Positions 1 through 64,000 of a stretch of 64,000 nt of DNA are shown piece after piece. Source of the DNA: Pirellulales bacterium (GTDB lineage Bacteria > Planctomycetota > Planctomycetia > Pirellulales > JAICIG01); contig JBBDYJ010000038.1 in the NCBI GenBank assembly GCA_040901675.1, positions 32,001-96,000 on the forward strand, read 5' to 3'. The notes under the pieces were generated by a model. It saw only the letters and a program-made list of their open reading frames with translations, was not told the origin of the DNA and searched no databases. How positions within the stretch are numbered: position 1 is the stretch's first letter; each line of letters begins with the position of its first letter. Position numbers and translations under genes: made by a program.

Positions 1-198
1 GGCCAGGGTGGTCAAAAGCACCGGCAGGCTGGCCGGCGGCATCTCGCCCGCGGCAGCCCGCATCTCGCCCGCGGCGGCCTGGCCGGGTTGCTGCTGCGAC
101 TCCTGCTTGCGCTCCAGTTGTTCCTTCTCGCGCTGGACCTGAGTCTTCCAGTCCTCGTCGATGATGATCTTGGGCTTTTCGCCTGGTTGGTCCGCCAT
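1..198 (-). CDS. DUF1844-like protein, 5' part (runs off window start)
   Basis: ATG at 198 reads MADQPGEKPKIIIDEDWKTQVQREKEQLE...; open to position 1; co-oriented downstream of pyrG; not in ORF track. Confidence 0.6.
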   Translation of the reverse strand, partial: MADQPGEKPKIIIDEDWKTQVQREKEQLERKQESQQQPGQAAAGEMRAAAGEMPPASLPVLLTTLA

Positions 199-280
199 GC
201 TCACTTCTCCACGTCGTGTGCCACTGCTTGGAGAGGCCGACGTGTCGGCCGCCAGAAGCAGCGCGCCCGTTCACGTTGGG

Positions 281-2838
<2,558 letters not shown>

Positions 2839-2910
2839 GAGCCGGTCCTCCTTGACGGTCCTACAGGGTGCCTCGCCGGCCATGGCGGTCGGCCCGCCGC
2901 CGCCGACTTG

Positions 2911-2933
2911 GTAGAACGGAATTTCATTCCGTT
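2911..2933 (+). repeat. GTAG-footed REP-like palindrome (GTAG-AACGGAAT-N2-3-ATTCCGTT), copy 1 of 3
   Basis: Near-identical copies at 13900-13921 and 62282-62303. Confidence 0.7.
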
Positions 2934-3076
2934 ATCGAATTCGACCGTAATCCATACCATTCCCACGCATGCCAGGGTAGACCGGACGGCCGGATCGGCG
3001 ATAATTGGCCAACTCGCGGCTGGGTGGCGGGCCCACGGCCGGGGCGAGCTAAACTTGCCGGGAGGACCACCTTTTC

Positions 3077-4954
3077 ATGTGTGGCATTGTGGGGTACGTA
3101 GGACGGGGCGAGGCGGTTGATTTCCTGCTCCGCGGGCTGCGCCGGCTGGAATACCGCGGCTACGACAGCTCCGGGGTGGCCACCGTCGCCCGCCAGGGGC
3201 GGCTGGCGGTCACCAAGGCCGCCGGACGGCTCGACCGGTTGATCTCCAAGCTCGCCGATGCCCCGGTGGCCGGTCACGTCGGCCTGGGGCACACCCGCTG
3301 GGCCACGCACGGCCCGGCCACCGACGAGAACGCCCACCCCCACTTGGGCGGAAACCAGGTGGTCGCCGTGGTGCACAACGGCGTCATCGACAACTACCTG
3401 CCGCTCAAGAAGCGCCTTGCGAAGCAGGGGTATGAGTTCCTTTCGGCTACCGACAGCGAAGTCATCGCCCACCTCATCGCCAGCCACCTGGAGCAGCAGC
3501 CGCCGGCGGGCGGCCTGGCAAAAGCCGAGCACGAGCCGTATGCCCACCTGCTGGCGGCCATCACGTCGGCCTTGAAGCAGTTGCAGGGCACCTACGGCCT
3601 GGGGATTGTGTTTCGCGATCACCCCGACGTGCTCTTCGCCGCGCGGCTCGGCAGCCCCTTGGTGGTGGGCGTAGGCACGGACGAACACTTCATCGCCAGC
3701 GATGCCTCGCCGCTGGTCGGCTACACCGAAAAGATCGTCTACCTGGCCGATCATGAGCTGGCCATGGTGACCGCCGACACGCTCAAGGTGATCCACCGCG
3801 ACCAGGGAGAGGTGACTCACGACGTCCGCGTGCTGGCCATCGACGCGGGCGAGGTCGATCTGGGCGGCCACGAACATTACATGCTCAAGGAGATCTTCGA
3901 GCAGCCTGAAGCGCTCCGCAACACCATGCGCGGCCGGCTCAGCCTGGACCACGGCACGGCGCACTTCGGCGGCCTGAACCTGACGCCTCAGCAGCTCCGG
4001 TCGGTCGACCGCATCCTGCTGACCGCCTGCGGCACGAGCTGGCACGCGGCCCTGGTCGGCGAGTACCTGCTGGAGCAGTTTGCCCGAATCCCGGTCGAGG
4101 TCGAGTACGCCAGCGAGCTGCGCTATCGCAATCCGCCGCTGGGCAACCACACGCTGGTGTTCGCGATCACGCAGAGCGGCGAGACGGCCGACACGCTGGC
4201 GGCGGTGCGCGAAATGAAGCGGCAGGGGCACCCCACGCTGGCCATTTGCAACGTGGTCGGTTCGAGCATCGCCCAGGGGGCCGACGGAGGCATCTATCTG
4301 CACGCCGGGCCGGAGATCGGCGTGGCCTCGACGAAGGCCTTCACGTCGCAGTGCGCGGCCCTGGCCATGCTGGCCTTGTATTTCGGGCGGCTGCGGCATC
4401 TGGACCACGCCCAGGGGACGCGGATCGTCGAGCACTTGCAGAAACTTCCCGACCAGGTCCGGCAGGCCTTGCACACCGACGTGGAGGTGCGCCGCATCGC
4501 CGCCAAGTATTACCAGTGCCAGAACTTCCTCTACCTGGGCCGCCAGTACAATTTCCCCACTGCGTTGGAAGGGGCCCTGAAGCTGAAGGAGATCAGCTAC
4601 ATCCACGCCGAAGGCTATCCGGCCGCCGAGATGAAGCACGGTCCGATCGCCCTGGTCGACGAGAACACGCCCAGCGTATTTCTCATTCCCCAGGGAGCGG
4701 TGTACGACAAGGTGATGGCCAACATGGAGGAGATCAAGGCCCGCGGCGGCCCGGTGATCGCGGTCACCTGCGAGGCCGGCACGCGGGCCGCCGAGCTGGC
4801 CGACGACGTGATCCAGATCCCCACGCTCGAGGACTTTTTGCAGCCGATCGTAACCAGCATTCCCTTGCAGTTGCTGGCCTATCACATCGCCGTGTTGCGC
4901 GGCTGCGACGTCGACAAGCCCCGCAACCTCGCCAAAAGCGTCACCGTCGAGTGA
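3077..4954 (+). CDS. glmS: Glutamine--fructose-6-phosphate transaminase (isomerizing)
   Basis: MCGIVG start, LEYRGYDS, GHTRWATHG, SQSGETADT-like motif, C-terminal PRNLAKSVTVE; GGAGG upstream. Confidence 0.98.
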   Translation: MCGIVGYVGRGEAVDFLLRGLRRLEYRGYDSSGVATVARQGRLAVTKAAGRLDRLISKLADAPVAGHVGLGHTRWATHGPATDENAHPHLGGNQVVAVVHNGVIDNYLPLKKRLAKQGYEFLSATDSEVIAHLIASHLEQQPPAGGLAKAEHEPYAHLLAAITSALKQLQGTYGLGIVFRDHPDVLFAARLGSPLVVGVGTDEHFIASDASPLVGYTEKIVYLADHELAMVTADTLKVIHRDQGEVTHDVRVLAIDAGEVDLGGHEHYMLKEIFEQPEALRNTMRGRLSLDHGTAHFGGLNLTPQQLRSVDRILLTACGTSWHAALVGEYLLEQFARIPVEVEYASELRYRNPPLGNHTLVFAITQSGETADTLAAVREMKRQGHPTLAICNVVGSSIAQGADGGIYLHAGPEIGVASTKAFTSQCAALAMLALYFGRLRHLDHAQGTRIVEHLQKLPDQVRQALHTDVEVRRIAAKYYQCQNFLYLGRQYNFPTALEGALKLKEISYIHAEGYPAAEMKHGPIALVDENTPSVFLIPQGAVYDKVMANMEEIKARGGPVIAVTCEAGTRAAELADDVIQIPTLEDFLQPIVTSIPLQLLAYHIAVLRGCDVDKPRNLAKSVTVE

Positions 4955-5058
4955 CGTTCGTACGGACCCCATTCACGGGGTCGGTGGCTGGAAAAACGTC
5001 CCACCGGGTGGCTGGTGGCAAAGCAGGAAGGGCGATCTTGGTACTTAGGACTTGGTAC

Positions 5059-5230
5059 TTGGGGAAGACGCCGGTAGCGTGCCCCAGTCTTCCTCCCTCG
5101 GTGCTTAGGTCTTTGTTCTTTTGCACTTTGCGCTCGGCTCGACTGAGCTCGCGACTCGACTGAGCTCGCCGAAGTCCGAAGTCCGGCTTCCTCCCTTCCT
5201 CCTTCTGCCTTCTGCCTCCCTCCTCTCCAG
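5059..5230. repeat. Composite intergenic repeat (partial TGCCCCAG REP, inverted CGAGCTCAGTCGAG module, CT-rich tail)
   Basis: Modules shared with 13997-14190 and 56079-56375. Confidence 0.65.
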
Positions 5231-5290
5231 TCGTGGGCTATAGTTGTGGAACCACCCGGACGGAAACCCCCACGGCAAAGGCCTCCCAGC

Positions 5291-5590
5291 ATGGGCCATC
5301 ACGAGTACTCGCCCACCGACGAACTGCGCAGATCGACCCGCCTTACCAATCCGGTCAGCGATTTCGCATCGATCTGGTATCCCGAAGAGGCCGCCACCGC
5401 CGCCGAAGTGCACAATGAGTCGTTAGGCGGCATCGCGCTGGTGGTCGGCGACGTCTCTCATCTTGCGATCGGCTGCGAGGTCGGCATCGCCCACGCGGGC
5501 CTGTTGATGCGGGCCATTGTCCGGCACATCCAGCCCCACTCCGATGGCCGCTACATCGTCGGCTTCGAGTGCGAGCTGCTGCTCGACTAG
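5291..5590 (+). CDS. Small hypothetical protein, possibly PilZ-like
   Basis: RRSTR followed by NESLGG and VGFE resembles the PilZ RxxxR and D/NxSxxG motifs. Confidence 0.5.
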   Translation: MGHHEYSPTDELRRSTRLTNPVSDFASIWYPEEAATAAEVHNESLGGIALVVGDVSHLAIGCEVGIAHAGLLMRAIVRHIQPHSDGRYIVGFECELLLD

Positions 5591-5671
5591 CGTCAACGAC
5601 GCAGGCAGCATTCGAAATCAATCGGGCATTCATTCGCACCGCCACTTCTGCAGCGAACGCAGCTATGTTGC

Positions 5672-7204
5672 TTAGGGAGCCGGCCGAGCACCGTGCTCAA
5701 GCAAGTAAGCCTCGATGTCGCGCCGTTGGAACCGCTTGGCATAGCCGAGGGGACTCTCTTTCCGACGTCCCCTCCAATTGACATGGGCCCCTCTGGAAAC
5801 CAGCAGCTTGACCATCTCAAGGCGTCCATGCTCGATGGCCACCAGGAGAGGCGTTGACCAGTCCTGGTGTTTCTCATCTGGATCGACCCCCGCATCGAGA
5901 AGTATCGTCGCCAGCTCGATCCCTCCGCTCTCCGCAGCTACGGCAAGGGGAGAGTTTCGATTGTCATTCAGGTTCGTTCGCGCTGGACTCGCCCCTCGGT
6001 CGAGGATAAAGCGGAGAACCTCAGGACGATTTTTGAGAATGCTGCCGACAACTGCGGCAAGGACGGGCGAACTGCCAAAGTCGTCCTCCTGCTTGACATC
6101 GGCTCCGGCCTGGAGAAGAGCTTCGGCCACGGGTAGCTCCCCAGCAACGAGCGATGCAGTTAAAGGCGTCTTTCCCCTAGTTCCGCTCTTGCTGACGTCA
6201 GCGCCAGCGGCAAGCAGAACACGCATCGATGCCAAATCGCCGGCCTGAGCCGCAACCGCGAGCGGCGTATCGGAGTGTCCGTCCTCACGATTCACATCGG
6301 AGCCACTTTTGACGAGAAAGCGAACGATGTTCGCTCGACGAGCGAGGATCGCGGCTGTAAGGGGAGTGCGATGGTTCTCGAGCTCGCCATCGAGTTCGGC
6401 TCCATGCTGGGCGAGCTGTTGAATGGCCTTGCCGATGGCGGACTCGTCTAACTTGAGTGCGTCTATCAGCTCTGGCGCGATTTGAGTGACCACGCCAACT
6501 GGACCACCCAACTTGGGATCGGCCCCCTTAGACAATAGTAATTCCACAAGGTCCAGTGAGAGGAATCTTATCGCAGTAACCAGAGGTGTTGCCCCCTCCG
6601 GACCGGGCCGATTGATGTCAGCGCCATGTTCCAGCAAGAGTACGGCAAGGGCCGCGTTCTTGGAGATTGCAGCCTGGTGCAGTGGCGCATTTTGCCAACC
6701 ATCGGTCGCGTTGACGTCCGCACCAGACTCCAAAAGAGCCTGGACCATCGCCGCGTCTCCCTGCTGCACAGCGGCCGTCAGTGGTGTTTCACCCTCGTTA
6801 TCCCAATACCATCCCCAGCGGCCCCGGCCATCGAGGTTTACTCCGAGCCTGGCGTAAAAGCGGATTCGGGCTTCATCGCTGCGATAAACAGCCTGCAGAA
6901 CCTCTCGCGTGCGGGGCCAAGAGACATAGAGAACCACACCTACCGCAATCACGACATTGGCCGCGAGGGTGGCCAGAGCCCATCGAGAGCGGCCGCGCGC
7001 AACCCAAAGAGCAATCCCAGCACCCGCACAGCCGAGACATCCCAGCAACGTCCCGGACACAAACAAGAATGACCGCGCCGTGTGAAAACCTTCGTAACGT
7101 TCGATTTCACTCGCGGTCGGCAGCCAAAGGACCAGAGAAACGACAACTGCTAAGCCCGAAAGCACGATCAAAGCACGGCAATAAGTCAAGCGAACCCGGC
7201 TCAT
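5672..7204 (-). CDS. Membrane-anchored ankyrin repeat protein
   Basis: N-terminal TM segments, then about 10 TPLxxA...LL..GADVN repeats; less GC-biased codons than neighbours. Confidence 0.9.
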   Translation of the reverse strand: MSRVRLTYCRALIVLSGLAVVVSLVLWLPTASEIERYEGFHTARSFLFVSGTLLGCLGCAGAGIALWVARGRSRWALATLAANVVIAVGVVLYVSWPRTREVLQAVYRSDEARIRFYARLGVNLDGRGRWGWYWDNEGETPLTAAVQQGDAAMVQALLESGADVNATDGWQNAPLHQAAISKNAALAVLLLEHGADINRPGPEGATPLVTAIRFLSLDLVELLLSKGADPKLGGPVGVVTQIAPELIDALKLDESAIGKAIQQLAQHGAELDGELENHRTPLTAAILARRANIVRFLVKSGSDVNREDGHSDTPLAVAAQAGDLASMRVLLAAGADVSKSGTRGKTPLTASLVAGELPVAEALLQAGADVKQEDDFGSSPVLAAVVGSILKNRPEVLRFILDRGASPARTNLNDNRNSPLAVAAESGGIELATILLDAGVDPDEKHQDWSTPLLVAIEHGRLEMVKLLVSRGAHVNWRGRRKESPLGYAKRFQRRDIEAYLLEHGARPAP

Positions 7205-7488
7205 GGTGATTTGCCGACCCCCGCGCATTGATAAAACCGCCTCTTAGTACAAAAGAGCTGTTCCGGCAGTGGGGTTTGCAGCAACTGCAATCCGAAACCG
7301 GCCGCCAGGCTTGTACCCGCCCCTGCCAGGATTCTATCTGGCCCAACGGGTTGCAGGAAAGATACGAAGCAAGGTTCGTGCGAGAAGCTGATTTCGGCCT
7401 TCGGCCTTCTGTCCCCTGCCGTAGGTCCGCCGAAGGTGGATTCCTATCCTCCGTCCTTCGGTTCCCCTTCTCCCCCTCCCCCCTTCCC

Positions 7489-9870
7489 CTATCCCGCTTC
7501 GCCCTCGACGACGTCGGCCGCGTGGGCGTGCTGGATCGCCTCTTCCGTGCTGGCCGGATCCACCTGGCGGCAACTCGCCGTCAACTGTTCGGCCAGGTCG
7601 GCCAGCCACGAGCGCCATTCATCCGCGCTGGTGTGGGCGGGGCAGACGGCCGAGAACTCCTCGCACAGCAGGATCAGCCGCAGCAGGTGCCGGAAGATCA
7701 GCCCTTCCTGCTTGGTAAGGTCGCGCGCCCGGATGAAGTTGTTGAAGTTGCCGCCGAACGTCAGCAACTCGCCCGCTGCCCATACCGCCTGCGTGTACAC
7801 GTCGTCCACGCCGGGCAATTGGGCATCGAACAACAGCCGCAGCTTCTCCGCCAGCAGCGGCGGCCGCTCGAAATCTTCTCCGCGGCGGTCGTCTTCGGCC
7901 CAATCCTCTTCGTCCGCATCCGGCGGCCGCACAGCGGCGATCAGGCCCCGCCGCACCAGCTCGCTGTCCAATCGCTCGGTGGCCAAGGGGCCGGCCGGCA
8001 GGTCGAATGGCACGCGGACGTAGCGGAGGATCGGCCCCGGCAATCCCAGCACGCTTTCCAGCGCCTGGATCCGCTCCGCGGTGTCCGCAATGCCCAACTG
8101 ATCCAGCAAGAACGCCCCGTACAACGGATTCACGCTGCGAAACACCAGCAGCTTGTCCAACGCCGGCGTCGCCCTGGCCAGCTCGGGTGAATAGCGCGGC
8201 ACGGGCGGCGGAGCAGTGTCGGCCGACTTCGGTTGCTGGCCGAAGTGGCCGAACAACAACCCGCGCGATGCCGTTTCGTTCTTGAAAGATTGTCCGGCCG
8301 CTGGTAGTCCCGCGGCTGGTAGTCCCACCGCTGGCTCACCCGGAGGAGGCGGCGCGGGCTCGAGCTCGACATACCCGGCGGCCGCCATGGTGAGCAGCAT
8401 CTGGTCCAACGCCCGCTCGCCCGCCTTGACCCGCGGCTCGTCCATCAATCGCTTGCGCACCAGGCCGCGGATGCGCGAGACCTCGGGCGACAACTGCAGC
8501 ATGTAGGCCAGCAGCCGCCATGGCAGCGGCCCCTTGCTGTAGAGCTTTCCCGGCGGGGCCGTCTTGAGCTTTTCGAACTGGGCCTCGTTCCAGTACTGCA
8601 CGTTCTCACGCCGCGTGGGCCGCTTCTTTTTCAGGGCCTTCTTGGCCTTGAGCAGACCGAGGTCCTTGGTGTCTTCCGGGATGGCGTCGTATTTTTCCTT
8701 CCAGCGGAGGATCTTCACGTCGTCCTCGTGCGCCAGGACATACACGTAGCCCTGGTTGTCGAACTGGGGCCTCCCCGCGCGCCCGAAGATCTGGTGGGCC
8801 GTGCTGGGGTCGATCAGCTTCTGCTCGCCGCGTGGCCCCTTCACCAGCGACGTCAGCACCACCGAGCGCGCCGGCAGGTTGATCCCCGCGGCCAGCGTCT
8901 CGGTGCACATCGTCACGGCCAGCAGCTTCCGCTGGAACAAGTCTTCGACCACCCGGCGGTACTTGGGCAGCAGTCCGGCATGGTGTACGCCCACGCCCCG
9001 GTGCAGGAGTTGCCTGAGCTTCGAGCCGACCCCCTGCGACCAATCGAGCGCGTTGACCTCCGCGATCACCTGGCTGCGTTCCGGCTCGGACGTGAGATGG
9101 CAGCCCTTGAGCTGTTCGGCGATGGCCCAGCACTCGTCGCGGTTGAAACAGAACACCAGGGCCGGAGTCTTGCGGCTCTCAGCGTCTCCCTTGGCCATCA
9201 GCGTCAATTGCTCGTTCAACAGCTCGTCGGGCACCCATTGGTACGTGAGCGGCACGCGGCGCTCGGTCCCCTCGACCAGTTCCAGCTTGCGGCCATGGCA
9301 GCGGTCGAGCCAGCTCAGGAACTCCTTGGAGTTGCCCACGGTGGCCGAGAGCAGCATGAGCCGCACCTGCGGCGGCAGCATACCCAGCGACAGCTCCCAG
9401 ACGATTCCCCGCTGCGGGTCGGCGAAGCTGTGGAACTCGTCCATGACCACCGACGACACCTGGCTGAAATCGAAGGCTTCCGTGTGCAGCAGGCGGTTTA
9501 ACAGAATCTCCGCCACGACCACCAGCACGCGCGCCCGTGGGTTGACCCGCCGGTTGCCGGTGACCAGCCCCACGTCGTCAGGCCGGAAGCCCCAGCGCAC
9601 CGCCGCCGCCTGCATCTCGCTGAACTTCTGCTCGGTCAGCGCGATCAGCGGCGTGGTGTAGTAAGCGATCTGCCCGGTGTGCAGCGCCTCGAACAGGGCC
9701 GCTTCGGCGATCAGCGTCTTGCCCGTGCCGGTTGGCGCGCACACCAACAGCCCCCGATCGCTGGTGAACCAGGTCAGCAGCGCCTCTTCCTGGAGCGGGT
9801 AAGGCGGGTACGGCAACGCAGCCAGGTACTGCTCGGCCAGTTCATCTCGGGCCGGCACGGCAATGGTCAT
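7489..9870 (-). CDS. Ski2-like DEAD/DEAH box helicase
   Basis: APTGTGKT, MDEFH, LSAT, HHAGLLP, TETLAAGINLPA, QIFGRAGR. Confidence 0.93.
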   Translation of the reverse strand: MTIAVPARDELAEQYLAALPYPPYPLQEEALLTWFTSDRGLLVCAPTGTGKTLIAEAALFEALHTGQIAYYTTPLIALTEQKFSEMQAAAVRWGFRPDDVGLVTGNRRVNPRARVLVVVAEILLNRLLHTEAFDFSQVSSVVMDEFHSFADPQRGIVWELSLGMLPPQVRLMLLSATVGNSKEFLSWLDRCHGRKLELVEGTERRVPLTYQWVPDELLNEQLTLMAKGDAESRKTPALVFCFNRDECWAIAEQLKGCHLTSEPERSQVIAEVNALDWSQGVGSKLRQLLHRGVGVHHAGLLPKYRRVVEDLFQRKLLAVTMCTETLAAGINLPARSVVLTSLVKGPRGEQKLIDPSTAHQIFGRAGRPQFDNQGYVYVLAHEDDVKILRWKEKYDAIPEDTKDLGLLKAKKALKKKRPTRRENVQYWNEAQFEKLKTAPPGKLYSKGPLPWRLLAYMLQLSPEVSRIRGLVRKRLMDEPRVKAGERALDQMLLTMAAAGYVELEPAPPPPGEPAVGLPAAGLPAAGQSFKNETASRGLLFGHFGQQPKSADTAPPPVPRYSPELARATPALDKLLVFRSVNPLYGAFLLDQLGIADTAERIQALESVLGLPGPILRYVRVPFDLPAGPLATERLDSELVRRGLIAAVRPPDADEEDWAEDDRRGEDFERPPLLAEKLRLLFDAQLPGVDDVYTQAVWAAGELLTFGGNFNNFIRARDLTKQEGLIFRHLLRLILLCEEFSAVCPAHTSADEWRSWLADLAEQLTASCRQVDPASTEEAIQHAHAADVVEGEAG

Positions 9871-10044
9871 GTGCCTATCGTAGCAGGGACCCCTGGAGGA
9901 GTTAAACGCCCTCCGGCTGCTCTTCCCCTTCCCCCGATAGCGGGTGCTGCGACGAGACCGCGAGTCGCTACGGCACCCGTTTTGCACCCTTGAATGGAGA
10001 ACGGGAACGGTTACCGAACTTCACTTCTCGGAAGGAGGCATGTC

Positions 10045-11031
10045 ATGTCAATGCGACTGGTGACTTTCTCACTCTGCTTGGCCCTGTGCGCCGGCGGCTC
10101 GGCCGCCTTGGGCCAACGAGCGGCCGATGACCAACCGAGTGCCGCGGCCGACGAACAACGCACAAAAAAGCAGGCCCGGCAAGACGACGCTGAAGACACC
10201 CAGGCCGCGATGCACCGGGCGGCCAGGATCAGCAAGATCATGGGCATGAAGGTGGTCAACACGGCCGGCGAAGAGCTGGGCACCGTCGACGACCTGATGC
10301 TCGACCTGAGGATGGACGGAGGCATCCGGTACGCGGCCTTGTCGTACGGTGGCTTCCTGGGGCTTGGCGACAAGCTGTTCGCGGTGCCCTGGAAGGCCTT
10401 CGAGTATGCAGTCGATGAGGACGAGGAGCACCTCGTGCTGGATATCAACGAGGAGCGGCTCAAGAAATCTCCGGGTTTCGACAAGGACGCCTGGCCCGAC
10501 TTCGCCGACCCGAAATGGTCGTCCGAAGTCGACGTCTACTTCAACAACGAGTCGGATACCGCCGCCGGCACCACCGCGCCCGCGGACCGCAGCAGGCGTG
10601 CCCGCGACGACGAGGCCCGCGAAAGCGCCTATCCACTGGTCCACCGGGCCAGCAAGGTGGTCGATATGGAAGCCCGGTCCGGCGATGGAGAGCAGCTCGG
10701 CAAGATCGACGACCTGGTCGTGGATACCAAGAGCGGCAAGTTGAGGTACGCCGCGCTCTCCTTTGGCGGTTTCCTGGGCGTGGGCGACAAGCTGTTTGCC
10801 ATTCCTTGGGAGGCGTTCAAAATCGGATACGATCCGGACGACGATAAGTACTACCTCACCGTCTTGGACCTGACCGAGGAGCAGCTCAAGAATGCACCGG
10901 GCTTCGATAAAGACCGCTGGCCCGACTTCGCCGACCCGCAATGGTCCGTCGACATCGACGAGTACTACAAAAGCGATGCCGAGAAGCGTCCTCTTGGCGC
11001 GGCGCGGCCCAAGGAGACCACGCAGCAGTAG
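10045..11031 (+). CDS. Secreted protein with two PRC-barrel domains
   Basis: Signal peptide; two copies of GE.LG.(V/I)DDL...RYAALS(Y/F)GGFLG.GDKLFA(V/I)PW; AGGAGG RBS. Confidence 0.9.
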   Translation: MSMRLVTFSLCLALCAGGSAALGQRAADDQPSAAADEQRTKKQARQDDAEDTQAAMHRAARISKIMGMKVVNTAGEELGTVDDLMLDLRMDGGIRYAALSYGGFLGLGDKLFAVPWKAFEYAVDEDEEHLVLDINEERLKKSPGFDKDAWPDFADPKWSSEVDVYFNNESDTAAGTTAPADRSRRARDDEARESAYPLVHRASKVVDMEARSGDGEQLGKIDDLVVDTKSGKLRYAALSFGGFLGVGDKLFAIPWEAFKIGYDPDDDKYYLTVLDLTEEQLKNAPGFDKDRWPDFADPQWSVDIDEYYKSDAEKRPLGAARPKETTQQ

Positions 11032-11062
11032 CCGTGGCGCGTAAGCGGCACGTAAGGGGCAA

Positions 11063-11107
11063 CAAAAAAGCTGGCTGGAGCGGCCTGCTCCAGCCGGCTT
11101 GTTTTTC
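11063..11107. terminator. Bidirectional intrinsic terminator
   Basis: AAAAAAGCTGGCTGGAGC-GGCCT-GCTCCAGCCGGCTTGTTTTT between convergent genes. Confidence 0.75.
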
Positions 11108-11125
11108 TTATCGCAACTACGTCTT

Positions 11126-11171
11126 GTCTCTATAGCAACGTTGTCTCTATGGCAACGTCTCTATAGCAACG
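11126..11171. repeat. Three tandem copies of GTCTCTAT(A/G)GCAACG
   Basis: Copies at 11126, 11143 and 11157. Confidence 0.7.
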
Positions 11172-11176
11172 CTGTT

Positions 11177-12571
11177 CTACACCAGGCCGGCAATCGGCTC
11201 CGCCCCCGTGGCCGCCTCGATGACCTCGTTGGGCATGCCGCGCATCGTCCGCAGCTCGCCCGGATCGACCAGCGTGTGCAGAATCGTCGCCACCAGGTTC
11301 TTGATCCCAAACGGCTGGCTCAACGGCTCGCCCGCGTCGCGCGTCGATTGCCCGATCACCTGCCCCATCTGAAGGCCGCCGCCCGCCAGCAACAGGGGCG
11401 CCAGGCTGCCCCAGTGGTCGCGGCCCCCCTTGTTGTTGATCCGCGGCGTGCGTCCCATCTCGCCCGAGCAGACCAGCAGGATCTTTTCGCTGAGGCCGCG
11501 GGCCGCCACGTCCTCCAGGAACGCCGACACGGCGTGATCCAGCGGCAGGCCCATGTAGCGCATCCCTTCCTCGACGCCCGCGTTGTTTACGTCGGCGTGC
11601 ATGTCCCAGACAAAGCTGGTGGTCACCGTCACAAAGCCGCAACCCGCCTCGCACAGCCGCCGCGCCAACAGCAGCAGCTTGCCCAGCGACTTGGCGTTGT
11701 CGACGTAGTGGTTGTAGTTGTTCCACTCGCGGCTGATCTGGTCCGGCCGCACCAGGGGCGCCGTGTCGTACCGCTCGACCAGCCGCGGATCCTCCTTCGA
11801 TAAGTCGAAGGCGCCGGCCACGCCGCCCAACAGCGTGCTGAAGGCCTGCTGGCGGATGCTGTCCAGGCCCTGCAGGGCTCCCCCGGCGTCCAGGCTCCAG
11901 CGGACACGGTCGAGCTCGGCCAGCAGCGCGCGTCGGTCTCCGAGCCGCTCCACCGGCAGCTTCAGCTCCAGGTCCTGCTGCATTCCGCCGCCGGCTCCGG
12001 GCACAAACGGTGCATAACCGCTGCCCAGGCCGCCCGTGGCGTCGAACCGTCCGAACGCCGTCAGCGGCGGCTGCGTGCTGGGATCGACCGCCTGCGGAAA
12101 CAAGGCCGCGTTGGTCGGCATGCCGCTCAGCGGGTCGTTGGCGCCGGCCACGCGGGAGTACAGCGAGCCGAGATTGGCGCCGAACGTGTCGCGGCCCACG
12201 ATCGGCTTGATGTCGTGGTTGCCGTCGCCCGTGACGTACGAGCGGATCACGGCGACCCGGTCGGCCAGCCGGGCCAACCTGGGGAAGCTGCCACCGAACG
12301 TGATGCCGGGAATCGTGGTCGACACTTCGCCCGTCGCGCTGCGCACGTCGGCTGGGGCGGTGAGCTTCGGATCGAACGTTTCGATCTGGCTGGGCCCGCC
12401 CTGCAGGAACAGAAAGATCACCGACTTGCCCGTGATCGGCGGCAAGCCCTGGGCCGCGCCCGCCCTGCCCGCCATCCAGGCCGGCAGCGACAAGCCGCCC
12501 AGCGTCAGACCGCCGATGCGCAGGAACTCACGCCGCCCACGTCGCCGATTCGCATCCGACACTCTGAGCAT
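11177..12571 (-). CDS. DUF1501 family protein
   Basis: RREFLRIGGL, LFLQGGPSQIETFDPK, WDMH, GEMGRTP, GRDHW. Confidence 0.9.
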   Translation of the reverse strand: MLRVSDANRRRGRREFLRIGGLTLGGLSLPAWMAGRAGAAQGLPPITGKSVIFLFLQGGPSQIETFDPKLTAPADVRSATGEVSTTIPGITFGGSFPRLARLADRVAVIRSYVTGDGNHDIKPIVGRDTFGANLGSLYSRVAGANDPLSGMPTNAALFPQAVDPSTQPPLTAFGRFDATGGLGSGYAPFVPGAGGGMQQDLELKLPVERLGDRRALLAELDRVRWSLDAGGALQGLDSIRQQAFSTLLGGVAGAFDLSKEDPRLVERYDTAPLVRPDQISREWNNYNHYVDNAKSLGKLLLLARRLCEAGCGFVTVTTSFVWDMHADVNNAGVEEGMRYMGLPLDHAVSAFLEDVAARGLSEKILLVCSGEMGRTPRINNKGGRDHWGSLAPLLLAGGGLQMGQVIGQSTRDAGEPLSQPFGIKNLVATILHTLVDPGELRTMRGMPNEVIEAATGAEPIAGLV

Positions 12572-12697
12572 GCCATTACCCTCTCGAAGCGGAAGTGGCT
12601 GGTGACCCGCGGCTTGGCACCTCCTTGATATCAGAATCGGTTGATGCGTGCAACGGTTTTGACCCCGTTTGCCGCCTCGCGCTGGCTTTCCACACGG

Positions 12698-13891
12698 CTA
12701 TCTGCCGGCCGCCAGGAACTTGATGCAGACCGGCTTGGGCACGTCGATCGAATGGCCGGTCGGCTCCAGCTCGCCGCTGGCGGGCTCGATGCGAAAAACG
12801 ACGATGTTGTCCGACTCCTGGTTGGCCGCCAACAGGTACGAGCCCGTCGGGTCGATCGAAAAGTTGCGGGGCGTCTTGCCGCCCGTCGGCTGCTGGCCCC
12901 TCGACTTCAGGCGGCCCGTGTCCGCATCGACCGAAAAGATCGCGATGCTGTCGTGACCCCGGTTCGATCCATAGACGAACTTGCCCGATGGGTGTACCTG
13001 CACTTCAGCCGTAGAGTTGGCGGGCGTGTAATCTTCTGGCAAAGTCGAAATCGTTTGAGTCGCCTCGAGCACGCCGCGGTTGGCGTCGTAGGCCAGCGCG
13101 GTCACGGTCGAAGCCAGCTCGTTGATCACGTAGGCCCACCGGCCCGACGGATGGAACGCGAAGTGCCTCGGTCCCGCGCCATCCGCAACCGACGCCGAGG
13201 GCGGGTTGTTGGGCACCAGCTTGGCGCTGGCGGCGTCGAACTTGTACACCAGCACCTTGTCCAAACCCAGGTCGGCGGCAAAGGCGAACTGGTTGGCCGG
13301 GTCGAGGTTGATCGAGTGGGCGTGCGGCCCTTCCTGCCGCTGCGGGTTGACGCTCTTGCCTTCGTGCCGGATGGCGCTGGCCGCTTTCGCCAGCCGCCCG
13401 TCGGACCCGATCGGCAGCGAGGCCACGCTGCCGCCGCCGTAATTGGCCACCAGCACCGCCTTGCCCGACGCATCGACGACCAGGTGGCACGGCCCGCTCC
13501 CTTCGGAAGGCTGCTGGTTGAGCAGCTTCAGGCGGCCCGTCTCGGCTTCGATCGAAAAGGCGCTCACCCCGCCGGTCTTCTTGCCGTCCAGCTCGCTGAT
13601 CTCGCTGACCGCGTACAAAAAGGGGCGGTTCGGGTGCAGTGCCACGAACGACGGGTTGCTGGTGGCGGCCGCCAGCTCGGGCGCCGTCAGGCTGCCGTCA
13701 GCCAGGTCGAGCCGGCTGGTATAGATTCCTTCGCTCGCACCTCCCGTGTACGTGCCGATATACAGCCGCAGTGTTCCTTCTTTCCCATCGCCGTTCTCCA
13801 CCTGTCCCTCCCAGGCGTGTGTGTTAAATGCCGAGCAAAGCACGATCACGGCCAGCGACGTGCGAAAACCGAGCCGGCAGCGTCGAATCAT
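12698..13891 (-). CDS. Lactonase family protein (6-phosphogluconolactonase-like beta-propeller)
   Basis: YIGTYT, NPSF, GPCH, ANYGGG, PHAH, GPRHFAF, SNRGHDSI, PRNF; start approximate. Confidence 0.9.
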   Translation of the reverse strand: MIRRCRLGFRTSLAVIVLCSAFNTHAWEGQVENGDGKEGTLRLYIGTYTGGASEGIYTSRLDLADGSLTAPELAAATSNPSFVALHPNRPFLYAVSEISELDGKKTGGVSAFSIEAETGRLKLLNQQPSEGSGPCHLVVDASGKAVLVANYGGGSVASLPIGSDGRLAKAASAIRHEGKSVNPQRQEGPHAHSINLDPANQFAFAADLGLDKVLVYKFDAASAKLVPNNPPSASVADGAGPRHFAFHPSGRWAYVINELASTVTALAYDANRGVLEATQTISTLPEDYTPANSTAEVQVHPSGKFVYGSNRGHDSIAIFSVDADTGRLKSRGQQPTGGKTPRNFSIDPTGSYLLAANQESDNIVVFRIEPASGELEPTGHSIDVPKPVCIKFLAAGR

Positions 13892-13996
13892 GGTGCGTTG
13901 TAGAACGGAATTCATTCCGTTTCCTCCTGTTTTCGTTTCCTCTGCGTTTGGATTCCCCACGTACAACCGAATTCACTTTCCTTCTGCCTTCACCCC

Positions 13997-14190
13997 GGGT
14001 GCCTGGCGGCAAAGCGGACTTCGGACTTCGGCGAGCTCAGTCGAGTCGCGAGCTCAGTCGAGTCGTAGCGTGCCCCAGTCCTCGTCCGTCTGGTTCCTCC
14101 TTCCTCCGTCATCCTTCCTCCTTCTGCCTTCATCCTTTCGTCCCCCCTTCCCCCGCTCCCCCCTTCCCCCCTTCCTCCTTCTTCCTTCCC
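13997..14190 (+). repeat. Composite REP-like element (GGGTGCCTGG...TGCCCCAG with nested CGAGCTCAGTCGAG modules) plus CT-rich tail
   Basis: Related copies at 24407, 56079, 56224, 58512 and 60964. Confidence 0.75.
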
Positions 14191-15329
14191 ACCCCGAACT
14201 GGTCGCCGGCCCGAACCGGCCGGCCATCTTCAAAAACGATCTCCAGCATCTTTTCGCTCTGCACGTCCTGGCCGGTCTCATCTTTCAACTGGGCCACAAT
14301 CTGGCGCGTCTCCCGATTGATGACGTCGCCGGTCGAAGGGTAAACGTAACGCCCGTCGATGCTGAACGTTACCCAGCCAGGCTGGTCGCGCAGGGCCACG
14401 CTGCCAACGGGCATGGGCGGCATCCGCGTGGCGTCGAAGATGTGCAATCGGCTATTGGCCGCGTCGGTCAGCCACAGTTCCTGCTCGTCGGGCGTCAGTC
14501 CGATGCCGTGGCTGGGGCAGCCGTGCCGCTTGGTCGGTCCCTTCTCATATCCCTGCACCTCGACCCGGTGCAGCATCCGACCGCTTTCGATATCGCCGAT
14601 TTCGAACCCCAGCAGGTCGTTCACGTTCACGTAGCACCGCCGCTGCCGGCCATCGACCGTGAACGGCCGCACGCTGGCGCTGAACGGCCCCACCGTCGCC
14701 CGGACCGTATGGCTGCTCGTGTCGGCCACGCTCAAGAGCGGCGACTTGAGTCCCGCCAGGTAGGCCCGCGACCCGTCGAGGCCGTACACCGTGTTGTGGG
14801 CCCCCGAGTCGGTGACCACCTTGTGGAGCACGTCGCCCGTGGCGGCATCGACGACCAGCCAGTGCGGTCCCTCCAGCGAAGGCAGGTAAATAATGTCGCC
14901 GGCCGGCGCGATGGCCATCCGGTCGCAGCCGCCTTCGTACTTTTTCTCCCAGAGAATCTGTTCGGTCACCAGGTCGAGGCACATCAACTGCGCGATGGTG
15001 CTGATATAGATCCGTCCCGTGGCCGCATTGGCGCAGACGCCCTTGACGTTCAGCGGCTTGCCGTCCGGATCGAGGCCGGCCGTGGCGATCCGCTTGACGA
15101 AGCGGTGCCCCCGGTCGATATCGAACACCAGCAGCCCATGGCCCCCGTATTCCAGGTAGTTGCGAATGCCGGGCGTGGCCACGTACAACCGCCGCGCCGG
15201 TTCGGCGGCCCCGGCGGCGGCGCCCGGCCGGTCGAACGCCACCCAGGCCGCCAGCAGCCCCATGATCAGCAGCGACAAGCGGAACAAGCGGAGGGTCTTC
15301 AATTTTGGGCTCCGTCGATTGGGCTTCAC
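14130..15329 (-). CDS. YncE-like secreted beta-propeller protein
   Basis: Signal-like N-terminus, repeated beta-strand blades, HGIGLTPDEQELW; start approximate. Confidence 0.75.
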   Translation of the reverse strand: MKPNRRSPKLKTLRLFRLSLLIMGLLAAWVAFDRPGAAAGAAEPARRLYVATPGIRNYLEYGGHGLLVFDIDRGHRFVKRIATAGLDPDGKPLNVKGVCANAATGRIYISTIAQLMCLDLVTEQILWEKKYEGGCDRMAIAPAGDIIYLPSLEGPHWLVVDAATGDVLHKVVTDSGAHNTVYGLDGSRAYLAGLKSPLLSVADTSSHTVRATVGPFSASVRPFTVDGRQRRCYVNVNDLLGFEIGDIESGRMLHRVEVQGYEKGPTKRHGCPSHGIGLTPDEQELWLTDAANSRLHIFDATRMPPMPVGSVALRDQPGWVTFSIDGRYVYPSTGDVINRETRQIVAQLKDETGQDVQSEKMLEIVFEDGRPVRAGDQFGVGRKKEEGGKGGAGEGGTKG

Positions 15330-15457
15330 GAGCGATTGAGCTTGAGTCCTGGAACAGCGGTGCCAGCATACCATGCCGGAAGCGCCGTTTCACGCTTCTT
15401 CCGGTTCTGTCCCATCGGTTTGCAACCCGGTAGAATAATCGCGAGCTCGTGAACCCA

Positions 15458-15643
15458 ATGCAGGATGAAGCCGCGTACATCTGCGACTCTTGTGGCGAAG
15501 AGATCGTGGTGCCCCTCGACGTATCGGCTGGCTCGACCCAGGAGTACGTCGAGGACTGCCCGGTTTGCTGCCGGCCCAACGTCATCCACGCCGAAGTCGA
15601 CGAGGAGGGGAATGTCCGCGTCTGGGCTGAAGCGGAACACTGA
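15458..15643 (+). CDS. CPXCG-motif cysteine-rich protein
   Basis: CDSCGE...YVEDCPVCCRPN. Confidence 0.85.
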   Translation: MQDEAAYICDSCGEEIVVPLDVSAGSTQEYVEDCPVCCRPNVIHAEVDEEGNVRVWAEAEH

Positions 15644-15772
15644 GCAATATGTCATGACGCGTTGCACTGTGCCACTGCTTGAAGGCTGCCGCGCATACGC
15701 GGCGGCCGCGAAGCAGTGCCGTCGTCGTGTCGCATGGATGATTTGGCCGATGTGCCGGCGTCAGCCGGCCCA

Positions 15773-15860
15773 GCCCCAGCGGGGCGAAAGTCAATAGCCG
15801 GGCGGCGTAAGCCCCCGGCAGCGTGCCACCAACACCGTCGTAGGCCCCGAAGTGGGCGAC
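15773..15860 (+). repeat. Palindromic repeat element (GGGGCGAAAGTCAATAGCCGGG...CCCCCGG...ACACCGTCGTAGGCCCCG)
   Basis: Closely related copy at 24322-24390. Confidence 0.7.
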
Positions 15861-16195
15861 AGCGATCGTCCACGCAGATTACGTGGCACGCGATCGCTCA
15901 TCCCGCCGACCGCGAGCAGCCAATCTTTTCCGGCGTGCGCAGCAGCCCCCCGGTCTGCACACGGATTCACGGTGGCGGCCTCAGCCGCGGCGACCGGTCG
16001 GTCAAGCGCCATCCACGCCGCGAGCACCCCCGTAGACGAGCACGTTTCCCGCCAATCCCCCCGCCACGCCCACTTCAGTGGGTGATCCGCAGTGCGGCGG
16101 GGCGCGCAAGCCAAACAGAACACTGGGCATATACACTATCCCCTATTTAATGCAGGCCAGGTTTTTATTATTGTCAGCTTCCTGCGGGGATCAGC

Positions 16196-16582
16196 ATGGC
16201 TTGGCAGCCCTCCAGCCGCGATTGGGCCGATGCCTGGACCAGCATGAACCCTTGGCATAGCGAGGGTCGCGTCCCCGCGCCCCTTGCGAAGCCCCGAAAG
16301 CGGCCCCTTGCGGAGGCACTGTGGCGGACGCTAGCCACACCGATTGTCGACCGTTTCCAGTTGGTCATCGGGCCGCGCAGAGTCGGCAAGACGGTAGCGA
16401 TGTACCGGAAAACGTTTTACGACGAGAGGTGGCCGCTCCGCATTATCGCCACTTCGAGTGCCACCGCCGCGCTGCGGGAAGGCCGACTGGAAACTGCCAA
16501 GCATTTCCTCCCGCTCAAGCAGCGTCACGCCGACCCGCTTCAAGCTATCGACGAAGATACTTATGCCAAAGTGGTATACTAA
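16196..16582 (+). pseudogene. Internally deleted AAA-type ATP-binding protein remnant
   Basis: Walker A (IGPRRVGKT) runs almost directly into a downstream IIATSS-like segment; far too short for the family. Confidence 0.6.
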
Positions 16583-16685
16583 TTCCTCAGCGAAGGTCAT
16601 GGCTTCCTCGTCGCGTGGACAGCTCGATCCGATGGCGGCTCGTGTTGCAGCATGAGATGCCGGCCAACTCTCTCCCCGGTGCCCT

Positions 16686-17027
16686 ATGCCCAACTATGAG
16701 GACATGGAAGAACGTGAACGCCCCACCGGCCGCTCCGACATCCCTACGCCTTCTGAGCTGTCCGAGTTCCTGCATCTCGTCCGCTTCTTCGTGCTACTAC
16801 TGATCGCATTGATTCTTCTGGCTGCGTGTGCTCTGCTTCCGATCGTGGTAGCCGAGAAGGCGTCCCCCTGGCTAGGGCTGGTTATGGCAGCAGGCGGCTT
16901 CTGGGTGTGGAGCCGCTTCGGCCCTCGACCGGGGCCGGGGTTGGTGCCAGGCGCGCTTTGCGTCAGCGGCTTCGCCGCTATCGTCGTATCATTCGTGACG
17001 TGTGCGGTTCTCGCCGTTCGTGGCTGA
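16686..17027 (+). CDS. Small membrane protein
   Basis: Three hydrophobic segments. Confidence 0.55.
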   Translation: MPNYEDMEERERPTGRSDIPTPSELSEFLHLVRFFVLLLIALILLAACALLPIVVAEKASPWLGLVMAAGGFWVWSRFGPRPGPGLVPGALCVSGFAAIVVSFVTCAVLAVRG

Positions 17028-17175
17028 CTCGGCTGCGCGCCGCTGCCGTTCCTCCTTCCAGCGGCGATACTCCCGCTCGTTCGGCTCTTTCGCAGGCTGC
17101 AACGCGGGTAGAATCATCCCGGCCGCGGCAACCAGAAGCAACACGCCGGCGATCCAACGTAGTTTCATGGTCCAC
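16989..17175 (-). CDS. Small hypothetical exported protein
   Basis: MKLRWIAGVLLLVAAAG... signal-like sequence, charged tail. Confidence 0.35.
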
Positions 17176-17402
17176 ATTCTAACCCCCCTGCCACCACCGG
17201 CGCACAAAAACGCGCCCTCTTCGCGATTATGACCGCATTCAACAGACCGCTGCAACCCCCGCGGCCTGGGAACGATTGTGCCACAAAACCTGCGTCATTC
17301 CTCCATGCTTCTCTTTGTCCGTCTTCGTGTTCCTCGTGATCTTGGTGGTTTCTTCTTCTTCGTTTCTTTGTCTTTGCGTCTTCACGCCTTTGCGAGAGAA
17401 CG

Positions 17403-17729
17403 CTAAACGAACAGAAAAGCGCTGGCCAGGATTCCCAGCAGCCATGGCCAGTGCCGAAACGGCACGAAGAACAACGAATGAGCCGGCCGCAGCGTCACTT
17501 CCTCGCCCGTTTCGACATCGATCAGGACGCGGCCCGTCTCTCGGTTCACGGACCTCGCCGCCACCCAGACGATCGACGCGGCCGTGAGCAGTCCAGCGGC
17601 CTTGGGCCAGCCGTGCTCCTGGTAATACCTGTCGTCGTCGAGAGCTGCCTCAACAGTAAACTCGGCGAGCAGCAGGCATCCGAACGTGATGACCGCGATC
17701 CAGAAGCCCTTTCCGCTCCAAATGATCAT
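17403..17729 (-). CDS. Hypothetical membrane protein
   Basis: MIIWSGKG...HSLFFVPFRHW, three TM segments. Confidence 0.7.
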   Translation of the reverse strand: MIIWSGKGFWIAVITFGCLLLAEFTVEAALDDDRYYQEHGWPKAAGLLTAASIVWVAARSVNRETGRVLIDVETGEEVTLRPAHSLFFVPFRHWPWLLGILASAFLFV

Positions 17730-17769
17730 GAATCGGCCTCTGTCGCGCTGCCGGGGCCGGGATGGGAAT

Positions 17770-18132
17770 TCATCGGACCAGCCTCAGCCACGAATCGGTA
17801 TGGCCACACCGATGAACGATTGAATCGTGATCGAGCCATTTCATGATTTTATCTTCACCGAGATCGTCGCCGCATTCTTCCCCAAAGCGGTAGTAAATCA
17901 CGGTTGGCGTCATCACCACGTAGCACTTTGTCAGGATTTCGGTGTTCTCGGACGCCGCCACGTTGAGCGACCCAAAGGCGACCAGCTCCTCGAACGTTTG
18001 TGCAACGGCAGAGAATTCGCGGAGTATCGCGTCGATCCGGCGATCGTTCGGGGTGAAGTAGACCACCGCTGTGACGGGTTGCCGTCGAATGAAGGCTTCG
18101 ATGCTCTCGGAGTTGAGTTCGATGACTCGCAT
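17770..18132 (-). CDS. Thioredoxin-fold-like protein without CxxC
   Basis: Trx-like pattern (VVYF...FGSLNV...VVMTPTVIYY..GE). Confidence 0.55.
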   Translation of the reverse strand: MRVIELNSESIEAFIRRQPVTAVVYFTPNDRRIDAILREFSAVAQTFEELVAFGSLNVAASENTEILTKCYVVMTPTVIYYRFGEECGDDLGEDKIMKWLDHDSIVHRCGHTDSWLRLVR

Positions 18133-18549
18133 TCAGCCCTCTTCTCTTCGCATGAGGTAATCGGAGAGCCCTGCTGTCAGGTGCAGCGACCGCCGGCTTG
18201 CACCCGTCGGTTGCTGGATGGTCTAGTTATTGTCCGCTTTGCGCCAGGTGCCTGCAAGCATCTTGGGCGAGGCCAGCGTCACCGACCTGCGTGCCGCTCA
18301 GGTACAACGTCGCAGGCCGTCAGCCTGGCCAGATGCGCACGGCCCGAGCCGGTCGGATAGCGCCTCGGACCAACCGAACAGAACGCCCCGCCGGTGGTCT
18401 CTTCGTCCTCGTCTTTGCGTCTTTGCGCCTTTGCGAGAGAATCTCCCCCGAGAGGACGTGCCGGTGGTGCCACGAGAGCGGATGACCAGCGTCAGTTGCC
18501 GGTCGGGCGCCAGGCATCGAGCTTGAAAAAATCGCCGGCTGCGGTGCCC

Positions 18550-18990
18550 TTAGCTCCCGCACTCCACCGATTCGGGCTCTTCCGTGCCCAGCCATAGACA
18601 GGCTTGCTTGCCGGCGATGCCGACCAGGTCGATGGCCAGCCGCTTATCGCCCATGTCGAGCACGACTCTCGAGCCCGGCTCCAGCTCGTGGGCGATCGCA
18701 ATCGACTGCCACGGTGCATCGTAGCATTGCCGCATCACCTTGAACTCGGGCTCCGCGTTGGGCCGTTGGATGTCCATCAACCCCGGCGGATCGTCGGTCT
18801 TCACGATCAGCGCGCCGCTGGTCAGCTCGACTTGGGCATGGTGCGACCCGAAGGCGAACGAGTAGGCTTCTCCCACGTTGACGGACAGCATCGCGATCTC
18901 CCGGCAGAAGTGAGCCCAGCGGAAATGAGTCGGTCCGGACCTCCCGGAGCTGCCGACCAGGCGGCTCAACATTGAATCTTTCGTAAGCAT
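18550..18990 (-). CDS. Hypothetical protein
   Basis: Open frame with AGGAGG upstream; start uncertain. Confidence 0.4.
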   Translation of the reverse strand: MLTKDSMLSRLVGSSGRSGPTHFRWAHFCREIAMLSVNVGEAYSFAFGSHHAQVELTSGALIVKTDDPPGLMDIQRPNAEPEFKVMRQCYDAPWQSIAIAHELEPGSRVVLDMGDKRLAIDLVGIAGKQACLWLGTEEPESVECGS

Positions 18991-19005
18991 ACATCACCCC
19001 TCCTT

Positions 19006-19093
19006 TGCGCAAACGCGCAAAATCGACTTGCAAAAGTCGCCCTTTCCAGTGCGCGAACGCGCAAAATCGACCTGCAAAAGTCGCCCTTTCCAG
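19006..19093. repeat. 44-bp tandem duplication (2 copies, 2 mismatches)
   Basis: TGCGC(A/G)AACGCGCAAAATCGAC(T/C)TGCAAAAGTCGCCCTTTCCAG twice. Confidence 0.85.
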
Positions 19094-19150
19094 CGGCGAG
19101 GCGACTACGAGCGGCCGGTGCAACGGCGACGAGCGACCGTTTAGTCGGAA

Positions 19151-19315
19151 TCAGTTTTTTTCGCGTCCGGCAGGTCTACGCGGGAAGCCATGTGAGCCGT
19201 GATGGACCACGCTCACAATGGCCACCGCGCCGAGCAGCGTCGAAAGGCTGTACTGCCGCCAGCTCCACCGCCGCTTCCGCGGCTTGTTTGGCCCAGGTGT
19301 TTCCATGCCCGCCAT
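19151..19315 (-). pseudogene. Truncated duplicate of the N-terminus of the adjacent LRR gene
   Basis: MAGMETPGPNKPRKRRWSWRQYSLSTLL versus MAGMETSGPGKPRKRRWSWRQYSLSTLL. Confidence 0.7.
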
Positions 19316-19459
19316 TCTCCGGTTCGTCGGAAAGCGTTGCAAGCGTTCCGGCGCAATCCCAAGTGGACGATCCATGTGGAATCGTGGCCCGCTGCGCCAG
19401 CCGGTCGCACGTGGCCGTCGCGTCCACACGCGCCGCCGGCCGGACGCGGGCGGGATGCC

Positions 19460-20479
19460 CTAATAGTGCGAGACGCGACAGTTCGGCAGAGCTTGCCGCA
19501 ACCTGTTGCAACCATCGTTCGAGACCCGTGTATCTTGCAGCAACAGCTTTTGCAACCTCGTCAGCCCGGCCAGATGCGCAAGGCCAGCGTCGGTTACCGG
19601 GGTCTTGTTCAGCCTCAGCGATTCCAGGCTCGTCAGCGCCGTCAGATGCGCCAGGCCGGCGTCGGTCACGCGCGTGCCATTCAGGTACAGCTCTTGAAGG
19701 TTCGACAGCCCAGCCAGGCGGACCAGACCGGCGTCGGTGACCCGTGTGCCGGCTAAGTGCAGTCGTTGGAGGCTCGTCAACCCTCCCAAGTGCGCAAGGC
19801 CAGCGTCGCTGACTTGCGTGCGACTGAGGCGAAGCCCTTTCAGGTTGGTGAGCCTGCCGAAATGCGCAACGCCAGCGTCCGTCACTTGTCCGCGGTCCAA
19901 GTAGAGCCATTGGAGGCTCGTCAGCCCACTCAGATGGGCAATCCCAGCGTCGGTAATCTGCGCGTCGCCTAACGCCAGGAATTGCAGGCTCGTCAGCCCG
20001 GCCAGGTGCGCAAGGCCAGCGTCGGTGACCTCCGTACGGTGAAGCTCTAGCGACCGCAGGCTGGTCAGCCCTTGCAGGTGCGCGAGTCCAGCGTCGGTGA
20101 CCTGCGTGCCGCCCAGTCCGCCCAGTTCCAGCCGTTGGAGATTCGTCAATCTGGCCAGGTGCGTCAGGCCGGCATCGGTCATGTCCAGTGCCCGGACATG
20201 CACCACGTCGGCAACGTAGTCCACGCCCAGCACTCGATACAGCCAGTCGGGGCTTGGCCCATGACTTGGTGTCCCGCCCTCAAAGTCATACCATACTCTT
20301 CCATGCAACTCGCGTATCGCCGCCACCGCTCGCCGCTGCCGCTCGGCGCGATGCGTCACCACCCCCAGCCCCACTCCCACGATGGTCACCACCAAGAGCA
20401 GCGTCGAAAGGCTGTACTGCCGCCAACTCCACCGCCGCTTCCGCGGCTTGCCTGGGCCGGACGTTTCCATGCCGGCCAT
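19460..20479 (-). CDS. Membrane-anchored leucine-rich repeat protein
   Basis: About nine 24-aa repeats VTDAGLAHLxGLTxLxxLxLxxTx; planctomycete-type RQYSLSTLL anchor. Confidence 0.92.
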   Translation of the reverse strand: MAGMETSGPGKPRKRRWSWRQYSLSTLLLVVTIVGVGLGVVTHRAERQRRAVAAIRELHGRVWYDFEGGTPSHGPSPDWLYRVLGVDYVADVVHVRALDMTDAGLTHLARLTNLQRLELGGLGGTQVTDAGLAHLQGLTSLRSLELHRTEVTDAGLAHLAGLTSLQFLALGDAQITDAGIAHLSGLTSLQWLYLDRGQVTDAGVAHFGRLTNLKGLRLSRTQVSDAGLAHLGGLTSLQRLHLAGTRVTDAGLVRLAGLSNLQELYLNGTRVTDAGLAHLTALTSLESLRLNKTPVTDAGLAHLAGLTRLQKLLLQDTRVSNDGCNRLRQALPNCRVSHY

Positions 20480-20753
20480 TGTCGTGTTGGGGGCGGCTGC
20501 CTGCAAACCCTCTTTGCTCGCGCCTCTCCCGATCTGCTAACATGGGCCTCTGGCCCGGCGACGCCCGCTCACTTGGCCAGAGATGAAGCGGCGTCACTAC
20601 GCAGCCAACTGAACGAGGCGGCTGCCTCGGACTTCTGACTTCTGACCTCCGACCTCTGACCTCCGACTGGGCTGTAAGTCCGCCGCAGGCGGAACCGGGC
20701 TGCAAGTCCGCCGCAGGCGGAACCTCTGTCCCCTCTCCCCCCTCTCTTCGACC

Positions 20754-21692
20754 ATGCGCATCGTCTCCCTCGTGCCCGCCGCCACCGAGATCGTAGCCGT
20801 CCTGGGTCAACTGGATCGTCTTGTGGGCGTCTCGCACGAATGCGACTACCCGCCCGAGGCGGGCGCCAGGCCGCGGGTGACCAACTGCCCGATTCATGAG
20901 ACAGGACTGATTCATGAAACAGGACTGGCGAGTGCCCAAGTAGATCGCTGGGTGCGGAAGACGCTGGCCTCCACGGGCACGCTCTACACGATGGACGAGC
21001 CTCTTCTGCGCCGCCTGCGGCCGGACGTTATTCTGACCCAGCGATTATGCGACGTTTGCGCGGTCGGCTTTGGCTCGGTGACGGCGCTGGCAGCCACCTT
21101 GCCGGGCCCTCCCCAGGTCGTGAGCCTGGAGCCTTCCTGCCTGGCCGACGTTTTCGACAATATCCGCCACGTCGCAGGGGTGCTTGAGGTGCCGGCCTGC
21201 GGAGAGGCCGCCCTCTCAGCGCTTGCCGAGCGGGTGGCGGCGGTCCAAGCGCGGCTGTCGCGGGTCTCCCATCGCCCCAAATGCTTTCTGATGGAGTGGA
21301 TCGACCCCCCTTTTTCGAGCGGCCATTGGGGGCCGGAGTTGATCGAACTCGCCGGGGGCACGGAACCGCTTGGGCTCAAGGGGAAACCGTCCGCTCGGAT
21401 TCCCTGGGAGAATGTTCTCAAGGCTCGGCCGGACGTCATCGTGCTGGCCTGTTGCGGCTACCGGCCGCACAGAACGCTCGACGACTTGCACATCCTGCAA
21501 CAGTATCCCGGCTGGGCCGATCTGCCGGCAGTCCGGAGTGGTCGGGTCTACGTGGCGGACGGGAGTGCCTACTTCAACCGGCCCGGGCCGCGCCTCGTGG
21601 ACAGCCTGGAGATGCTGGCGGAGCTCATCCACCCCGATCTCTTCGCCGGCGTTTTCCCCAACCGCGGCGTCCTGTGCGTGCCAACGGCATAA
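20754..21692 (+). CDS. BtuF-like cobalamin/iron-siderophore-type substrate-binding protein
   Basis: MRIVSLVPAATEI, GVSHECDYP, PDVILTQ.LCDVCAV, FNRPGPRL. Confidence 0.88.
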   Translation: MRIVSLVPAATEIVAVLGQLDRLVGVSHECDYPPEAGARPRVTNCPIHETGLIHETGLASAQVDRWVRKTLASTGTLYTMDEPLLRRLRPDVILTQRLCDVCAVGFGSVTALAATLPGPPQVVSLEPSCLADVFDNIRHVAGVLEVPACGEAALSALAERVAAVQARLSRVSHRPKCFLMEWIDPPFSSGHWGPELIELAGGTEPLGLKGKPSARIPWENVLKARPDVIVLACCGYRPHRTLDDLHILQQYPGWADLPAVRSGRVYVADGSAYFNRPGPRLVDSLEMLAELIHPDLFAGVFPNRGVLCVPTA

Positions 21693-21719
21693 TTGCGGCG
21701 CATCACGTTCCTACGCCGA

Positions 21720-23600
21720 TCAGCGTGCCGGCTGGAGCCATTCGGCCGGCACCTTCCACAAGCGAAGTGTCTTGTCCTCGCTGCCAGTCGCCAGTGTGGC
21801 GCCGTCGGGAGCAAAAACCGCCGTGAGCACGCCCGCCTGGTGATCCGCGATGGTCCGTTTGCGCTCGCCGGTGGCGGCGTCCCAGAGAGTCACGCTTCCA
21901 TTCCAGTCCGCTGCGGCCAGCAAACGGCCATCGGGCGAGAACGTGACCCACAGCAAGTGACTCGCGGACGCCCCCTTTTCACTCGCAAACGACTTCACGA
22001 GCGATCCGTCGCGGAGCTGATAGATATCGACTTGCGCGACGCTCTTGTCCCCGGACGAGCTTGCCGACGGACAAGCGATCGTTTCGCCGTCGGGAGAGAA
22101 ATCGGCTCGCAGCCGACCTGGAAATATGCGAGCCAACTCCCCCGTTGCTTGAGCCCACAGTTTCACTGGTCCCTCGTTCGACGAACTCGCCAGGTGCGTG
22201 CCGCCGACGGAATACCTGATGAACGTGACCGGCTGGTCGTCGGAGATCGATCGCACCAGGCTGGCCCGCTCCACGTCCCAGAACTCGACTCCACCCGATT
22301 CTCTTCCACCGCTTCCGCCGAACCGCCCCCACTCGGTGATGCCGGCCGCCAGCACCTTGCCATCGGGCGAGAACGCCAACGGCGAGAGCGGCTGGTCGGT
22401 GGCCCATTTCCGCCTGATCTTGCCGGAAGCCGCATCGCGCAACTGTATTTCGAAGCCGATGACCGTCGCCAGGGTCTTTCCGTCCGCTGTTCCGGCTACC
22501 CAGCCGGCGCCAGCTACCGTTTCGGACCACCGCAACTGGCCAGTCGCCACGTCCCACTGGCGAAGCTCGTTCGGCCGCCGGTCGAGCGGCGGCACCGATT
22601 CCGGATCCCGCATCAACGCGGTGATCGTCGCGCCCTGTCGGCCCCAGACGATGCCGGCGGGAACACGGTCGCGGGCCAGGACGCCCTCCGCCAGCATGGC
22701 CGCGGCGTCCGGCGCAACCGCGTCGGGCTGCGCCGGTTCGCTTCGGCGGGGCGCCCCCACGACGATGCCCGGCTGAAAACCATCCGGTATGCTCAACGAG
22801 AACAGCCGGGCGTCCAGCCGCTCGTTCCAGACGAGCTCGTCGAAGCGAATTTCCGTCTCGGCCTTCGGGTCGGAATCCCGAATCACGATCTTGGCCGGAA
22901 GTTCGCTCTCCGCGTCGACCCACACCAGCATCTCGGCATCTGCCTTCATGCCGAGCAGGTCCACCTCGCGAAGCCGATAGACTTGCGTGCGGCGGCCCTG
23001 GAGGACCTCCTCGCCGAGCGGCTCCGCGTCGTTCGACTTTGCACGCCGCAACTGGTCGATCGGATTGGCGAACTCCCGGGCCACGTTCGCATCGATCTCG
23101 GCCGGCTGGGCCAGCCGGCGATGCACGTCCAGGAACAAGGCTTGCTTCCGGTCAAGGTCTGCTACATGAATCAGCATGCCGTCGAACTGTTCGATGCGCA
23201 GCCGGTTGCCTTCGAGATACATCCGGCCGCTGATTGCCGGTTGCCGACCGAACCGCGTGGTCATCGTCAAACGCACCGAGCTGGCGCCCTTCACCTTTTC
23301 AACCACCTGGGCAAAGGCCTGGCCCGAGTCGTCGCGCAACGACGCGCTCCCGATCCACGCGGCCAACACGGCCGCGGCAGCGGCCAGGCCGCCGGCCACG
23401 GAGCGGTAGTTTTTCCAACTCCGATGGGGCGAGCCGCCGGCACGCGCTAGCGCGGCTGGCGCTGCCGCCAACTGCCTGGCCCGCGCTTTAACCCGCCCAA
23501 CGGCGTCTTCAGGGACCGCCTCAGCCAGTGCGGCCCGGACCGCCGCTTCCAGTGGCGGTTGGAGGCTCTCGAAATCGGTGGGACGATGTTCGTCGTTCAT
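21720..23600 (-). CDS. Putative anti-sigma factor with TM helix, LolA-like and WD40 extracytoplasmic domains
   Basis: ATGA overlap with upstream ECF sigma; AFAQVVEKVK segment; C-terminal WD40 repeats (FSPDG..LA..WD). Confidence 0.75.
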   Translation of the reverse strand: MNDEHRPTDFESLQPPLEAAVRAALAEAVPEDAVGRVKARARQLAAAPAALARAGGSPHRSWKNYRSVAGGLAAAAAVLAAWIGSASLRDDSGQAFAQVVEKVKGASSVRLTMTTRFGRQPAISGRMYLEGNRLRIEQFDGMLIHVADLDRKQALFLDVHRRLAQPAEIDANVAREFANPIDQLRRAKSNDAEPLGEEVLQGRRTQVYRLREVDLLGMKADAEMLVWVDAESELPAKIVIRDSDPKAETEIRFDELVWNERLDARLFSLSIPDGFQPGIVVGAPRRSEPAQPDAVAPDAAAMLAEGVLARDRVPAGIVWGRQGATITALMRDPESVPPLDRRPNELRQWDVATGQLRWSETVAGAGWVAGTADGKTLATVIGFEIQLRDAASGKIRRKWATDQPLSPLAFSPDGKVLAAGITEWGRFGGSGGRESGGVEFWDVERASLVRSISDDQPVTFIRYSVGGTHLASSSNEGPVKLWAQATGELARIFPGRLRADFSPDGETIACPSASSSGDKSVAQVDIYQLRDGSLVKSFASEKGASASHLLWVTFSPDGRLLAAADWNGSVTLWDAATGERKRTIADHQAGVLTAVFAPDGATLATGSEDKTLRLWKVPAEWLQPAR

Positions 23601-24136
23601 TTCGGATCTCCTTGGTTGAAGACGGCCAGCCGCGTCAGCAGACGTTGACGCGCCTTGTACAACGTCGTCGAGACGGCTTCCGGGGAAACGCCCAGCGTCG
23701 CGGAAATCTGGTCGCGCGACAGTTGCTCGAAGTGGAACATCACGAAGACCGCGGCCTGCTGGTCGGGCAACTGGGCCATGGAGTTGCGCAGCCATTGCGC
23801 CAACTCGGCAGCCGCCACTTGATCGAAAGGCTCCACGATCGACATCCGGTCGCTTTCGCGCAGCTCTTCGGACGGTCGATTGCGGCGGAGCCGGTCGATG
23901 GACCGCAACGTCGCAAGCCGCACGAGCAACCCCGGCCAACTCTGGACCGGGCCGACCTTGTGCAAGCGGAAAGCTTCGGTGAACACGTCCTGCGACACGT
24001 CTTCGGCATCCTCGACACACCCCAGGATCCGCACCGCCACTCGGAACACGCGTTTCGCGTGACGCTCGACAATCCGGTCCCAATCAGGCAATTCGCCGTC
24101 CGCCATGCCGTCCGCCTCCGCCTCGAGGTATCTCAC
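23597..24136 (-). CDS. ECF RNA polymerase sigma factor
   Basis: DAEDVSQDVF region 2; LPDQQ..VF...IS..LGVS...V.TTLYKAR region 4. Confidence 0.9.
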   Translation of the reverse strand: MRYLEAEADGMADGELPDWDRIVERHAKRVFRVAVRILGCVEDAEDVSQDVFTEAFRLHKVGPVQSWPGLLVRLATLRSIDRLRRNRPSEELRESDRMSIVEPFDQVAAAELAQWLRNSMAQLPDQQAAVFVMFHFEQLSRDQISATLGVSPEAVSTTLYKARQRLLTRLAVFNQGDPK

Positions 24137-24321
24137 GGGCGTCTATCAGGTAGTCGCAGCAGCCGTCCCCGCATGACCCGAAAAAACCAAACCGGGCTGC
24201 GCGGGCATTCCTTGAAGTCCGCGCCGACCTTCTGGCAGAAGAGAAGCCGCCGTCCGTCGAGCGCGACGCAAGTGACGCGGCTGAACGACTTACGGGACTG
24301 TACAGCCCCGGACGGCCCGGA

Positions 24322-24449
24322 CGGGGCGAAAGTCAATGGCCGGGTGGCGTAGCCCCCGCCAGCGCGCCATCGACACCGTCGTAAGCCCCGTGACCCTGGC
24401 GTGGCTGGGTGGCTGGGGCAAAGTCCCGGCGCGCCGGGATGCCCCAGTT
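24322..24449 (+). repeat. Two abutting REP-like palindromic elements
   Basis: Matches 15781-15850 and the GGGTG(G/C)CTGGG...TGCCCCAG family. Confidence 0.7.
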
Positions 24450-24458
24450 GCAATTTGA

Positions 24459-24484
24459 GGAAGTTATTTTTCGGCCGATCTTAA
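24459..24484 (-). mobile_element. Orphan IS terminal inverted repeat (ISAzo13-like)
   Basis: Reverse complement TTAAGATCGGCCGAAAAATAACTTCC matches the IS end at 44994 (TTAGGAACGGCCGAAAAATAACTTCC). Confidence 0.6.
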
Positions 24485-24862
24485 GCGACAGTGATCTTGG
24501 CGCGGCGTTCACTACCCCCGCGGCGGTGCCGCTGATTATTGCTATTAGTATTGCTAAAAGCCTCCGTCCAGGCCACTTGGACTGGGCGGAGGCTTCAGCT
24601 TGCCGGGCAGGTTTAGGTGAATGGCCTTTCAACAAAGAAGGGACATCGCCTGCCCGGCACACGTCAGTATACCGCGAGTCGAGCGCCGAGTCGAACCCTC
24701 GGCCGCAATCGCTCGCTTCAGGCCGATCCTCGGCCTCGGCATCAGGGGTTAACTCCCCCACCATCCCCCCGGTTCTTCGGGGGAAGCCGGCCGCGGTTGG
24801 CGTGCCGGCGGCCGCCCGTCTGACGGCAGCCACCGCAACCACCTTGAGCGACGGGGTGAGTC

Positions 24863-25195
24863 ATGGACCGAAGTGTCACGGTTTTCCTCGTCGGAACCGG
24901 TGTCTCCTTGCTGATATCGATCGTCGTGGTGGTTTTCCTGCGACGACGTTTGCGAGGCGTTCTGGCGGACCTGTGCGGTACGCCGGAGCGCGGAGACTTC
25001 TGGACCGATTTTTCGACGGTGCTTTTCGTCCTCGTGCCTCTTGTTCTCGCACTGTTCAGCCGGCCCAGCGGCGACGCAGATGCCTCGCTCCTTTTCGGGG
25101 TGACTGCTCACCTGAGGTGGGCGCTGATGGGTTTACTGGGCACTTTGTGCACCGTGGGCATGATGATCGCCTGGTTCGTGCGGCCGACAACGTAG
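24863..25195 (+). CDS. Small membrane protein
   Basis: Three TM segments, DLCGTPERGDFW. Confidence 0.7.
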   Translation: MDRSVTVFLVGTGVSLLISIVVVVFLRRRLRGVLADLCGTPERGDFWTDFSTVLFVLVPLVLALFSRPSGDADASLLFGVTAHLRWALMGLLGTLCTVGMMIAWFVRPTT

Positions 25196-25340
25196 CGGCA
25201 CTGCGCAAGTGCCGCGGGCGCCAGGTCGCACCAGAAACTCCGCCGGGGCGGCGGGGCGCCGAGCCGGGGTCGGGCGAACCTGCCCGCCTGAACGAATGCC
25301 CGGCGGCCCCAAGCTCCTCGTGCTCGGCGCCACGCGAGAG

Positions 25341-25508
25341 TTATGCCAGAGGGTCCTGGCTGCCGCGCGAACCCAACGCTAACAGCGCGAGCGACCACAG
25401 CGCAAACGCCGTAACGCTATTCGGGTTGCCCAGCAGCCAGGCAACCGCCGCTGCCATGGCCGTCGCGACGAAAAGCCACCAGAGCGGGAATTGAAACCTT
25501 TTAGCCAT
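25341..25508 (-). CDS. Small membrane protein, planctomycete 'RFQF' anchor family (possibly truncated)
   Basis: MAKRFQFPLWWLFVATAMAAAVAWLL...; overlaps upstream paralogue; not in ORF track. Confidence 0.5.
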   Translation of the reverse strand: MAKRFQFPLWWLFVATAMAAAVAWLLGNPNSVTAFALWSLALLALGSRGSQDPLA

Positions 25509-25947
25509 CGCTTTCGCCGCTTCGCTTCAGGCACCACTGAAACGCTGCAGACAATACGCCGATGAGCAGCGCGACTCCCCAGAAAAACAGCACGGGTAAA
25601 CGGTACGCGTTGATTTCCTCCAGCACCACGCGCGTGTAATCAAAATCGCTCGGTTCCACCGTATAAACGCTAAACTCGCGAATTCTCCCGTCCCTTCTTG
25701 AAAAGACGGACACCAGCATGACAACGCACGCCAACAGCGGGACAATTCCGCCCAAACAAACAGCGCGTGCATAATCGCGACAGTGGACGCACCCGATGAG
25801 GAGGAGACTTGAAAGAGCGATCGCCAACAACAGTATCAGCAAGCCGCTGAACCAGGTCGGGTGAGTCGAAAGAGCAAATGCCAAAACGGCAACGGCAGTC
25901 GTCAAGGCAAACAACGATGGCAAACGGAAGTTGAATCTATGGCTCAT
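25501..25947 (-). CDS. Membrane protein, 'RFNF/QFS' anchor family
   Basis: MSHRFNFRLPSLFALT, four TM segments. Confidence 0.65.
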   Translation of the reverse strand: MSHRFNFRLPSLFALTTAVAVLAFALSTHPTWFSGLLILLLAIALSSLLLIGCVHCRDYARAVCLGGIVPLLACVVMLVSVFSRRDGRIREFSVYTVEPSDFDYTRVVLEEINAYRLPVLFFWGVALLIGVLSAAFQWCLKRSGESDG

Positions 25948-26362
25948 TTGTATCCCCTTCCGAACCGCGAACCAGCAGCCAGCGGAAAGCGACGCACAGG
26001 AGGCCGAGCGGCACGATGCAAAGCCAGCAGATGGCCACGATGGCTTGAATATGGTCAGTGGCGTCGAGGCCAAACCCCGACCCCTGAACCATGAAAAACG
26101 TCGGCGCCCGTGTTAACCGTTCGAAGTGAAACCAGCACACCAATGATGGAGCAAGCGTTCCAATGAAGAAGGCCCGGCGATATCCGGCCGTGGAAAGGCA
26201 TCCAACCAAGGAAACTGCGGGGAATCCGCACAAGAGCATGATCAGGACGACGCCCGTCGCCATGTTGCGCTCCCCGCCAACTGCAAAGACAGCAAGTGCT
26301 ACAACAGCCGTCAGTGCGAGCAGCATCCCGATACTGAACTGCAAGCGCCTTGGCTTATCCAT
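25937..26362 (-). CDS. Membrane protein, 'LQFS' anchor family
   Basis: MDKPRRLQFSIGMLLALT, four TM segments, similar layout to downstream gene. Confidence 0.65.
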   Translation of the reverse strand: MDKPRRLQFSIGMLLALTAVVALAVFAVGGERNMATGVVLIMLLCGFPAVSLVGCLSTAGYRRAFFIGTLAPSLVCWFHFERLTRAPTFFMVQGSGFGLDATDHIQAIVAICWLCIVPLGLLCVAFRWLLVRGSEGDTNEP

Positions 26363-26742
26363 GGTCCTTGCCTCCCCAACCGGCGCTGCGAACCAGCAGC
26401 CAACGAAACGGGCTTAAGCAAATGCACGTCGAAGCCCGCTTGCCGGCATCGCTCCACGTCGGCCTGTTGGCCGTAGCCGGTCAGGGCGATCAGAATTGCC
26501 CTATCGACGAGTGGCCTCAAGTGCTTCGCCAGATCGTATCCGTCCATGCCCGGCAGCCCCAGGTCGAGCAGAATGATTTTTGGCTGGAAGGCGGGCACTA
26601 TGGCCAAGGCTTCAGCCCCCGTGCTGCAAGGCATGACCGAATAGCCCCACATCACGAGCAATCGGGCCAGCATCTCCCGCGTGTCCTGGTGGTCCTCCAC
26701 GAGCAAGATTCGCGTGGCCACGTCCTCCGAAGTTCCCGCCAT
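26311..26742 (-). CDS. Single-domain response regulator, C-terminus disrupted
   Basis: ILLVEDH, LLDLGLPGMDGY, ALTGYG, HLLKPV followed by unrelated sequence. Confidence 0.7.
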   Translation of the reverse strand: MAGTSEDVATRILLVEDHQDTREMLARLLVMWGYSVMPCSTGAEALAIVPAFQPKIILLDLGLPGMDGYDLAKHLRPLVDRAILIALTGYGQQADVERCRQAGFDVHLLKPVSLAAGSQRRLGRQGPWISQGACSSVSGCCSH

Positions 26743-27078
26743 GGGAAGTGTCCTCTGTGGGCATCCGGCTGAACCGTGGTGTGAAGGTCCATGCCTGGAA
26801 TCTTCATCTATTCTAATCCGGTCCTGGCAGTGTCCATACGGCCGCCCAAAGATAATCAGTCACCTAGCTGACCAATCAGCCCACTCCCGATACATGACAG
26901 GGCCTAGCAGACTTTAGCCGCAGGGCCGTTATGCCCTGCGTGCCTGTCCAAAGGCCCCGGCCGGTACGCCAGAGGCGCTGCCTTTTGGGGATGGGCCTGG
27001 CCGACTGGAAGATGCTGGAGGTAAAGCGTTCCAGGTTTAGTAGCCGCATCGAGTTACGACCGAGATACGAGGTCCCGC

Positions 27079-27456
27079 TCACTGCAACCTCGCCAATGCC
27101 GCCAATGCCTCCCGCGCCTTATCGACCCCTCCGAGTTGCTCGGCCAGCTCCTTCGCTCCGATCAGCTCGCTGAGGGAGACACGATCTGACGATGCAGCCG
27201 CGGCGCCACGGCGGACAGACTTCTTCCTTCGCTTTTTCGGAGCTGGCGCATTCAGTTCGACCGACTTCCTGCGGCCGCGTCGCCCATTGCTCGCTTTCCT
27301 GTTGCCGCTGTACTTGATCTTGCTCACCAGGGCGACGGATGTCGTGATTCCTTGCGCCTTCAAGCCTGCCAGCGCCTCCGGCACGCTGGCACCGGGGTTC
27401 TTGCTGAAGTAGGCACGAACTGCCGTGCTTTTGCTACCATGGACTGCCTTTGCCAT
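27079..27456 (-). CDS. Small basic protein, putative DNA-binding
   Basis: SKSTAVRAY...VSKIK, Lys/Arg-rich linker, C-terminal AKELAEQLGGVDKAREAL. Confidence 0.7.
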   Translation of the reverse strand: MAKAVHGSKSTAVRAYFSKNPGASVPEALAGLKAQGITTSVALVSKIKYSGNRKASNGRRGRRKSVELNAPAPKKRRKKSVRRGAAAASSDRVSLSELIGAKELAEQLGGVDKAREALAALARLQ

Positions 27457-27755
27457 CGTTTCTCTCCCTGTTTTTAGGCCCCCTTTTGGATCAAGCGTAA
27501 TCAGCTTTGAGGAGATTGCTAGGGGCGGGGCCAAGGAGTCTGACCATGGCACTTGCTGTTGCGATCGGTTGGCAGGCACTCGTCCTGACTTCGATCGTTT
27601 TGACCGGTCTAGTGATCTGGCGCAAGCGTGCGGCCGGCATTCTTTCGGGAGCCGCTATGGTCGCTGGGGCGATATTGTCGTTCGGCCCCTAGACGAGCGG
27701 ATTCTCTCCCGGCGGCTTGCTCCAAGCGGGCCTCAGGTAGTGGGGACTGCTTCCA

Positions 27756-27917
27756 TCACAGTCGGCCCATCAGGAACAGAATAAGGAGGATGATCAGGAT
27801 TAACCCGACGAGGCCGCCGCCCCCGGCGAGGACGTTGTTGCCGCGGCGGTAGCCGTAGCCGCCGCCCAGCACGACGAGAATCAAGATCACGACAAGGATC
27901 AGTACCAGAGGACTCAC
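27756..27917 (-). CDS. DUF3309-like small membrane protein (53 aa)
   Basis: GTG start with AAGGGGAG RBS; LILVVILILVVLGGGYGYRRG...GGGGLVGLILIILLILFLMGRL; below ORF-track cutoff. Confidence 0.7.
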   Translation of the reverse strand: MSPLVLILVVILILVVLGGGYGYRRGNNVLAGGGGLVGLILIILLILFLMGRL

Positions 27918-28261
27918 GAATCTCCCCTTTCGATGGTCTGAGACACGGTCAAGGTTGAGGAACGCGCTTCAATCGGTTGCCCCGCGGCCAGCGTCCACCC
28001 CGTCAGGGACTCGGGGACCGGGTTCAAGAAATCCACCCGCCCTTCGGCGTCGTCGATGTTCTCCGGCGAAGGGTCCGTCATAACCGTCCCTCGAGGAGTC
28101 GCTTCGTCATCTGGCAGCTCGCGCCCGCGTTCGACGATAACGAAGCGTGAACCGGAATTCCAGCGAATTCCTTGGGCTTCTAGCGCTTTATCTCCAACAT
28201 CTCTAGTTCGGCCTGGACGGCCCGCCGAAACCGGTCCATGGCCGATGCGGACGCCTCGTCG

Positions 28262-28600
28262 TCAGTCAAGTATCGGGAATCCAGAGGCTGTTGACGTATT
28301 CCGCGCATGCCTCCCGCAGGCCGAGCGAGTTGCGACCACACTAGCCGCGAAGGGCAGATAAAAAGGCAGGATGGCCAGCAGATCGACGATGGCCATCGGC
28401 GTCAGGGCGAAACGCAGGCGGCCGAGGGAGTCAGCATAGTTCGGTGACGCAGTGCACGACCAAAGGCGCAGAAGGTACTCGACGGTGAACACCGCGACAG
28501 AGGCTATCTCGAACCACCGGAAAAATGCAGGTGCCGCGCTGTGGATCGGCTCGACGGTCTCCAGCACGAAGGCGGCGATGTTTGCCAGGATCAAGGCCAC
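28262..28600 (-). pseudogene. Ion transporter (voltage-gated K+ channel-like) fragment
   Basis: LETV..FEIASVAVFTVEYLLRLW...AIVDLLAILPFYL, then sequence diverges; no pore domain. Confidence 0.7.
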
Positions 28601-28629
28601 GAGGCCGGCCCGTACTAATTAGCGTTCGC

Positions 28630-28833
28630 CGTTGCGGATCGCACCTCCGTCAACAGCAAGGGTTCAAGTCGGTGCTCGTGGCGCTCACGGGGTACGGGCA
28701 AGCCAAGGACCATCAGCGGGCGCAAGAAGCTGGCATCGACCTGCACTTGCTCAAGCCAGTCGGTCTCGTTGGATTGCAGGAGATTCTGGCATCGGCTGCC
28801 GCGCGAATGCGCGCCGCCCGTGTGGACGGCTGA
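28630..28833 (+). pseudogene. C-terminal fragment of a receiver domain
   Basis: LVALTGYGQAKDHQRAQEAGIDLHLLKPV with no N-terminal half. Confidence 0.65.
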
Positions 28834-28954
28834 ACCAGCCTATTTGGCCCCAGCCGGCCGGAGGAGCGCCAGATCTCCTCATTCCACGGAATGACTTTTG
28901 CATATGCGGACAGTCAGCTTCGAGGTTCCCCCCTATACCCCACCGGAAGGGGCC

Positions 28955-29311
28955 ATGCGAATCATTGTCGTGGACGACCACTGTGACAGCGCGGAGGTTT
29001 TGGCCATTCTGCTGCGGGGGAAGGAGCGCCAGGTCAAAGTTTGTCACAGCGGGACGGAGTGCTTGAGCCTTGTTGATTCTTTCGAGCCGCAATTCGTGCT
29101 GCTCGATCTTTGTATGCCTGGCATGGACGGCTGGGAGACAGCGCGGTGTCTACACGAGCACCATCCGACCGTGCGTTTGATTGCCATCACGAACCTGGAT
29201 ACCGAAAACGATCGACGGCGATCCGAAGAGGCCGGCTTCGAGCAGCACATGACCAAGCCTGTGCGGCTCGACAAGCTGCTGCCGATCATGAATCAGCTTG
29301 CGGCTGGTTGA
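28955..29311 (+). CDS. Single-domain response regulator
   Basis: MRIIVVDD, LLDLCMPGMDG, HMTKPV. Confidence 0.85.
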   Translation: MRIIVVDDHCDSAEVLAILLRGKERQVKVCHSGTECLSLVDSFEPQFVLLDLCMPGMDGWETARCLHEHHPTVRLIAITNLDTENDRRRSEEAGFEQHMTKPVRLDKLLPIMNQLAAG

Positions 29312-29352
29312 CCTGACATGGCTCGCGGAGCGGATTCTGTCGGGCGCCAAGA

Positions 29353-29721
29353 ATGGACGTCCAGCAATTCGGCACAAGGATGCAGCGGCGACTCCTCATT
29401 GTCGAAGATCACCCCGACACGGCCGGCACACTGGCTGTCCTGGCCCGTTGCTGCCTGTTTCGAACGCTCATTGCGGCCTCTGGCTTCATGGGCGCGGACA
29501 TCTGTTCGTGGTGGAAACCCGATGTCGTGCTGATCGACTTGTCGCTTCCCGACATCGATGGCCGGGCCATGGCCTACGCCATTCGTACAGTCCTCAAGAC
29601 CGCGAAACTGATTGCGATCGGCGAGGGAGGCGTCAATGCCTTCGATCTTGAGCAAGCTGGCTTCGACGACCATGTCTTGAAGCCGGTCACCTTGGAGCGA
29701 CTGAAGGACGTGCTGCCGTAG
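29353..29721 (+). CDS. Single-domain response regulator
   Basis: LLIVEDH, LIDLSLPDIDG, HVLKPV. Confidence 0.8.
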   Translation: MDVQQFGTRMQRRLLIVEDHPDTAGTLAVLARCCLFRTLIAASGFMGADICSWWKPDVVLIDLSLPDIDGRAMAYAIRTVLKTAKLIAIGEGGVNAFDLEQAGFDDHVLKPVTLERLKDVLP

Positions 29722-29996
29722 GGCGGGACAGCTTCCAGCCGACGAGCCGCTGGTTCGCCTCGATCATGCGGTTGGAGTCGATCGAGCCGGCGCGCAGGGC
29801 GGCATAGAGAGCTTCGGTCATCGAGCGGCGTCCTTTCGTGACAAAGTGCCTACAAAACCCGCATTTGCCGCTAGCCACCACGCGTCGGATCGGATACGGC
29901 TGGTTTTCTCAGAAAACCGTTCTTCTCTGGGTTTCCGTGCCATGTACGATTTGAACGCGGTGCGCAGTAGCGATGACGTAATGTCTTTGCCAGACA

Positions 29997-30035
29997 ACAA
30001 AAAAGACTCGCTGACAGGGGCTGTCAACGAGTCTT
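29997..30035 (-). terminator. Intrinsic terminator after tRNA-Ala
   Basis: AAGACTCG-C-TGACAG-GGG-CTGTCA-A-CGAGTCTT hairpin with U-tract on minus strand. Confidence 0.75.
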
Positions 30036-30041
30036 GGCCAG

Positions 30042-30114
30042 TGGAGCGGAAGGGAGTCGAACCCTCGACCTCTGCATTGCGAACGCAGCGCTCTCCCAAC
30101 TGAGCTACCGCCCC
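30042..30114 (-). tRNA. tRNA-Ala(CGC)
   Basis: GGGGCGGTAGCTCAGTTGGGAGAGCGCTGCG-TTCGCAA-TGCAGAGGTCGAGGGTTCGACTCCCTTCCGCTCCA; G3:U70 pair; CCA not encoded. Confidence 0.95.
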
Positions 30115-30232
30115 AATTCCAGGCCTTCGAACCATCGCCGGCCTGCGGGACAACACATTTTAGAACCGCTCTCGAAGCTTGTCAAAAGGACCTGTTCGTA
30201 GTGACCCGCATTCATGCGGTCGGCAAACGATC

Positions 30233-31864
30233 CTACGATCCGGCCAGACCCAGGCTCCGCTGATACGCCGAGCGCTGCGCGGCCAGGCCCAGCTCTTCAG
30301 TGATCTTTCGCCACTCCGCGGCCGCCTCGTCGAGCGCCGCCTGGCTGGCCGCCTCGCCCTGCACACGGCGCCGCACCGCCCGGTCGAGAGCGGCCAGGTA
30401 ACGGCCGCGACCCGGGATGCGCGGTGAGTCGACTCCCACGTGCTCGTCCAGCGACCGCTCGACCACCTCGCCATACAGGGCCGCCGCCTCCGGATCGGCC
30501 TCGGCGCCGACCCACTTGTGCGCCTCCGCCACGTGCGACCGGCGAAACAACGTCGCGTGCCGGCTGGCCGACGACACGCCCGTGCTCAACTTGGGGTCCG
30601 ACAGCCAGGCCAACAGCCGAAAGGCCGCCTCGGCGTGCGGCGATTTCTTGCTCACCGAGCCCAACCGGCCGTCGATGCCCAATAGCGGCACATGCGGCTG
30701 CTCCTCTCGCCGCCGCTCTTGCCACTGCCGCGACTCCAGGCCGTACACGTCGATCGACCCCGGCAACTCGACAAAGCCAATCTCGATTGTGCCAGCCACG
30801 GGGTCGCCGCTCGCGGCCGATCGCGGCGCTGCCGCCCGGCCGGCCGCGCCCGCCGATCCGGGCGGTGGCCACGCGATCGCAAGGCCGCACTCACCTTGCG
30901 AAAAGGCGGCCCACACGTCCGCCGGCCCCTGGTCGAGCTGACGATGCGAACCATTGCCATACGCGGCCGCCAGCTCGTCCAGCGCCCTGACAAAGGGAGG
31001 GCCCGCGATCAAAGGCTCCATCGTCTCGATATCGAACCAGGTCGAAACCTGGTCGCGATGCCTGGCATACGGGGCCGCACGCGCCAACAGCGCCAGCCCG
31101 GCCCAACCTTCGGCCAGCGGCTCCAGCGCGCCGGCCCACCGCGGTTGTTCGCCGCCGCCATCCGGCTGTTCTTGACCCGGCTGTTCTTGACCCGGCTGTT
31201 CTTGACCGGCCTGTTCTTGACTGGCCTGCTCTTCACTGGCAGTGGCCGCCCCCTGTTTGGCCAGCAGCTCGGCCAACTGCTGATACTCCTTCCAGGTGCG
31301 AGGCGGTTCGCGGCCGATCCGGCGGAGCAAGTCGGCCCGGTACGCGCAAACCAGCACGGGCGAACCGAACGGGACCGCATAAGGGGTCGCCCCCCAGACG
31401 GCATCGCGGTTCTTGGGGGACTCGAAGACGTCGGGCCAGTCAAGCGACGGATCCTGCGGCAGAGTGTCGTCCAGCGGCGCAAGCCAATCGCGCTCGGCCA
31501 GGAGCCCCAGGTCGCGGACCGGATAGATCAGGCAGTCGGCGTCCAACGGGCCGGCAGCCAGAAGCGCCTGCTCGGATGTCTCGGCAACTTCCAGCTCGGC
31601 CCCCGAGCTGCCTTGCCACTGGCCTCGCAGCAGACGGAGCGCCTTGGCCATCTCCGGGTCATCGACGACCAGCAGCTTGAGCGTAATGCCAGCCAGCGGC
31701 GGGCCGCCCCTTACGGTGGCTTGATTGGACTTGTTCTCGCCGCGAAAACAGCCGCCCGCCAACAGCAGGCAGACCACTGCCAGCCTGCGCCAGGGCGCTC
31801 GGCGGCTTGGCTCGAGATCGGTATCCGAACAACCTTCCACAATCAGGCTCGCTTGTTCTGTCAT
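30233..31864 (-). CDS. Extracellular solute-binding lipoprotein (ABC sugar-binding-like)
   Basis: LAGGC lipobox, YAVPFG..V..YRADLL, PPRTW; internal (QEQxG)n repeat. Confidence 0.8.
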   Translation of the reverse strand: MTEQASLIVEGCSDTDLEPSRRAPWRRLAVVCLLLAGGCFRGENKSNQATVRGGPPLAGITLKLLVVDDPEMAKALRLLRGQWQGSSGAELEVAETSEQALLAAGPLDADCLIYPVRDLGLLAERDWLAPLDDTLPQDPSLDWPDVFESPKNRDAVWGATPYAVPFGSPVLVCAYRADLLRRIGREPPRTWKEYQQLAELLAKQGAATASEEQASQEQAGQEQPGQEQPGQEQPDGGGEQPRWAGALEPLAEGWAGLALLARAAPYARHRDQVSTWFDIETMEPLIAGPPFVRALDELAAAYGNGSHRQLDQGPADVWAAFSQGECGLAIAWPPPGSAGAAGRAAAPRSAASGDPVAGTIEIGFVELPGSIDVYGLESRQWQERRREEQPHVPLLGIDGRLGSVSKKSPHAEAAFRLLAWLSDPKLSTGVSSASRHATLFRRSHVAEAHKWVGAEADPEAAALYGEVVERSLDEHVGVDSPRIPGRGRYLAALDRAVRRRVQGEAASQAALDEAAAEWRKITEELGLAAQRSAYQRSLGLAGS

Positions 31865-32185
31865 TCTGGCCCGTTCATCGTTGAGCCGAGCAAGACATCC
31901 TAGACGGCCTTAACGGATCGCGTCAAACACGCGTATCGAGTGCCGGATGGCGGCGACCAGTTTGTCTGTTTTCTCCCGTTCATCCTTCACCTTGTCGCCT
32001 TGTCCCCTTATCGTCTTGTCACCGTGTCGCCTTGTCGCCTTGTCCCCGTTGTCCTCCTCTCCGGCGCCCGCCCGTTGCTTGGGGCCGATTGTCCGGGGTA
32101 CAATCCCGCCTTCCATACGTGGGCGGGCGGGCGAAGGTGCGGCCAGAGGCGGCAAAACCAGGCGAGTGCCGGACGACGGACAACC

Positions 32186-33721
32186 ATGAGCGTGTTTCTC
32201 GGCATCGACGTTGGCACCTCCGGAACCAAGACGCTCGCCATCGACGAGCGGGGCAGAATCCTCGCCGAGGCGATGGAGACGTATCCCTGCTACCAGCCGC
32301 GGCCCCTCTGGAGCGAGCAGGACCCGGACGATTGGTGGCGGGCCACGGTCGCCACGGTGCGGGCCGTCGTCAAGAAAGCCCGCTTGAAGCCGGCCGACGT
32401 CAAGTCGATCGGCCTGTCAGGACAGATGCACGGCTCGGTCTTTCTCGACAAGCAAGGCCAGGTGATCCGGCCCGCACTGCTCTGGAACGATCAGCGGACC
32501 GCGGCCGAGTGCGACGAGATCGAGCGCCGCGCCGGCGGCCGCGGCAAGCTGATCAAGATGGTCGCCAACCCGGCACTGACCGGCTTCACCGCCCCCAAGA
32601 TCCTCTGGTTGCGCAATCACGAGCCCCGCAACTTCGACAAGCTGGCCAAGGTGCTGTTGCCTAAGGACGAAATCCGCCGTCGCCTGACGGGCGAGTACGC
32701 CACCGAGGTCAGCGACGCCAGCGGCATGCTCCTCTTGGACGTGGCCCGGCGGACCTGGTCCAAGCCGCTCTTGTCGCGCTTGGAGCTTGACATCGCCCTG
32801 TTGGCCGACTGCCACGAGTCGCGGGAGGTGACCGGGCAGCTCATGCCGAGCGTGGCCAAGCAACTCGGCCTTTCGACCGATTGCGTGGTCGCGGGCGGCG
32901 CGGGCGACTGCGCGGCCGGGGCCCTCGGCAACGGCATCGTCAATCCGGGCGTCCTGTCGACGTCGATCGGCACCTCCGGCGTGATGTTCGTCTACAGCGA
33001 CACGGTCAAGATCGACCCCCTTGGGCGGGTGCACACCTTCTGCCACGCGGTCGACGGCAAGTGGCACATCATGGGCGTGAACCTCTCGGCCGGCGGTTCG
33101 CTGCAATGGTTCCGCAACCAACTGTGCCAGGCCGACGCCGCCCAGGCCCGCAAGACCGGCAAGGAACCGTATGATATCCTGACCAACGAGGCCGAGGCCG
33201 TGCCGCCCGGCAGCGAGGGGTTGTTCTTTCTCCCCTACTTGTCGGGCGAACGCACTCCGCACGCCGACCCGGACGCCCGCGGGGCGTTTGTCGGGCTCAC
33301 CCTGGTCCACGGCCGAGGGCACATGGCGCGGGCCATCATGGAAGGGGTCACCTACTCGATGCTCGACAGCCTCCAGATCATCCGCGAGCTCGAGGTGCCG
33401 GTCAAGCAAATCAGGGCCTCGGGCGGCGGCTCGCGCAGCCAGCTCTGGCGGCAGATCCAGGCCGACGTGTTTGGGCAGAAAGTAGTCACGCTCAACAGCG
33501 AGGAGGGGCCGGCCTACGGCGTGGCCCTGCTCGCCGCCGTGGGCGCCGGCGCTTATCGCGACATTTCCGAAGCGTGCCGGGCCACGATCCGCGTGGTCAA
33601 GGAGACTTCTCCCAACCGCCAGGCGCAAAAGGTTTACCAGCGGGCGTTTCCCGAATACCAGCAGCTCTACCGTTCGCTCAAGGACGACTTCAAGCGGATC
33701 GCCGCCCTGGCGAAAGGTTAA
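32186..33721 (+). CDS. xylB: Xylulokinase
   Basis: [45 protein letters not shown]. Confidence 0.93.
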
Positions 33722-33729
33722 TCCACCTG

Positions 33730-34686
33730 ATGAATGCCGTCTATCTGACCGAGTCCGACGTCGATCATCTGCTCGACGTGCCGACCGCGATCGAGGCAGT
33801 GGAGGAGGCCTTTGCGCAGTTGGCAAGCGGCGACGCGGTGAACGTGCCCCGGCAGCGGGCGGCAGCGCCGCGGATCGTCCTGCACACGATGAGCGCCGCC
33901 GCGCCGTATCTGGGTCTGGCCGGCTGGAAGTGCTACACCACCACCGCCGGCGGCGCCAAGTTCCTGATCGGACTCTACGAGACCGATTCCGGCAAGCTGG
34001 TGGCGCTGGTCGAGGCCGACCGGCTCGGCCAGTTCCGCACCGGCGCCGCCACCGCCGTGGCCGCCGAGTGGATGGCCCTCCCGGAGGTTTCCGAGGTGGG
34101 CATCTTCGGCTCCGGCAAGCAGGCCCGCGCCCAGCTTGCCGCCGTCGCCGCCGTGCGGCCCATCAAGCAGGCCTTTGTCTACAGCCGCGATCCGCAGCGG
34201 CGCTGGAGTTTTGCCTCGCGGATGTCGGCCGAGTTGAACATCGAGGTGGCGCCGGTCGACAGGCCGCAGGAGGCCGCCGAGGAGCTGCCGATCGTGATCA
34301 CCGCCACCAGCAGCCGCGAGCCGGTCTTCGACGGCAACTGGCTGGACGAGGGGACGATGGTGGCGGCCATCGGCTCGAACTGGCCGAACCGGGCGGAGAT
34401 CGATGCCACGGTGGTGCGGCGGGCCGACAACATCGTCTGCGACAGCATCGAGGCCTGCCGTCACGAGGCGGGCGACTTTGTCGACGCCTTGGAGAAGGGC
34501 ATCTTCGACTGGTCGCGGGCCGCCGAATTGGCCGACGTGGTGGCCGGCCGCGCCGTCGGCCGCAGCCGCCCCGAGAGCATCACTCTTTTCAAGAGCGTGG
34601 GCCTGGCGATCGAGGACGTGGCCTTAGGCGGCAAGCTCTTGGAGCTCGCCCGCCAGCACCGCATCGGCAGCCCGTTGCCGTTCTAA
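33730..34686 (+). CDS. Ornithine cyclodeaminase/mu-crystallin family protein
   Basis: RTGAATAVA, IFGSGKQA, TATSS, FKSVGLAIEDVA. Confidence 0.9.
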   Translation: MNAVYLTESDVDHLLDVPTAIEAVEEAFAQLASGDAVNVPRQRAAAPRIVLHTMSAAAPYLGLAGWKCYTTTAGGAKFLIGLYETDSGKLVALVEADRLGQFRTGAATAVAAEWMALPEVSEVGIFGSGKQARAQLAAVAAVRPIKQAFVYSRDPQRRWSFASRMSAELNIEVAPVDRPQEAAEELPIVITATSSREPVFDGNWLDEGTMVAAIGSNWPNRAEIDATVVRRADNIVCDSIEACRHEAGDFVDALEKGIFDWSRAAELADVVAGRAVGRSRPESITLFKSVGLAIEDVALGGKLLELARQHRIGSPLPF

Positions 34687-35405
34687 GGCGGACCACCCCG
34701 CCGGGCCGCATCGAGTTCACGCTGCAGCCGGGCGATCTCGGCGTCTTTCGCCTTGAGGGCGGCCTCGGCTTTTCGCCGATCGGCCTCGGCCTTTTGCTCG
34801 GCCCTGGCGACAGCTTCGTGCGGGTTCGGCAGCCACTCGCTTGTCAGCGGGTCCCAGAAACGCAGGTCTTCGTCCGCTGCTTCCAGGTGCAGCGACAACA
34901 CGTCGCTCGGCAGACGGCCTGCCACTGGCTCGATGGGCAGATACTGTCCTTGCACCAGCCGATGGCCTTGTAACTTCGGATCCAGGTACTCGCCGAAAGG
35001 ATCGAACAGGAAGTACTCCCTCACCCGGAGCACGTCGCGGTACAAGGCGAGCTTCTTCTTCAGATCTTCCTTGCGGGTCGAGCGGCTAGTGACCTCGATG
35101 ACCAGGTGAGGCGCCGCGCCTTCTTCCCAGGTCAGGTAGTAGTCGCGCCTTTTGTCCTTGACGATCCCTTGGACGACGAACACGTCAGGCGAGACGTGCG
35201 TGTGCTTGTCGCCGGGCACGTAGTACATCAGGTTGTTGCCCGACACGTAAACCCGCGGGTTGTCGGCGAACCAGTTCTTAAGCTCGTGAATCGAATACAG
35301 GATATTCTGGACATGGGTATAAGTTTCCCCTATGGGACGGCCGTCCCCACTGGGATACTCCGGCTCGGCATGGCGCGGCAGTTCAGGTCCGGATTTGGTT
35401 GCCAT
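34683..35405 (-). CDS. Uma2 family endonuclease
   Basis: SPDVFVV, PHLVIEVTSRST, KLALY...VREYFLFDP. Confidence 0.9.
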   Translation of the reverse strand: MATKSGPELPRHAEPEYPSGDGRPIGETYTHVQNILYSIHELKNWFADNPRVYVSGNNLMYYVPGDKHTHVSPDVFVVQGIVKDKRRDYYLTWEEGAAPHLVIEVTSRSTRKEDLKKKLALYRDVLRVREYFLFDPFGEYLDPKLQGHRLVQGQYLPIEPVAGRLPSDVLSLHLEAADEDLRFWDPLTSEWLPNPHEAVARAEQKAEADRRKAEAALKAKDAEIARLQRELDAARRGGPP

Positions 35406-35701
35406 AGTCCAACGGGCCCCACGGAGAATCGAGCCTCCAGAATCCCCTACCAATTAACTTTACGACCGCTGCCAGCCATGTCCACACGAAATCCCGGCCG
35501 TCGCCAGAATCTGCCATGCCGCCCGCCGGCCTGTAACGCTGCTCGCCCGTCTGCGGCCCACGGTATGTTAGCTCTGCCGCTTCGAACAGCTTCACATGAC
35601 CTGACTTCCGAGTAGAATCAACTTCCGAGCAGGGGCGCTGTGCCGCAACTTGCGAGATGAGTTGCGTGGGCGTCGCCGATTCGTCGATCCGGATGTGCCG
35701 C

Positions 35702-36457
35702 ATGACCGAAAAATACTGGCTGCTGAAGTGTTGCCGCCTCTTCGAGCACCTCGCCGGTGAACAATTGGGCCGGCTCGAAAGATGCAGCCGGGTTCGGACC
35801 TTTGCGCGTGGCAGCCCGATTTACCTGCCCGCCGACGAAGCCAACGGCGTGCTGGTGCTCGCCAGCGGACGGGCGAAAATCTGCGGCTTTTCGGCCGACG
35901 GAAAGCAGGCGATCCTGGCCTTCGTCGAACCGGGCGAACTGTTCGGAGAACTGGCCCTCTTCGAGCAAGGTCCGCGGGAAGAATATGCCGAGGCCGTGGA
36001 AGCGTCGAAAGTCGTACTCATACCTGGCGACGACCTGCAGCGGCTGATGGAAGAATCTCCCGGCCTGTCGCTGGGCATCACCCGGCTGATCGGGCTCCGC
36101 CGCCGGCGCATCGAGCGCCGGCTCAAATACTTGCTGTTCCGCTCCAACCGGGATCGCCTGGTCAACCTGCTGTTGGAACTGGCCGAGCAATACGGGACCA
36201 GGAAACCGGAGGGACTGCTTCTCGACATCCGTTTGTCTCACCAGGATTTGGCGAGCATCATTGGGGCCACCCGTGAAACGGTCACGGTGATTCTGGGCGA
36301 GTTGCAAGCAGAGGGGTGCCTGAAGCTTGGCCGGCGCCGGATCGTGTTGATCCAGCCCGAGCGGCTGGCGGCAGGTGTCGAAGCGCCCGTGCCACGCCCC
36401 GCGGGGATCAAGCCGCTGCCGGCGCGCGACGCGAAAGCGCTTCCACGCATACTGTGA
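35702..36457 (+). CDS. Crp/Fnr family transcriptional regulator
   Basis: cNMP-binding-like domain (GELFGELAL) and HTH LSHQDLASIIGATRETVT. Confidence 0.93.
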   Translation: MTEKYWLLKCCRLFEHLAGEQLGRLERCSRVRTFARGSPIYLPADEANGVLVLASGRAKICGFSADGKQAILAFVEPGELFGELALFEQGPREEYAEAVEASKVVLIPGDDLQRLMEESPGLSLGITRLIGLRRRRIERRLKYLLFRSNRDRLVNLLLELAEQYGTRKPEGLLLDIRLSHQDLASIIGATRETVTVILGELQAEGCLKLGRRRIVLIQPERLAAGVEAPVPRPAGIKPLPARDAKALPRIL

Positions 36458-36468
36458 GATGTTTCACC
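36453..36468. promoter_or_regulatory. CRP-type box TGTGA-GATGTT-TCACC
   Basis: 9/10 match to TGTGA-N6-TCACA, 78 bp upstream of 36546. Confidence 0.65.
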
Positions 36469-36545
36469 GAGAAACCCCAGCAAACTTGCGATAAAACAGG
36501 TGGCGGCGGTCAGTTGCGACAGCTCCGCCCCAGGATCGAAGAACC

Positions 36546-38000
36546 ATGCCTCGAAAACCCGCCGACCCCGATCGTTGGCAACCGTGCCCGCCAGGCGAGC
36601 TCGTTGGACTCGCAGGTCGATTAAAGGCCAAGCGCCGCAGACGCGTGATCGAGGCGGCCCTGGCCACGTCCCTCGCGGCCCTGCTGATGGTCTGGGCCGG
36701 CGTTTATTTCGGCGTTCAGCGATCCCCGCAGCCGACCGACTTCGAATTCGGCGGCATCGCGTGCAGCGAGGTTCGCCCAATTGTGGCAAAGTACATGTCC
36801 GGCGAGCTCGATCCGGCGCTGGCCGCCCGCGTGCGCGAGCACCTTGCCCACTGCGCTGCTTGCGGGAGATTGATGGAGGGCGTGCAGAAGTCCGTTTCGG
36901 CGCCGTCGCTCCCACCGCGCCTTGCCGAGCGCCCAGGTGTGGCCGCCGTCATCGGCAGCCGGCCGTTGATTTCGCTGCGCGCGGTGGCCCTGTGGGCACT
37001 TTTCAGTGATGCCGCGGCTGACGATGCCGAGATCAGCCCCGCCGGCTGGCTGGCCGCGTTCGCGGACCAGTGGGATGACCAACGTTGGCTGTCCAAGCCC
37101 TCGGGCTACATGCGGCCGCTCGACGACGAAGGTTGGCGGGCCCGGATGCGGGCTTTCCAGGCACTGGTCAAGGCGGGGAGCGGCTCGGTCGACCCATTGC
37201 TACAAACTCTGCGCGAAGGGACCACCACCCAACGGATCCTGGCCGCCCAGGTGCTCGGCTATCTGGGCCAGGATGTGCCGCGCCAAGCGTTGATCGAAGT
37301 CGCCCGCGCCGACTCGGACCCCGCCGTCCGGCTCTATGCGATTGCTTCGTTGGGGATGCTTGGTGCCGCGGAACAGGCCGCTTTGCTCCAGGAATTGGCC
37401 GAGTCGGAATCGAATCGTGACGCGAAAAAACACATTGCCTATGCCGTGGGCCGCAATGGGCGGCCGCTCGACGCCATGGTGACAGCCAAGCTGGCCGGAT
37501 GGGACCTCGGCCGCCTCGACACGGCCAAGCTGGGACAAGCGGCGCCCGATTTTGAGTTGACCAGCTTGTCGGGCGAAACGGTCCGGCTGAGCCAGTTTCG
37601 TGGACAAAAGGCGGTGGTGCTGGTCTTCGTCTACGGCGACACGTGACCGGTCTGCCACAGGCAGCTCGCGCAGTTGCGCGACAACCTCAAGGCGATCGAG
37701 GCCGCCGGCGCCCAGCTCCTGGCGGTCGATCCACACGAATCCTGGTCAGCCAAGCACCTGCTCCAAGAGGTGGGCCTGGACACGGCCGACGTGCACTACC
37801 CGTTGCTCAGCGACCCGTCGCTGGTGGTCAGCGCCACCTACGGCGTCGCCTTCCAGATGCGGATCCACACGGAACTGAGCAACCGGCCGGCCACGTTCAT
37901 CGTCGATAGGGAAGGCATCCTCCGGTATGAACGCCGGGCGACGACGTTCTCCGATCGCCCCGCGGTGGACCAGGTCCTCTCGGAACTCAAGAAGCTTTAG
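36546..38000 (+). CDS. Putative selenoprotein: TM + zf-HC2-like + HEAT repeats + AhpC/TSA redoxin domain with U-P-V-C (TGA 37644-37646)
   Basis: ORFs 36546-37646 and 37674-38000 share one frame; APDFELTSLSGETVRLSQFRGQKAVVLVFVYGDT-TGA-PVCHRQL...RPATFIVDREG; hairpin TCGCGC-AGTT-GCGCGA downstream. Confidence 0.82.
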
Positions 38001-38502
38001 ATCCAACGCCTGGGCTGCCGCCGGTGCCCTCCACGTCCTCCACCGCGCCGGTAGGTCTGCGGCGCGCCGCGCGCCCGGCAGCCCACAAGACGACTCCGGC
38101 CACTGTTACCGGGACGACTGGAATCTCGATCAGCGTGGCCAGCACAAAGAAATATCGCTGGATAAAGTAAGACTGCCGCCAGCCGGATGCATGGGGCAGC
38201 CATGTCATGGCCTGCCAGATTGCGATTGCCGCCAATCCCACCGCGCCCGCGGCAAACAGCACCACGCCAGCTCGCCGCAGTGTAGCGGGTTTGGACGTTC
38301 GCCAGGCCAGCATAACCGGTCCGGCAAGAAGCACGGCCCAAAACGCATGGCACGACACGAGGGTCTGTAGCGGTGGGCCGCAACCCCAAGGGCCGCAGAT
38401 GTCGTGTCCCCAGTCCCCCGGTAGCTGACCGATCTTCAGGGTACCGAACAGAGCGGCCGCCCAACCAGCCGTCGCCAGTGCGCGCAAGACAAGCCGGGGC
38501 AC
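37987..38502 (-). CDS. Membrane protein with HxxCGPWGCGPP motif
   Basis: GTG start with AAGGAG RBS; four TM segments; HDICGPWGCGPP...SCH. Confidence 0.7.
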   Translation of the reverse strand: MPRLVLRALATAGWAAALFGTLKIGQLPGDWGHDICGPWGCGPPLQTLVSCHAFWAVLLAGPVMLAWRTSKPATLRRAGVVLFAAGAVGLAAIAIWQAMTWLPHASGWRQSYFIQRYFFVLATLIEIPVVPVTVAGVVLWAAGRAARRRPTGAVEDVEGTGGSPGVGSKAS

Positions 38503-38586
38503 CTGCTTCTCCTTCCCCCATCGAGGCCCGTCCAGATTGTACCGCGGGTGAGGGGGGGCGTGTGTGAGCCGGCACACACTGCTCTC

Positions 38587-38657
38587 GCTTTTTTCAACGG
38601 GCTGTCTGGTTTTGCAGGGCTTGGAACGTTGTATAGATAGGACCTTCCTGCCGCCGC
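38587..38657 (+). promoter_or_regulatory. Putative ECF-type promoter, copy A (upstream of precursor/MNIO operon)
   Basis: 60/71 identical to the reverse complement of 54149-54219. Confidence 0.75.
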
Positions 38658-38670
38658 ATTTGGTTGGCCA

Positions 38671-38686
38671 TGTGTGCCATTTCACA
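38671..38686. promoter_or_regulatory. CRP-type box TGTGT-GCCATT-TCACA
   Basis: 9/10 consensus match; a further box TGTGA-GCCGGC-ACACA lies at 38563-38578. Confidence 0.55.
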
Positions 38687-38795
38687 GTCCGCCGGCGGAT
38701 CAGGGATTAAGGTGCGGGAAGCGGGGGAAGCAGGCAAGGCGGTTCGCCTGGTCCCGACCGTTGTTCCATTCTTTGCACGCAAGCAGGAGACTGGC

Positions 38796-39227
38796 ATGAA
38801 GAAAACTGGCTTGACTCGACGTGACTTTCAGAACCTGTCGCTGGCGGCCGCGGGAGGCCTGCTGATCGGCGCCGGCGGCACCTCGGAGGCCTCCGCTGCC
38901 CAAGACAAAAGGAACGCCCAAGACAAGGACGATGACAAGAACCCGTTGCTGGTCGAGCCGCACGTCTGCCGCGGGCTCAACGCCTGCGCTGGATTGTCGG
39001 CCTGCGCCACGGCGGAGGCCCACGACTGCAAGGGTCAGAACGCGTGCAAAGGCCAGGGGGGCTGCGGCGCTCGCCCGGGCGAAAACGCCTGCAAGGGAAT
39101 GGGTGACTGCGCCGTGCCGCTCACGGAAAAGAAATGGAAGACGGCCCGCGCCCGTTTTGAGCAGTTGATGAAAACGGAACGCAAGGAATTCGGCAAGGCT
39201 CCGACAACGGGTAAGGCGAAGTCATAG
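38796..39227 (+). CDS. Cys-rich bufferin-like (BufA2-type) MNIO precursor with twin-arginine signal
   Basis: AGGAG RBS; TRRDF signal and ASA cleavage-like site; 8 Cys including CKGQNACKGQGGC and NACKGMGDC; directly upstream of DUF692. Confidence 0.82.
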   Translation: MKKTGLTRRDFQNLSLAAAGGLLIGAGGTSEASAAQDKRNAQDKDDDKNPLLVEPHVCRGLNACAGLSACATAEAHDCKGQNACKGQGGCGARPGENACKGMGDCAVPLTEKKWKTARARFEQLMKTERKEFGKAPTTGKAKS

Positions 39228-39258
39228 CCTGCCGGTGCGCTTCGGCACCAAGTCTCCT

Positions 39259-39301
39259 CGGCCGCCGCGGTGGCCCGCTACCACCGCGCCGGCCGCTTTT
39301 T
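39259..39301 (+). terminator. Hairpin with U-tract between precursor and MNIO gene
   Basis: CGGCCG-C-CGCGGTGG-CCCGCTA-CCACCGCG-C-CGGCCG-CTTTTT. Confidence 0.55.
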
Positions 39302-39377
39302 GAATCGCCCGCCCGCGCGGAAGTTGGCTTTTTCCCATTCTCGTTAAAAGTGCAGTCCTTGAGCCAGGCAGCGTCAA

Positions 39378-40301
39378 ATGAGCCCGCAGCGTTTAGGTCA
39401 TCCCGATCTTGGCATGGGCGTGGGCCTGAGGTCAGCCCATTTCTCGCACATCCTCGAACACCAGCCCGGGGTCGATTGGTTCGAGGTCATCTCCGAGAAC
39501 TTCATGGATTCCCAGGGGCGGCCGCGCTACGTCGTCGACCAGATCGCCGAGCGATATCCGCTGGTCATGCACGGCGTTTCACTTTCCATCGGCAGTTGCG
39601 ACCCCCTCAATTTCGATTACCTCCAGCGGCTCAAGCGCCTGGCCGACGGCATCCGGCCTCGCTGGATTTCGGACCACCTCTGCTGGACCGGCGTGATGGG
39701 CCTCAACACGCACGACCTGCTGCCCATTCCCCTCAACGAGGAATCGCTCCGGCACGTGGTCGAGCGGATCCGGATCGTGCAAGACTTTCTCCAGCGTCCG
39801 CTCGTGCTCGAGAATCCGAGTACCTACGTGACGTTTGCCGATTCGACGATCCAGGAGTGGGAGTTCGTCAGCCGCATGGCCGAGGAGGCCGACTGCGGGC
39901 TGCTGCTCGACGTGAACAACGTTTACGTGTCGAGCGTCAACCACGACTTCGATCCCACCGAGTATATCGGGCGGCTGCCTCATCGGCGCATCGTGCAGTT
40001 TCACCTGGCGGGCCATACCAACTGCGGCACGCACTTGATCGATACGCACGACGGCCCGGTCATCGACCCGGTGTGGGAGCTTTACCGGCTGGCCCACGAG
40101 CTCACCGGTGGCGTGTCGACGCTGCTGGAGTGGGACGCCAAGATCCCCGAGTTCCCCGTGGTCCATGCCGAAGCGCTCAAGGCCCGCCGCTGGCGGCAGG
40201 CCCACTCCAGCCCGCCGCCGGCCACCCGCCCGGCCATCCCGGCGGCGGCCCCCGTCTCGGTGCCGCAGCCGCTGGCGCACCTGGTGGTGGACGTTTCATG
40301 A
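39378..40301 (+). CDS. DUF692 multinuclear non-heme iron oxidative enzyme (MNIO, BufB-like)
   Basis: [56 protein letters not shown]. Confidence 0.95.
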
Positions 40302-41179
40302 GTGGTCAGCCTGCCAACTTGGCGCGCCTGCAGCGCTGGATGCAGGCCGTGATCATGCACCCGGACGGGGTCGAAGGCGGCGTGGGGTCGCCCGAAGCGC
40401 GGCGGCTGGTCGATATCGCGTTGGATCAACTCGAACAGGTGATCCACCCTTCGCGGGCGCTCGGCAGCGCCGAACGGCTCGAGATCTATGTGGATGCCTA
40501 TCATCTGCGGCTGATGGATTGCCTGCGAAACCAGTTTCCCGCCCTGGTGAACGCTTTGGGTGAAGCGACCTTCGATGCCGTAGCGTTCGGCTACCTGGGA
40601 GCCTACCCGTCGCGTGGGTATTCTTTGAACAAGTTGGGCGAAAACCTCCCCCAGTTCCTGGCCCAGAACCGCCCGCACGAGTCCGCGGCGCCCGCTGATG
40701 CGCCGTCGAGCTGGCCCGACGGCATCATCGAGCTTTCCACGTTCGAGCGGGCCGTGCAGGAGATCTTCGACGGCCCCGGCGTCGAGGGACAACGGCTGCT
40801 GGAACAAGCGGAGCTGTCGGCGATCGCGCCCTTGGATTGGCCCGGCGCTCGCCTGAAGTGTGTCGAGTGCTTGCGCCTGTTCCGCTTCGCCCATCCCGTA
40901 AACGCCTGGTATTCGCAACTGCGGCACGTCCCATGTCCGCCTCCAGGCCCGTGCGAGTCGCACGTCGCGCTGGTGCGGCAAGATTATACCGTCCGTCGCC
41001 ACGAGCTTTCGCGCCCCCAATACGAGTTGCTGCTGTGCCTGGCGGCGGGCAGCTCGATCGCTTCGGGCATGGAAGCAGCGCTCGGCGGGGCCCGTGACGA
41101 CGTGGCGGACTTGGCCGTCCAAGTGCAGGGCTGGTTTCAGCAATGGGCGACGGGGGGCTTTTTCAGCGGTGTCCAATGA
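40298..41179 (+). CDS. DUF2063-type MNIO partner protein (BufC/HvfC-like)
   Basis: ATGA overlap with DUF692 gene; ERLEIY..AY..RL..CL..QFPAL...LGE..F. Confidence 0.88.
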
Positions 41180-41323
41180 GCGCGTGGAATGTGGTGCCGG
41201 ATACAGAAGCGGCCACGGCCCGCGCACTATGCTAAACAGCCGGGCGTTTTCGAAAGGCTTTTTGGCGTATTCAAGCCCGGGTTTACCCGGTTGAGCTCTT
41301 CAATTCAGTTAGGAGTCGCTTGC

Positions 41324-42514
41324 ATGACTCGGGCGCAAACAACCGCGAATTCATCGCGTCGAGCGGCGCGATGGGCCGGCGGATTGTTGCGGGTGATCGC
41401 GGTCGCGGCCTTGGTTTGGACCGCGTTGTATTGGCACGCCCTTGATCCCACGTACTTGGCGCAAAATGTCCCAGGGCGCCGCGCGCCGCCGAGGCAGACA
41501 TTCGATCTCGAACGGCTGCTCTTGCCTCGGGAGCGGGTTCTGTCGGGAGGCGTGCCCAAAGACGGCATCCCCGCGCTCACCAACCCGCCGCTCGTGCCCG
41601 CCGCCCAGGCCGAGTACCTCCAACCTGGCGACCGGGTGATCGGAGTGGTCATCCAGGGCGAGGCGCGGGCCTACCCGGTCATGGTTCTCACGCGGCACGA
41701 AGTGGTCAATGAGCGGGTGGGCGGCATGCCCGTCGCGGTCACCTATTGCCCGCTGTGCGATTCAGTGGCCCTCTTCGACCGGCGCACCGAGCTCGGCGAG
41801 CGCGAGTTCGGCGTCTCCGGCCTGCTCTACAACAGCAACGTGTTGATCTACGACCGCGGCGGCAAGTCGGAGGGCCTCTGGTCTCAGTTGCTGGCCGGCG
41901 GTGTCTCGGGTCCCGGCTCCGGCACGCCGCTCAAACCGCTTCCCGTGGAGTTGACCACGTGGGCGGATTGGACCGAGCGCTATCCGGAAACCAAGACGCT
42001 TGCGGCCAGCGACGCCGAAGGACGCGCCTTTCGCAACAATCCGTATCGCCGCTACCTTGCCAGTCCGGACCTGATGTTTCCCGTGCAGCCGATCGACAAG
42101 CGTTTGCCCCTGAAGGAGAGGGTGCTGGGCGTTTGGACCGGGAAGGCGGCCCGGGCCTACCCGGTGTCGGCACTGGCCAAACTGCGGGAGCCGTTGTCCC
42201 AGGAGATCGACGGGCGCAAGTTCACGCTGGTCTACAACCCGAAGGCGCAAAGCGTGCGCATGAGCGATGCCGACGAGGGCCTGCATTGGATGTACTCGTT
42301 CTGGTTTGGCTGGTTCGCGTTCCACCCCGACACGGAACTGTTCACGGCGCGGGACGCGGCGGGCACACCGCGCCGGCCAAAAACTTCCAGCCGGGCGACT
42401 CCGGAGGCACGAAATCCCGTCAAGCAGCGCCGCGCCGGCTTCGCGCCAGCCGACGGGGACCGGCCTCCGGCTTCGACGGTTTCGTCAATTCGCTGGGCGA
42501 AGCACTTTCTGTGA
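41324..42514 (+). CDS. DUF3179 family protein
   Basis: SGGVPKDGIPAL, ARAYP...HEVVN, VTYCPLC, FGVSGLLYNSN..YDR, FWFGW.AFHP. Confidence 0.9.
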   Translation: MTRAQTTANSSRRAARWAGGLLRVIAVAALVWTALYWHALDPTYLAQNVPGRRAPPRQTFDLERLLLPRERVLSGGVPKDGIPALTNPPLVPAAQAEYLQPGDRVIGVVIQGEARAYPVMVLTRHEVVNERVGGMPVAVTYCPLCDSVALFDRRTELGEREFGVSGLLYNSNVLIYDRGGKSEGLWSQLLAGGVSGPGSGTPLKPLPVELTTWADWTERYPETKTLAASDAEGRAFRNNPYRRYLASPDLMFPVQPIDKRLPLKERVLGVWTGKAARAYPVSALAKLREPLSQEIDGRKFTLVYNPKAQSVRMSDADEGLHWMYSFWFGWFAFHPDTELFTARDAAGTPRRPKTSSRATPEARNPVKQRRAGFAPADGDRPPASTVSSIRWAKHFL

Positions 42515-42525
42515 GATAGGGCACA
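42510..42525. promoter_or_regulatory. CRP-type box TGTGA-GATAGG-GCACA
   Basis: 9/10 match, about 135 bp upstream of 42661. Confidence 0.6.
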
Positions 42526-42660
42526 GTTTGAGCACCGGGTTCGATGTAGCATCATTCGTGTCATCCTTGCCAAAGGGTCAGCGGATGGCATGGATTTGAG
42601 CCCTGCAGCGTTGGCTCGTTTCGGATTGCCGACAGTTTAAAGAAAGGAGACCGCTTCATC

Positions 42661-44292
42661 ATGAGAGTTTTGACAAGCTTCGGCCTGGCGGCGGCCCTGT
42701 GGGCCGGCGCGTCGGCCGCAAGCGCCGGAGAACTGAAGAGCGGCCTGCAGTCCGGCGATTCAGTGGGCGCCTTCGATGTAGTCAAGATCGCCGGCGCGGC
42801 CGACGACGGCGTGCAGGTGGGCAAAAAGCTCTGCTATCGGTGAATGTACGGTGGCAGACCCGTCGTCATGGTTTTCACCCGGAAAACCGACGCGGCCTTG
42901 GCCAGTTTGGTCAAGCAACTCGACAAGTTGGTGGCGAAGCACGAAGAGCAGCAACTGCGGGTGTTCGTCAACCTGATTGGTGAAGACAGGGAGGCCTTGG
43001 AGGCGGAGGCAAAAAAGTTCGGCGCGAAGCACAAGGTCGCCAACGTGCCGATCGTGGTCCCGGTGGAGCACGAAAACGGCCCCGACAACTTCGGCATCAA
43101 TCCGGATGCCGCGGTGACCGTCACGCTCTACAGCGGGCTCAAGGTCAACTCCAGCCATGCCTTCGACAAGTTCAAGAAGGACGACGCCAAAACGGTCCTG
43201 GCGGACGTGCCCGCGCTACTGGAGGAGTCCGCTGCCGCCTCCGACGAGGCCCAGACGGACGAGGCGAACTTTCACGCCTCTGATCACTACGGGCGTCTTG
43301 ACTTCTCGCCCGACGGAGCGCGGTTGGCCGTGGGCGGACCAACCGGGCAGATTCACGTTTGGAATCTGAAGGAGAAGAAATTCGTCCGCGTCCTACGGCG
43401 CAGCGACGAACGGATGCTGGAAGACGTCGCGTGGAATCCGCAGGGCACCAGGCTGGCCGCTGTGGACATTTGGGGCCGTCTGTCGATCCACGACGCCGCC
43501 AGCGGGAAAGAGCTGCATTTCCTCTCGGCACGACGTCGAGAAGAGGCGATCGGCAGCAAGGAGAGGCTCGTCGCGAGTCTCGCTTGGAATCTTGCCGGCG
43601 ATTCAATGGTCCTGACTACAGCGAACGGATTTGCCGTCTGGAACCCGGACGTTCCTGCGGAATCCGAGGCGGCGGTGCCGGACACGGACGACGACCGCTT
43701 CTCCGCCTGGCACGGCACAATCAGCGCCGACGGACGGCGGCTGGCGCAAGTCGACGAGTACGGCAAGTTCCGGGTGTGGAATTTGCACACGGGCGAAATC
43801 GCCCTGCGGTCTGCGGATTTCAAGGGATGCCAGGTCTATGTCGCGTGGAGTCCCGACGATCGGCGGATCGCCCTGAGCAGCAACTCGACACTCCGCATCG
43901 TGGATGCTCGGACGGGAGCTATCGTACGCGACGTCGAAACACCCCAACAGTCCTCGATTGTCGCTTGGAGTCCAGACAGCAAGATCCTGGCGGTGGCCCA
44001 GGGCTGGCTCAACCGATGGAGCAGTTCCGACCGCCCCAATAAGGCGATCTCGCTTGTCAATTCGGAGGACGGAACCATCCGTCACAGGCTCAACTCGGGA
44101 TTGATGAACATCGAGGCCCTGGCATGGAGCACGGACGGCAAGACCCTTGCCTCGACTGGCTCCTCCAAGGTGTGGAGGCTCGACCGGAACGGCGATCCGC
44201 AGGTCGTCGCGAATCCGGAGATGCCGGTCTCCCTGTGGGATGCAGAGAACGGCAGGCTGTTCTATCAAATCACTCCGGCCGAAGAACCGTAA
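42661..44292 (+). CDS. Putative secreted selenoprotein: thioredoxin-like domain with C-Y-R-U (TGA 42841-42843) fused to WD40 repeats
   Basis: AAGGAG RBS and signal peptide; GKKLCYR-TGA-MYGGRPVVMVFTR continuous in frame; hairpin GGTGGCAGACC/GGTTTTCACC after TGA; WSPD-type repeats. Confidence 0.8.
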
Positions 44293-44359
44293 GAGGTCCT
44301 TGCGGTCATTGGAGATCACCACACTATGGCCTAACCAGTCTCCCCGTGGAGCACGAAAG

Positions 44360-44680
44360 ATGAACCAGTCACTTCGCGCAATCACCGCGTTGCTGCTTCT
44401 TTCCGCACTTGCGGCTGCTTGGGCCGATGAGGCTAAGCCACAGAAGAGCGACAAACCCGTCGAAGTCACGTCTGTTGACCACGCGCAATCGCTTGCATGT
44501 CCACCGACGTCGGTGTATGTGGTGTACCGGTTTCAACTGCAGGAAGAGGACCAGTTCACCACGATCATGAAGACGCTCGCTCGCAATCCGCGGATTCGGC
44601 ATCTCAGGCTGCGCCTCCCCAATTCCTCGCACGTCAAGGAGGAAGCCCTTGACGTGCAAGTGAAATTCTCGTTCTTGTGA
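44360..44680 (+). CDS. Secreted hypothetical protein (possibly disrupted; frame stays open to 44854 after the TGA)
   Basis: Signal peptide MNQSLRAITALLLLSALAAAWA. Confidence 0.5.
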   Translation: MNQSLRAITALLLLSALAAAWADEAKPQKSDKPVEVTSVDHAQSLACPPTSVYVVYRFQLQEEDQFTTIMKTLARNPRIRHLRLRLPNSSHVKEEALDVQVKFSFL

Positions 44681-44993
44681 CGTAGCCCCTCCGAAGCCGC
44701 CTGTAGGGCGGCCCTGCCCGAAATGAAAAAGCTTGAATCCGCAACGTTTTCCGATGGCCGGGAATGGCGCACTGCCGATTGGGAAACCGCGCTCAACAAA
44801 TTCGCGAGCGAGCTGATAGCCAAACGGAAGCAGGACGCGAGAAAACTCGAATAACGATTCATACTTGGCATTCGGAACCTTCTTGCCAAGACTGGCGATT
44901 GGATTTGAACTCGTTAAGTAGCGAGTGCCGTTGACCTGCGGCGAATCAACCGTTCGGGCGGCAATAAACTGAGATCTGCTTGAATCGAGCGAC

Positions 44994-45340
44994 TTAGGAA
45001 CGGCCGAAAAATAACTTCCCCATTTTGCGACGGCGAGATAGGTTGAAAGGCGTTGGGGCAGCGAGGATAGCGCACGGAGGATTGGACAATGGGCTTGTAT
45101 TCGGCGGTGGTGGAGAGGCACATGAAGGCCCTCTATGGTTCCCTCTCGGAGAAGGATCGGCGGCGGTATGCGGCCGTTGAGGCGGAGAAATTGGGCCATG
45201 GTGGCGCGCAGTACGTGGCGGAGCTGTTTGAATGCGATCCGGACACGATACGCCACGGGCAACTGGACGTGGACGAGCTCCCGTTGGACGCGGCGGCTGG
45301 CCGGGTCCGAAAAAAGGGGGGGCCGAAAGAAAGCTAGCAT
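44994..45340 (+). mobile_element. ISAzo13-family IS remnant (left end and 5' transposase part, ORF 45089-45337)
   Basis: LSEKDRRRYAAVEAEKLGHGG...TIRHG..D...RVRKKGG; breaks off after the A6G6 run; no DDE domain. Confidence 0.75.
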
Positions 45341-45547
45341 CGCCCAACCTGGATGCGGCAATGCAAGGATGAATCTGTGAGCGGATCGGATTACGCGATT
45401 CTCAGCCGATAGTTGGGGTCACACCATTCCGGTTCGACCCGGTCCCTCCCGATCGCGAAGGTGCACTTGCCTGGTCGCTGCTGTTGGAGCGAGAAGGTCC
45501 CGGGCGGAATGCCACCGGCAGCTAGCTTGTCACCTCCTGGCCGACCC

Positions 45548-45931
45548 TTATGCCCCGGACTTGACTTCCGTGCCGCCGTAACCGGCCTTCTTGAGCGCAT
45601 CCAAGAGGGCCTGCTCGTCATATTGGTCCGACACCACGGTCACAACGGCTTGCTCCTTGGACAGATCGACCTCAGCCTTCCTTACCCACGGTAAGGATTC
45701 GAGTGCCTCGCGCACTCGCGGTGGTCAGCCGAACGGTCATGTCATGCCTGACACGGAAATGGCAACCTGACGCAAGTTAGCATCGAGCACCGCCGGCGCA
45801 TCCTCCCGGTCGCCTCCTGATGCACCGGAAGGGTTGGGCCATTGATTCTGCTGGCATCCGGCGATCGCCACCCACGCACCGATCAACACCAACCCGGTCC
45901 TTGCCTTACGTGCAGGCGTCAACATGGACAT
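45548..45931 (-). CDS. Putative two-selenocysteine heavy-metal-associated (HMA, MerP/CopZ-like) lipoprotein, GMT-U-PFG-U
   Basis: IAGC lipobox; VAISVSGMT-TGA(45739-45737)-PFG-TGA(45727-45725)-PPRVREALESLPWVRKAEVDLSKEQAVVTV...LLDALKKAGYGG; TAA at 45550-45548; hairpin CGAGTGC-GCGAG-GCACTCG. Confidence 0.85.
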
Positions 45932-46016
45932 ACTCCTCGACAGGGGAACGGAACACGAGCTGCCACGCCGCTGCTTTGCCCGCCAGCGAGTTTACCACGA
46001 GTGGTCATTTAGCTTC

Positions 46017-46032
46017 AGTGAGCTAATTCACA
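46017..46032. promoter_or_regulatory. CRP-type box AGTGA-GCTAAT-TCACA
   Basis: 9/10 match, 86 bp upstream of the HMA gene start. Confidence 0.65.
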
Positions 46033-46076
46033 ATTTCGCTCAAACCGCAGGGACTGCAAACGATGCCCGGCGATCA

Positions 46077-47849
46077 TCAACCGCCGGCGCCGGCCGGACG
46101 GGCGGCCGGGGGCTCGCCGATGGCACGCAGCAAGCGGGCCTGGGCGCGATTGTAGTCGGACACGGCCCGCGTGTAGGCGTTCTGCGCCTCGGTACGGGCC
46201 CGGATGGCCTGCTGCAGCTCAATCGGCAAGCCTTCGCCCTGACGAATCCGCCCCAGGGTGAGACGCAGCGCCTCGCTGGCGGCCGCCACGTTTTCCAGGG
46301 CGATGTCGAACTGTTCCCGATAACTGCCGACGTCGGACGACGCGGTGACGATCTCGGCAGCCACGAGATCCCGCGCCAGGCTGGTCTCGAACCGCGCCTG
46401 GCGCATCTGGCTGGCACGCTGGCGGCGCAGCACGCCATTGCCAAAACCGAGGTTCCGCAACTCCCAGGCTGCAATCGCATCCAGGTCGCTGCGGCTTCCC
46501 TGGTTGTCGAATTGGCCGGAAGGACCTCCCCCAAAGCTCCCCGCGCTGGCACCCACCGCAAGGTGCGGCAGCCAGGGACGCCACCGTTCCTGGTCCAGGC
46601 GTTCCAATGCGGCCCGCACCAGCGCCTGCTGCTGGGCCAGCTCGGGCCGGCTGGTGAATCCTTGCGCCAACAGCGCCTCCAGCGGCATCTGCTCGTTGAC
46701 CAGCTCGATGGGCACGGCACGCTCCTCGGCCGGCACCAAGACCACCCCGGGCGCCAGCCGCAGGAGCCGCGCCAACTCGGCGCTGCGCGCCCGCACCTGC
46801 CGCAGGCTGTCCGCGGCCGCCTGCCGCCAGAACGCCAGTTCGGCGTTGGCGCGGTCGAACTCCGACCGCGCACCACGCCCCTCGCGGAAAAAACTGCCGG
46901 TGATCTCCGACATCTCCCGCGCCGCGGCCACACCCGATTCGGCGTTGGCCAGCAGGCCGTCCGCCTCGACCACGTCGAAATAGGCCGTGGCCACGGCCAA
47001 CAGCGTATCGTTGACGTCGGTGGTGCGGGCGGCCGCTTGTGCCCGCACCAGTTGCCTGGCGACCAGCGGTTCAAAAGCGGCGTCGGCCAGGGCCAGATCG
47101 ACAAAGAGCCGCGCCGGGCCGCCGGCGGCCCCGTTGAGAGGGCGCGTTCCCAGCCCGGCGCCGCCGCCCACGAACAGCGAGCTCCGCCCCGCTTCAATCA
47201 CCTCGCCTTCGGTCGCCTGCAGTCGGCCGTCGTGCTTGTTGTATCCCACGGCCGCCCGCAGCGAAGGTATCCATAGCAGCCGTGCCTGGTCCAGGTTTGC
47301 TTGGGCTTCGACCACGCGCTCGCGAGCCAGCCGGATTCGCAGGTTGTTCGCCCCCGCCAGGGCCAATGCGTTGGCCAGGTCGATCGGAAAGGTCTCGCCT
47401 TGGAAGGCCACCGCGGGTCTGGGCAGCGGCAGGCTCTCCGGAGTCGCCGTCCTGGCTTCCGCGCCAGGCATCGCTTCCGCGCCAGGCGTCCGCCGAGCCG
47501 AAGGCCGGTCGTCCGTCGGATCGTTGCCCGTCTGGGACTCGGCCACGCTCGGAGCGTCGAGAACGAATTGCACCCGGGCGGCAGAGTGGCTGCCGGCGGC
47601 CGGCCCATCTCCCCGGTCGCCGCCGGCCTGCACCACCGGTAACTCCGAGGCGGGCTCGGCGGCAGAGGCTTGCCTGGCCGGGTCGGCTTCGACCGGCTGC
47701 ATCCATGCTCGATCCAGCGGCAACGACGCTACGGGCCGGTCGGCCGTCACCGTGCGCGAATTCAGCGGCAACCCCGTCTGACATCCCACCACGGCCGCAC
47801 AAGACCCGACCCACCACGCGATTGAGCGGCGCCTCTTGATTGCATCCAT
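46077..47849 (-). CDS. TolC family outer membrane protein
   Basis: VVGC lipobox-like signal, IDL..AL.LA...N, two OEP-like helical repeats, YNRAQARL; follows RND and MFP genes. Confidence 0.88.
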   Translation of the reverse strand: MDAIKRRRSIAWWVGSCAAVVGCQTGLPLNSRTVTADRPVASLPLDRAWMQPVEADPARQASAAEPASELPVVQAGGDRGDGPAAGSHSAARVQFVLDAPSVAESQTGNDPTDDRPSARRTPGAEAMPGAEARTATPESLPLPRPAVAFQGETFPIDLANALALAGANNLRIRLARERVVEAQANLDQARLLWIPSLRAAVGYNKHDGRLQATEGEVIEAGRSSLFVGGGAGLGTRPLNGAAGGPARLFVDLALADAAFEPLVARQLVRAQAAARTTDVNDTLLAVATAYFDVVEADGLLANAESGVAAAREMSEITGSFFREGRGARSEFDRANAELAFWRQAAADSLRQVRARSAELARLLRLAPGVVLVPAEERAVPIELVNEQMPLEALLAQGFTSRPELAQQQALVRAALERLDQERWRPWLPHLAVGASAGSFGGGPSGQFDNQGSRSDLDAIAAWELRNLGFGNGVLRRQRASQMRQARFETSLARDLVAAEIVTASSDVGSYREQFDIALENVAAASEALRLTLGRIRQGEGLPIELQQAIRARTEAQNAYTRAVSDYNRAQARLLRAIGEPPAARPAGAGG

Positions 47850-47966
47850 GCGAATCGTTCCTGTCGTTGGTCGCTCAATCCGATCCAGCCGGCATCTTCC
47901 CTCTATCCGTTGTAATCGGAGGCGATAGTCAGCTTTGTTGAGGAACTTTCTTTAAAGCGCCTCTTC

Positions 47967-49301
47967 CTACTCGTCTTGTCCGCCGTTGGCCGAAGGTGAA
48001 AGGCGAACCTCGACCTTCTGCCCGTCGGTCAATCGTTCGCCGGCGCGGGCCACCACGGTTTCTCCAGGCTCGGCGCCGCTCGCCAGCCAGACCACGGTGT
48101 CCTTGCGCAGCACCGAAACAGGGCACCTGCGGACCCGGCCCTGCTCGACGATCATCACGCAATCGCCGCGGTCGTCTGAAACCAGGGCCGCCGCCGGAAC
48201 CGTCGGCGTGTCTCGCCGGGTGTCCAACGTCAACTCCACGTTTCCCAGCACGCCTGGCTCCAGTTTCCGCCTGCCGTAGGACCCGTCGACCGGATTGTCC
48301 AAATCGACTTCGGCCCGCATCTTTCGCGACCCTTCGTTGAAAGCCACCGCATACCGCGATATTCTCCCCTCGATCGGGTTGCCACTGGGCCCGCGAAACA
48401 CAACCGGATCACCCACGTTGAGCTTGCCTGCCGCGTCCATCGTGAGCCAGACCACCAGCCGCAGCTTGTTGTTACGGACCAGCGAGAAGAGCGGCTTGGC
48501 GCTGCCGGCGCTGGCCGGCCGCACAAACGTGCCCCGGTCGATCATGCGGCCGGTGACGACGCCGGCAAATGGCGCCCTGATGACGGTGAACGATTGCATG
48601 GCCTCGGCCTTCTCCCGTGCTGCTTCGGCCGTGCCGATGCGGGCCTCGGTGCTGAGGACATGGGCCTGGGCGGTGTCGACCTGGGCAGCCGCCCGCCGCA
48701 GCGAGGCCACGGATGACTCGAGGGCATAGCGGGCCTCGTCGCGCAATTGCCCCTTCAGGCTGCCGTCCTCGACCAGCGCGGTAATACGCTGGTATTCCGC
48801 CTGGCGCAGCCGCCTTTGCGCTTCGAACTCCTCGACGGTCGCCTTGGCTTCCTCGAATTCGGCTTTCTTACTCGCCAGGTCGGCCTGGGCCTGCTTGACC
48901 AAGGCCCGGCTCTCAGCAACCGCAGCGAGCAACTCGGGCGCGGCGACCGTGGCCAGCACATCCGACTCAGCGACCTCGTCGCCGATGTCCACGTTCACCT
49001 TGTCGATGTACCCCTCGACACGGCCCATCAATTGCACGGTCTCGTAACCGTCGACGTTGCCCGTCAGGTTCACGACCTCTCGCAAATCCGCCGACCGCAC
49101 CGTGGCCACCTCGACCAAGGCGGCCTGATCGGCGGCGGCGCCGGTTGCCGCTTCCGAGGCGGCATAGTCGCAGCCGGCCAGGCCGACCATGGTCAAGGCC
49201 GCCAGCCCGGCGATGGTCAAGGCCGCCAGCCCGATCAGCAAGGGCAAGAAGGCCCTCGCCGAAACGGCCGCGGCGCCGGGTGTGATGAGGTTCTTTTGCA
49301 T
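47967..49301 (-). CDS. RND efflux periplasmic adaptor (MFP)
   Basis: RVEGYIDKVNVDIGDEV, coiled coil, IRAPFAGVVTGR. Confidence 0.92.
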   Translation of the reverse strand: MQKNLITPGAAAVSARAFLPLLIGLAALTIAGLAALTMVGLAGCDYAASEAATGAAADQAALVEVATVRSADLREVVNLTGNVDGYETVQLMGRVEGYIDKVNVDIGDEVAESDVLATVAAPELLAAVAESRALVKQAQADLASKKAEFEEAKATVEEFEAQRRLRQAEYQRITALVEDGSLKGQLRDEARYALESSVASLRRAAAQVDTAQAHVLSTEARIGTAEAAREKAEAMQSFTVIRAPFAGVVTGRMIDRGTFVRPASAGSAKPLFSLVRNNKLRLVVWLTMDAAGKLNVGDPVVFRGPSGNPIEGRISRYAVAFNEGSRKMRAEVDLDNPVDGSYGRRKLEPGVLGNVELTLDTRRDTPTVPAAALVSDDRGDCVMIVEQGRVRRCPVSVLRKDTVVWLASGAEPGETVVARAGERLTDGQKVEVRLSPSANGGQDE

Positions 49302-49361
49302 CGGTCGGCTCCATCATTTGTTGGCAAAGTTGCAAAGTTGTGCACGCCCGGCAATGTCGCC

Positions 49362-52300
49362 TCAGTTCGCCGGCAGGGCTTCTTGGGGCATCCGCTTGAA
49401 CATCACGTACAGGCAGGGAACGACCAGCAGCGAGAGTGCGGTCGCCCCCAGCACGCCTCCGATAATGGCCCGCGCCAGCGGCATGTTGGCCTCGCCGCCG
49501 CCAAAACCGAAAGCCATGGGCAACAGCGCAAGCCACGTCGTGACGGAGGTCATCAGGATCGGCCGCATCCGGACCTGCGCGGCATCGACAATCGCCTCTT
49601 GAACTCCCAACCCCTCGCGGAGGCGGTGGTTGGCGAAATCGACCAGCACGATCGAGTACTCGACCACGATCCCCACCATCATCACGATTCCCATGAAGGC
49701 CATGATCGAAAGACTCGTTCCGGTCAGGTACAACAGCGCCACCACGCCCACGAACCCCAGCGGCACGGTGAGCATGACCACGAAAGGATCCGCGAAGCTG
49801 CGGAACTGCGCCACCATGACCAGGTAGACGAGCAAGCTGGCGATTACCAGCCCGCCGGAGAACTGGGCGAACGATTCGCGCATGCTACGGACCTCGCCCT
49901 GCATCTCGAAGGCGTATCCCTTGCCGGCGAACTTTTCGCCCTCGACCTGGTAGACGCGCCCCCGCTCCGTGCGGCCGGCCTTGGCCCCCAACTCCGGATT
50001 GGCCTCCAACCGCCGCTCGATCGCCGCCACCACCGAGCCCACATCGAAGCCCGGCAGCACGTTGGCGTACACGTCCGTGGCGCGGGTGATGTTGTGATGG
50101 TTGATCACGGCCGGGCCGGTCGTGCGCTCGATCCGCGCCAGGTTCCGCAGCCGGGCCGGTTCGCTGCTGTTCACCCCGGTGATCGGGATGTCGAGCAACG
50201 TATCGAGCGAATTGATGTCTTCCTCCCGATACTGCACGCCCATGAAGTAGTGGTTCCCGTTGCGCTCGTCGATCCAGAAAGCCGGGTCGAAGTTGATCGA
50301 GCTGTTGGTGGCGCTCACCAGGTTCTTCATCACGTTCTCGGGCGTCACTCCCTGGTACGCCGCCAGCACGCGGTCCATGTTCACTTGCAGAATCGGGTAG
50401 TCCATCCGCTGCGCGATTCGCACGTCGGCAGCCCCCTCGACTTGCCGCGCCTCGTCGCGGATCATCACGGCGATCTCCTGCGCGGTGTCGAGATTCGATC
50501 CCGTCACCTGGAAGTGAATGGGCGACGGCTCCCCCATGTTCAACGCCGCCGTCATCATGCCGCCCGTGTCGAACGCGAATTCCACCTCCGGGAACCGCCG
50601 CGTCAACTCGCGGCGCAGGCGGTCCACGTACTCGAATGTGCCCGGCTGGCCGGCCTTCCCCTTGAGCTGCACCAGGATAAAGGCGTCCATCGGGCCCGTG
50701 TTGGGCGTGTAGGCGGCCGGCCAGTCCATCAGCACGCCGATGTTGGAAATCAGGATCTGCATGTTCGATTCAGGAACCTGCTCGTCGCCCAGGGCAAAAG
50801 CGGGGTCGGGCCGGCCGATCTCGGCGATCAGCGCCTGTTCGATCTCGTCGATCCTGGCTTCGGTCCGCTCGATCCGCGTTCCCGACGGCATCCGCGCATA
50901 GATGGTGAACTGGCCCGCGTCGACCGGCGGGAACAGCTCGGTCCCCAGCCGCGTCAGGCCCACCACCGAGACCACGAACAGCACGGCGGCCGCCAGCACC
51001 ACGGCACGCCGCGCCCGCAGCACGCCCCGCAGCAGCCGCCCGTAGGCCCGCACCAACCCGCCGGCGCGCTCGGTTCCCCCGCCCGCCGGCACGCGCAGAA
51101 AGCGCGCGCAATAGGCCGGCACGATCGTGATCGACAGCAGGTAGGAGGCGGCGATGGCGATGCTGGCCGAGACTGCCAGCGGCGTGAACAGGAACTTAGC
51201 CAGCCCCGACAAAAACACGATCGGATAAAAGACGACGATGAACGTAATCGTCGAGACCAGGATCGGCAGGGCCACTTCACGCGTGCCGTCCAGCGCGGCC
51301 TCGAATGGCTTCTTGCCCATCTGCGCATGCCGCACCACGTTTTCCAAAACCACGATCGACTGGTCGACCAGGATGCCGATGGCCAAGGCCAGCCCACCCA
51401 GCGTCATGGCGTTGATCGTGTCGCCCGTGTAGAAAAGCCCGACAACCGCCGCCAGGATGGCCAAGGGAATCGCCAACACGATGATCAGCGTCGATCGCAG
51501 GCTGCGGAGGAACAGGAGCACGACGACGCCGGCCAGCACGGCCCCCAAGCCGGCCGCGATTTGCAATCCTTGGATGCTCTGCCGGACGCCAACCGATTGG
51601 TCCATGGCCACCGAGAGCACCAGTCCCTGGATCTTCGGGTCGTCGGCGTTCATGTCCTTCAGCCGGCTCAGCATCTGGTCCAGCCGGTCCTTGATCGAGT
51701 CGACGATCTGGATGGTGTTGGCCCCCGGCTGCCGGTAGATGGGAATGTACACCTGCCGAGCCCCGTTGACCCGCACCACGTTGGTCTGAATCTGGCCCGC
51801 GTCGCGCACCTCGCCGACGTCCTGCATCAGCACCGGAGCCCCGTCGACGATCTTGATGGGAGCCTGGTTCAGCTCCTCGACCAGCCGGGGAATCGAGTTG
51901 GTGAAGATCTGGAAATCGTAGTCCCCGATCTTGGCGTTCCCGGCGGGGATCAGCACGTTCTGTTCCCGCAGCGCCTGCTGCACGTCCATCAGCGAAAGCC
52001 CCCGCGCCTCCAGCTTCTCGCGGTCCACATAAGCCAGGATCCGCCGCAGCTTGCCGCCGTACACCGCCGGCGCAATCACTCCCTGGATCGACTGCAGCCG
52101 GTTGCGCAGCTCGAAATAGGCGATGTCGTACAGCTCCTTCTCGCTCATCTGCGGATTCGAGACCACCACCAGGCACAGCGGCACCGAGGCCGTGGGATCA
52201 AACGGCATCACCATCGGCGGGATCGTGCCCGGCGGAAGGTAGTACATGTCGCTCACGGCATAGCTGGTCACCTGCGACATGGCCGTGTCCATCGAGATGT

Positions 52301-52610
52301 TCTCGTGGAAAAAGTCCTTGACCACGGAGACGCCCAGCATCGCCTTGCCTTCCTGGTGCTCGATTCCCATCGACTGCCCCGTCCAGCGCTCCATCCGGCT
52401 CATGATGTCCTTTTCCATCACTTCCGGCGGCATGCCCGGATAGAAGGTCAGGATTTGCACCGCCGGAGTCTTGAACGTCGGCAGCAAATCCCGCGGGATC
52501 GGCTGGATCCCCAACGCCGGCACCCCCACGTAGGAGACGCTGCCCAGCACGAGAATGGCCAGCGCCGCCACGATCACCAGGTGCGGGTTATTGAGCGCGG
52601 TTCGGATCAT
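49362..52610 (-). CDS. RND efflux permease
   Basis: 1082 aa; INAMTLGGLALAIGILVD, RMRPILMT, PLARAIIGG. Confidence 0.95.
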   Translation of the reverse strand: MIRTALNNPHLVIVAALAILVLGSVSYVGVPALGIQPIPRDLLPTFKTPAVQILTFYPGMPPEVMEKDIMSRMERWTGQSMGIEHQEGKAMLGVSVVKDFFHENISMDTAMSQVTSYAVSDMYYLPPGTIPPMVMPFDPTASVPLCLVVVSNPQMSEKELYDIAYFELRNRLQSIQGVIAPAVYGGKLRRILAYVDREKLEARGLSLMDVQQALREQNVLIPAGNAKIGDYDFQIFTNSIPRLVEELNQAPIKIVDGAPVLMQDVGEVRDAGQIQTNVVRVNGARQVYIPIYRQPGANTIQIVDSIKDRLDQMLSRLKDMNADDPKIQGLVLSVAMDQSVGVRQSIQGLQIAAGLGAVLAGVVVLLFLRSLRSTLIIVLAIPLAILAAVVGLFYTGDTINAMTLGGLALAIGILVDQSIVVLENVVRHAQMGKKPFEAALDGTREVALPILVSTITFIVVFYPIVFLSGLAKFLFTPLAVSASIAIAASYLLSITIVPAYCARFLRVPAGGGTERAGGLVRAYGRLLRGVLRARRAVVLAAAVLFVVSVVGLTRLGTELFPPVDAGQFTIYARMPSGTRIERTEARIDEIEQALIAEIGRPDPAFALGDEQVPESNMQILISNIGVLMDWPAAYTPNTGPMDAFILVQLKGKAGQPGTFEYVDRLRRELTRRFPEVEFAFDTGGMMTAALNMGEPSPIHFQVTGSNLDTAQEIAVMIRDEARQVEGAADVRIAQRMDYPILQVNMDRVLAAYQGVTPENVMKNLVSATNSSINFDPAFWIDERNGNHYFMGVQYREEDINSLDTLLDIPITGVNSSEPARLRNLARIERTTGPAVINHHNITRATDVYANVLPGFDVGSVVAAIERRLEANPELGAKAGRTERGRVYQVEGEKFAGKGYAFEMQGEVRSMRESFAQFSGGLVIASLLVYLVMVAQFRSFADPFVVMLTVPLGFVGVVALLYLTGTSLSIMAFMGIVMMVGIVVEYSIVLVDFANHRLREGLGVQEAIVDAAQVRMRPILMTSVTTWLALLPMAFGFGGGEANMPLARAIIGGVLGATALSLLVVPCLYVMFKRMPQEALPAN

Positions 52611-53497
52611 GGGGAGCCCGGGGTCGCCTCTGCGGCAAATCGAGTTGGATTAACGTCAGCGAACGAGTCGAAGGCAACGAGTCTCTGCCGCGGCGCTTCG
52701 TTCTGCGGTGCCGCGCGCCCGGAATGATGGGCCCCGTAGCCGCGCAGGATCTCCACCAGCACGTCGCGCGGCGCCCGCCCCAGCACCAGCACAACGTGCC
52801 CGTGCAGCAGGCCGGCGACCATCTGGTACCGCCCTTCCCGGCACTCGTGTAACCGTCCCTCGGCCGGCAGATGCTCCCGCATTTGCGGAAACGCGCGCAA
52901 GCTTTGAAAAGGCAAGACGAATACCGAAACAGGCTGCCGGTCCACCTCGCCCACGATGTGCACTCCCAGCTCGCGCTTCAGGCGGCACAGGCCTCCCCCC
53001 TTGAGCTCAAAACCTGCCTGCCCCCGAGGCGGGCAGCGCACCGCAAACCCGGCCCTGGGGCGCAATCGCTGCTCGACCTCCTCCACCGAGCTGCTCACCA
53101 CTTCGGCCTGCCAAGAGCCGCTCACGTAGTTCTCGTGCTCCGTCGCCGCCAGCCGACCCAGGTTGTCCGAATCGCCCAGCCGGGTGAGCGACCACAAGCC
53201 GACGGCCACGACGACCGACGCGGCCAAGGCCAACATCCACAGCCCCTTCGAGCGGCTGGCGGGCACCGCCGCATCGCTGAGCAACTGCTGTTCGATCGTC
53301 TGCCACGTGCTGGCGTTCGCCTCGCCGCGTGCCAAGAGGTCGTCCAGCAGGCCCTGCGTCCTTGCCTCGCGGGCGAACCAGGCCTTGCACTGCGGGCACG
53401 TCGCGAGGTGGTCGCTGATTTGAAAGTGCAGCTCCGCTCCTCCCTCGCTGTCGTAATAGAGATGGAAGAATTTGCGGATGTCGTTGCAGTTGGTCAT
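52607..53497 (-). CDS. zf-HC2 anti-sigma factor
   Basis: MTNC...YYDSE...HLATCPQC, TM helix, Cys/His-containing C-terminal domain; ATGA overlaps with sigma and RND genes. Confidence 0.85.
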   Translation of the reverse strand: MTNCNDIRKFFHLYYDSEGGAELHFQISDHLATCPQCKAWFAREARTQGLLDDLLARGEANASTWQTIEQQLLSDAAVPASRSKGLWMLALAASVVVAVGLWSLTRLGDSDNLGRLAATEHENYVSGSWQAEVVSSSVEEVEQRLRPRAGFAVRCPPRGQAGFELKGGGLCRLKRELGVHIVGEVDRQPVSVFVLPFQSLRAFPQMREHLPAEGRLHECREGRYQMVAGLLHGHVVLVLGRAPRDVLVEILRGYGAHHSGRAAPQNEAPRQRLVAFDSFADVNPTRFAAEATPGSP

Positions 53498-54126
53498 GCG
53501 TCTTCTCCAGCCGGTGGGGCGGAAGGAGGTGGGCTCGCCGAGGGGCGGGCGGCCTCGGCCGGATCGGTCCACCTGTTCTCCATTGCGTACTCGCTCAGAA
53601 ATGTCCGCATCCGCCGCCTCGCGCGCGACAGGTACCCCATAACGCTCGCCACCGGTATCTCCAACATCTCGTGAATCTCGTGGTAGCTGAACTCGCCGAT
53701 CGACTTGAGCAGCAAGCAGGAACGCTCCGCGGCACTCAGCCGGGCCAGGGCCTGGACCAGCGGATCCTGCAGCAGTTCGAGCAGCCGCTCGGGATCATTA
53801 TCCAGCAGACTTTCGACGGCATCGTCCGCTTGCGGCTGCTCGCGGGCCTCCTCCAGGCCCATCTCCTCCGGTATCTCGGCCAGCAGCAGCGGCTCGTGCC
53901 GGCGGTTCGCGTTGAACACCTGGTACGTCACGAAGCGGAACATCCAAGCCTTGAAGTTCGTGCCGGGCGAAAAGTTGCCAAACTCCTGAAATGCCTTCAG
54001 CACCGCGTCCTGCAACACGTCCTCGACGTGTGCCGGGTTGCGCAGCATCCGCCTCGCATACAACTGAAGTTGTTGCTCGATGGGCTTCAGCAGCTTGACG
54101 AAGCTCGGGGCGTCGGCGCGATTCAA
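53494..54126 (-). CDS. ECF RNA polymerase sigma factor
   Basis: EDVLQD...KA...F.PGTNFKAWMF; FSYHEI..MLEIPVASVMGYLSRAR; TTG start. Confidence 0.92.
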   Translation of the reverse strand: MNRADAPSFVKLLKPIEQQLQLYARRMLRNPAHVEDVLQDAVLKAFQEFGNFSPGTNFKAWMFRFVTYQVFNANRRHEPLLLAEIPEEMGLEEAREQPQADDAVESLLDNDPERLLELLQDPLVQALARLSAAERSCLLLKSIGEFSYHEIHEMLEIPVASVMGYLSRARRRMRTFLSEYAMENRWTDPAEAARPSASPPPSAPPAGEDA

Positions 54127-54148
54127 CGTTCGCTGTTTACCAATCGGC

Positions 54149-54219
54149 GCGGCGGTGCGAAGGTCCTATCTATACAACGTTTCGAACCCGCCAAAACCAG
54201 ACAGGCGGTCGAAAAAAGC
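54149..54219 (-). promoter_or_regulatory. Putative ECF-type promoter, copy B (upstream of sigma gene)
   Basis: 60/71 identical to 38587-38657. Confidence 0.75.
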
Positions 54220-54476
54220 CGATCCGGCGGCGGCGTGCCCCGCCTCAAACGCCGGCTGGCAAGCGAGTTGCGCCCCAAACGCCCCGAATGGCTCCCCGCC
54301 GGTGCGCCAGGCCGAATAGACGGGCGACCGAGGGCTAGTGGTGGTACACCTTGCAGTCCGGCAGCCTGTTTCGCAGGGCCTGGGCGCCTCTCGGCGTTAC
54401 GCCTGTGCCACCAAGACTGACTTGACGAAGCCCTGTCAGATCGCCGAGCGATTCCGCCCCAACATCGGTAATCGAG

Positions 54477-55982
54477 TCACGACGCCGCGAACAGCTCGGG
54501 GCGGACGTGCCCGTCGCCGGCTACCAGCGCGGGGCGGCCGAGTGGATCGGCAACGGTCGTCGAGGGATCGATCCCCAACAGATAAAGCACGCTGGCCAGC
54601 ACGTCCTTGGGCGAGACGGGCGTGTGCCGCACGTCGCCGCCGTGCGCGTCGCTCGCCCCCACCACGCGCCCCCGCGCAACGCCGCCTCCCGCAAACGCCG
54701 CCGAGTAGACCCGCGACCAGTGGTGGCGGCCGGCCCCCTTGGGCTTCGAGTCGATCTGCGGCGTGCGGCCATGCTCGCTGATGCAGACCACCAGCGTCTC
54801 GTCCAACAGGCCGCGCTGGTCCAGGTCCTCGATCAGCGCCGAATAAGCCTGGTCGAACACGGGCAGCAGGTATTCCTTCAGCCGCGGGAAATGGTTGGCG
54901 TGCGTGTCCCAGCACGAGCCCCCGAACGGCTCGAACGGATCCCAGAACACCGACACGAACTTGCCGCCGGCCTCCACCAGCCGCCGCGCCGCCAGCGACG
55001 CCTGGCCGAACAGCGTCAGGCCGTACCGCTCGCGCATGGCCGCCGTCTCGCGGTGTACGTCCAGCGCCTCGCGGACCTTGCCGGAGAGGATCAACGACCA
55101 GGCGAGCTGCCGGTATTGGTCGAACGTTTGCACCCGCCGATCGGAATCGAGCCAGGCCGACGCCTGGTCGAACTGCGCCAACAGCGCCTGCCGCATGCCG
55201 ACTTGCTCCAGCGACAACCCCGCCGGCAGCTCGCCGCTGGCGGGAAGCAGAAAATTGCTCTCGGCCGGCACGCCCGCGAACGGATCGTAGACGTCGTCGG
55301 TTTGTCCGTCGGTCAGCTTGGGCACGGCCTTGGTTCCGCGGCCATTGAAATCGGTCCAGACCGGGTCGAAGGCCTGCCCGAGAAAGGCCGCGTAGGGTCC
55401 GGCCAGCGTGGGCAGCGAGCTCTTGGACCCGAACTGCCACGGCAGCCCGATATTGCGGGGCATGGCGGGCAAGCGGCCGCCCGCCCGCTGGTGCTCGACG
55501 TAGTCGACCACCGAGCCGATGAACGGCCAGTGTTCAGGCGCCCGCGGGTTGGCCTCGATGGCGGGCGTGTAGGTCGGCATGCCGCTCAGGGCGTAGGCCA
55601 CACCGTGTACCGGGTAGGGATGCGTCATCGAGCGCACCACCGTGATCTTGTCCATCACCTGGGCCACCCGCGGCAATCCCTCGCAGATCTCGACGCCCGC
55701 CACGCTGGTGCCGATCGCTTTCATTTCGCCCTGCACTTCGGCGGGGGCCAGCGGCTTGGGGTCGAACGTCTCGTGCTGCGGCGGCGAGCCGAAGGGAAAC
55801 AGCAGGATGCACGCCTTGGCCTTGCCGAAGCTGGCGGACCGCTCGTTACGCGGCTGCTCGGCCGCCAGCGCCAGGGCATCGCTCAGGCCGAGACCGAGCA
55901 TCCCCAGGCCGCCCACCTGGAGCAAATCCCGGCGGCTGAACCCATCGCAGAGCGTCTTGTTCGAACCCAGCAGTCGCAGCAT
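54477..55982 (-). CDS. DUF1501 family protein
   Basis: CDGFSRRDLLQVG, ETFDPKP, WDTH, EHGRTP, GRHHW. Confidence 0.9.
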   Translation of the reverse strand: MLRLLGSNKTLCDGFSRRDLLQVGGLGMLGLGLSDALALAAEQPRNERSASFGKAKACILLFPFGSPPQHETFDPKPLAPAEVQGEMKAIGTSVAGVEICEGLPRVAQVMDKITVVRSMTHPYPVHGVAYALSGMPTYTPAIEANPRAPEHWPFIGSVVDYVEHQRAGGRLPAMPRNIGLPWQFGSKSSLPTLAGPYAAFLGQAFDPVWTDFNGRGTKAVPKLTDGQTDDVYDPFAGVPAESNFLLPASGELPAGLSLEQVGMRQALLAQFDQASAWLDSDRRVQTFDQYRQLAWSLILSGKVREALDVHRETAAMRERYGLTLFGQASLAARRLVEAGGKFVSVFWDPFEPFGGSCWDTHANHFPRLKEYLLPVFDQAYSALIEDLDQRGLLDETLVVCISEHGRTPQIDSKPKGAGRHHWSRVYSAAFAGGGVARGRVVGASDAHGGDVRHTPVSPKDVLASVLYLLGIDPSTTVADPLGRPALVAGDGHVRPELFAAS

Positions 55983-56078
55983 AAACCGTCAAGCTCTCAG
56001 CTATCCGTTTTCAGCCCCACGGGCCGCCATGAGTGTACCGCATCATCGAAGTAGTGTACCCCTTCCTCCTTCCTCATC

Positions 56079-56375
56079 GGGTGCCTGGTGGCAGAGCGGA
56101 CTTCGGCGAGCTCAGTCGAGTCGTAGCGTGCCCCAGTCTTCGTGGTCCGTGTTCCTCCTTCGTCCTTCCGCCTTCTGCCTTCGTCCTTCTGCCTTTATTC
56201 CTCCTTCCTCCTTCCCTCCCCGCGGGTGCCTGGGGCAAAGCGGACTTCGGCGAGCTCAGTCGAGTCGTAGCGTGCCCCAGTCTTCGTCGTCCGTGTTCCT
56301 CCTTTGTCCTTCTGCCTTCTGCCTTCGTCCCTCTGCCTTCCTTCCTCCTTCCTCATTCCTCATTCCTCCTTCCCT
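56079..56375 (+). repeat. Tandem pair of composite REP-like elements with CT-rich tails
   Basis: Units start at 56079 and 56224; nearly identical cores. Confidence 0.8.
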
Positions 56376-57493
56376 CCGCGCGCCTCCACCGGCACCCATT
56401 TCCGCGCCGCCGGCCCGGTGTACCGCGACCGCGGCCGGATCAGCCGGTTGTTGTCCAACTGCTCGATCACGTGGGCGCTCCAGCCCACGACGCGGCTGAT
56501 CACGAACAGCGGCGTGTACAGCTCCACCGGCAACCCCAGGTAGTGATACAGCCGCGCACTGGGCCAATCGAGGTTGGGCGGCAGCTTCTTCTCGTCGCGC
56601 ACGATCGTCTCGATCGTCTCGGCCATCCGTTCCATGTCCTCGTGGCCGGTCTCCGCGGCCAGCTCCTGGCACAGCGTCTTGAGATAGGCCGCCCGCGGAT
56701 CGCCCGTCTTGTACACCCGGTGGCCGAAGCCCATGATCCGCCGCTTGGCGGCCAGCGCCTCGCGGACCCAGGCCTCGGCCCGCTCGGGACTGCCCACTTC
56801 GGCCAGCACCTCCATCACCCGCTCGTTGGCCCCGCCGTGCAACGGCCCTTTCAACGCGCCGATCGCCGCCGTAACCGCGGAGTGCAAATCCGACAGCGTC
56901 GAAGCCACCACCCGCGCGGTGAACGTCGACGCGTTGTACTCGTGCTCGGCATACAGAATCAGCGACACGTCCATCGCCTTCACCGACCGCGGCGTCGGAT
57001 CGCGGCGGTTCAGCATCCACAGCACGTTGGCCGCCAGCGAGCGATGCGGATCCGGCGCCACCGGCTCCTTGCCGGCCGTCAGCCGCTGCCGGGCCGCCAT
57101 CACCACCGGCAGTTGGGCCAGCAGCCGTTCGGCCTTGCGCACGTTGGCATCGTGGCTGTTGTCCGCGGCCTCCCGGTCCCAGTGTGCCAGCAGGCTGGCG
57201 CCGCTGCGCATCACGTCCATCAACGGCGCGCGGGTCTCGATCTGCCGCAGGATGTTGAGCACCGCTTGCGGCAGCGGCGCGGCCGCGGCTAGCCGCTGGC
57301 GGAAAGCGGCCAGTTGATCGGCGGTCGGCAGCTCGCCGTGCAGGATCAGGAAAGCGACCTCCTCGAACGTGGCGTGCTCCGCCAGCTCCTCGATGGAATA
57401 GCCGCGGTACTTGAGCCCGCCGGCCAGCGTGCTGACGGCCGTCTCGCCCGCCACGATCCCTTCCAACCCCGGGCTGTAAATCTCGTCGCTCAT
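56360..57493 (-). CDS. prpC: 2-methylcitrate synthase / citrate synthase family
   Basis: PGLEG, YRGY, YAEHEYNASTF, GPLHGGANE, GFGHRVYK, PNLD, LIRP; coupled to prpB. Confidence 0.85.
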   Translation of the reverse strand: MSDEIYSPGLEGIVAGETAVSTLAGGLKYRGYSIEELAEHATFEEVAFLILHGELPTADQLAAFRQRLAAAAPLPQAVLNILRQIETRAPLMDVMRSGASLLAHWDREAADNSHDANVRKAERLLAQLPVVMAARQRLTAGKEPVAPDPHRSLAANVLWMLNRRDPTPRSVKAMDVSLILYAEHEYNASTFTARVVASTLSDLHSAVTAAIGALKGPLHGGANERVMEVLAEVGSPERAEAWVREALAAKRRIMGFGHRVYKTGDPRAAYLKTLCQELAAETGHEDMERMAETIETIVRDEKKLPPNLDWPSARLYHYLGLPVELYTPLFVISRVVGWSAHVIEQLDNNRLIRPRSRYTGPAARKWVPVEARGGKEE

Positions 57494-58386
57494 TCGGCCT
57501 CTCCCAGAAACATCGCTCGGTCCGGCTCTTCGTATTCGTGGTAGCCCAGCAGGTCGTACAGTTCCTGCCGCGTCTGCATCAGGTCCAACAGCCCGTTTTG
57601 CGTGCCTTCGTTGACCATCAGCGCCAGCGCCGCCTCCACCGCCTTCATGGCCACCCGGAGCAGCGTCACCGGGTACAGCACGGCAGCGTAGCCCATCTCG
57701 GCCAGTTGATCGAGCGTCAACAGCGGGCTTTGGCCGAACTCCGTCATGTTGGCCACCAGCGGAGCGTCGATCGCAAGGGCGAACCGCTCGAATTCCTCTT
57801 CGCTGGCCAGCGCCTCCGGGAAGATCCAATCGGCGCCCGCCTCCAAATACTGCTCGGCCCGCGCCACGGCCGACTCGAACCCCTCCACCCCGCGCGCATC
57901 GGTGCGGGCCACGAGCACCAGGTCCGCATCGGCCTTCGCCGCCCTGGCTGCCCGCAGCTTGGCGCACATCTCGCCCGTCTCGACCAGCGTCTTGCCGCTC
58001 AGGTGGCCGCACCGTTTGGGCAGCCGCTGGTCTTCCAATTGAATGGCCGCCGCCCCGGCCGCCTCCAGCTCGACCACCGTGCGTTCGACGTTCACCGACT
58101 CGCCGAAGCCGGTGTCGGCATCGACGATCAGCGGGATCTTCACCCGCCGCGTCAGCCGCGCCGTCTGTTCGGCCAGCTCGGTGAGCGTGAACAGGCCCAC
58201 GTCGGGCAGCGCCAGCGTGCCGGCCGAGAAGGCGGCGCCCGACAGGTACATGGCCGAAAACCCGGCATCCTCGATCATCCGCCCGACCAGGGCATCGAAT
58301 GCGCCGGGAACGGCGATGGTCGAGTCGGCCACCGCCTCGCGCAGCACGCGGCCGGGAGTCAAACGATCCGGAGTAATGCCAGGCAC
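57490..58386 (-). CDS. prpB: Methylisocitrate lyase
   Basis: YLSGAA, VDADTGFG, EDQ..PKRCGH..GK, ARTDA, ANMTEFG; start approximate. Confidence 0.9.
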   Translation of the reverse strand: MPGITPDRLTPGRVLREAVADSTIAVPGAFDALVGRMIEDAGFSAMYLSGAAFSAGTLALPDVGLFTLTELAEQTARLTRRVKIPLIVDADTGFGESVNVERTVVELEAAGAAAIQLEDQRLPKRCGHLSGKTLVETGEMCAKLRAARAAKADADLVLVARTDARGVEGFESAVARAEQYLEAGADWIFPEALASEEEFERFALAIDAPLVANMTEFGQSPLLTLDQLAEMGYAAVLYPVTLLRVAMKAVEAALALMVNEGTQNGLLDLMQTRQELYDLLGYHEYEEPDRAMFLGEAE

Positions 58387-58511
58387 CGCTTGCTCCTGAT
58401 CGGCGTCACGTATCGAGTTCAACCGTCTGTCCGAATAATAGGGGGCCGACCGCGCCCAACGCAAGTGCCGAGCCATCATCCACCACCACGACCGCCTTCC
58501 CAGCCGCACGC

Positions 58512-58660
58512 GGGTGCCTGGGACAAAGCGTCAGCGTGCCCCAGTCTTCGTTCGTATCCCCCCGCGTTCACCTTGTCCCCTTGTCGCCTTGTCGATTCCT
58601 CCTTCCTCCTTCCTCCTTCTGCCCTCTGCCTTCTGCCTTCTGCCTTCCTTCCTCCTCCCT
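58512..58660 (+). repeat. Minimal REP-like element plus CT-rich tail
   Basis: GGGTGCCTGGGACAAAGCGTCAGCGTGCCCCAGTC. Confidence 0.7.
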
Positions 58661-58733
58661 GCCCTAGCCGCCGCCGCCTCAGACCGTTACGCTTGCCGTT
58701 TCACGAACCGCTTGCCACGCCTGCGCACCCGGC

Positions 58734-60320
58734 ATGTCCGTTGCCCATTTGAACGCACCCGCCGTCGATATCCATCGCGATCGTTCCCGCTCGCCCGCTC
58801 GTTGGATCGCGGCGGTCGAGATCGCGCTGATCGTCGCCGTCTTCGCCTTGCAGGCGGCCTGGCCCATCCCCGACCCCAACGAACCGCACTATCTCGGCAA
58901 GGCCAGGCATTTCTGGGACCCGCAATGGGTGCCCGACGATTTCTTCTTCAACTCGGCCGACACGCACCTGGTCTTCTATGTCAGCCTCGGCTGGCTGGCC
59001 AACTGGCTTTCACTCACGGCATTTGCCTGGACCGGCCGCTTCTGTACCTGGCTGCTCTTGGCCTGGAGCTGGCGGCGGCTCAGTTACGCGCTGCTGCCGC
59101 GGCCCGGCTGGGCCGTGCTATCCGCCGCCATCTTCCTCACGCTCAACGTCTGCTGCCACATGGCCGGCGAGTGGGTCGTCGGCGGTTTTGAGGCCAAGGG
59201 ACTGGCCTACGTGTTGGTGTTCCTCGGACTGGCCGAGATCGTCCGCGACCGCTGGAATGCGGCCTGGCTGCTGCTGGGCGCCGCCTCGTCGCTGCACGTC
59301 CTCGTGGGCGGCTGGTCCACCATCGCCGCCGCCATTTGCTGGCTGACGCTCCCCGCGCGGCCGGCGCTGCGGTCGATGCTCCCCGGCCTGGCCGGCGGCC
59401 TTCTGTTTTCGCTGCCCGGCCTGGCCGCCGCGCTGGCGATCAATTGGGGAGTCGAGTCGGAGATCGTGGCCGAGGCCAACACGCTCTACGTCTATCGCCG
59501 CCTGCGGCACCACCTGGTTCCCCAGAGCTTCGGCGCCTGGATGCTCGCCCGGCACCTGCTGATGATCCTGCTCTGGCTCGCCTTGATCCGGCTGACGCCT
59601 GTCGACCCGGCGCAGCGGCGGTTGCGAGGCATCGTGGCCGGCGCCGTCGCCATTGCCGTGTTGGGGTTCGTCATCAGCCTCGTCCTGCAGAACCACCCCA
59701 CAACCGCCGCCGCCTTGTTGCGGCTCTACTGGTTCCGTCTCTCCGACTCGCTCGTTCCGGCCGGCGTGGCCCTCACCGCCATCGTGTACGCGGCCCGCCA
59801 GCCTCATCAACGATACAAAACCGCGCGCTGGTGCGCCGGCTGGCTGGTCGTGTGCGCCGTCCTGGCGGCGGCCAACCACCACGAGTATGCAGCCGCGCGG
59901 TTTTTCGGCGGACCGCCGCGGGCCGACAAGCCGGGCAAAGTGATCGACTACGCCGACTGGCGGGCCGCCTGCGACTGGGCCGCCGAGCACACGCCGTCCG
60001 ACGCCCGCTTCCTCACGCCCCGCTTGGCGCAGACGTTCAAGTGGTATGCCGCGCGCAGCGAAGTGGTGTCGTGGAAAGACGTGCCGCAAGACGCCCGCGC
60101 CATTGTCGAATGGTGGCGGCGGCTGAACGACATCCACGGCCTGCGCGATCGGGTCGGCGGCCCGCGATGGCACGACTCGCTCGCCGAGCTCAGCGAGCAG
60201 CGGCTCCGCCGGCTGGGCCGCGCGTACCGGGCCGGGTACCTGCTCACCGAATCCCGGCCGCGTCTCGATCTGCCGCGCCTCTATCACAATGCCTCTTATG
60301 CGATCTACCGTGTGGAATGA
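58734..60320 (+). CDS. Polytopic membrane protein (DUF6798-like C-terminus)
   Basis: PDPNEPHYL, AGEWVVGGFEAK, many TM segments, FKWYA.RSEVV.WKDVPQD. Confidence 0.7.
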   Translation: MSVAHLNAPAVDIHRDRSRSPARWIAAVEIALIVAVFALQAAWPIPDPNEPHYLGKARHFWDPQWVPDDFFFNSADTHLVFYVSLGWLANWLSLTAFAWTGRFCTWLLLAWSWRRLSYALLPRPGWAVLSAAIFLTLNVCCHMAGEWVVGGFEAKGLAYVLVFLGLAEIVRDRWNAAWLLLGAASSLHVLVGGWSTIAAAICWLTLPARPALRSMLPGLAGGLLFSLPGLAAALAINWGVESEIVAEANTLYVYRRLRHHLVPQSFGAWMLARHLLMILLWLALIRLTPVDPAQRRLRGIVAGAVAIAVLGFVISLVLQNHPTTAAALLRLYWFRLSDSLVPAGVALTAIVYAARQPHQRYKTARWCAGWLVVCAVLAAANHHEYAAARFFGGPPRADKPGKVIDYADWRAACDWAAEHTPSDARFLTPRLAQTFKWYAARSEVVSWKDVPQDARAIVEWWRRLNDIHGLRDRVGGPRWHDSLAELSEQRLRRLGRAYRAGYLLTESRPRLDLPRLYHNASYAIYRVE

Positions 60321-60958
60321 ACGGCGATTTTCCTGAACGCTTGCGGGCGCGGCTGCAGTCCAACCTGCCCGGCCGCGCCGCCCAGCGGCTCTTCGAGCCC
60401 GACCTCAGCTACGGCCGCCATTTCGGCCCGCCCACGGCGCACTCGCGGGCGGCCGCCGTCCTGGTGCTCTTATATCCGGCCCAGCACGGCTGGCACTTGC
60501 CGCTGACGGTCCGTCCGGCAACGATGGCCACGCACGCCGGCCAGATCAGCTTGCCCGGCGGCATGATCGAGCCCGGCGAAACGCCGGACCAGGCCGCGCT
60601 GCGCGAGCTCGCCGAAGAGCTCGGCGTCACGGCCGGCGAGGTTGACGTCCTCGGTCAGCTCTCGCCCCTCTACTTGTTCGCCAGCGACTTCATGGTCAAC
60701 CCCTGGGTCGCCGCGGCGGCCCGGCGGCCCGCTTGGGTGATCAATCCCACTGAAGTGGCCGAGTTGCTCGAGGTGCCACTCGTTCATCTCTTCGATCCCG
60801 CCAATGCCGGCCGTCACGCCCGCCGGCATCGCGGCATCGACTTCACCGCCCCCCATTTCCTTTGGGGCCGCCATCGTATCTGGGGCGCCACCAGCATGAT
60901 CCTCTCCGAGCTCCGCGAGCTCGGAAAGGAGGAAGGAGGAAGGAGGAAGGAGGAGTAA
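60317..60958 (+). CDS. Nudix hydrolase, CoA pyrophosphatase type
   Basis: AAVLVLL, HAGQISLPGG, AALRELAEELG, IWGAT; ATGA overlap. Confidence 0.9.
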   Translation: MNGDFPERLRARLQSNLPGRAAQRLFEPDLSYGRHFGPPTAHSRAAAVLVLLYPAQHGWHLPLTVRPATMATHAGQISLPGGMIEPGETPDQAALRELAEELGVTAGEVDVLGQLSPLYLFASDFMVNPWVAAAARRPAWVINPTEVAELLEVPLVHLFDPANAGRHARRHRGIDFTAPHFLWGRHRIWGATSMILSELRELGKEEGGRRKEE

Positions 60959-60963
60959 GGCGC

Positions 60964-61115
60964 GGGTGCCTGGGTCAAAGTCCCGGCGCGCCGGAATGCC
61001 CCAGTCTTCGTTCGTATCCTCCCGCGTTCGCCTTGCCCCCTGCTGCAAGTCCGCCTCTGGAGGATCACCTTGTCCCCTGGTCGATTCCTCCTTCCTCCTT
61101 CCTCCTTCTGCCTTC
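60964..61115 (+). repeat. REP-like element plus CT-rich tail
   Basis: GGGTGCCTGGGTCAAAGTCCCGGCGCGCCGGAATGCCCCAG, near-identical to 24407-24447. Confidence 0.7.
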
Positions 61116-61118
61116 CCA

Positions 61119-61337
61119 TCACCCCATGTCAACTTCCACCGGGATGCTTACACCGTCCTTGCGTTGTTTCTCGGACAGAAAATTCAGCCGTTCGAAGCCG
61201 ATCACATTGCCGCGGCGGTCCTTTACCAGGACCACGTCGTCGTCGGATTCCTCGCAAACATGTTCCTTCTTCGGATCGTCGAACCACACGCTGAGCGTAT
61301 TGCCCTTGCGGTCGAAATGGAGTCTCAACTTGTCCAT
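61119..61337 (-). CDS. DUF2283-like small protein
   Basis: LHFDRKGNTLSVWF...DVVLVKDRRGNVIGFE. Confidence 0.75.
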   Translation of the reverse strand: MDKLRLHFDRKGNTLSVWFDDPKKEHVCEESDDDVVLVKDRRGNVIGFERLNFLSEKQRKDGVSIPVEVDMG

Positions 61338-61628
61338 AGTTCCTTGCCTTTCTTGATGCCTTAACATCATTATCCGCGATTTGGCTCGATGTCGAGGTGC
61401 TCATTCAACTTGGTCGTTTGACCAGCCACTATTCAGACCCAGGCCTGCATTTTTTCGGACAGAACCGCTCCAAGGCCCACGACTTCCGGCCCTTGTCAGG
61501 CGACCACGATCTCCGTAGAGTGAACACTTGGTCCCACTCGGCCCCTCCGTCGTCATTCTTATTCTGCCTTCTGCCTTCGTCCTTCTGCCTTTATTCCTCC
61601 TTCCTCCTTCGTCCTTCTGCCTTCCCCG

Positions 61629-62285
61629 ATGCATGCTGTCGTCTTCGATCTCGACGGCCTCCTGTTCAACACCGAGGAGTTGTACCAGGAAGTCGGCACC
61701 GAGTTGTTGCGGAGGCGGGGCTGCACGTTCGAGGCGGAGTTGCTCAACGCCGTCATGGGCCGGCCCGGCAGCGTGGCCCTGCAGATGATGATCGATCATC
61801 ACCGGCTGGACGACACGGTCGAGGTCCTGGCCGCCGAGACCGCGGAGATCTTTCCGGCCATCCTCGACGCCCGACTGCGGCTCATGCCGGGCGCCGGCGA
61901 GCTGCTGGCGGCCCTGCAGCAAGCCGACATTCCCCGCGCGATCGCCACCAGCAGCGGCCGGCGTTTCCTCGACAACGTGTTGGCGCGCGTCGATCTGGCC
62001 GGCGCCTTCCACTTCTCCCTCACGTCCGAGGACGTCCAGCGCGGCAAGCCGGACCCCGAGATTTACCTTCTGGCGGCGGCCCGCTTCGGCATCGAGCCCG
62101 GCCGGATGCTCGTCCTGGAAGACAGTCAGAACGGCTGTCGCGCCGCCGTGGCCGCCGGCGCCATTGCCGTGGCCGTCCCCGCCGGCCACAGCCGCACCCA
62201 CGATTTCACCGGCGCCGCCCTCGTCGCCGACACTCTGGCCGACCCCCGCATCTACCACCTGCTCGGCCTGAAGGCAGCTACGTAG
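61629..62285 (+). CDS. HAD family phosphatase
   Basis: FDLDGLL.NTE, ATSS, GKPDPEIY, LEDSQNG. Confidence 0.92.
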   Translation: MHAVVFDLDGLLFNTEELYQEVGTELLRRRGCTFEAELLNAVMGRPGSVALQMMIDHHRLDDTVEVLAAETAEIFPAILDARLRLMPGAGELLAALQQADIPRAIATSSGRRFLDNVLARVDLAGAFHFSLTSEDVQRGKPDPEIYLLAAARFGIEPGRMLVLEDSQNGCRAAVAAGAIAVAVPAGHSRTHDFTGAALVADTLADPRIYHLLGLKAAT

Positions 62286-62622
62286 AACGGAATTCATTCC
62301 GTTTCCTTTGGTTGCCCCTGCCGGGCTGTCGCACTGCTAGCACTGTCCGCGATGCTATCACGTCACCCGATGCCTGCACCCTCGCACTTCCTATCCCCTT
62401 GTCGCCTTATCGATTCCTCCTTCCTCCTTCGTCCTTCTGCCTTCGTCCTTCTGCCCCCCTTCCCCCGCTCCCCCCTTCCCCCCTTCCTCAGCGGCGGCCG
62501 AAGGCCGACGCTCGTCTTGACCCTCCAACGGCGCCGGTGCTAGACTCGCCCCCGGCTGGGCCAACGAATGGCACGCCGGCAAGGATGTTCCTTCCACTCA
62601 TGATGGATCGCGAGATACGCGG

Positions 62623-63369
62623 ATGGCTTTAACGCTGGGGATCGTGCAGGTTTGTTCCGGGCCGAGAGCCAAGGGCGCCGCCGCCCGCAAGCTCGGCAGC
62701 CATTCGCTCGTCGAGCTCGTCGTCCGCCGCGTCACCGACTGCCAGCGCCTCGACCAGGTACTCGTCGTCGCCGACGAAGGCCTCGACCACAGCCGCCTCG
62801 CCGAGCTCGTCCCTCCCGACGTCCCCATCCATTCCAGCAGCCGGCCCGACATGCTCGGCCGCTTCGCCTCGGCCGTCGCCATCACCCACGCCTCGGCGGT
62901 CGTCCGCGTCTGTGCCGACAACCCCTTCGTCGAGCCCATGTTCATCGACCGCCTCGTCAGCACCGCCGACGCCCACCCCGAGTGCGACTACATCAGCTAC
63001 TGCTCCGCCGACGGCCGGCCCACCATCCTCTCCGCCCTGGGAGTGTTCGCGGAGTGGTGCCGGGCCGGCGCCCTCCTCCAAGCCGACCGCGAGGCCTCCG
63101 CCCCCGCCGACCGCGAGCAGGTCACCCGCTACCTCTACTCGCACCCCGAGAAGTTTCAGTTGCGGTTCATCCCGGTTCCGCCCGAGTTGGACCGCGACGA
63201 CATGCGGCTCACCGTCGACAGCGAGGAAGACTGGGAGCACGCCCAGACCATTTACGACGCCCTCGGTTTCGAAGGACTCGACTGGCAACGTATTGCCGGT
63301 TTGCTGCGGCGGCAGCCGGCATTGCGGCAGCGGATGGCCGTGCTGAACCGAAAGCACGCCCAGGCCTGA
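62623..63369 (+). CDS. SpsF-like cytidylyltransferase-family protein
   Basis: D.LGRF, VVRVCADNP, REQVT.YLY, RLTVDSEED. Confidence 0.8.
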   Translation: MALTLGIVQVCSGPRAKGAAARKLGSHSLVELVVRRVTDCQRLDQVLVVADEGLDHSRLAELVPPDVPIHSSSRPDMLGRFASAVAITHASAVVRVCADNPFVEPMFIDRLVSTADAHPECDYISYCSADGRPTILSALGVFAEWCRAGALLQADREASAPADREQVTRYLYSHPEKFQLRFIPVPPELDRDDMRLTVDSEEDWEHAQTIYDALGFEGLDWQRIAGLLRRQPALRQRMAVLNRKHAQA

Positions 63370-63415
63370 TTGCTCGCCGCGCGGCAGCGGCCCGCGCGGT
63401 TGGAAAGGATTCCGC

Positions 63416-64000
63416 GTGAGCGCCAAAACCATCTGCCTCGCCGGCGGCCGAACGATCGGACCCGGCGCCCCGGTGCTGGTCGTGGCCGAGATCGGGCAGA
63501 ACCACAACGGCAGCCTCGCCATCGCCGAGCAGTTGATCGACGCCGCCGCCTGGGCCGGCGCCGACGCCGTCAAGTTCGTCAAGCGCGATCTGGCCAGCGA
63601 GCTCTGCCGCGAGGCCAGCCGCCGACCCTACACCGGCCGCCACGCCTTCGGCTCCACCTACGGTGAGCACCGACGCGCCTTGGAGCTCTCCGCCGAAGAC
63701 CACGCACGCTTGTGCCGCCGCGCCCGCGGCCTCGGACTCATCTACCTCGCCACCGCCTGCGACCTGCCCAGCGCCCGCTTGCTGGAGACCCTGTCCGTCG
63801 AGGCCTTCAAAGTCGCTTCCCGCGACCTGGCCAATCTGCCGCTCCTGGAGTACGTCGCCAGCCGCGGCCGTCCGGTCTTCCTCTCCACCGGCATGTCGGC
63901 CTGGCCCGAGATCGACGAAGCCGTCGCCGTCCTCACCCGGCACGCCGCCCCCTTCATCCTGCTGCAATGCACTTCGCTCTACCCCACTCCCGACGAGCAC
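63416..64000 (+). CDS. N-acetylneuraminate synthase family protein (NeuB/SpsE-like), runs off window end
   Basis: GTG start; VAEIGQNHNGS, GADAVKF, FKVAS.DL.N, LSTGMS, LLQCTSLYPT; not in ORF track. Confidence 0.9.
   Translation, partial: MSAKTICLAGGRTIGPGAPVLVVAEIGQNHNGSLAIAEQLIDAAAWAGADAVKFVKRDLASELCREASRRPYTGRHAFGSTYGEHRRALELSAEDHARLCRRARGLGLIYLATACDLPSARLLETLSVEAFKVASRDLANLPLLEYVASRGRPVFLSTGMSAWPEIDEAVAVLTRHAAPFILLQCTSLYPTPDEH

Follow-up and report, generated by a model that had tools for sequence, protein, structure and literature searches.

The locus studied here, from an uncultured planctomycete, is best explained, on balance, as two adjacent modules, an envelope regulon under a Crp-family activator and an efflux operon under an ECF sigma factor. 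The architecture of the regulon itself we regard as very likely. The DNA comes from a Pirellulales bacterium (GCA_040901675.1; 5.4-Mb genome, 89.9% complete), and the window comprises 64,000 nucleotides of contig JBBDYJ010000038.1 (32,001–96,000, forward strand). All coordinates are window positions, and the stretch under study runs from 35702 to 54219. Everything listed in the original prediction (genes, UGA codons, the duplicated element, CRP-type boxes) is present where it had been placed. Contigs of sequencing run X1 show zero differences, at a depth of 78–80, over 34300–45022, 45324–46635, and 46989–54299; because X1 may be the source sample, this is a check of the assembly only. Run X4 has no cover at 42971–44971, which says nothing either way about the locus. 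A short ORF without family and a high-copy repeat, not recorded earlier, occupy 44360–45353, outside the regulon. The depth over the repeat (44997–45353) is 508, and we infer that it is an IS remnant.

Crp-family Regulator and Its Predicted Promoters

The Crp/Fnr-family regulator (35702–36457, plus strand) carries an R-E-T motif in its HTH and is the only match to the family profile in a profile search of the host genome. Its Cys-11 is conserved in 52 of 59 proteins, and the closest PDB matches are Mycobacterium CRP, GlxR-like, and NtcA structures. Several CRP-type boxes had been predicted, and TGTGA-N6-TCACA with at most one mismatch has five occurrences in 19.3 kb, where the genome-wide density (25 such sites in 5.4 Mb) predicts 0.09. 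The genome was scanned with a matrix trained on the relatives alone (43 sites, from loci picked near homologues of the window genes), and six window sites ranked first in the 5.4 Mb, which bears out the shared Crp-type regulon with six promoters.

Box 1 (36453–36468, plus strand) has a weak −10 and precedes the zinc finger/Sec-redoxin ORF. Box 2 (38563–38578, minus strand; −10 at 38541–38536) is a class II site and the predicted driver of a membrane protein without family, CGPWGC (37987–38502, minus strand), for which a search of the Atlas returned unnamed clusters only, with low recognition. The class II box 3 (38671–38686, plus strand; −10 at 38708–38713) and the degenerate class II box 4 (41190–41205, plus strand; −10 at 41228–41233) are predicted to drive bufABC and a DUF3179 protein of the Cys form, YCPLC (41324–42514, plus strand), respectively. 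Box 4 had not been noticed before. Two further class II sites, box 5 (42510–42525, plus strand; −10 at 42547–42552) and box 6 (46017–46032, minus strand; −10 at 45994–45989), lie upstream of the CYRU gene and the HMA-UxxxU gene, and box 6 is the top-scoring site genome-wide.

Of the 112 sides of 56 boxes, 32 have TAnnnT 21–23 nt past the box (28 of 102 without the window boxes), compared with 0 of 40 sides elsewhere in the host genome; an independent Crp-centered set gave 15 of 124. The palindrome with a fixed −10, as expected of a CRP class II regulon, is found, and the spacing is kept across families. E. coli CRP is the paradigm of class II activation. The system shares with CRP/FNR class II activation the TGTGA-N6-TCACA palindrome, a center near −41.5, and R-E in the recognition helix, but the regulon is small and local and has a near-obligate membrane zinc finger neighbor. 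In the host protein, acidic R-E/D-E follows the pocket Arg and the C-helix carries G-L-R-R-R, where E. coli CRP has the cAMP-binding residues. From these computed sites we infer that the boxes are putative class II activator sites bound by Crp.

In relatives, sites also cluster at the module, with five of seven in G076 and three of five in G069. In three Crp-bearing genomes the strict site pattern showed no excess (0, 2, and 5 sites against controls of 1, 4, and 9), and G001 (Crp orthologue, 51%) has a single strict-pattern site. Boxed copies are a minority among relatives for both CGPWGC (5 of 37) and bufA (5 of 43), and Crp is present at only 8 of 36 CGPWGC loci. No enrichment was seen for FNR-type boxes (1 against 0.46; 4 against 5.7), and a generic promoter scan remained at chance level.

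Bufferin-like Operon

Box 3 is followed by a BufA2-like precursor of 143 aa with 8 Cys and a twin-arginine leader, TRRDF (38796–39227, plus strand), a BufB MNIO (39378–40301, plus strand; NF050167, 360.5 against a cut-off of 310), and a DUF2063 protein, BufC (40298–41179, plus strand; PF09836, 60.7 against 27.2). The precursor scores 41.3 with the BufA2 model NF050166, below the cut-off of 60, three relatives score 21–26, and neither the DUF2282 nor the BUF_6/12Cys type is matched. Judged by sequence, it is provisionally called BufA2-like and is not filed as BufA2. Precursors of relatives compared by eye have 9 Cys, and most, again by eye, share with the host an RRDF/RREF-type twin-arginine leader rather than a Sec-type signal peptide.

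Bufferins are described in PMC11626156 as copper chelators under control of an ECF factor, SigF. With Caulobacter vibrioides buf2ABC, as presented there, the host operon has in common an MNIO above the BufB cut-off, a DUF2063 partner, a Cys-rich exported precursor resembling BufA2, and the lack of bufD. It differs from buf2ABC in its twin-arginine rather than Sec leader, in precursor length and Cys number, and in scoring below the BufA2 cut-off, and from SigF-controlled buf1 and buf2 in the Crp class II site upstream. The host operon appears mainly wired to Crp rather than to an ECF factor, with a probable ECF-type promoter copy before bufA.

Predicted Selenoproteins

The host genome holds complete Sec machinery (selA, selB, selC, and selD), a check that the original prediction had asked for, and the three TGA genes that it proposed contain four in-frame TGA codons, U367 (GDTUPVC), U61 (LCYRU), and U65 with U69 (GMTUPFGU). 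One encodes a zf-HC2–HEAT–AhpC/TSA-fold protein with UxxC (36546–38000, plus strand; UGA at 37644–37646). Another encodes a signal peptide, a CYRU (CxxU) thioredoxin-fold domain, and WD40 (42661–44292, plus strand; UGA at 42841–42843), and the third an HMA protein with a lipobox-like leader and UxxxU (45548–45931, minus strand; UGA at 45737–45739 and 45725–45727), with two hairpins downstream. The N-terminal second zf-HC2 in the redoxin ORF and the WD40 propeller fused to CYRU are additional to the features first listed.

In all three genes the TGA aligns with Cys of homologues, and the reading frame is conserved past it. For the redoxin, three orthologues have TGA and two homologues Cys at the same column; for CYRU, 14 TGA and 16 Cys share a column among 30 loci; and HMA genes have TGA at the first Cys in 17 cases and at both in 4, the window counted. 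The SECIS-like hairpin of the redoxin has an identical 18 nt in four genes, the SECIS-like stem of CYRU is by eye the same in all 14 TGA genes, and the HMA hairpins covary in eight genes, chosen for having hairpins. Folded singly, three of four SECIS elements were unremarkable (z of −1.0 to −1.6). The three genes are predicted selenoproteins. G076 and G163 have Cys in place of Sec, which is optional in the system. A Crp box was absent before 19 of 19 HMA genes and 28 of 29 CYRU genes of relatives, and both genes look like local recruits.

Table 1 of PMC13188914 lists as selenoprotein types Prx-like UxxC, NF041115 UxxU metal-binding, DUF3179, YHS, and TIGR04167 proteins. The UxxC redoxin and the two-Sec HMA-like protein belong to these types, and DUF3179, YHS, and ArsS have Sec members. 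Compared with NF041115, the host HMA protein is spaced UxxxU rather than UxxU and scores 39.9, below the cut-off of 95. Neither Pfam nor NCBIfam has a model for the CYRU domain, and a CYRU-type motif for a thioredoxin fold was not seen in that table, although the supplementary tables may list CYRU or UxxxU.

Membrane Zinc Finger Protein behind Crp

The original prediction had overlooked the segment directly behind crp (36546–36920, plus strand), which encodes WxxCxxG, a basic patch, a TM helix, and a C...HxxxCxxC zinc finger predicted to lie outside. In relatives this protein is a gene of its own of ∼150 aa, whereas here it continues in frame into the redoxin. A zinc finger gene lies within 900 nt behind Crp in 59 of 64 orthologues, and the order WxxCxxG–TM–HxxxCxxC, richer in K/R before the TM helix, was seen in 51 of 57 proteins from the loci and in 139 of 150 representatives from the database. 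The protein shares the C...HxxxCxxC zinc site and Pfam zf-HC2 with ZAS anti-sigma factors of the RsrA type, but its finger follows the TM helix on the predicted outside, and its gene is paired with Crp instead of a sigma factor. It is the best candidate for a sensor serving Crp, at a chance that we place slightly under even. A predicted complex between the Crp dimer and partner residues 1–40 scored 0.29 against a mark of 0.32, which gives no answer either way.

ECF Efflux Operon and the 71-nt Element

On the minus strand lie genes for an ECF sigma factor (53494–54126), a zf-HC2 anti-sigma factor (52607–53497), an RND permease (49362–52610), an RND periplasmic adaptor, MFP (47967–49301), and a TolC-family outer membrane factor (46077–47849). 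The proposed translational coupling is seen as an ATGA overlap at both the ECF/anti-sigma and the anti-sigma/RND junction. The duplicated promoter proved to be an inverted pair of 71-nt elements, identical at 60 of 71 positions and the sole two copies in the genome. Copy A, a probable ECF promoter, lies upstream of bufA (38587–38657, plus strand), and copy B lies upstream of the ECF gene (54149–54219, minus strand). The core of copy B recurs before ECF orthologues only in G125 and G061; most other, more distant orthologues have a different upstream motif, and a first core search in the loci of 12 relatives gave weak matches only. The differences between the two copies do not avoid conserved positions (5 of 11, p = 0.72), so copy A may be a relic that no longer functions. 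The ECF end has the same order in G125, and nothing indicates an inversion between the two repeats.

The genome-wide matrix scan revealed no Crp site before the efflux operon, and none of the relatives' copies of RND (0 of 21), MFP (0 of 18), or TolC (0 of 17) has a Crp box. Since no Crp site precedes the efflux genes, the locus divides into two modules, a regulon under Crp and an efflux operon with control of its own. Of the shared cis-elements proposed to tie all the genes together, the Crp boxes precede the six Crp units and not the efflux operon. The operon resembles CusCBA and CzcCBA in its RND-MFP-OMF trio beside metal-binding genes but differs in its ECF/anti-sigma control and in a TIGR00914 score of 335, below the cut-off of 701. 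The permease is under the heavy metal and multidrug cut-offs alike, and metal export is unsupported because it misses the CusA/CzcA cut-off. Among relatives, 12 of 23 anti-sigma loci adjoin genes of the Crp neighborhood, and the two modules are linked by frequent adjacency and by one copied promoter, probably of ECF type.

Neighborhoods in Relatives

Conservation of the neighborhood holds in part: at least one other family has most of the components together (in G076 nearly all lie within ∼45 kb), but BufABC stands alone at 30 of 34 fetched loci. Gene content is mosaic across relatives, and a single contig of a related strain connects the DUF3179 end with that of TolC. No Crp module was found in G125, which belongs to the same genus; its contigs break off at 34624 and 46804 and its genome is 86% complete, so the absence is uninformative.

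Boxes precede 4 of 9 ArsM-like, 9 of 29 YHS, and 5 of 19 DUF3179 copies in relatives; other targets are thioredoxin, VTT, DinB, and DoxX genes, and boxes often lie near ArsS. The relatives' loci contain ArsS above its cut-off, an ArsM-like methyltransferase below its family cut-offs, glycosyltransferases, DUF547, a phosphate transporter family gene, and a MerA-like oxidoreductase. Of 55 Crp-centered loci, only 2 have ArsS or ArsM. Relatives' copies of the regulon sit in ArsM/ArsS arsenosugar clusters (NCBIfam names), whereas in the host genome ArsS was not found (best 45.9 bits against 300; genome 89.9% complete) and ArsM gave a partial ArsM-like match only. In the relatives' neighborhood, the signs of arsenic handling and of thiol genes are as strong as those of copper.

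Discussion

In the mechanism that we propose, a Crp activator would bind TGTGA-N6-TCACA centered near −41.5 and turn on six sigma-70 promoters. The products of these units, all of them exported or located in the membrane and bearing reactive Cys or Sec, would be a bufferin-like chelator and its maturases, an HMA metal-binder, two selenoproteins of thioredoxin fold, DUF3179, and CGPWGC. The signal would probably come from the membrane zinc finger protein encoded directly behind: thiol-reactive metal(loid)s or oxidants may attack the C3H site of this protein on the outside, and its cytoplasmic WxxCxxG tail may relay the attack to Crp. Thiol-reactive stress is a likely trigger. The net function would be to protect and repair envelope thiols and sequester soft metal(loid)s. 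The ECF/anti-sigma/RND/MFP/TolC operon would have its own, probably autoregulatory, promoter, and the copy before bufA may be a second input.

The original prediction saw one integrated soft metal system, with chelation, Sec chemistry, and RND export under common regulation and metal as the substrate of the pump. The near-complete set in G076, the anti-sigma loci beside Crp neighborhood genes, the related-strain contig, the ECF-type promoter before bufA, and the SigF-controlled copper bufferins of PMC11626156 all speak for it. With efflux genes free of Crp sites, an RND permease under the CusA/CzcA cut-off, 11 of 23 anti-sigma loci without such neighbors (four of them short or incomplete), a copy A without selection signal, and Sec, HMA, and CYRU genes that are not conserved parts, this single system with metal export is not upheld and we judge it unlikely.

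A regulon specific to arsenic, serving ArsM/ArsS methylation and arsenosugar-type chemistry and reduced to a remnant in the host, would account for the arsenic-related genes at the relatives' loci and the boxes directly before ArsM-like genes. The three-Cys/one-His finger of the partner is also of the type attacked by arsenite. Yet the six host promoters are intact where ArsS was not found and ArsM-like is partial, arsenic genes are rare at Crp-centered loci, the ArsM-like protein stays under its cut-offs, and bufferin and HMA indicate ions of the Cu/Hg type, which makes the arsenic reading improbable. Very improbable is an accretion island, its stress genes acquired independently and sharing no common signal, the boxes being relics or another factor's: mosaic content, the repeat remnant, the missing module in G125, and Crp-bearing genomes without site excess fit it, but six top-ranked sites at fixed spacing each precede a transcription unit, the spacing is conserved across families, and the genome has one Crp-profile match.

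Literature searches brought up no paper describing the regulon, and passages of 10.1101/2022.07.06.499078, PMC7826278, and PMC13326102 contained nothing on the locus. We tentatively suggest, with more doubt than confidence, that Crp and the membrane zinc finger form an undescribed trans-membrane signaling pair, an outward-facing zinc sensor of the anti-sigma type whose partner is a Crp activator and not a sigma factor. Such a pair might run a modular envelope defense across Planctomycetota (twin-arginine bufferin-like RiPP, uncatalogued CxxU/UxxxU selenoproteins, ArsM/ArsS genes), which in the host genome would be connected by ECF cross-talk to an RND pump. If the zinc finger partner relays an outside signal to Crp, it would be a new signaling architecture. 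The analysis offers a precise regulon for families without known function (DUF3179, CGPWGC, CYRU, and the twin-arginine bufferin-like precursor), a bufferin-type operon wired to Crp rather than SigF, and one regulator to which bufferin, selenoprotein, and ArsM/ArsS genes are tied. The inducer, once found, would say what threat such neighborhoods answer.

Gene Content of the Locus

All genes listed in the original prediction were found in the window, and three of the ORFs become complete proteins when TGA is read as U. Contigs of sequencing run X1 cover most of the region with 0 differences, but because X1 is probably the source sample, this serves as an assembly check only. Positions 44360-45353 hold a signal-peptide-like ORF without a family, followed by a repeat (depth 508), one end of which matches contig ends. 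Neither has a Pfam match, and the repeat is probably an IS remnant of ISAzo13-like type. A Uma2 gene left of crp (34683-35453) is 97% identical to one located between ECF and DUF1501 in G125, a genome of the same genus (L209:7555-8232), and looks mobile. Elsewhere in the genome, an array of 19 tRNA genes is present (G000:C14:69183-73788).

Predicted Selenoprotein Genes

The Sec machinery (selA/selB/selC/selD) that the original prediction presupposed was detected: selA, selB, and selD score above their cut-offs, and a tRNA-Sec was found. The redoxin ORF (36546..38000, +) consists of zf-HC2, HEAT, and AhpC-TSA regions with a GDTUPVC motif. Its Sec column is TGA in three relatives (G100, G124, and G054) and Cys in two (G076 and G163), and an 18-nt hairpin is identical across the four TGA redoxin genes. 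The CYRU ORF (42661..44292, +) encodes a signal peptide and a CYRU domain fused to WD40. The domain is matched by no Pfam or NCBIfam model, and its predicted fold is thioredoxin/peroxiredoxin-like (pLDDT 95). It has a match in 100 of 151 genomes; the 30 loci returned, the window counted, comprise 14 with TGA and 16 with Cys, and one stem-loop, identified by eye, is common to all 14 TGA genes. The HMA protein (45548..45931, -) contains two UGA codons in GMTUPFGU. Among its homologues, again with the window counted, 17 genes have TGA in place of the first Cys, and 4 have it in both positions. Covariation of two HMA hairpins was seen in 8 of 17 genes, the 8 having been picked for their hairpins. 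When sequences were folded singly, three of the four SECIS candidates gave weak z-scores. Computationally, the three UGA genes encode Sec.

Downstream of the UGA codons of HMA lie two hairpins in tandem (45661-45739, -), which may constitute a two-part SECIS. The second is built from codons that seem unusual at a genomic GC content of 65%, and this hairpin is also found in some single-UGA genes. The genome has two CYRU-domain paralogues (G000:C37:11375-11950 and C32:7704-8273), one with TGA and one with Cys. A further selenoprotein candidate is an AhpC/TSA-like gene (G000:C34:54670-55092) whose TGA falls within a TxxU motif, FTRGU. SelD (L005, G000:C41:142023-142991) forms the terminal part of an open frame of 775 aa, the upstream part of which resembles, by eye, an FAD oxidoreductase.

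Predicted Crp Sites

A stretch of 19.3 kb contains 5 occurrences of TGTGA-N6-TCACA when up to one mismatch is allowed, whereas 0.09 are expected. Of the 112 box sides from the window and the relatives' loci, 32 have a TAnnnT element 21-23 nt past the box, compared with none of 40 sides from the rest of the genome; in 55 Crp-centered loci, 15 of 124 sides have one. A matrix of the box plus the -10 element was trained on 43 relatives' sites and scanned over all 5.4 Mb. Its six best matches genome-wide all fall in the window, at 46032 before HMA, 38671 before bufA, 38578 before CGPWGC, 42510 before CYRU, 41190 before DUF3179, and 36453 before the redoxin ORF. The boxes are predicted class-II activator sites, six of them identified by computation, and for this left half of the locus the proposal of a shared regulon is upheld.

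In relatives, 5 of 7 strict sites lie at the module in G076, a genome of another family, and 3 of 5 in G069. Three other Crp-bearing genomes have 0, 2, and 5 strict sites versus 1, 4, and 9 for controls, which, together with the 1 strict site in G001, counts against the generality of a Crp-site regulon.

Ahead of crp there is a TTCACA-16-TAGAAT promoter whose -35 is overlapped by a Crp-like box with two mismatches (35581-35618), a possible sign of autoregulation. Two strong TGTGA-N6-TCACA palindromes without a class-II -10 (G000:C41:30873 and 39942) are possibly repressing or class-I sites.

The Efflux Operon

The genome-wide matrix scan placed zero sites before ECF, RND, MFP, or TolC. In this operon (46077..54126, -), ECF and anti-sigma, as well as anti-sigma and RND, overlap by ATGA, and RND scores under the heavy-metal cut-off. 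Genome-wide, the 71-nt element occurs twice and no more, as copy A (38587-38657) before bufA and copy B (54149-54219) before ECF. Because its core, TGTCTGRTTT-N10-GRAAC, recurs before ECF orthologues in G125 and G061, the element is probably the ECF's own promoter. Copy A shows no signal in a test for selection, so any cis link between the two halves is a putative one. The absence of Crp sites, the RND score, and the lack of a selection signal on copy A speak against a single system of chelation, Sec chemistry, and export.

More distant ECF orthologues have a different upstream motif, AATAAA and CGACAT separated by ~12 nt (conserved in L058, L081, L114, L219, L221, and L223), which is likely their promoter.

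The Bufferin-like Precursor

The precursor has a twin-arginine leader and resembles BufA2, yet scores under the BufA2 cut-off. Bufferins bind copper, and in Caulobacter they are under SigF control (PMC11626156). Of 301 genomes from the order, 114 contain the precursor; among the best 34 of 225 matches, chosen with a preference for longer contigs, Crp, CGPWGC, DUF3179, or redoxin lies nearby in 4. Its first repeat (38960-39110) is ~12 residues and one Cys short relative to relatives, probably through a deletion between repeats. A second precursor lies between bufB and bufC in six buf clusters (L065, L066, L069, L072, L073, and L176).

Conservation of the Neighborhood

Conservation across relatives, which the original prediction had anticipated, proved partial and modular. 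G076 carries nearly the whole set within ~45 kb; there, Cys replaces Sec, and ArsS, DUF547, and a MerA-like gene are interspersed among the components. ArsS was searched for in the window's own genome and not found. CGPWGC occurs in 42 of 401 genomes, and the 36 further CGPWGC loci examined contain DUF3179 (14), Crp (8), BufABC (1), and RND (1). The 55 Crp loci, a set that excludes six distant matches, contain YHS (14), glycosyltransferases (12), DUF547 (8), BufABC (2), and ArsS/ArsM (2). Anti-sigma is found in 20 of 401 genomes; 12 of 23 relatives' loci adjoin genes of the window's neighborhood, and 11 have no such neighbors, four of these being short or truncated.

A box lies ahead of 4/9 copies of the ArsM-like gene, 9/29 of YHS, 5/19 of DUF3179, 5/37 of CGPWGC, 5/43 of bufA, 1/23 of ECF, and 0/21 of RND; further targets in relatives are thioredoxin, VTT, DinB, and DoxX. 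All 19 HMA relatives lack a nearby Crp box, and 28 of 29 CYRU relatives lack one upstream. In run X3, one contig of depth 4 connects 42379 directly with 45641 and omits CYRU-WD40. The CYRU-WD40 and HMA genes look like local recruits. No description of the regulon was found in the literature searched.

Crp and Its Zinc-finger Partner

The Crp at 35702..36457 (+) is the sole protein of this genome that its family profile matches, and its pocket differs from the one in cAMP receptors at the reference residues. A zinc-finger gene lies within 900 nt behind Crp in 59 of 64 orthologues, a conserved pairing established computationally. Here it corresponds to residues 1-125 of the redoxin ORF, and in relatives it is a separate gene of ~150 aa. 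The original prediction listed this ORF, which is present, but did not include the zinc-finger partner. In the partner, Trp-11, Cys-73, His-99, Cys-103, and Cys-106 are invariant, and Cys-14 and Gly-17 nearly so. Of 57 locus proteins and 150 database representatives, 51 and 139, respectively, run in the order WxxCxxG, basic patch, TM, zinc finger and are richer in Lys/Arg ahead of the TM; the finger is therefore predicted to lie outside the cytoplasm. We propose that the partner would sense oxidants or thiol-reactive metal(loid)s through this outside zinc site and then activate Crp, whose regulon products may chelate and repair in the envelope.

Follow-up and report, generated by a model that had tools for sequence, protein, structure and literature searches.

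The gene at positions 36546-38000 of the window (the whole stretch of 64,000 nucleotides of Pirellulales DNA that was analysed) probably encodes a membrane-tethered, outward-facing selenocysteine (Sec) oxidoreductase, derived from the incidental joining of two operon neighbours in this one lineage. It is a single frame of 484 codons on the + strand, from an ATG at 36546 to a TAG at 37998-38000, with only one internal TGA (37644-37646, residue 367) in the context VLVFVYGDT-U-PVC, the AhpC/TSA-type motif in which the preliminary description had placed it. Domain searches on the 484-residue read-through product recovered the architecture proposed there: a K/R-rich stretch precedes a hydrophobic helix at about residues 36-57, followed by three Pfam domains, all scoring above their curated cut-offs: zf-HC2 (residues 73-106; 36.2 bits versus 22.2), HEAT_2 (residues 215-300; 43.8 bits versus 27.7) and AhpC-TSA (PF00578, residues 330-461; 95.3 bits versus 26), the last one with the UxxC motif U367-P-V-C370. 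The features of the region are collected in Table 1, in which the start of the Crp/Fnr gene was set by its conserved N-terminus (alignment A4). Structure models were made of the two halves separately (residues 158-484 and the zinc-finger part) and not of the full 484-residue chain; a joint alignment of the full chain was discarded, its zinc-finger rows having landed on the redoxin CxxC.

Table 1. Features of the fusion gene and its upstream region (positions in the window).
Feature	Positions	Strand	Evidence
Crp/Fnr-family transcription factor gene	35702..36457	+	Pfam cNMP_binding, HTH_Crp_2
Palindromic box of CRP type, TGTGA-N6-TCACC; overlaps the stop codon of crp	36453..36468	.	9/10 consensus positions
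Putative -10 hexamer, 21 nt downstream of the box	36490..36495	+	Sequence
Read-through fusion ORF, 484 aa	36546..38000	+	ORF analysis; identical contig, depth 78
Transmembrane helix, residues 36-57, predicted N-in	36651..36716	+	K/R bias in 22/22 aligned proteins; one long helix in model
zf-HC2 / ZAS-like domain, C73, H99, C103, C106	36762..36863	+	Pfam PF13490
Unconserved linker, apparently derived from the C-terminal tail of the once separate zinc-finger protein	36864..36965	+	Alignment
Junction: hydrophobic stretch with signal-peptidase-like AAA at its end; possible internal starts TTG 36966, GTG 36939	36966..37019	+	Alignment
HEAT (alphaRep/PBS-type) repeats	37188..37445	+	Pfam HEAT_2; alphaRep structures are best sequence matches
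AhpC/TSA (Prx-fold) domain, U367-x-x-C370, invariant R447-P448	37533..37928	+	Pfam, alignment
Selenocysteine codon TGA (almost certain)	37644..37646	+	TGA 135, TGT 1, TGC 1 of 137 distinct loci
Bacterial SECIS hairpin, 6-bp stem, loop AGUU (37672-37675)	37666..37681	+	Codon constraint; -10.1 kcal/mol

Judged from the sequences compared, the ancestral cassette in Planctomycetota is a crp/fnr gene, a CRP box with promoter, a gene for a small single-pass zinc-finger protein and a gene for a secreted selenoenzyme that joins HEAT repeats to a peroxiredoxin (Prx) fold. A zinc-finger gene was found near the enzyme gene in 33 of the 137 distinct loci (100 loci had at least 1300 nt of upstream DNA), enzyme genes lacking such a neighbour being the majority. 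Among these 33 loci, one was fused (this window), 20 had the zinc-finger gene as a separate gene directly upstream, six had it further upstream and six in another orientation. The split state in 32 of the 33 loci bears out the earlier suggestion of a recent fusion of two neighbouring genes. Both same-family genomes with the cassette had it split, and a search of 401 genomes of the order gave a full-length match only in the present genome. Searches for longer proteins revealed no second fused protein; neither did the best 150 matches listed in an unindexed search of 1.84 billion representatives, which included seven zinc-finger matches of 149-164 aa. In the database the fused protein is a singleton, with one member on one contig. 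As a conserved design, the sensor-plus-oxidoreductase architecture proposed at first is not supported: these searches gave no second fused protein, and the zinc-finger gene is linked to the Crp/Fnr gene, not to the enzyme gene. On this comparison of sequences, the fusion looks like a local accident.

The way in which the two genes became joined can be partly reconstructed. In 14 of 21 loci, the gap between the zinc-finger stop codon and the enzyme ATG was between -4 and about 50 nt, short distances that make such a fusion easy. C106 and Y188 are 82 residues apart in the fusion, versus a median tail of 48.5 residues plus a median Met-to-YMR distance of 57 in the separate proteins. Set against the tail and signal of split loci, the region C106-Y188 thus lacks about 25-45 codons; this suggests a short deletion, which we infer as the origin of the fusion. 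As an alternative, the stop codon may have been lost and the ATG changed to TTG at 36966. A +1-frame TGA overlaps TTG 36966, but the linker shows no alternative-frame codon-bias block and hence no sign of a recent frameshift; an old frameshift is possible.

Stand-alone homologues start with a signal-like N-terminus, from which their export is likely. Residues 141-158 of the fusion align to the signal-peptide end of 113 of them, and residues 141-153 align also to the hydrophobic tail of separate zinc-finger proteins. The relic signal peptide noticed in the preliminary description can thus be recognised at its AAA/DD end, while its start is ambiguous. The hydropathy of the junction over 19 residues is 1.44, versus 1.85 for the transmembrane helix. 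If the signal were still in use, the enzyme could be made mostly as a stand-alone protein, either from an internal start (TTG 36966 or GTG 36939) or by a cut at the retained AAA. Starts at V132 or L141 would leave 56 or 47 residues to YMRPL, the family range being 44-81; TTG differs from ATG by one base; and the strain of run X2 keeps the AAA, with F153L and D155H nearby. However, no evident ribosome-binding site precedes TTG 36966 or GTG 36939, and an ATG is present within the range expected in 42 of 46 stand-alone homologues. In addition, the short hydrophobic core falls below the family median in 13-residue hydropathy (1.99 versus 2.28), and behind an N-in helix the AAA would lie outside the membrane and be oriented wrongly for cleavage by an ordinary signal peptidase. 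We consider such nested expression unlikely.

The zinc-finger half was compared with known regulators. The ligands C73, H99, C103 and C106 are invariant in 22 of 22 aligned proteins and provide the HxxxCxxC motif and the fourth ligand of ZAS domains, and the profile weakly matches DdvA, RsiW, RslA-type 3hug, RsrA and ChrR (E 2e-4 to 0.02). Foldseek gave no match to the zinc-finger model at E 0.001, the best RslA rows having E about 2.4, and the ESM Atlas contained only unnamed Planctomycetota zf-HC2 clusters. All 22 aligned proteins carry five to eight K/R in the 16 residues before the helix and none to two in the 14 residues after it, which by the positive-inside rule predicts the N-terminus inside and the zinc finger outside the membrane, and not on the cytoplasmic side as in ZAS proteins. 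Directly upstream, the place of an ECF sigma gene is taken by a Crp/Fnr gene, here and in 35 of 44 copies. The label anti-sigma-like, given to this half at the outset, is accordingly apt for the motif, but neither for the topology, predicted to be inverted, nor for the neighbouring regulator. In the homologues L075, L080, L165, L170, L171, L175 and L177, the basic stretch before the helix resembles a twin-arginine export motif (RRQFL).

The Crp/Fnr gene lies directly upstream, on the same strand, in those 35 of 44 distinct copies; where at least 500 nt of upstream DNA is available, the count is 34 of 38. Both counts describe this subfamily only, since the zinc-finger loci were partly recruited via the sequence of the window. 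A box of the type TGTGA-N6-TCACA, with at least eight of ten positions, precedes 23 of 38 homologous zinc-finger genes versus 2.2 expected from shuffles; the 15 genes without it include Gemmataceae-like copies. In the window alone the pattern is not significant, with two matches and 9 of 100 shuffles reaching two. The spacing between box and -10 hexamer presumably corresponds to the geometry of a class II CRP promoter, and in 15 of the 23 homologues the box is likewise followed by a comparable hexamer (a loose pattern with no shuffle control). Five of the 25 best sites genome-wide fall within 10 kb of this island, where boxes stand before the fusion gene, between a divergent 232-aa gene and a bufferin-type precursor gene (two boxes), before a second selenoprotein candidate, and at 46017. 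The further CRP-type boxes are at 38563, 38671, 42510 and 46017, and three of them rank in the top nine genome-wide with a matrix made from the homologous sites. These boxes may be bound by the adjacent Crp protein.

The bufferin-type cluster (38664-42514, +) comprises a BufA2-like precursor (below cut-off), an MNIO BufB (over cut-off), DUF2063 and DUF3179, and genes of this kind recur near the selenoenzyme in other loci. The Crp/Fnr protein and the zinc-finger protein, predicted to face outward, appear with their promoter box to cover this cluster here. Buf2 clusters contain no sigma/anti-sigma genes according to the available part of PMC12452194, and such a pair may therefore regulate some of them.

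The linkage of the zinc-finger gene to crp allows a tentative and rather doubtful regulatory scheme, in which the zinc-finger protein would be a membrane anti-activator of Crp/Fnr: its periplasm-facing ZAS domain would sense thiol or metal stress and signal through a conserved cytoplasmic W-x-x-C-x-x-G, and the selenoenzyme of the regulon, here fused to it, would reset it. The predicted complex of a Crp dimer with the zinc-finger protein scored 0.29 (mark 0.32), which counts neither for nor against binding, and no description of such a transmembrane signalling pair was found in the literature searched. It is improbable, in our view, that the fusion itself was selected as a unit of this type, hard-wiring an outward thiol or metal switch, acting on Crp/Fnr via its cytoplasmic N-terminus, to the enzyme that re-reduces it. 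Such selection would agree with the adjacency of the two genes in 21 distinct loci (this one included), with the linkage of the zinc-finger gene to crp behind a CRP box, and with a frame free of gaps in a relative of about 90% identity (where a stop before 36998 is possible). Moreover, for the ZAS protein RsrA, the accessible text of PMC4598750 states that thioredoxins from within its own regulon reset it. However, the same text describes zinc as structural in most ZAS domains. Each of the two genes is often present without the other, and no second fusion was found among the proteins and genomes searched. Furthermore, a neighbouring gene carries a similar fusion only in this genome among 19 loci, which points to a general tendency to fusion.

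This neighbouring gene is the second selenoprotein candidate (42661-44292, +; TGA at 42841-42843), consisting of a signal peptide, a C-Y-R-U domain and WD40 repeats. At its C-Y-R-U motif, 12 of the 19 loci have TGA and seven TGC, and the other 18 loci end 126-131 residues later, the WD40 extension being found only here. Of 151 genomes of the order, 99 contain homologues of this candidate; it has no NCBIfam match, and its motif was not found in the deep-Sep supplements (PMC12013277).

The reality of the fused frame was examined in sequencing data around the junction, the region near 36930-37020 where the preliminary description had called for a check. The probable source run, which is not independent of the assembly, has a contig of depth 78 that matches 35600-38700 with no differences and no gaps; no RNA data set was listed for the stretch. 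Another sample holds a contig of the relative of about 90% identity, which spans 36730-37258 at depth 4.1 with 55 substitutions and no gaps; its substitutions are shown only from 36998 on, and an in-frame stop within 36730-36997 is possible. For the third strain (run X2), 38 of 95 differences are listed; the listed differences fall in 37 codons, 23 of them synonymous and 14 not, and 36872-36963 lies outside its listed contigs. The linker has a GC3 of 0.73-0.87, and in six 15-codon windows (starts at residues 105-145) the true frame was the best or within 0.07 of the best. An artefact of assembly at the junction, or a harmful deletion newly arisen in a single strain, is very unlikely: the fused protein is a singleton, and the run containing the whole stretch may be the source of the genome itself, but the depth-78 contig is free of differences and gaps, the contig of the relative crosses the junction gap-free, codon use in the linker is coding-like in frame, and the TGA, the SECIS and the 38 invariant columns of alignment A2 are all intact. 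We regard the fusion as real DNA that has probably been passed down within a small lineage. That the frame has persisted across about 10% DNA divergence could reflect selection for the fusion rather than tolerance.

The TGA at 37644-37646 almost certainly encodes selenocysteine, a reading that rests on comparative sequence data. A homologue search with residues 158-366 as query gave 125 proteins, 120 of them listed; [YD]GDT is the exact end of 118 of the 119 listed non-self homologues, i.e., the database records stop at the TGA, and public records name these shortened products 'HEAT repeat domain-containing protein'. Homologous DNA was obtained with patterns ending before the TGA codon and by genome searches. 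Of 184 loci examined, 166 had the motif (the 18 dropped were truncated contigs, HEAT-only matches and more distant paralogues), and these collapsed to 137 distinct loci. The codon at the Sec site was TGA in 135 of them, TGT in one (L058) and TGC in one (L169), so that Cys aligns to the TGA in two homologues; TAA or TAG was found in none of the 137. Beyond the TGA, most homologues run for 117-124 codons to a common C-terminus, with no independent restart of the two halves, and a few MAG copies are frameshifted or end early. Invariant columns flank the TGA on both sides in alignment A2, all 38 of them conserved in the fusion gene. That TGA367 is a true stop, followed by a separate or decaying gene, is hardly credible: databases do end the proteins there and an internal TTG at 37674 opens a 108-aa ORF, but a stop would cut the Prx fold inside its active site, the model built across the TGA is confident, every one of the 135 stop-bearing loci has TGA, Cys homologues exist and the SECIS codons are constrained.

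The hairpin with an AGTT loop, described previously at 25 nt past the TGA, was located where expected. Its codons are nearly fixed in 125 distinct TGA loci (all 105 Ala codons are GCG, all 120 Gln codons CAG, and 122 of the 125 Leu codons TTG), whereas the background use of GCG, CAG and TTG in the same genes is 36%, 64% and 20%, and the codons of a Gln three codons earlier are split 63:61. Each of the six stem pairs is kept in 103-116 of 120 sequences and compensatory change is almost absent, so the support for the hairpin is sequence constraint and not covariation. The TGT homologue L058 lacks the hairpin, and the TGC homologue L169 retains five of the six pairs. Ungapped consensus folding, folding z-scores (-0.99, -2.47, -0.71 and -1.35, not significant in three of the four windows) and a crude genome-wide hairpin filter (passed by 120 TGA sites, mostly noise) were each uninformative alone; it is conservation, not folding energy, that places the hairpin beyond chance. 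With its 4-nt loop, 6-bp stem, 25-nt spacing and -10.1 kcal/mol, the hairpin fits the bSECIS criteria given in the available part of PMC13188914 (loop of 3-9 nt, stem of 4-16 bp, G in the first two loop positions, spacing of 16-37 nt and MFE <= -7.5).

The host genome (G000) encodes selA, selB, selC (tRNA-Sec) and selD, each above its family cut-off. Since selA was found in five of five homologue genomes tested, including that with TGT, its presence does not discriminate. The SelD sequence (L044, C41:140523-144491) lies inside a 775-codon open frame, and its N-terminal extension resembles a flavin oxidoreductase. Probable further selenoprotein genes were picked by eye from a crude scan of this genome: a TlpA-like gene, three tandem Prx-like genes, a thioredoxin-like gene, two AhpD-like CxxU genes and a C-Y-R-U paralogue (C1:170029 (+); C25:15012 (-); C34:54096, 52370 and 51006 (-); C41:113650 (-); C30:67469 (-); C39:51096 (-); C37:11770 (-)). 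In the same genome, 19 tRNA genes are arrayed on one strand at C14:69183-73788.

The conserved unit is, as predicted from its sequence, a secreted HEAT-repeat and Prx-fold UxxC oxidoreductase of Planctomycetota, to which almost all named homologous records belong. The model of residues 158-484, based on 48 sequences, was confident (pLDDT 92.1, pTM 0.91), and the HEAT repeats and the redoxin domain probably form one unit; among the structure matches listed, no solved chain spans both. The HEAT-redoxin module is fused elsewhere to other N-terminal domains: deiodinase-like, DUF3179 and a domain of about 230 aa with no assigned identity (four loci). Such fusions occur in P0155, P0158, P0160, P0174, P0101, L078, L101, L111 and L117, and in P0155 the active-site motif is lost. 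Disulfide-reductase chemistry is suggested by the motif, but the fold is nearest to true peroxiredoxins and retains their Arg, so that the enzyme may be a disulfide reductase or a peroxidase.

Returning to the incidental fusion of operon neighbours, the following sequence of events is proposed. Some 25-45 codons around the zinc-finger stop, the spacer, the enzyme start and the n-region of its signal would have been lost, leaving one frame. The Crp/Fnr protein would activate the promoter, and SelB with tRNA-Sec would decode UGA367 by means of the hairpin. Anchored by the N-in helix, the product would have its zinc finger, its HEAT repeats and its redoxin domain on the outer side of the cytoplasmic membrane, and a soluble periplasmic enzyme would thereby become a tethered one. 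As nucleophile, Sec367 would attack oxidised cysteines in envelope proteins, and possibly peroxides, Cys370 would resolve it, and the HEAT repeats might select or hold partners. Under selenium shortage, translation would stop at the UGA and yield a 366-aa product without active site. We propose that the fusion was tolerated because both halves already faced outward. The occurrence of the same box at the bufferin-type cluster and at the second selenoprotein candidate suggests a metal or thiol-stress regulon.

Two other neighbouring regions were noted. A membrane protein gene with a C-G-P-W-G-C motif (37990-38685, -) is convergent with the fusion gene and reached no family cut-off; its homologues lie near the enzyme gene in several loci. 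At 46077-52610 (-) there are genes for an outer-membrane factor, a membrane-fusion protein and an RND-type transporter, judged from translations only.

With this enzyme, Planctomycetota gain a well-supported, systematically mis-annotated selenoprotein subfamily (HEAT and Prx fold, UxxC), and its nearly invariant SECIS is a good test case for recoding models. The fusion carries less weight: confined to a single lineage, it gives at most a hint that both proteins work in the same compartment. No account of a selenoprotein with HEAT repeats came up in the literature searched, although Haft and Tolstoy 2025 (PMC12013261) or BSepDB could list the family, the latter probably capturing the redoxin domain by homology. 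The term 'HEAT' is absent from the main text of PMC13188914 (term search) and from the text and four supplements of PMC12013277, and the available portion of PMC13326102 describes no such protein. The subfamily is apparently uncatalogued.

No NCBIfam model passed its cut-off for the selenoenzyme, SelL_rel_redox (NF040769) reaching 51.9 of 120 bits and PrxU (NF040737) 41.8 of 270 bits. The closest folds to the redoxin domain are the peroxiredoxins AhpE (5id2; Z 21.6, rmsd 2.2, 150 aligned) and BCP (5enu; Z 20.8, rmsd 2.4, 148 aligned), tied within 1 Z. In the peroxiredoxins AhpE/BCP (5id2, 1xvw, 2cx3, 5enu), C370 aligns to the peroxidatic Cys and R447 to the conserved Arg, a residue with a catalytic role. 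The selenoenzyme differs from them in the motif PxxxT/SxxC(U) of true peroxiredoxins: YGDTUPVC aligns to PAAFSPVC and PLAFTGIC, with Tyr in place of Pro and Sec in place of Thr/Ser; in addition, a Pro, also invariant, is inserted directly after the invariant R447. Known Sec peroxiredoxins carry TxxU, unlike the UxxC found here, and Table 1 of PMC13188914 contains a class 'Prx-like thiol:disulfide oxidoreductase' (PF00578, UxxC), both according to the part of that paper available; by its sequence, the selenoenzyme fits this class and not the TxxU peroxiredoxins. Compared with the Prx-like UxxC selenoproteins as presented there, and with the Desulfosarcina 'AhpC/TSA family protein' (PMC12013277 supplement), it has the same PF00578 domain, the same UxxC position and a similar downstream helix, to which N-terminal HEAT repeats, an export signal and the DT-U-PVC and R-P motifs are added. 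The Cys-containing HEAT and AhpC/TSA paralogues of Planctomycetota (L019, L217-L222, P0191, P0213, P0220, P0261), apparently uncharacterised, share this two-domain architecture and carry CxxC where the selenoenzyme has UxxC; they contain no TGA and are 28-36% identical to the selenoenzyme. As for the zinc-finger half, it has the HxxxCxxC and upstream Cys in common with the ZAS anti-sigma factors RsrA, RsiW, RslA, ChrR and DdvA, but here the domain follows the transmembrane helix and is predicted to lie outside, the reverse of a typical membrane anti-sigma factor, and the regulator adjoining its gene is of the Crp/Fnr family.

Follow-up and report, generated by a model that had tools for sequence, protein, structure and literature searches.

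A predicted double-selenocysteine HMA lipoprotein gene from a Pirellulales bacterium with a candidate SECIS hairpin for each in-frame TGA

Locus and gene product

The stretch of DNA analysed here, called the window, comprises 64,000 nucleotides of contig JBBDYJ010000038.1 from a Pirellulales bacterium. On its minus strand, behind a TolC-like gene, lies a short gene for an HMA-domain protein whose reading frame runs through two TGA codons. The features of this locus are as follows.

46077..54126, minus strand: context genes for ECF sigma factor, anti-sigma factor, RND permease, adaptor and TolC-like protein, upstream of the HMA gene
45933..45938, minus strand: Shine-Dalgarno-like GAGGAG, 7 nt before ATG 45925 and 1 nt before ATG 45931
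45548..45931, minus strand: coding sequence of the HMA lipoprotein through two TGAs, 127 aa from ATG 45931
45854..45931, minus strand: predicted signal peptide and lipobox I-A-G-C26, predicted lipidated Cys codon at 45856-45854
45578..45760, minus strand: HMA domain (PF00403, residues 58-118), beta-alpha-beta-beta-alpha-beta fold, from profile match and model
45737..45739, minus strand: TGA1, predicted Sec65, first metal-ligand position
45725..45727, minus strand: TGA2, predicted Sec69, second metal-ligand position
45700..45718, minus strand: hairpin 1, CGAGTGC-GCGAG-GCACTCG, 7 bp, loop GCGAG at 45711-45707, predicted SECIS for Sec65
45679..45697, minus strand: hairpin 2, TCCTTACC-GTG-GGTAAGGA, 8 bp, loop GTG at 45689-45687, predicted SECIS for Sec69

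Translation from 45931 to 45548 with TGA read as U yields 127 residues that end at a TAA (45550-45548) and include the ligand loop GMT-U-PFG-U-PP. The plus-strand reading of the same interval contains stops and no domain, and was discarded. The read-through product matches PF00403 over residues 58-118 (E 2.1e-10; 41.3 bits against a gathering cut-off of 24.8), and U65 and U69 of the GMT-U-PFG-U loop occupy the two metal-ligand positions. These results agree with the original prediction, which had proposed a 127-aa HMA protein obtained by reading through two TGAs at the ligand codons and had named PF00403 as a check.

The 68-residue domain, modelled by AlphaFold with U read as C, reached a pLDDT of 92. 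It adopts a ferredoxin-like beta-alpha-beta-beta-alpha-beta fold with the ligand loop ahead of helix 1, and superimposes on MerP (1osd) with a TM score of 0.91 and on PacS, MerP and CopZ structures with scores of 0.89-0.91. The canonical GMxCxxC spacing is absent: the loop reads U-x3-U, and both PDB alignments printed contain a one-residue insertion. The true start is probably ATG 45925, which would give a protein of 125 aa, because GAGGAG lies 7 nt from this codon and only 1 nt from ATG 45931.

The N-terminus has the basic n-region, hydrophobic h-region and lipobox cysteine of a bacterial lipoprotein, as judged from the sequence and a regular expression, and is joined to the HMA domain by a linker. 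Signal peptidase II (LspA) is encoded in the genome. By the lipobox rule, which we take to hold here, Cys26 would be the lipidation site. The strict regular expression also detects a lipobox in 44 of 97 relatives with an x3 motif. The earlier description as an exported HMA-fold lipoprotein is thus consistent with the domain match, the predicted signal peptide and the lipobox. The expectation that standard gene callers would miss the gene also proved correct, as the protein collection holds only a 55-aa fragment that begins after TGA2. A word-indexed protein search with the HMA protein returned just two matches, since the protein collection stores TGA forms as truncated sequences; one match is a fragment that begins downstream of the motif.

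Selenocysteine at the two TGA codons

A selenocysteine system, on which the original prediction depended, is encoded in the genome in full: selA, selB, selC (tRNA-Sec(UCA)) and selD. One selB exceeds its cut-off. A single UCA tRNA passes the tRNA-Sec cut-off among the 150 of 903 candidates scored, and it has G as discriminator base. TGA ends more long ORFs than any other stop codon (265 of 536); the genome is therefore not recoded to Trp, nor recoded in general.

Relatives were gathered by six-frame searches of 401 genomes of the phylum and 61 closer relatives and by a two-TGA pattern scan of GTDB genomes. A metagenome locus scan gave at least 3 loci and was set aside. The pattern scan gave 44 matches, of which 31 are HMA genes (27 from Planctomycetota, 3 from Armatimonadota and 1 from Myxococcales); the remaining 13 were non-HMA chance matches and were set aside. 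In total, 190 HMA domains in the fetched loci carry a recognizable motif: CxxC in 63, UxxxC in 51, UxxxU in 38, CxxxC in 23, UxxU in 9 and UxxC in 6. The pattern scan inflates the U/U figure, to which the unselected searches contribute 14 de-duplicated domains. Six further HMA matches in these loci have no motif. None of the 190 motif-bearing domains carries U at the second position alone.

The alignment of homologues suggested in the original prediction gave Cys or Sec at both positions, in C/C, U/C or U/U form. The TGAs are conserved and align with Cys in homologues, as expected of a bacterial selenoprotein. L175 is a Cys twin that shares the PFG spacer and occurs in genome G315, where selA was not found. 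Among sampled genomes with a TGA form, 52 of 53 contain selA, versus 287 of 401 genomes overall; the lone exception is 80% complete. The latter count also indicates that Sec use looks widespread in the phylum. One family near the window's class mostly lacks selA (1 of 20 genomes) and carries the C-x3-C form.

Hairpins after the two codons

The loop of hairpin 1 starts 25 nt after TGA1 and 13 nt after TGA2; its sequence and both spacings are exactly as first described. In a 35-nt window it folds at -12.6 kcal/mol (z -3.19, with none of 200 shuffles as good), and in wider windows the z-score is -1.3 (60 nt) or -1.0 (100 nt). The G-initial loop of hairpin 2, which the original prediction missed, follows TGA2 by 35 nt and TGA1 by 47 nt. 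Within this gene alone the folding signal of hairpin 2 is modest: z is -2.0, 10 of 200 shuffles match it, and 5% of synonymous shuffles of the HMA gene fold as well.

The bacterial SECIS model in PMC13188914 (section 5) specifies a loop of 3-9 nt with G in position 1 or 2, a stem of 4-16 bp, a distance of 16-37 nt after the UGA and a folding energy of at most -7.5 kcal/mol. Hairpin 1 fits this model for TGA1 (25 nt, -11.3 kcal/mol) and hairpin 2 fits it for TGA2 (35 nt, -9.6 kcal/mol). The crosswise assignments fall outside the spacing range, at 13 nt for hairpin 1 with TGA2 and at 47 nt for hairpin 2 with TGA1.

Across the relatives, hairpins were counted after de-duplication at 80% identity, with G in loop position 1-2, an energy of -5 kcal/mol or lower and perfect stems only. 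A hairpin near codon 1 was found in 37 of 47 UxxxC, 14 of 32 UxxxU and 2 of 18 CxxxC genes. At 17-37 nt after codon 2 the pattern differs: 26 of 32 UxxxU genes have a hairpin, versus 7 of 47 UxxxC and 4 of 18 CxxxC genes, with synonymous-shuffle expectations of 7.0, 5.4 and 2.5, respectively. When domains were matched by peptide in the register of the HMA gene under study, hairpin 2 was present in 15 of 17 UxxxU domains versus 2 of 60 with Cys at position two; in the other register the counts were 8 of 9 and 0 of 21, both narrow registers (loop at 37/38 or 49/50) having been picked after data inspection. The relatives are not independent, so Fisher p-values overstate these differences. In an alignment of 16 genes chosen for having hairpin 2, 95.5% of its positions are paired and 4 of 7 pairs have changed on both sides, against 32-54% paired in slid controls.

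Two layouts emerge among the 32 U/U genes. Hairpin 2 occurs in 16 of them (tandem type), including the gene under study. Another 12 have a single hairpin of shared type, whose loop follows TGA1 by 34-35 nt and TGA2 by 22-23 nt, and the remaining 4 lack a perfect hairpin in both registers. A G-loop hairpin 1 at -5 kcal/mol or lower is present in 12 of 16 tandem-type versus 2 of 12 shared-type genes. Since shared-type genes mostly do without it, one hairpin can serve both codons there, and these 12 relatives appear to share one hairpin within range of both. A hairpin-2-like stem is kept in 3 of 47 U/C genes and may be a remnant after reversion to Cys. In a quick tree of 70 columns, poorly resolved with 4 of 94 branches starred so that origins are not countable, 14 of the 16 tandem-hairpin genes fall inside one unstarred clade. 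An exception to the overall pattern is L167 (G310:C18): a single gene encodes two closely related HMA domains in tandem, a U/C domain and a U/U domain, and the latter lacks a perfect hairpin in both registers.

From these data, both TGAs very probably encode Sec, and the gene would be a real double-Sec HMA lipoprotein gene. SelB and tRNA(Sec) would insert Sec at each UGA of an intact selenoprotein gene. Hairpin 1 would direct decoding of UGA1; with the ribosome four codons further on, it would be too near for reuse and probably unwinding, and hairpin 2 would direct UGA2. That the HMA gene under study has one SECIS per Sec codon is quite likely, because hairpin 2 is nearly confined to domains with a second TGA (15/17 versus 2/60) and covaries. 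The original prediction had instead allowed one SECIS to serve both codons, which is not borne out here, as hairpin 1 lies only 13 nt from TGA2, below the 16-37 nt range, and the second hairpin tracks TGA2 in relatives. Judged by hairpin position, the shared-SECIS idea would suit some relatives and not the gene at 45548..45931.

Two alternatives concern the decoding itself. The TGAs might not specify Sec at all, if the gene were a pseudogene, if the assembly were wrong or if UGA were read as Cys through tRNA-ReC. A remnant of an ISAzo13 element directly downstream would suit a decaying gene, and the available portion of PMC13582414 cautions that tRNA-ReC can turn UGA into Cys in UXXU genomes. 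At 90% completeness, the assembly may lack a tRNA of this kind, and a relaxed ARAGORN scan for tRNA-ReC-like genes gave output too noisy for use. This explanation is nevertheless highly improbable. Dozens of divergent relatives keep an intact frame with TGA at the ligand codons, and the only UCA tRNA to exceed the tRNA-Sec threshold, among the 150 of 903 candidates scored, has a G discriminator and is accompanied by one selB. Moreover, the HMA gene is spanned by a contig that the same study obtained from another sample. It differs by 4 substitutions and by 3 inserted nucleotides that keep the frame, and the listed differences leave both TGAs untouched. The window DNA may itself derive from run X1, which is therefore not independent; soil-run contig X4, with a motif depth of 2.6 and just 6 of 17 differences listed, was left out. 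If Sec is accepted, hairpin 1 alone could still recruit SelB for both UGAs, with hairpin 2 acting as a pause or stability element or persisting as an inherited passenger. In the accessible text of PMC13582414, one SECIS is suggested to serve both codons of UXXU hydrogenases, 12 of 32 U/U relatives apparently rely on a single hairpin (34-35 nt from TGA1, 22-23 nt from TGA2), and some bacterial SECIS elements lie outside the 16-37 nt model (PMC13188914). Against this, hairpin 1 is 13 nt from TGA2 in the gene under study, the relatives with a shared hairpin use a different register, and the peptide-matched distribution and covariation of hairpin 2 point to a role tied to the second codon. Decoding of both codons by hairpin 1 is thus quite unlikely, and one SECIS per codon is retained as the preferred reading.

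Gene neighbourhood

The TolC-like gene ends at 46077, on the same strand and 145 nt before the first ATG of the HMA gene, which matches its original placement behind TolC. The module of sigma factor, anti-sigma factor, RND permease, adaptor and TolC is conserved within the taxonomic order, without the HMA gene. No HMA match was found downstream of 26 TolC orthologues (at least 950 nt downstream; 3 of 29 were dropped as too short), nor in the 14 longer orthologue regions. The adjacent permease scores 335 bits on the CusA/CzcA model, for which the cut-off is 701, and is not CusA-type; the genome's CusA-type gene lies on another contig. A promoter and terminator scan of 45000-46500 found neither. 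The adjacency of the HMA gene and tolC looks incidental.

Other features of the window and genome deserve mention. Just behind the HMA gene, the ISAzo13 transposase remnant (44993-45345, plus strand) covers positions 3-66 of 387 of NF033519, and its left part is repeated at several contig ends. A bufferin-like cluster at 38664-42514 (plus strand) comprises a BufA2-like precursor (below cut-off), a BufB MNIO maturase (360 bits, cut-off 310), a DUF2063 protein and then a DUF3179 gene with a Cys motif. Bufferins are copper chelators. A second hidden selenoprotein candidate lies at 36546-38000 (plus strand; TGA at 37644-37646) and combines zf-HC2, HEAT repeats and an AhpC/TSA domain; its active site would read YGDT-U-PV-C (UxxC), and the read-through product passes PF00578 (95 bits). 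A hairpin follows this TGA, with a weak folding z-score of -1.0 to -1.3. Elsewhere in the genome, at G000:C14:69183-73788, 19 tRNA genes are arrayed on one strand.

Proposed function

Exported and lipid-anchored, the protein would display its U-PFG-U loop on a fold like that of MerP and CopZ. Its two selenium atoms could hold Hg(II), Cu(I) or Ag(I) between them, and the metal could be scavenged or passed on outside the cytoplasm. The protein is probably a binder of such soft metals because of its fold, the MerT fusions that carry the same U-x3-U loop and the mer and cus neighbours of its relatives. Genes of mer, cus or ArsR type occur at 9 of 25 annotated U/U loci, a survey that omitted 6 of 31 loci as short or near-duplicate and scanned 68 of 109 called ORFs. 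These neighbours include MerR (L078, L083, L112), a MerT-HMA protein (L080), MerC (L087), MerA above its cut-off (L115, directly behind merA) and CusB-like adaptors with RND genes (L093, L096, L097). At the other 16 of 25 loci, no metal-related neighbour was found among the ORFs scanned (68/109), and neither a MerT match nor a MerA above its cut-off was found in the 90% complete genome. The original prediction called the site a diselenol; a diselenide would also be plausible in the periplasm.

The main functional rival regards U-x3-U as a periplasmic redox centre (diselenide/diselenol), or as a metal-and-redox sensor, and not as a carrier. Diselenides are very stable and the periplasm is oxidising, the domain is fused to thioredoxin domains in L073, L080, L093 and L115, and L087 has a weak match to the DsbD N-terminal domain (E 7e-4, below cut-off). 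The x3 spacing is also unlike canonical CxxC. Yet the fold is nearest to MerP and CopZ, MerT fusions and mer/cus neighbours accompany the family, and thioredoxin fusions are equally compatible with keeping a metal site reduced, all of which makes a redox centre unlikely. Even less probable is delivery of metal to the adjacent RND-adaptor-TolC pump in the manner of CusF for CusCBA, the role originally suggested for this protein. Co-transcription is possible, given the shared strand, the 145-nt gap and the lack of a terminator-like site in 45000-46500; an RND gene lies near 3 of 31 U/U loci, L096 being a cusB-cusF-cusA-like cluster, and the bufferin-like copper cluster is 4-7 kb away. However, the permease falls well below the CusA/CzcA cut-off (335 versus 701 bits) with the CusA-type gene on another contig, TolC orthologues have no HMA neighbour (0/26 and 0/14), and the RND genes beside U/U relatives are merely 22-29% identical to that of the window. 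A pump-feeding role is thus very unlikely, and soft-metal binding remains the favoured function.

Four relatives (L080, L089, L093 and L115) are exported proteins with two Sec-HMA domains, one U-x3-U and one U-x2-U with four TGAs in all, fused to a thioredoxin domain.

The whole reading, in which an intact double-Sec gene with a hairpin for each codon encodes an exported soft-metal binder, is on balance probable. A wider proposal is reasonably probable: the family would have two natural decodings (tandem SECIS at 25 nt/35 nt, or a shared hairpin at 34-35/22-23 nt), with hairpin 2 gained or lost together with UGA2 and Sec never at position two alone. Its members, exported soft-metal binders with a U-x3-U loop and in some cases four Sec in tandem domains, would make up a family that is widespread in Planctomycetota and not yet catalogued.

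Significance

How two close Sec codons are decoded in bacteria is an open question, and the work on UXXU hydrogenases, in the accessible part of PMC13582414, only suggests a shared SECIS. With C/C, U/C and U/U members and two hairpin layouts, the HMA gene and its relatives are ready-made material for testing it. The decoding layout, with a predicted SECIS per codon here and an apparently shared one in other members, is the most useful result, and decoding rules would aid the production of multi-Sec proteins. The U-x3-U HMA family occurs commonly in Planctomycetota; its members are cut short in protein databases and score below the cut-offs of curated Sec-HMA models. With its two selenium atoms on a MerP fold, such a site is in addition a candidate for high-affinity binding of mercury or copper in sediments.

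Comparison with known systems

Other double selenoproteins were reportedly described by Haft and Tolstoy in 2025. A two-Sec HMA protein as such is already on record as NF041115, which limits the surprise of the present one. The consulted part of the 119-family list in PMC13188914 (section 7) includes NF041115 (UxxU, two Sec), a MerT-type transporter and a P-type ATPase with a Sec-HMA domain, and contains no U-x3-U HMA lipoprotein. The family is likewise not described in the available portions of 10.1101/2022.07.06.499078 and PMC1976440. No description of a U-x3-U HMA family or of tandem bacterial SECIS elements was found in the literature searched, which lay mostly outside subscription papers and supplements.

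The closest catalogued family, NF041115 (UxxU_metal_bind), is likewise HMA-like with Sec predicted at both ligand positions and matches residues 52-118 (E 3.4e-10). The HMA protein differs in its U-x3-U instead of U-x2-U motif and in its score of 39.9 bits against a cut-off of 95; the 74-position model covers the domain only, to which the HMA protein adds a lipoprotein signal. NF045683, a MerT/CopZ fusion-like selenoprotein, shares the Sec-HMA domain, and MerT-HMA fusions occur among the relatives (L078, L112, L082). The HMA protein itself has no MerT part and scores 26.1 bits against 375, while the MerT fusions of relatives reach 43-61. None of the 13 relatives tested reached the cut-off of either model, the best NF041115 score being 62.5.

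MerP (TIGR02052; PDB 1osd and 1afi) and CopZ have the same fold (TM 0.91 to 1osd) and the GMT-C start of the motif, and export is shared with MerP. The HMA protein differs from MerP by an extra residue between the ligands, Sec in place of Cys and a lipobox; it scores 44.2 bits on TIGR02052 against 92.55, and no mer operon was found in the genome. A Sec form of 'Mercuric transport protein MerP' is listed for GOS, with 2 sequences, in the part of PMC2398784 consulted.

CusF in the CusCBA system is likewise a small exported metal binder beside an RND system. Here, however, the adjacent pump is not of the CusA/CzcA type and the pairing is not conserved. CusF also differs from the HMA protein in fold and ligands.

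With regard to decoding, the nearest parallel is the UXXU Group 4 [NiFeSe] hydrogenases, which likewise have two close UGA-Sec codons decoded by SelB with in-frame hairpins. For these, a single SECIS for both codons is suggested in the available text of PMC13582414 (2026), whereas the U-x3-U relatives show both tandem (16/32) and single (12/32) layouts.
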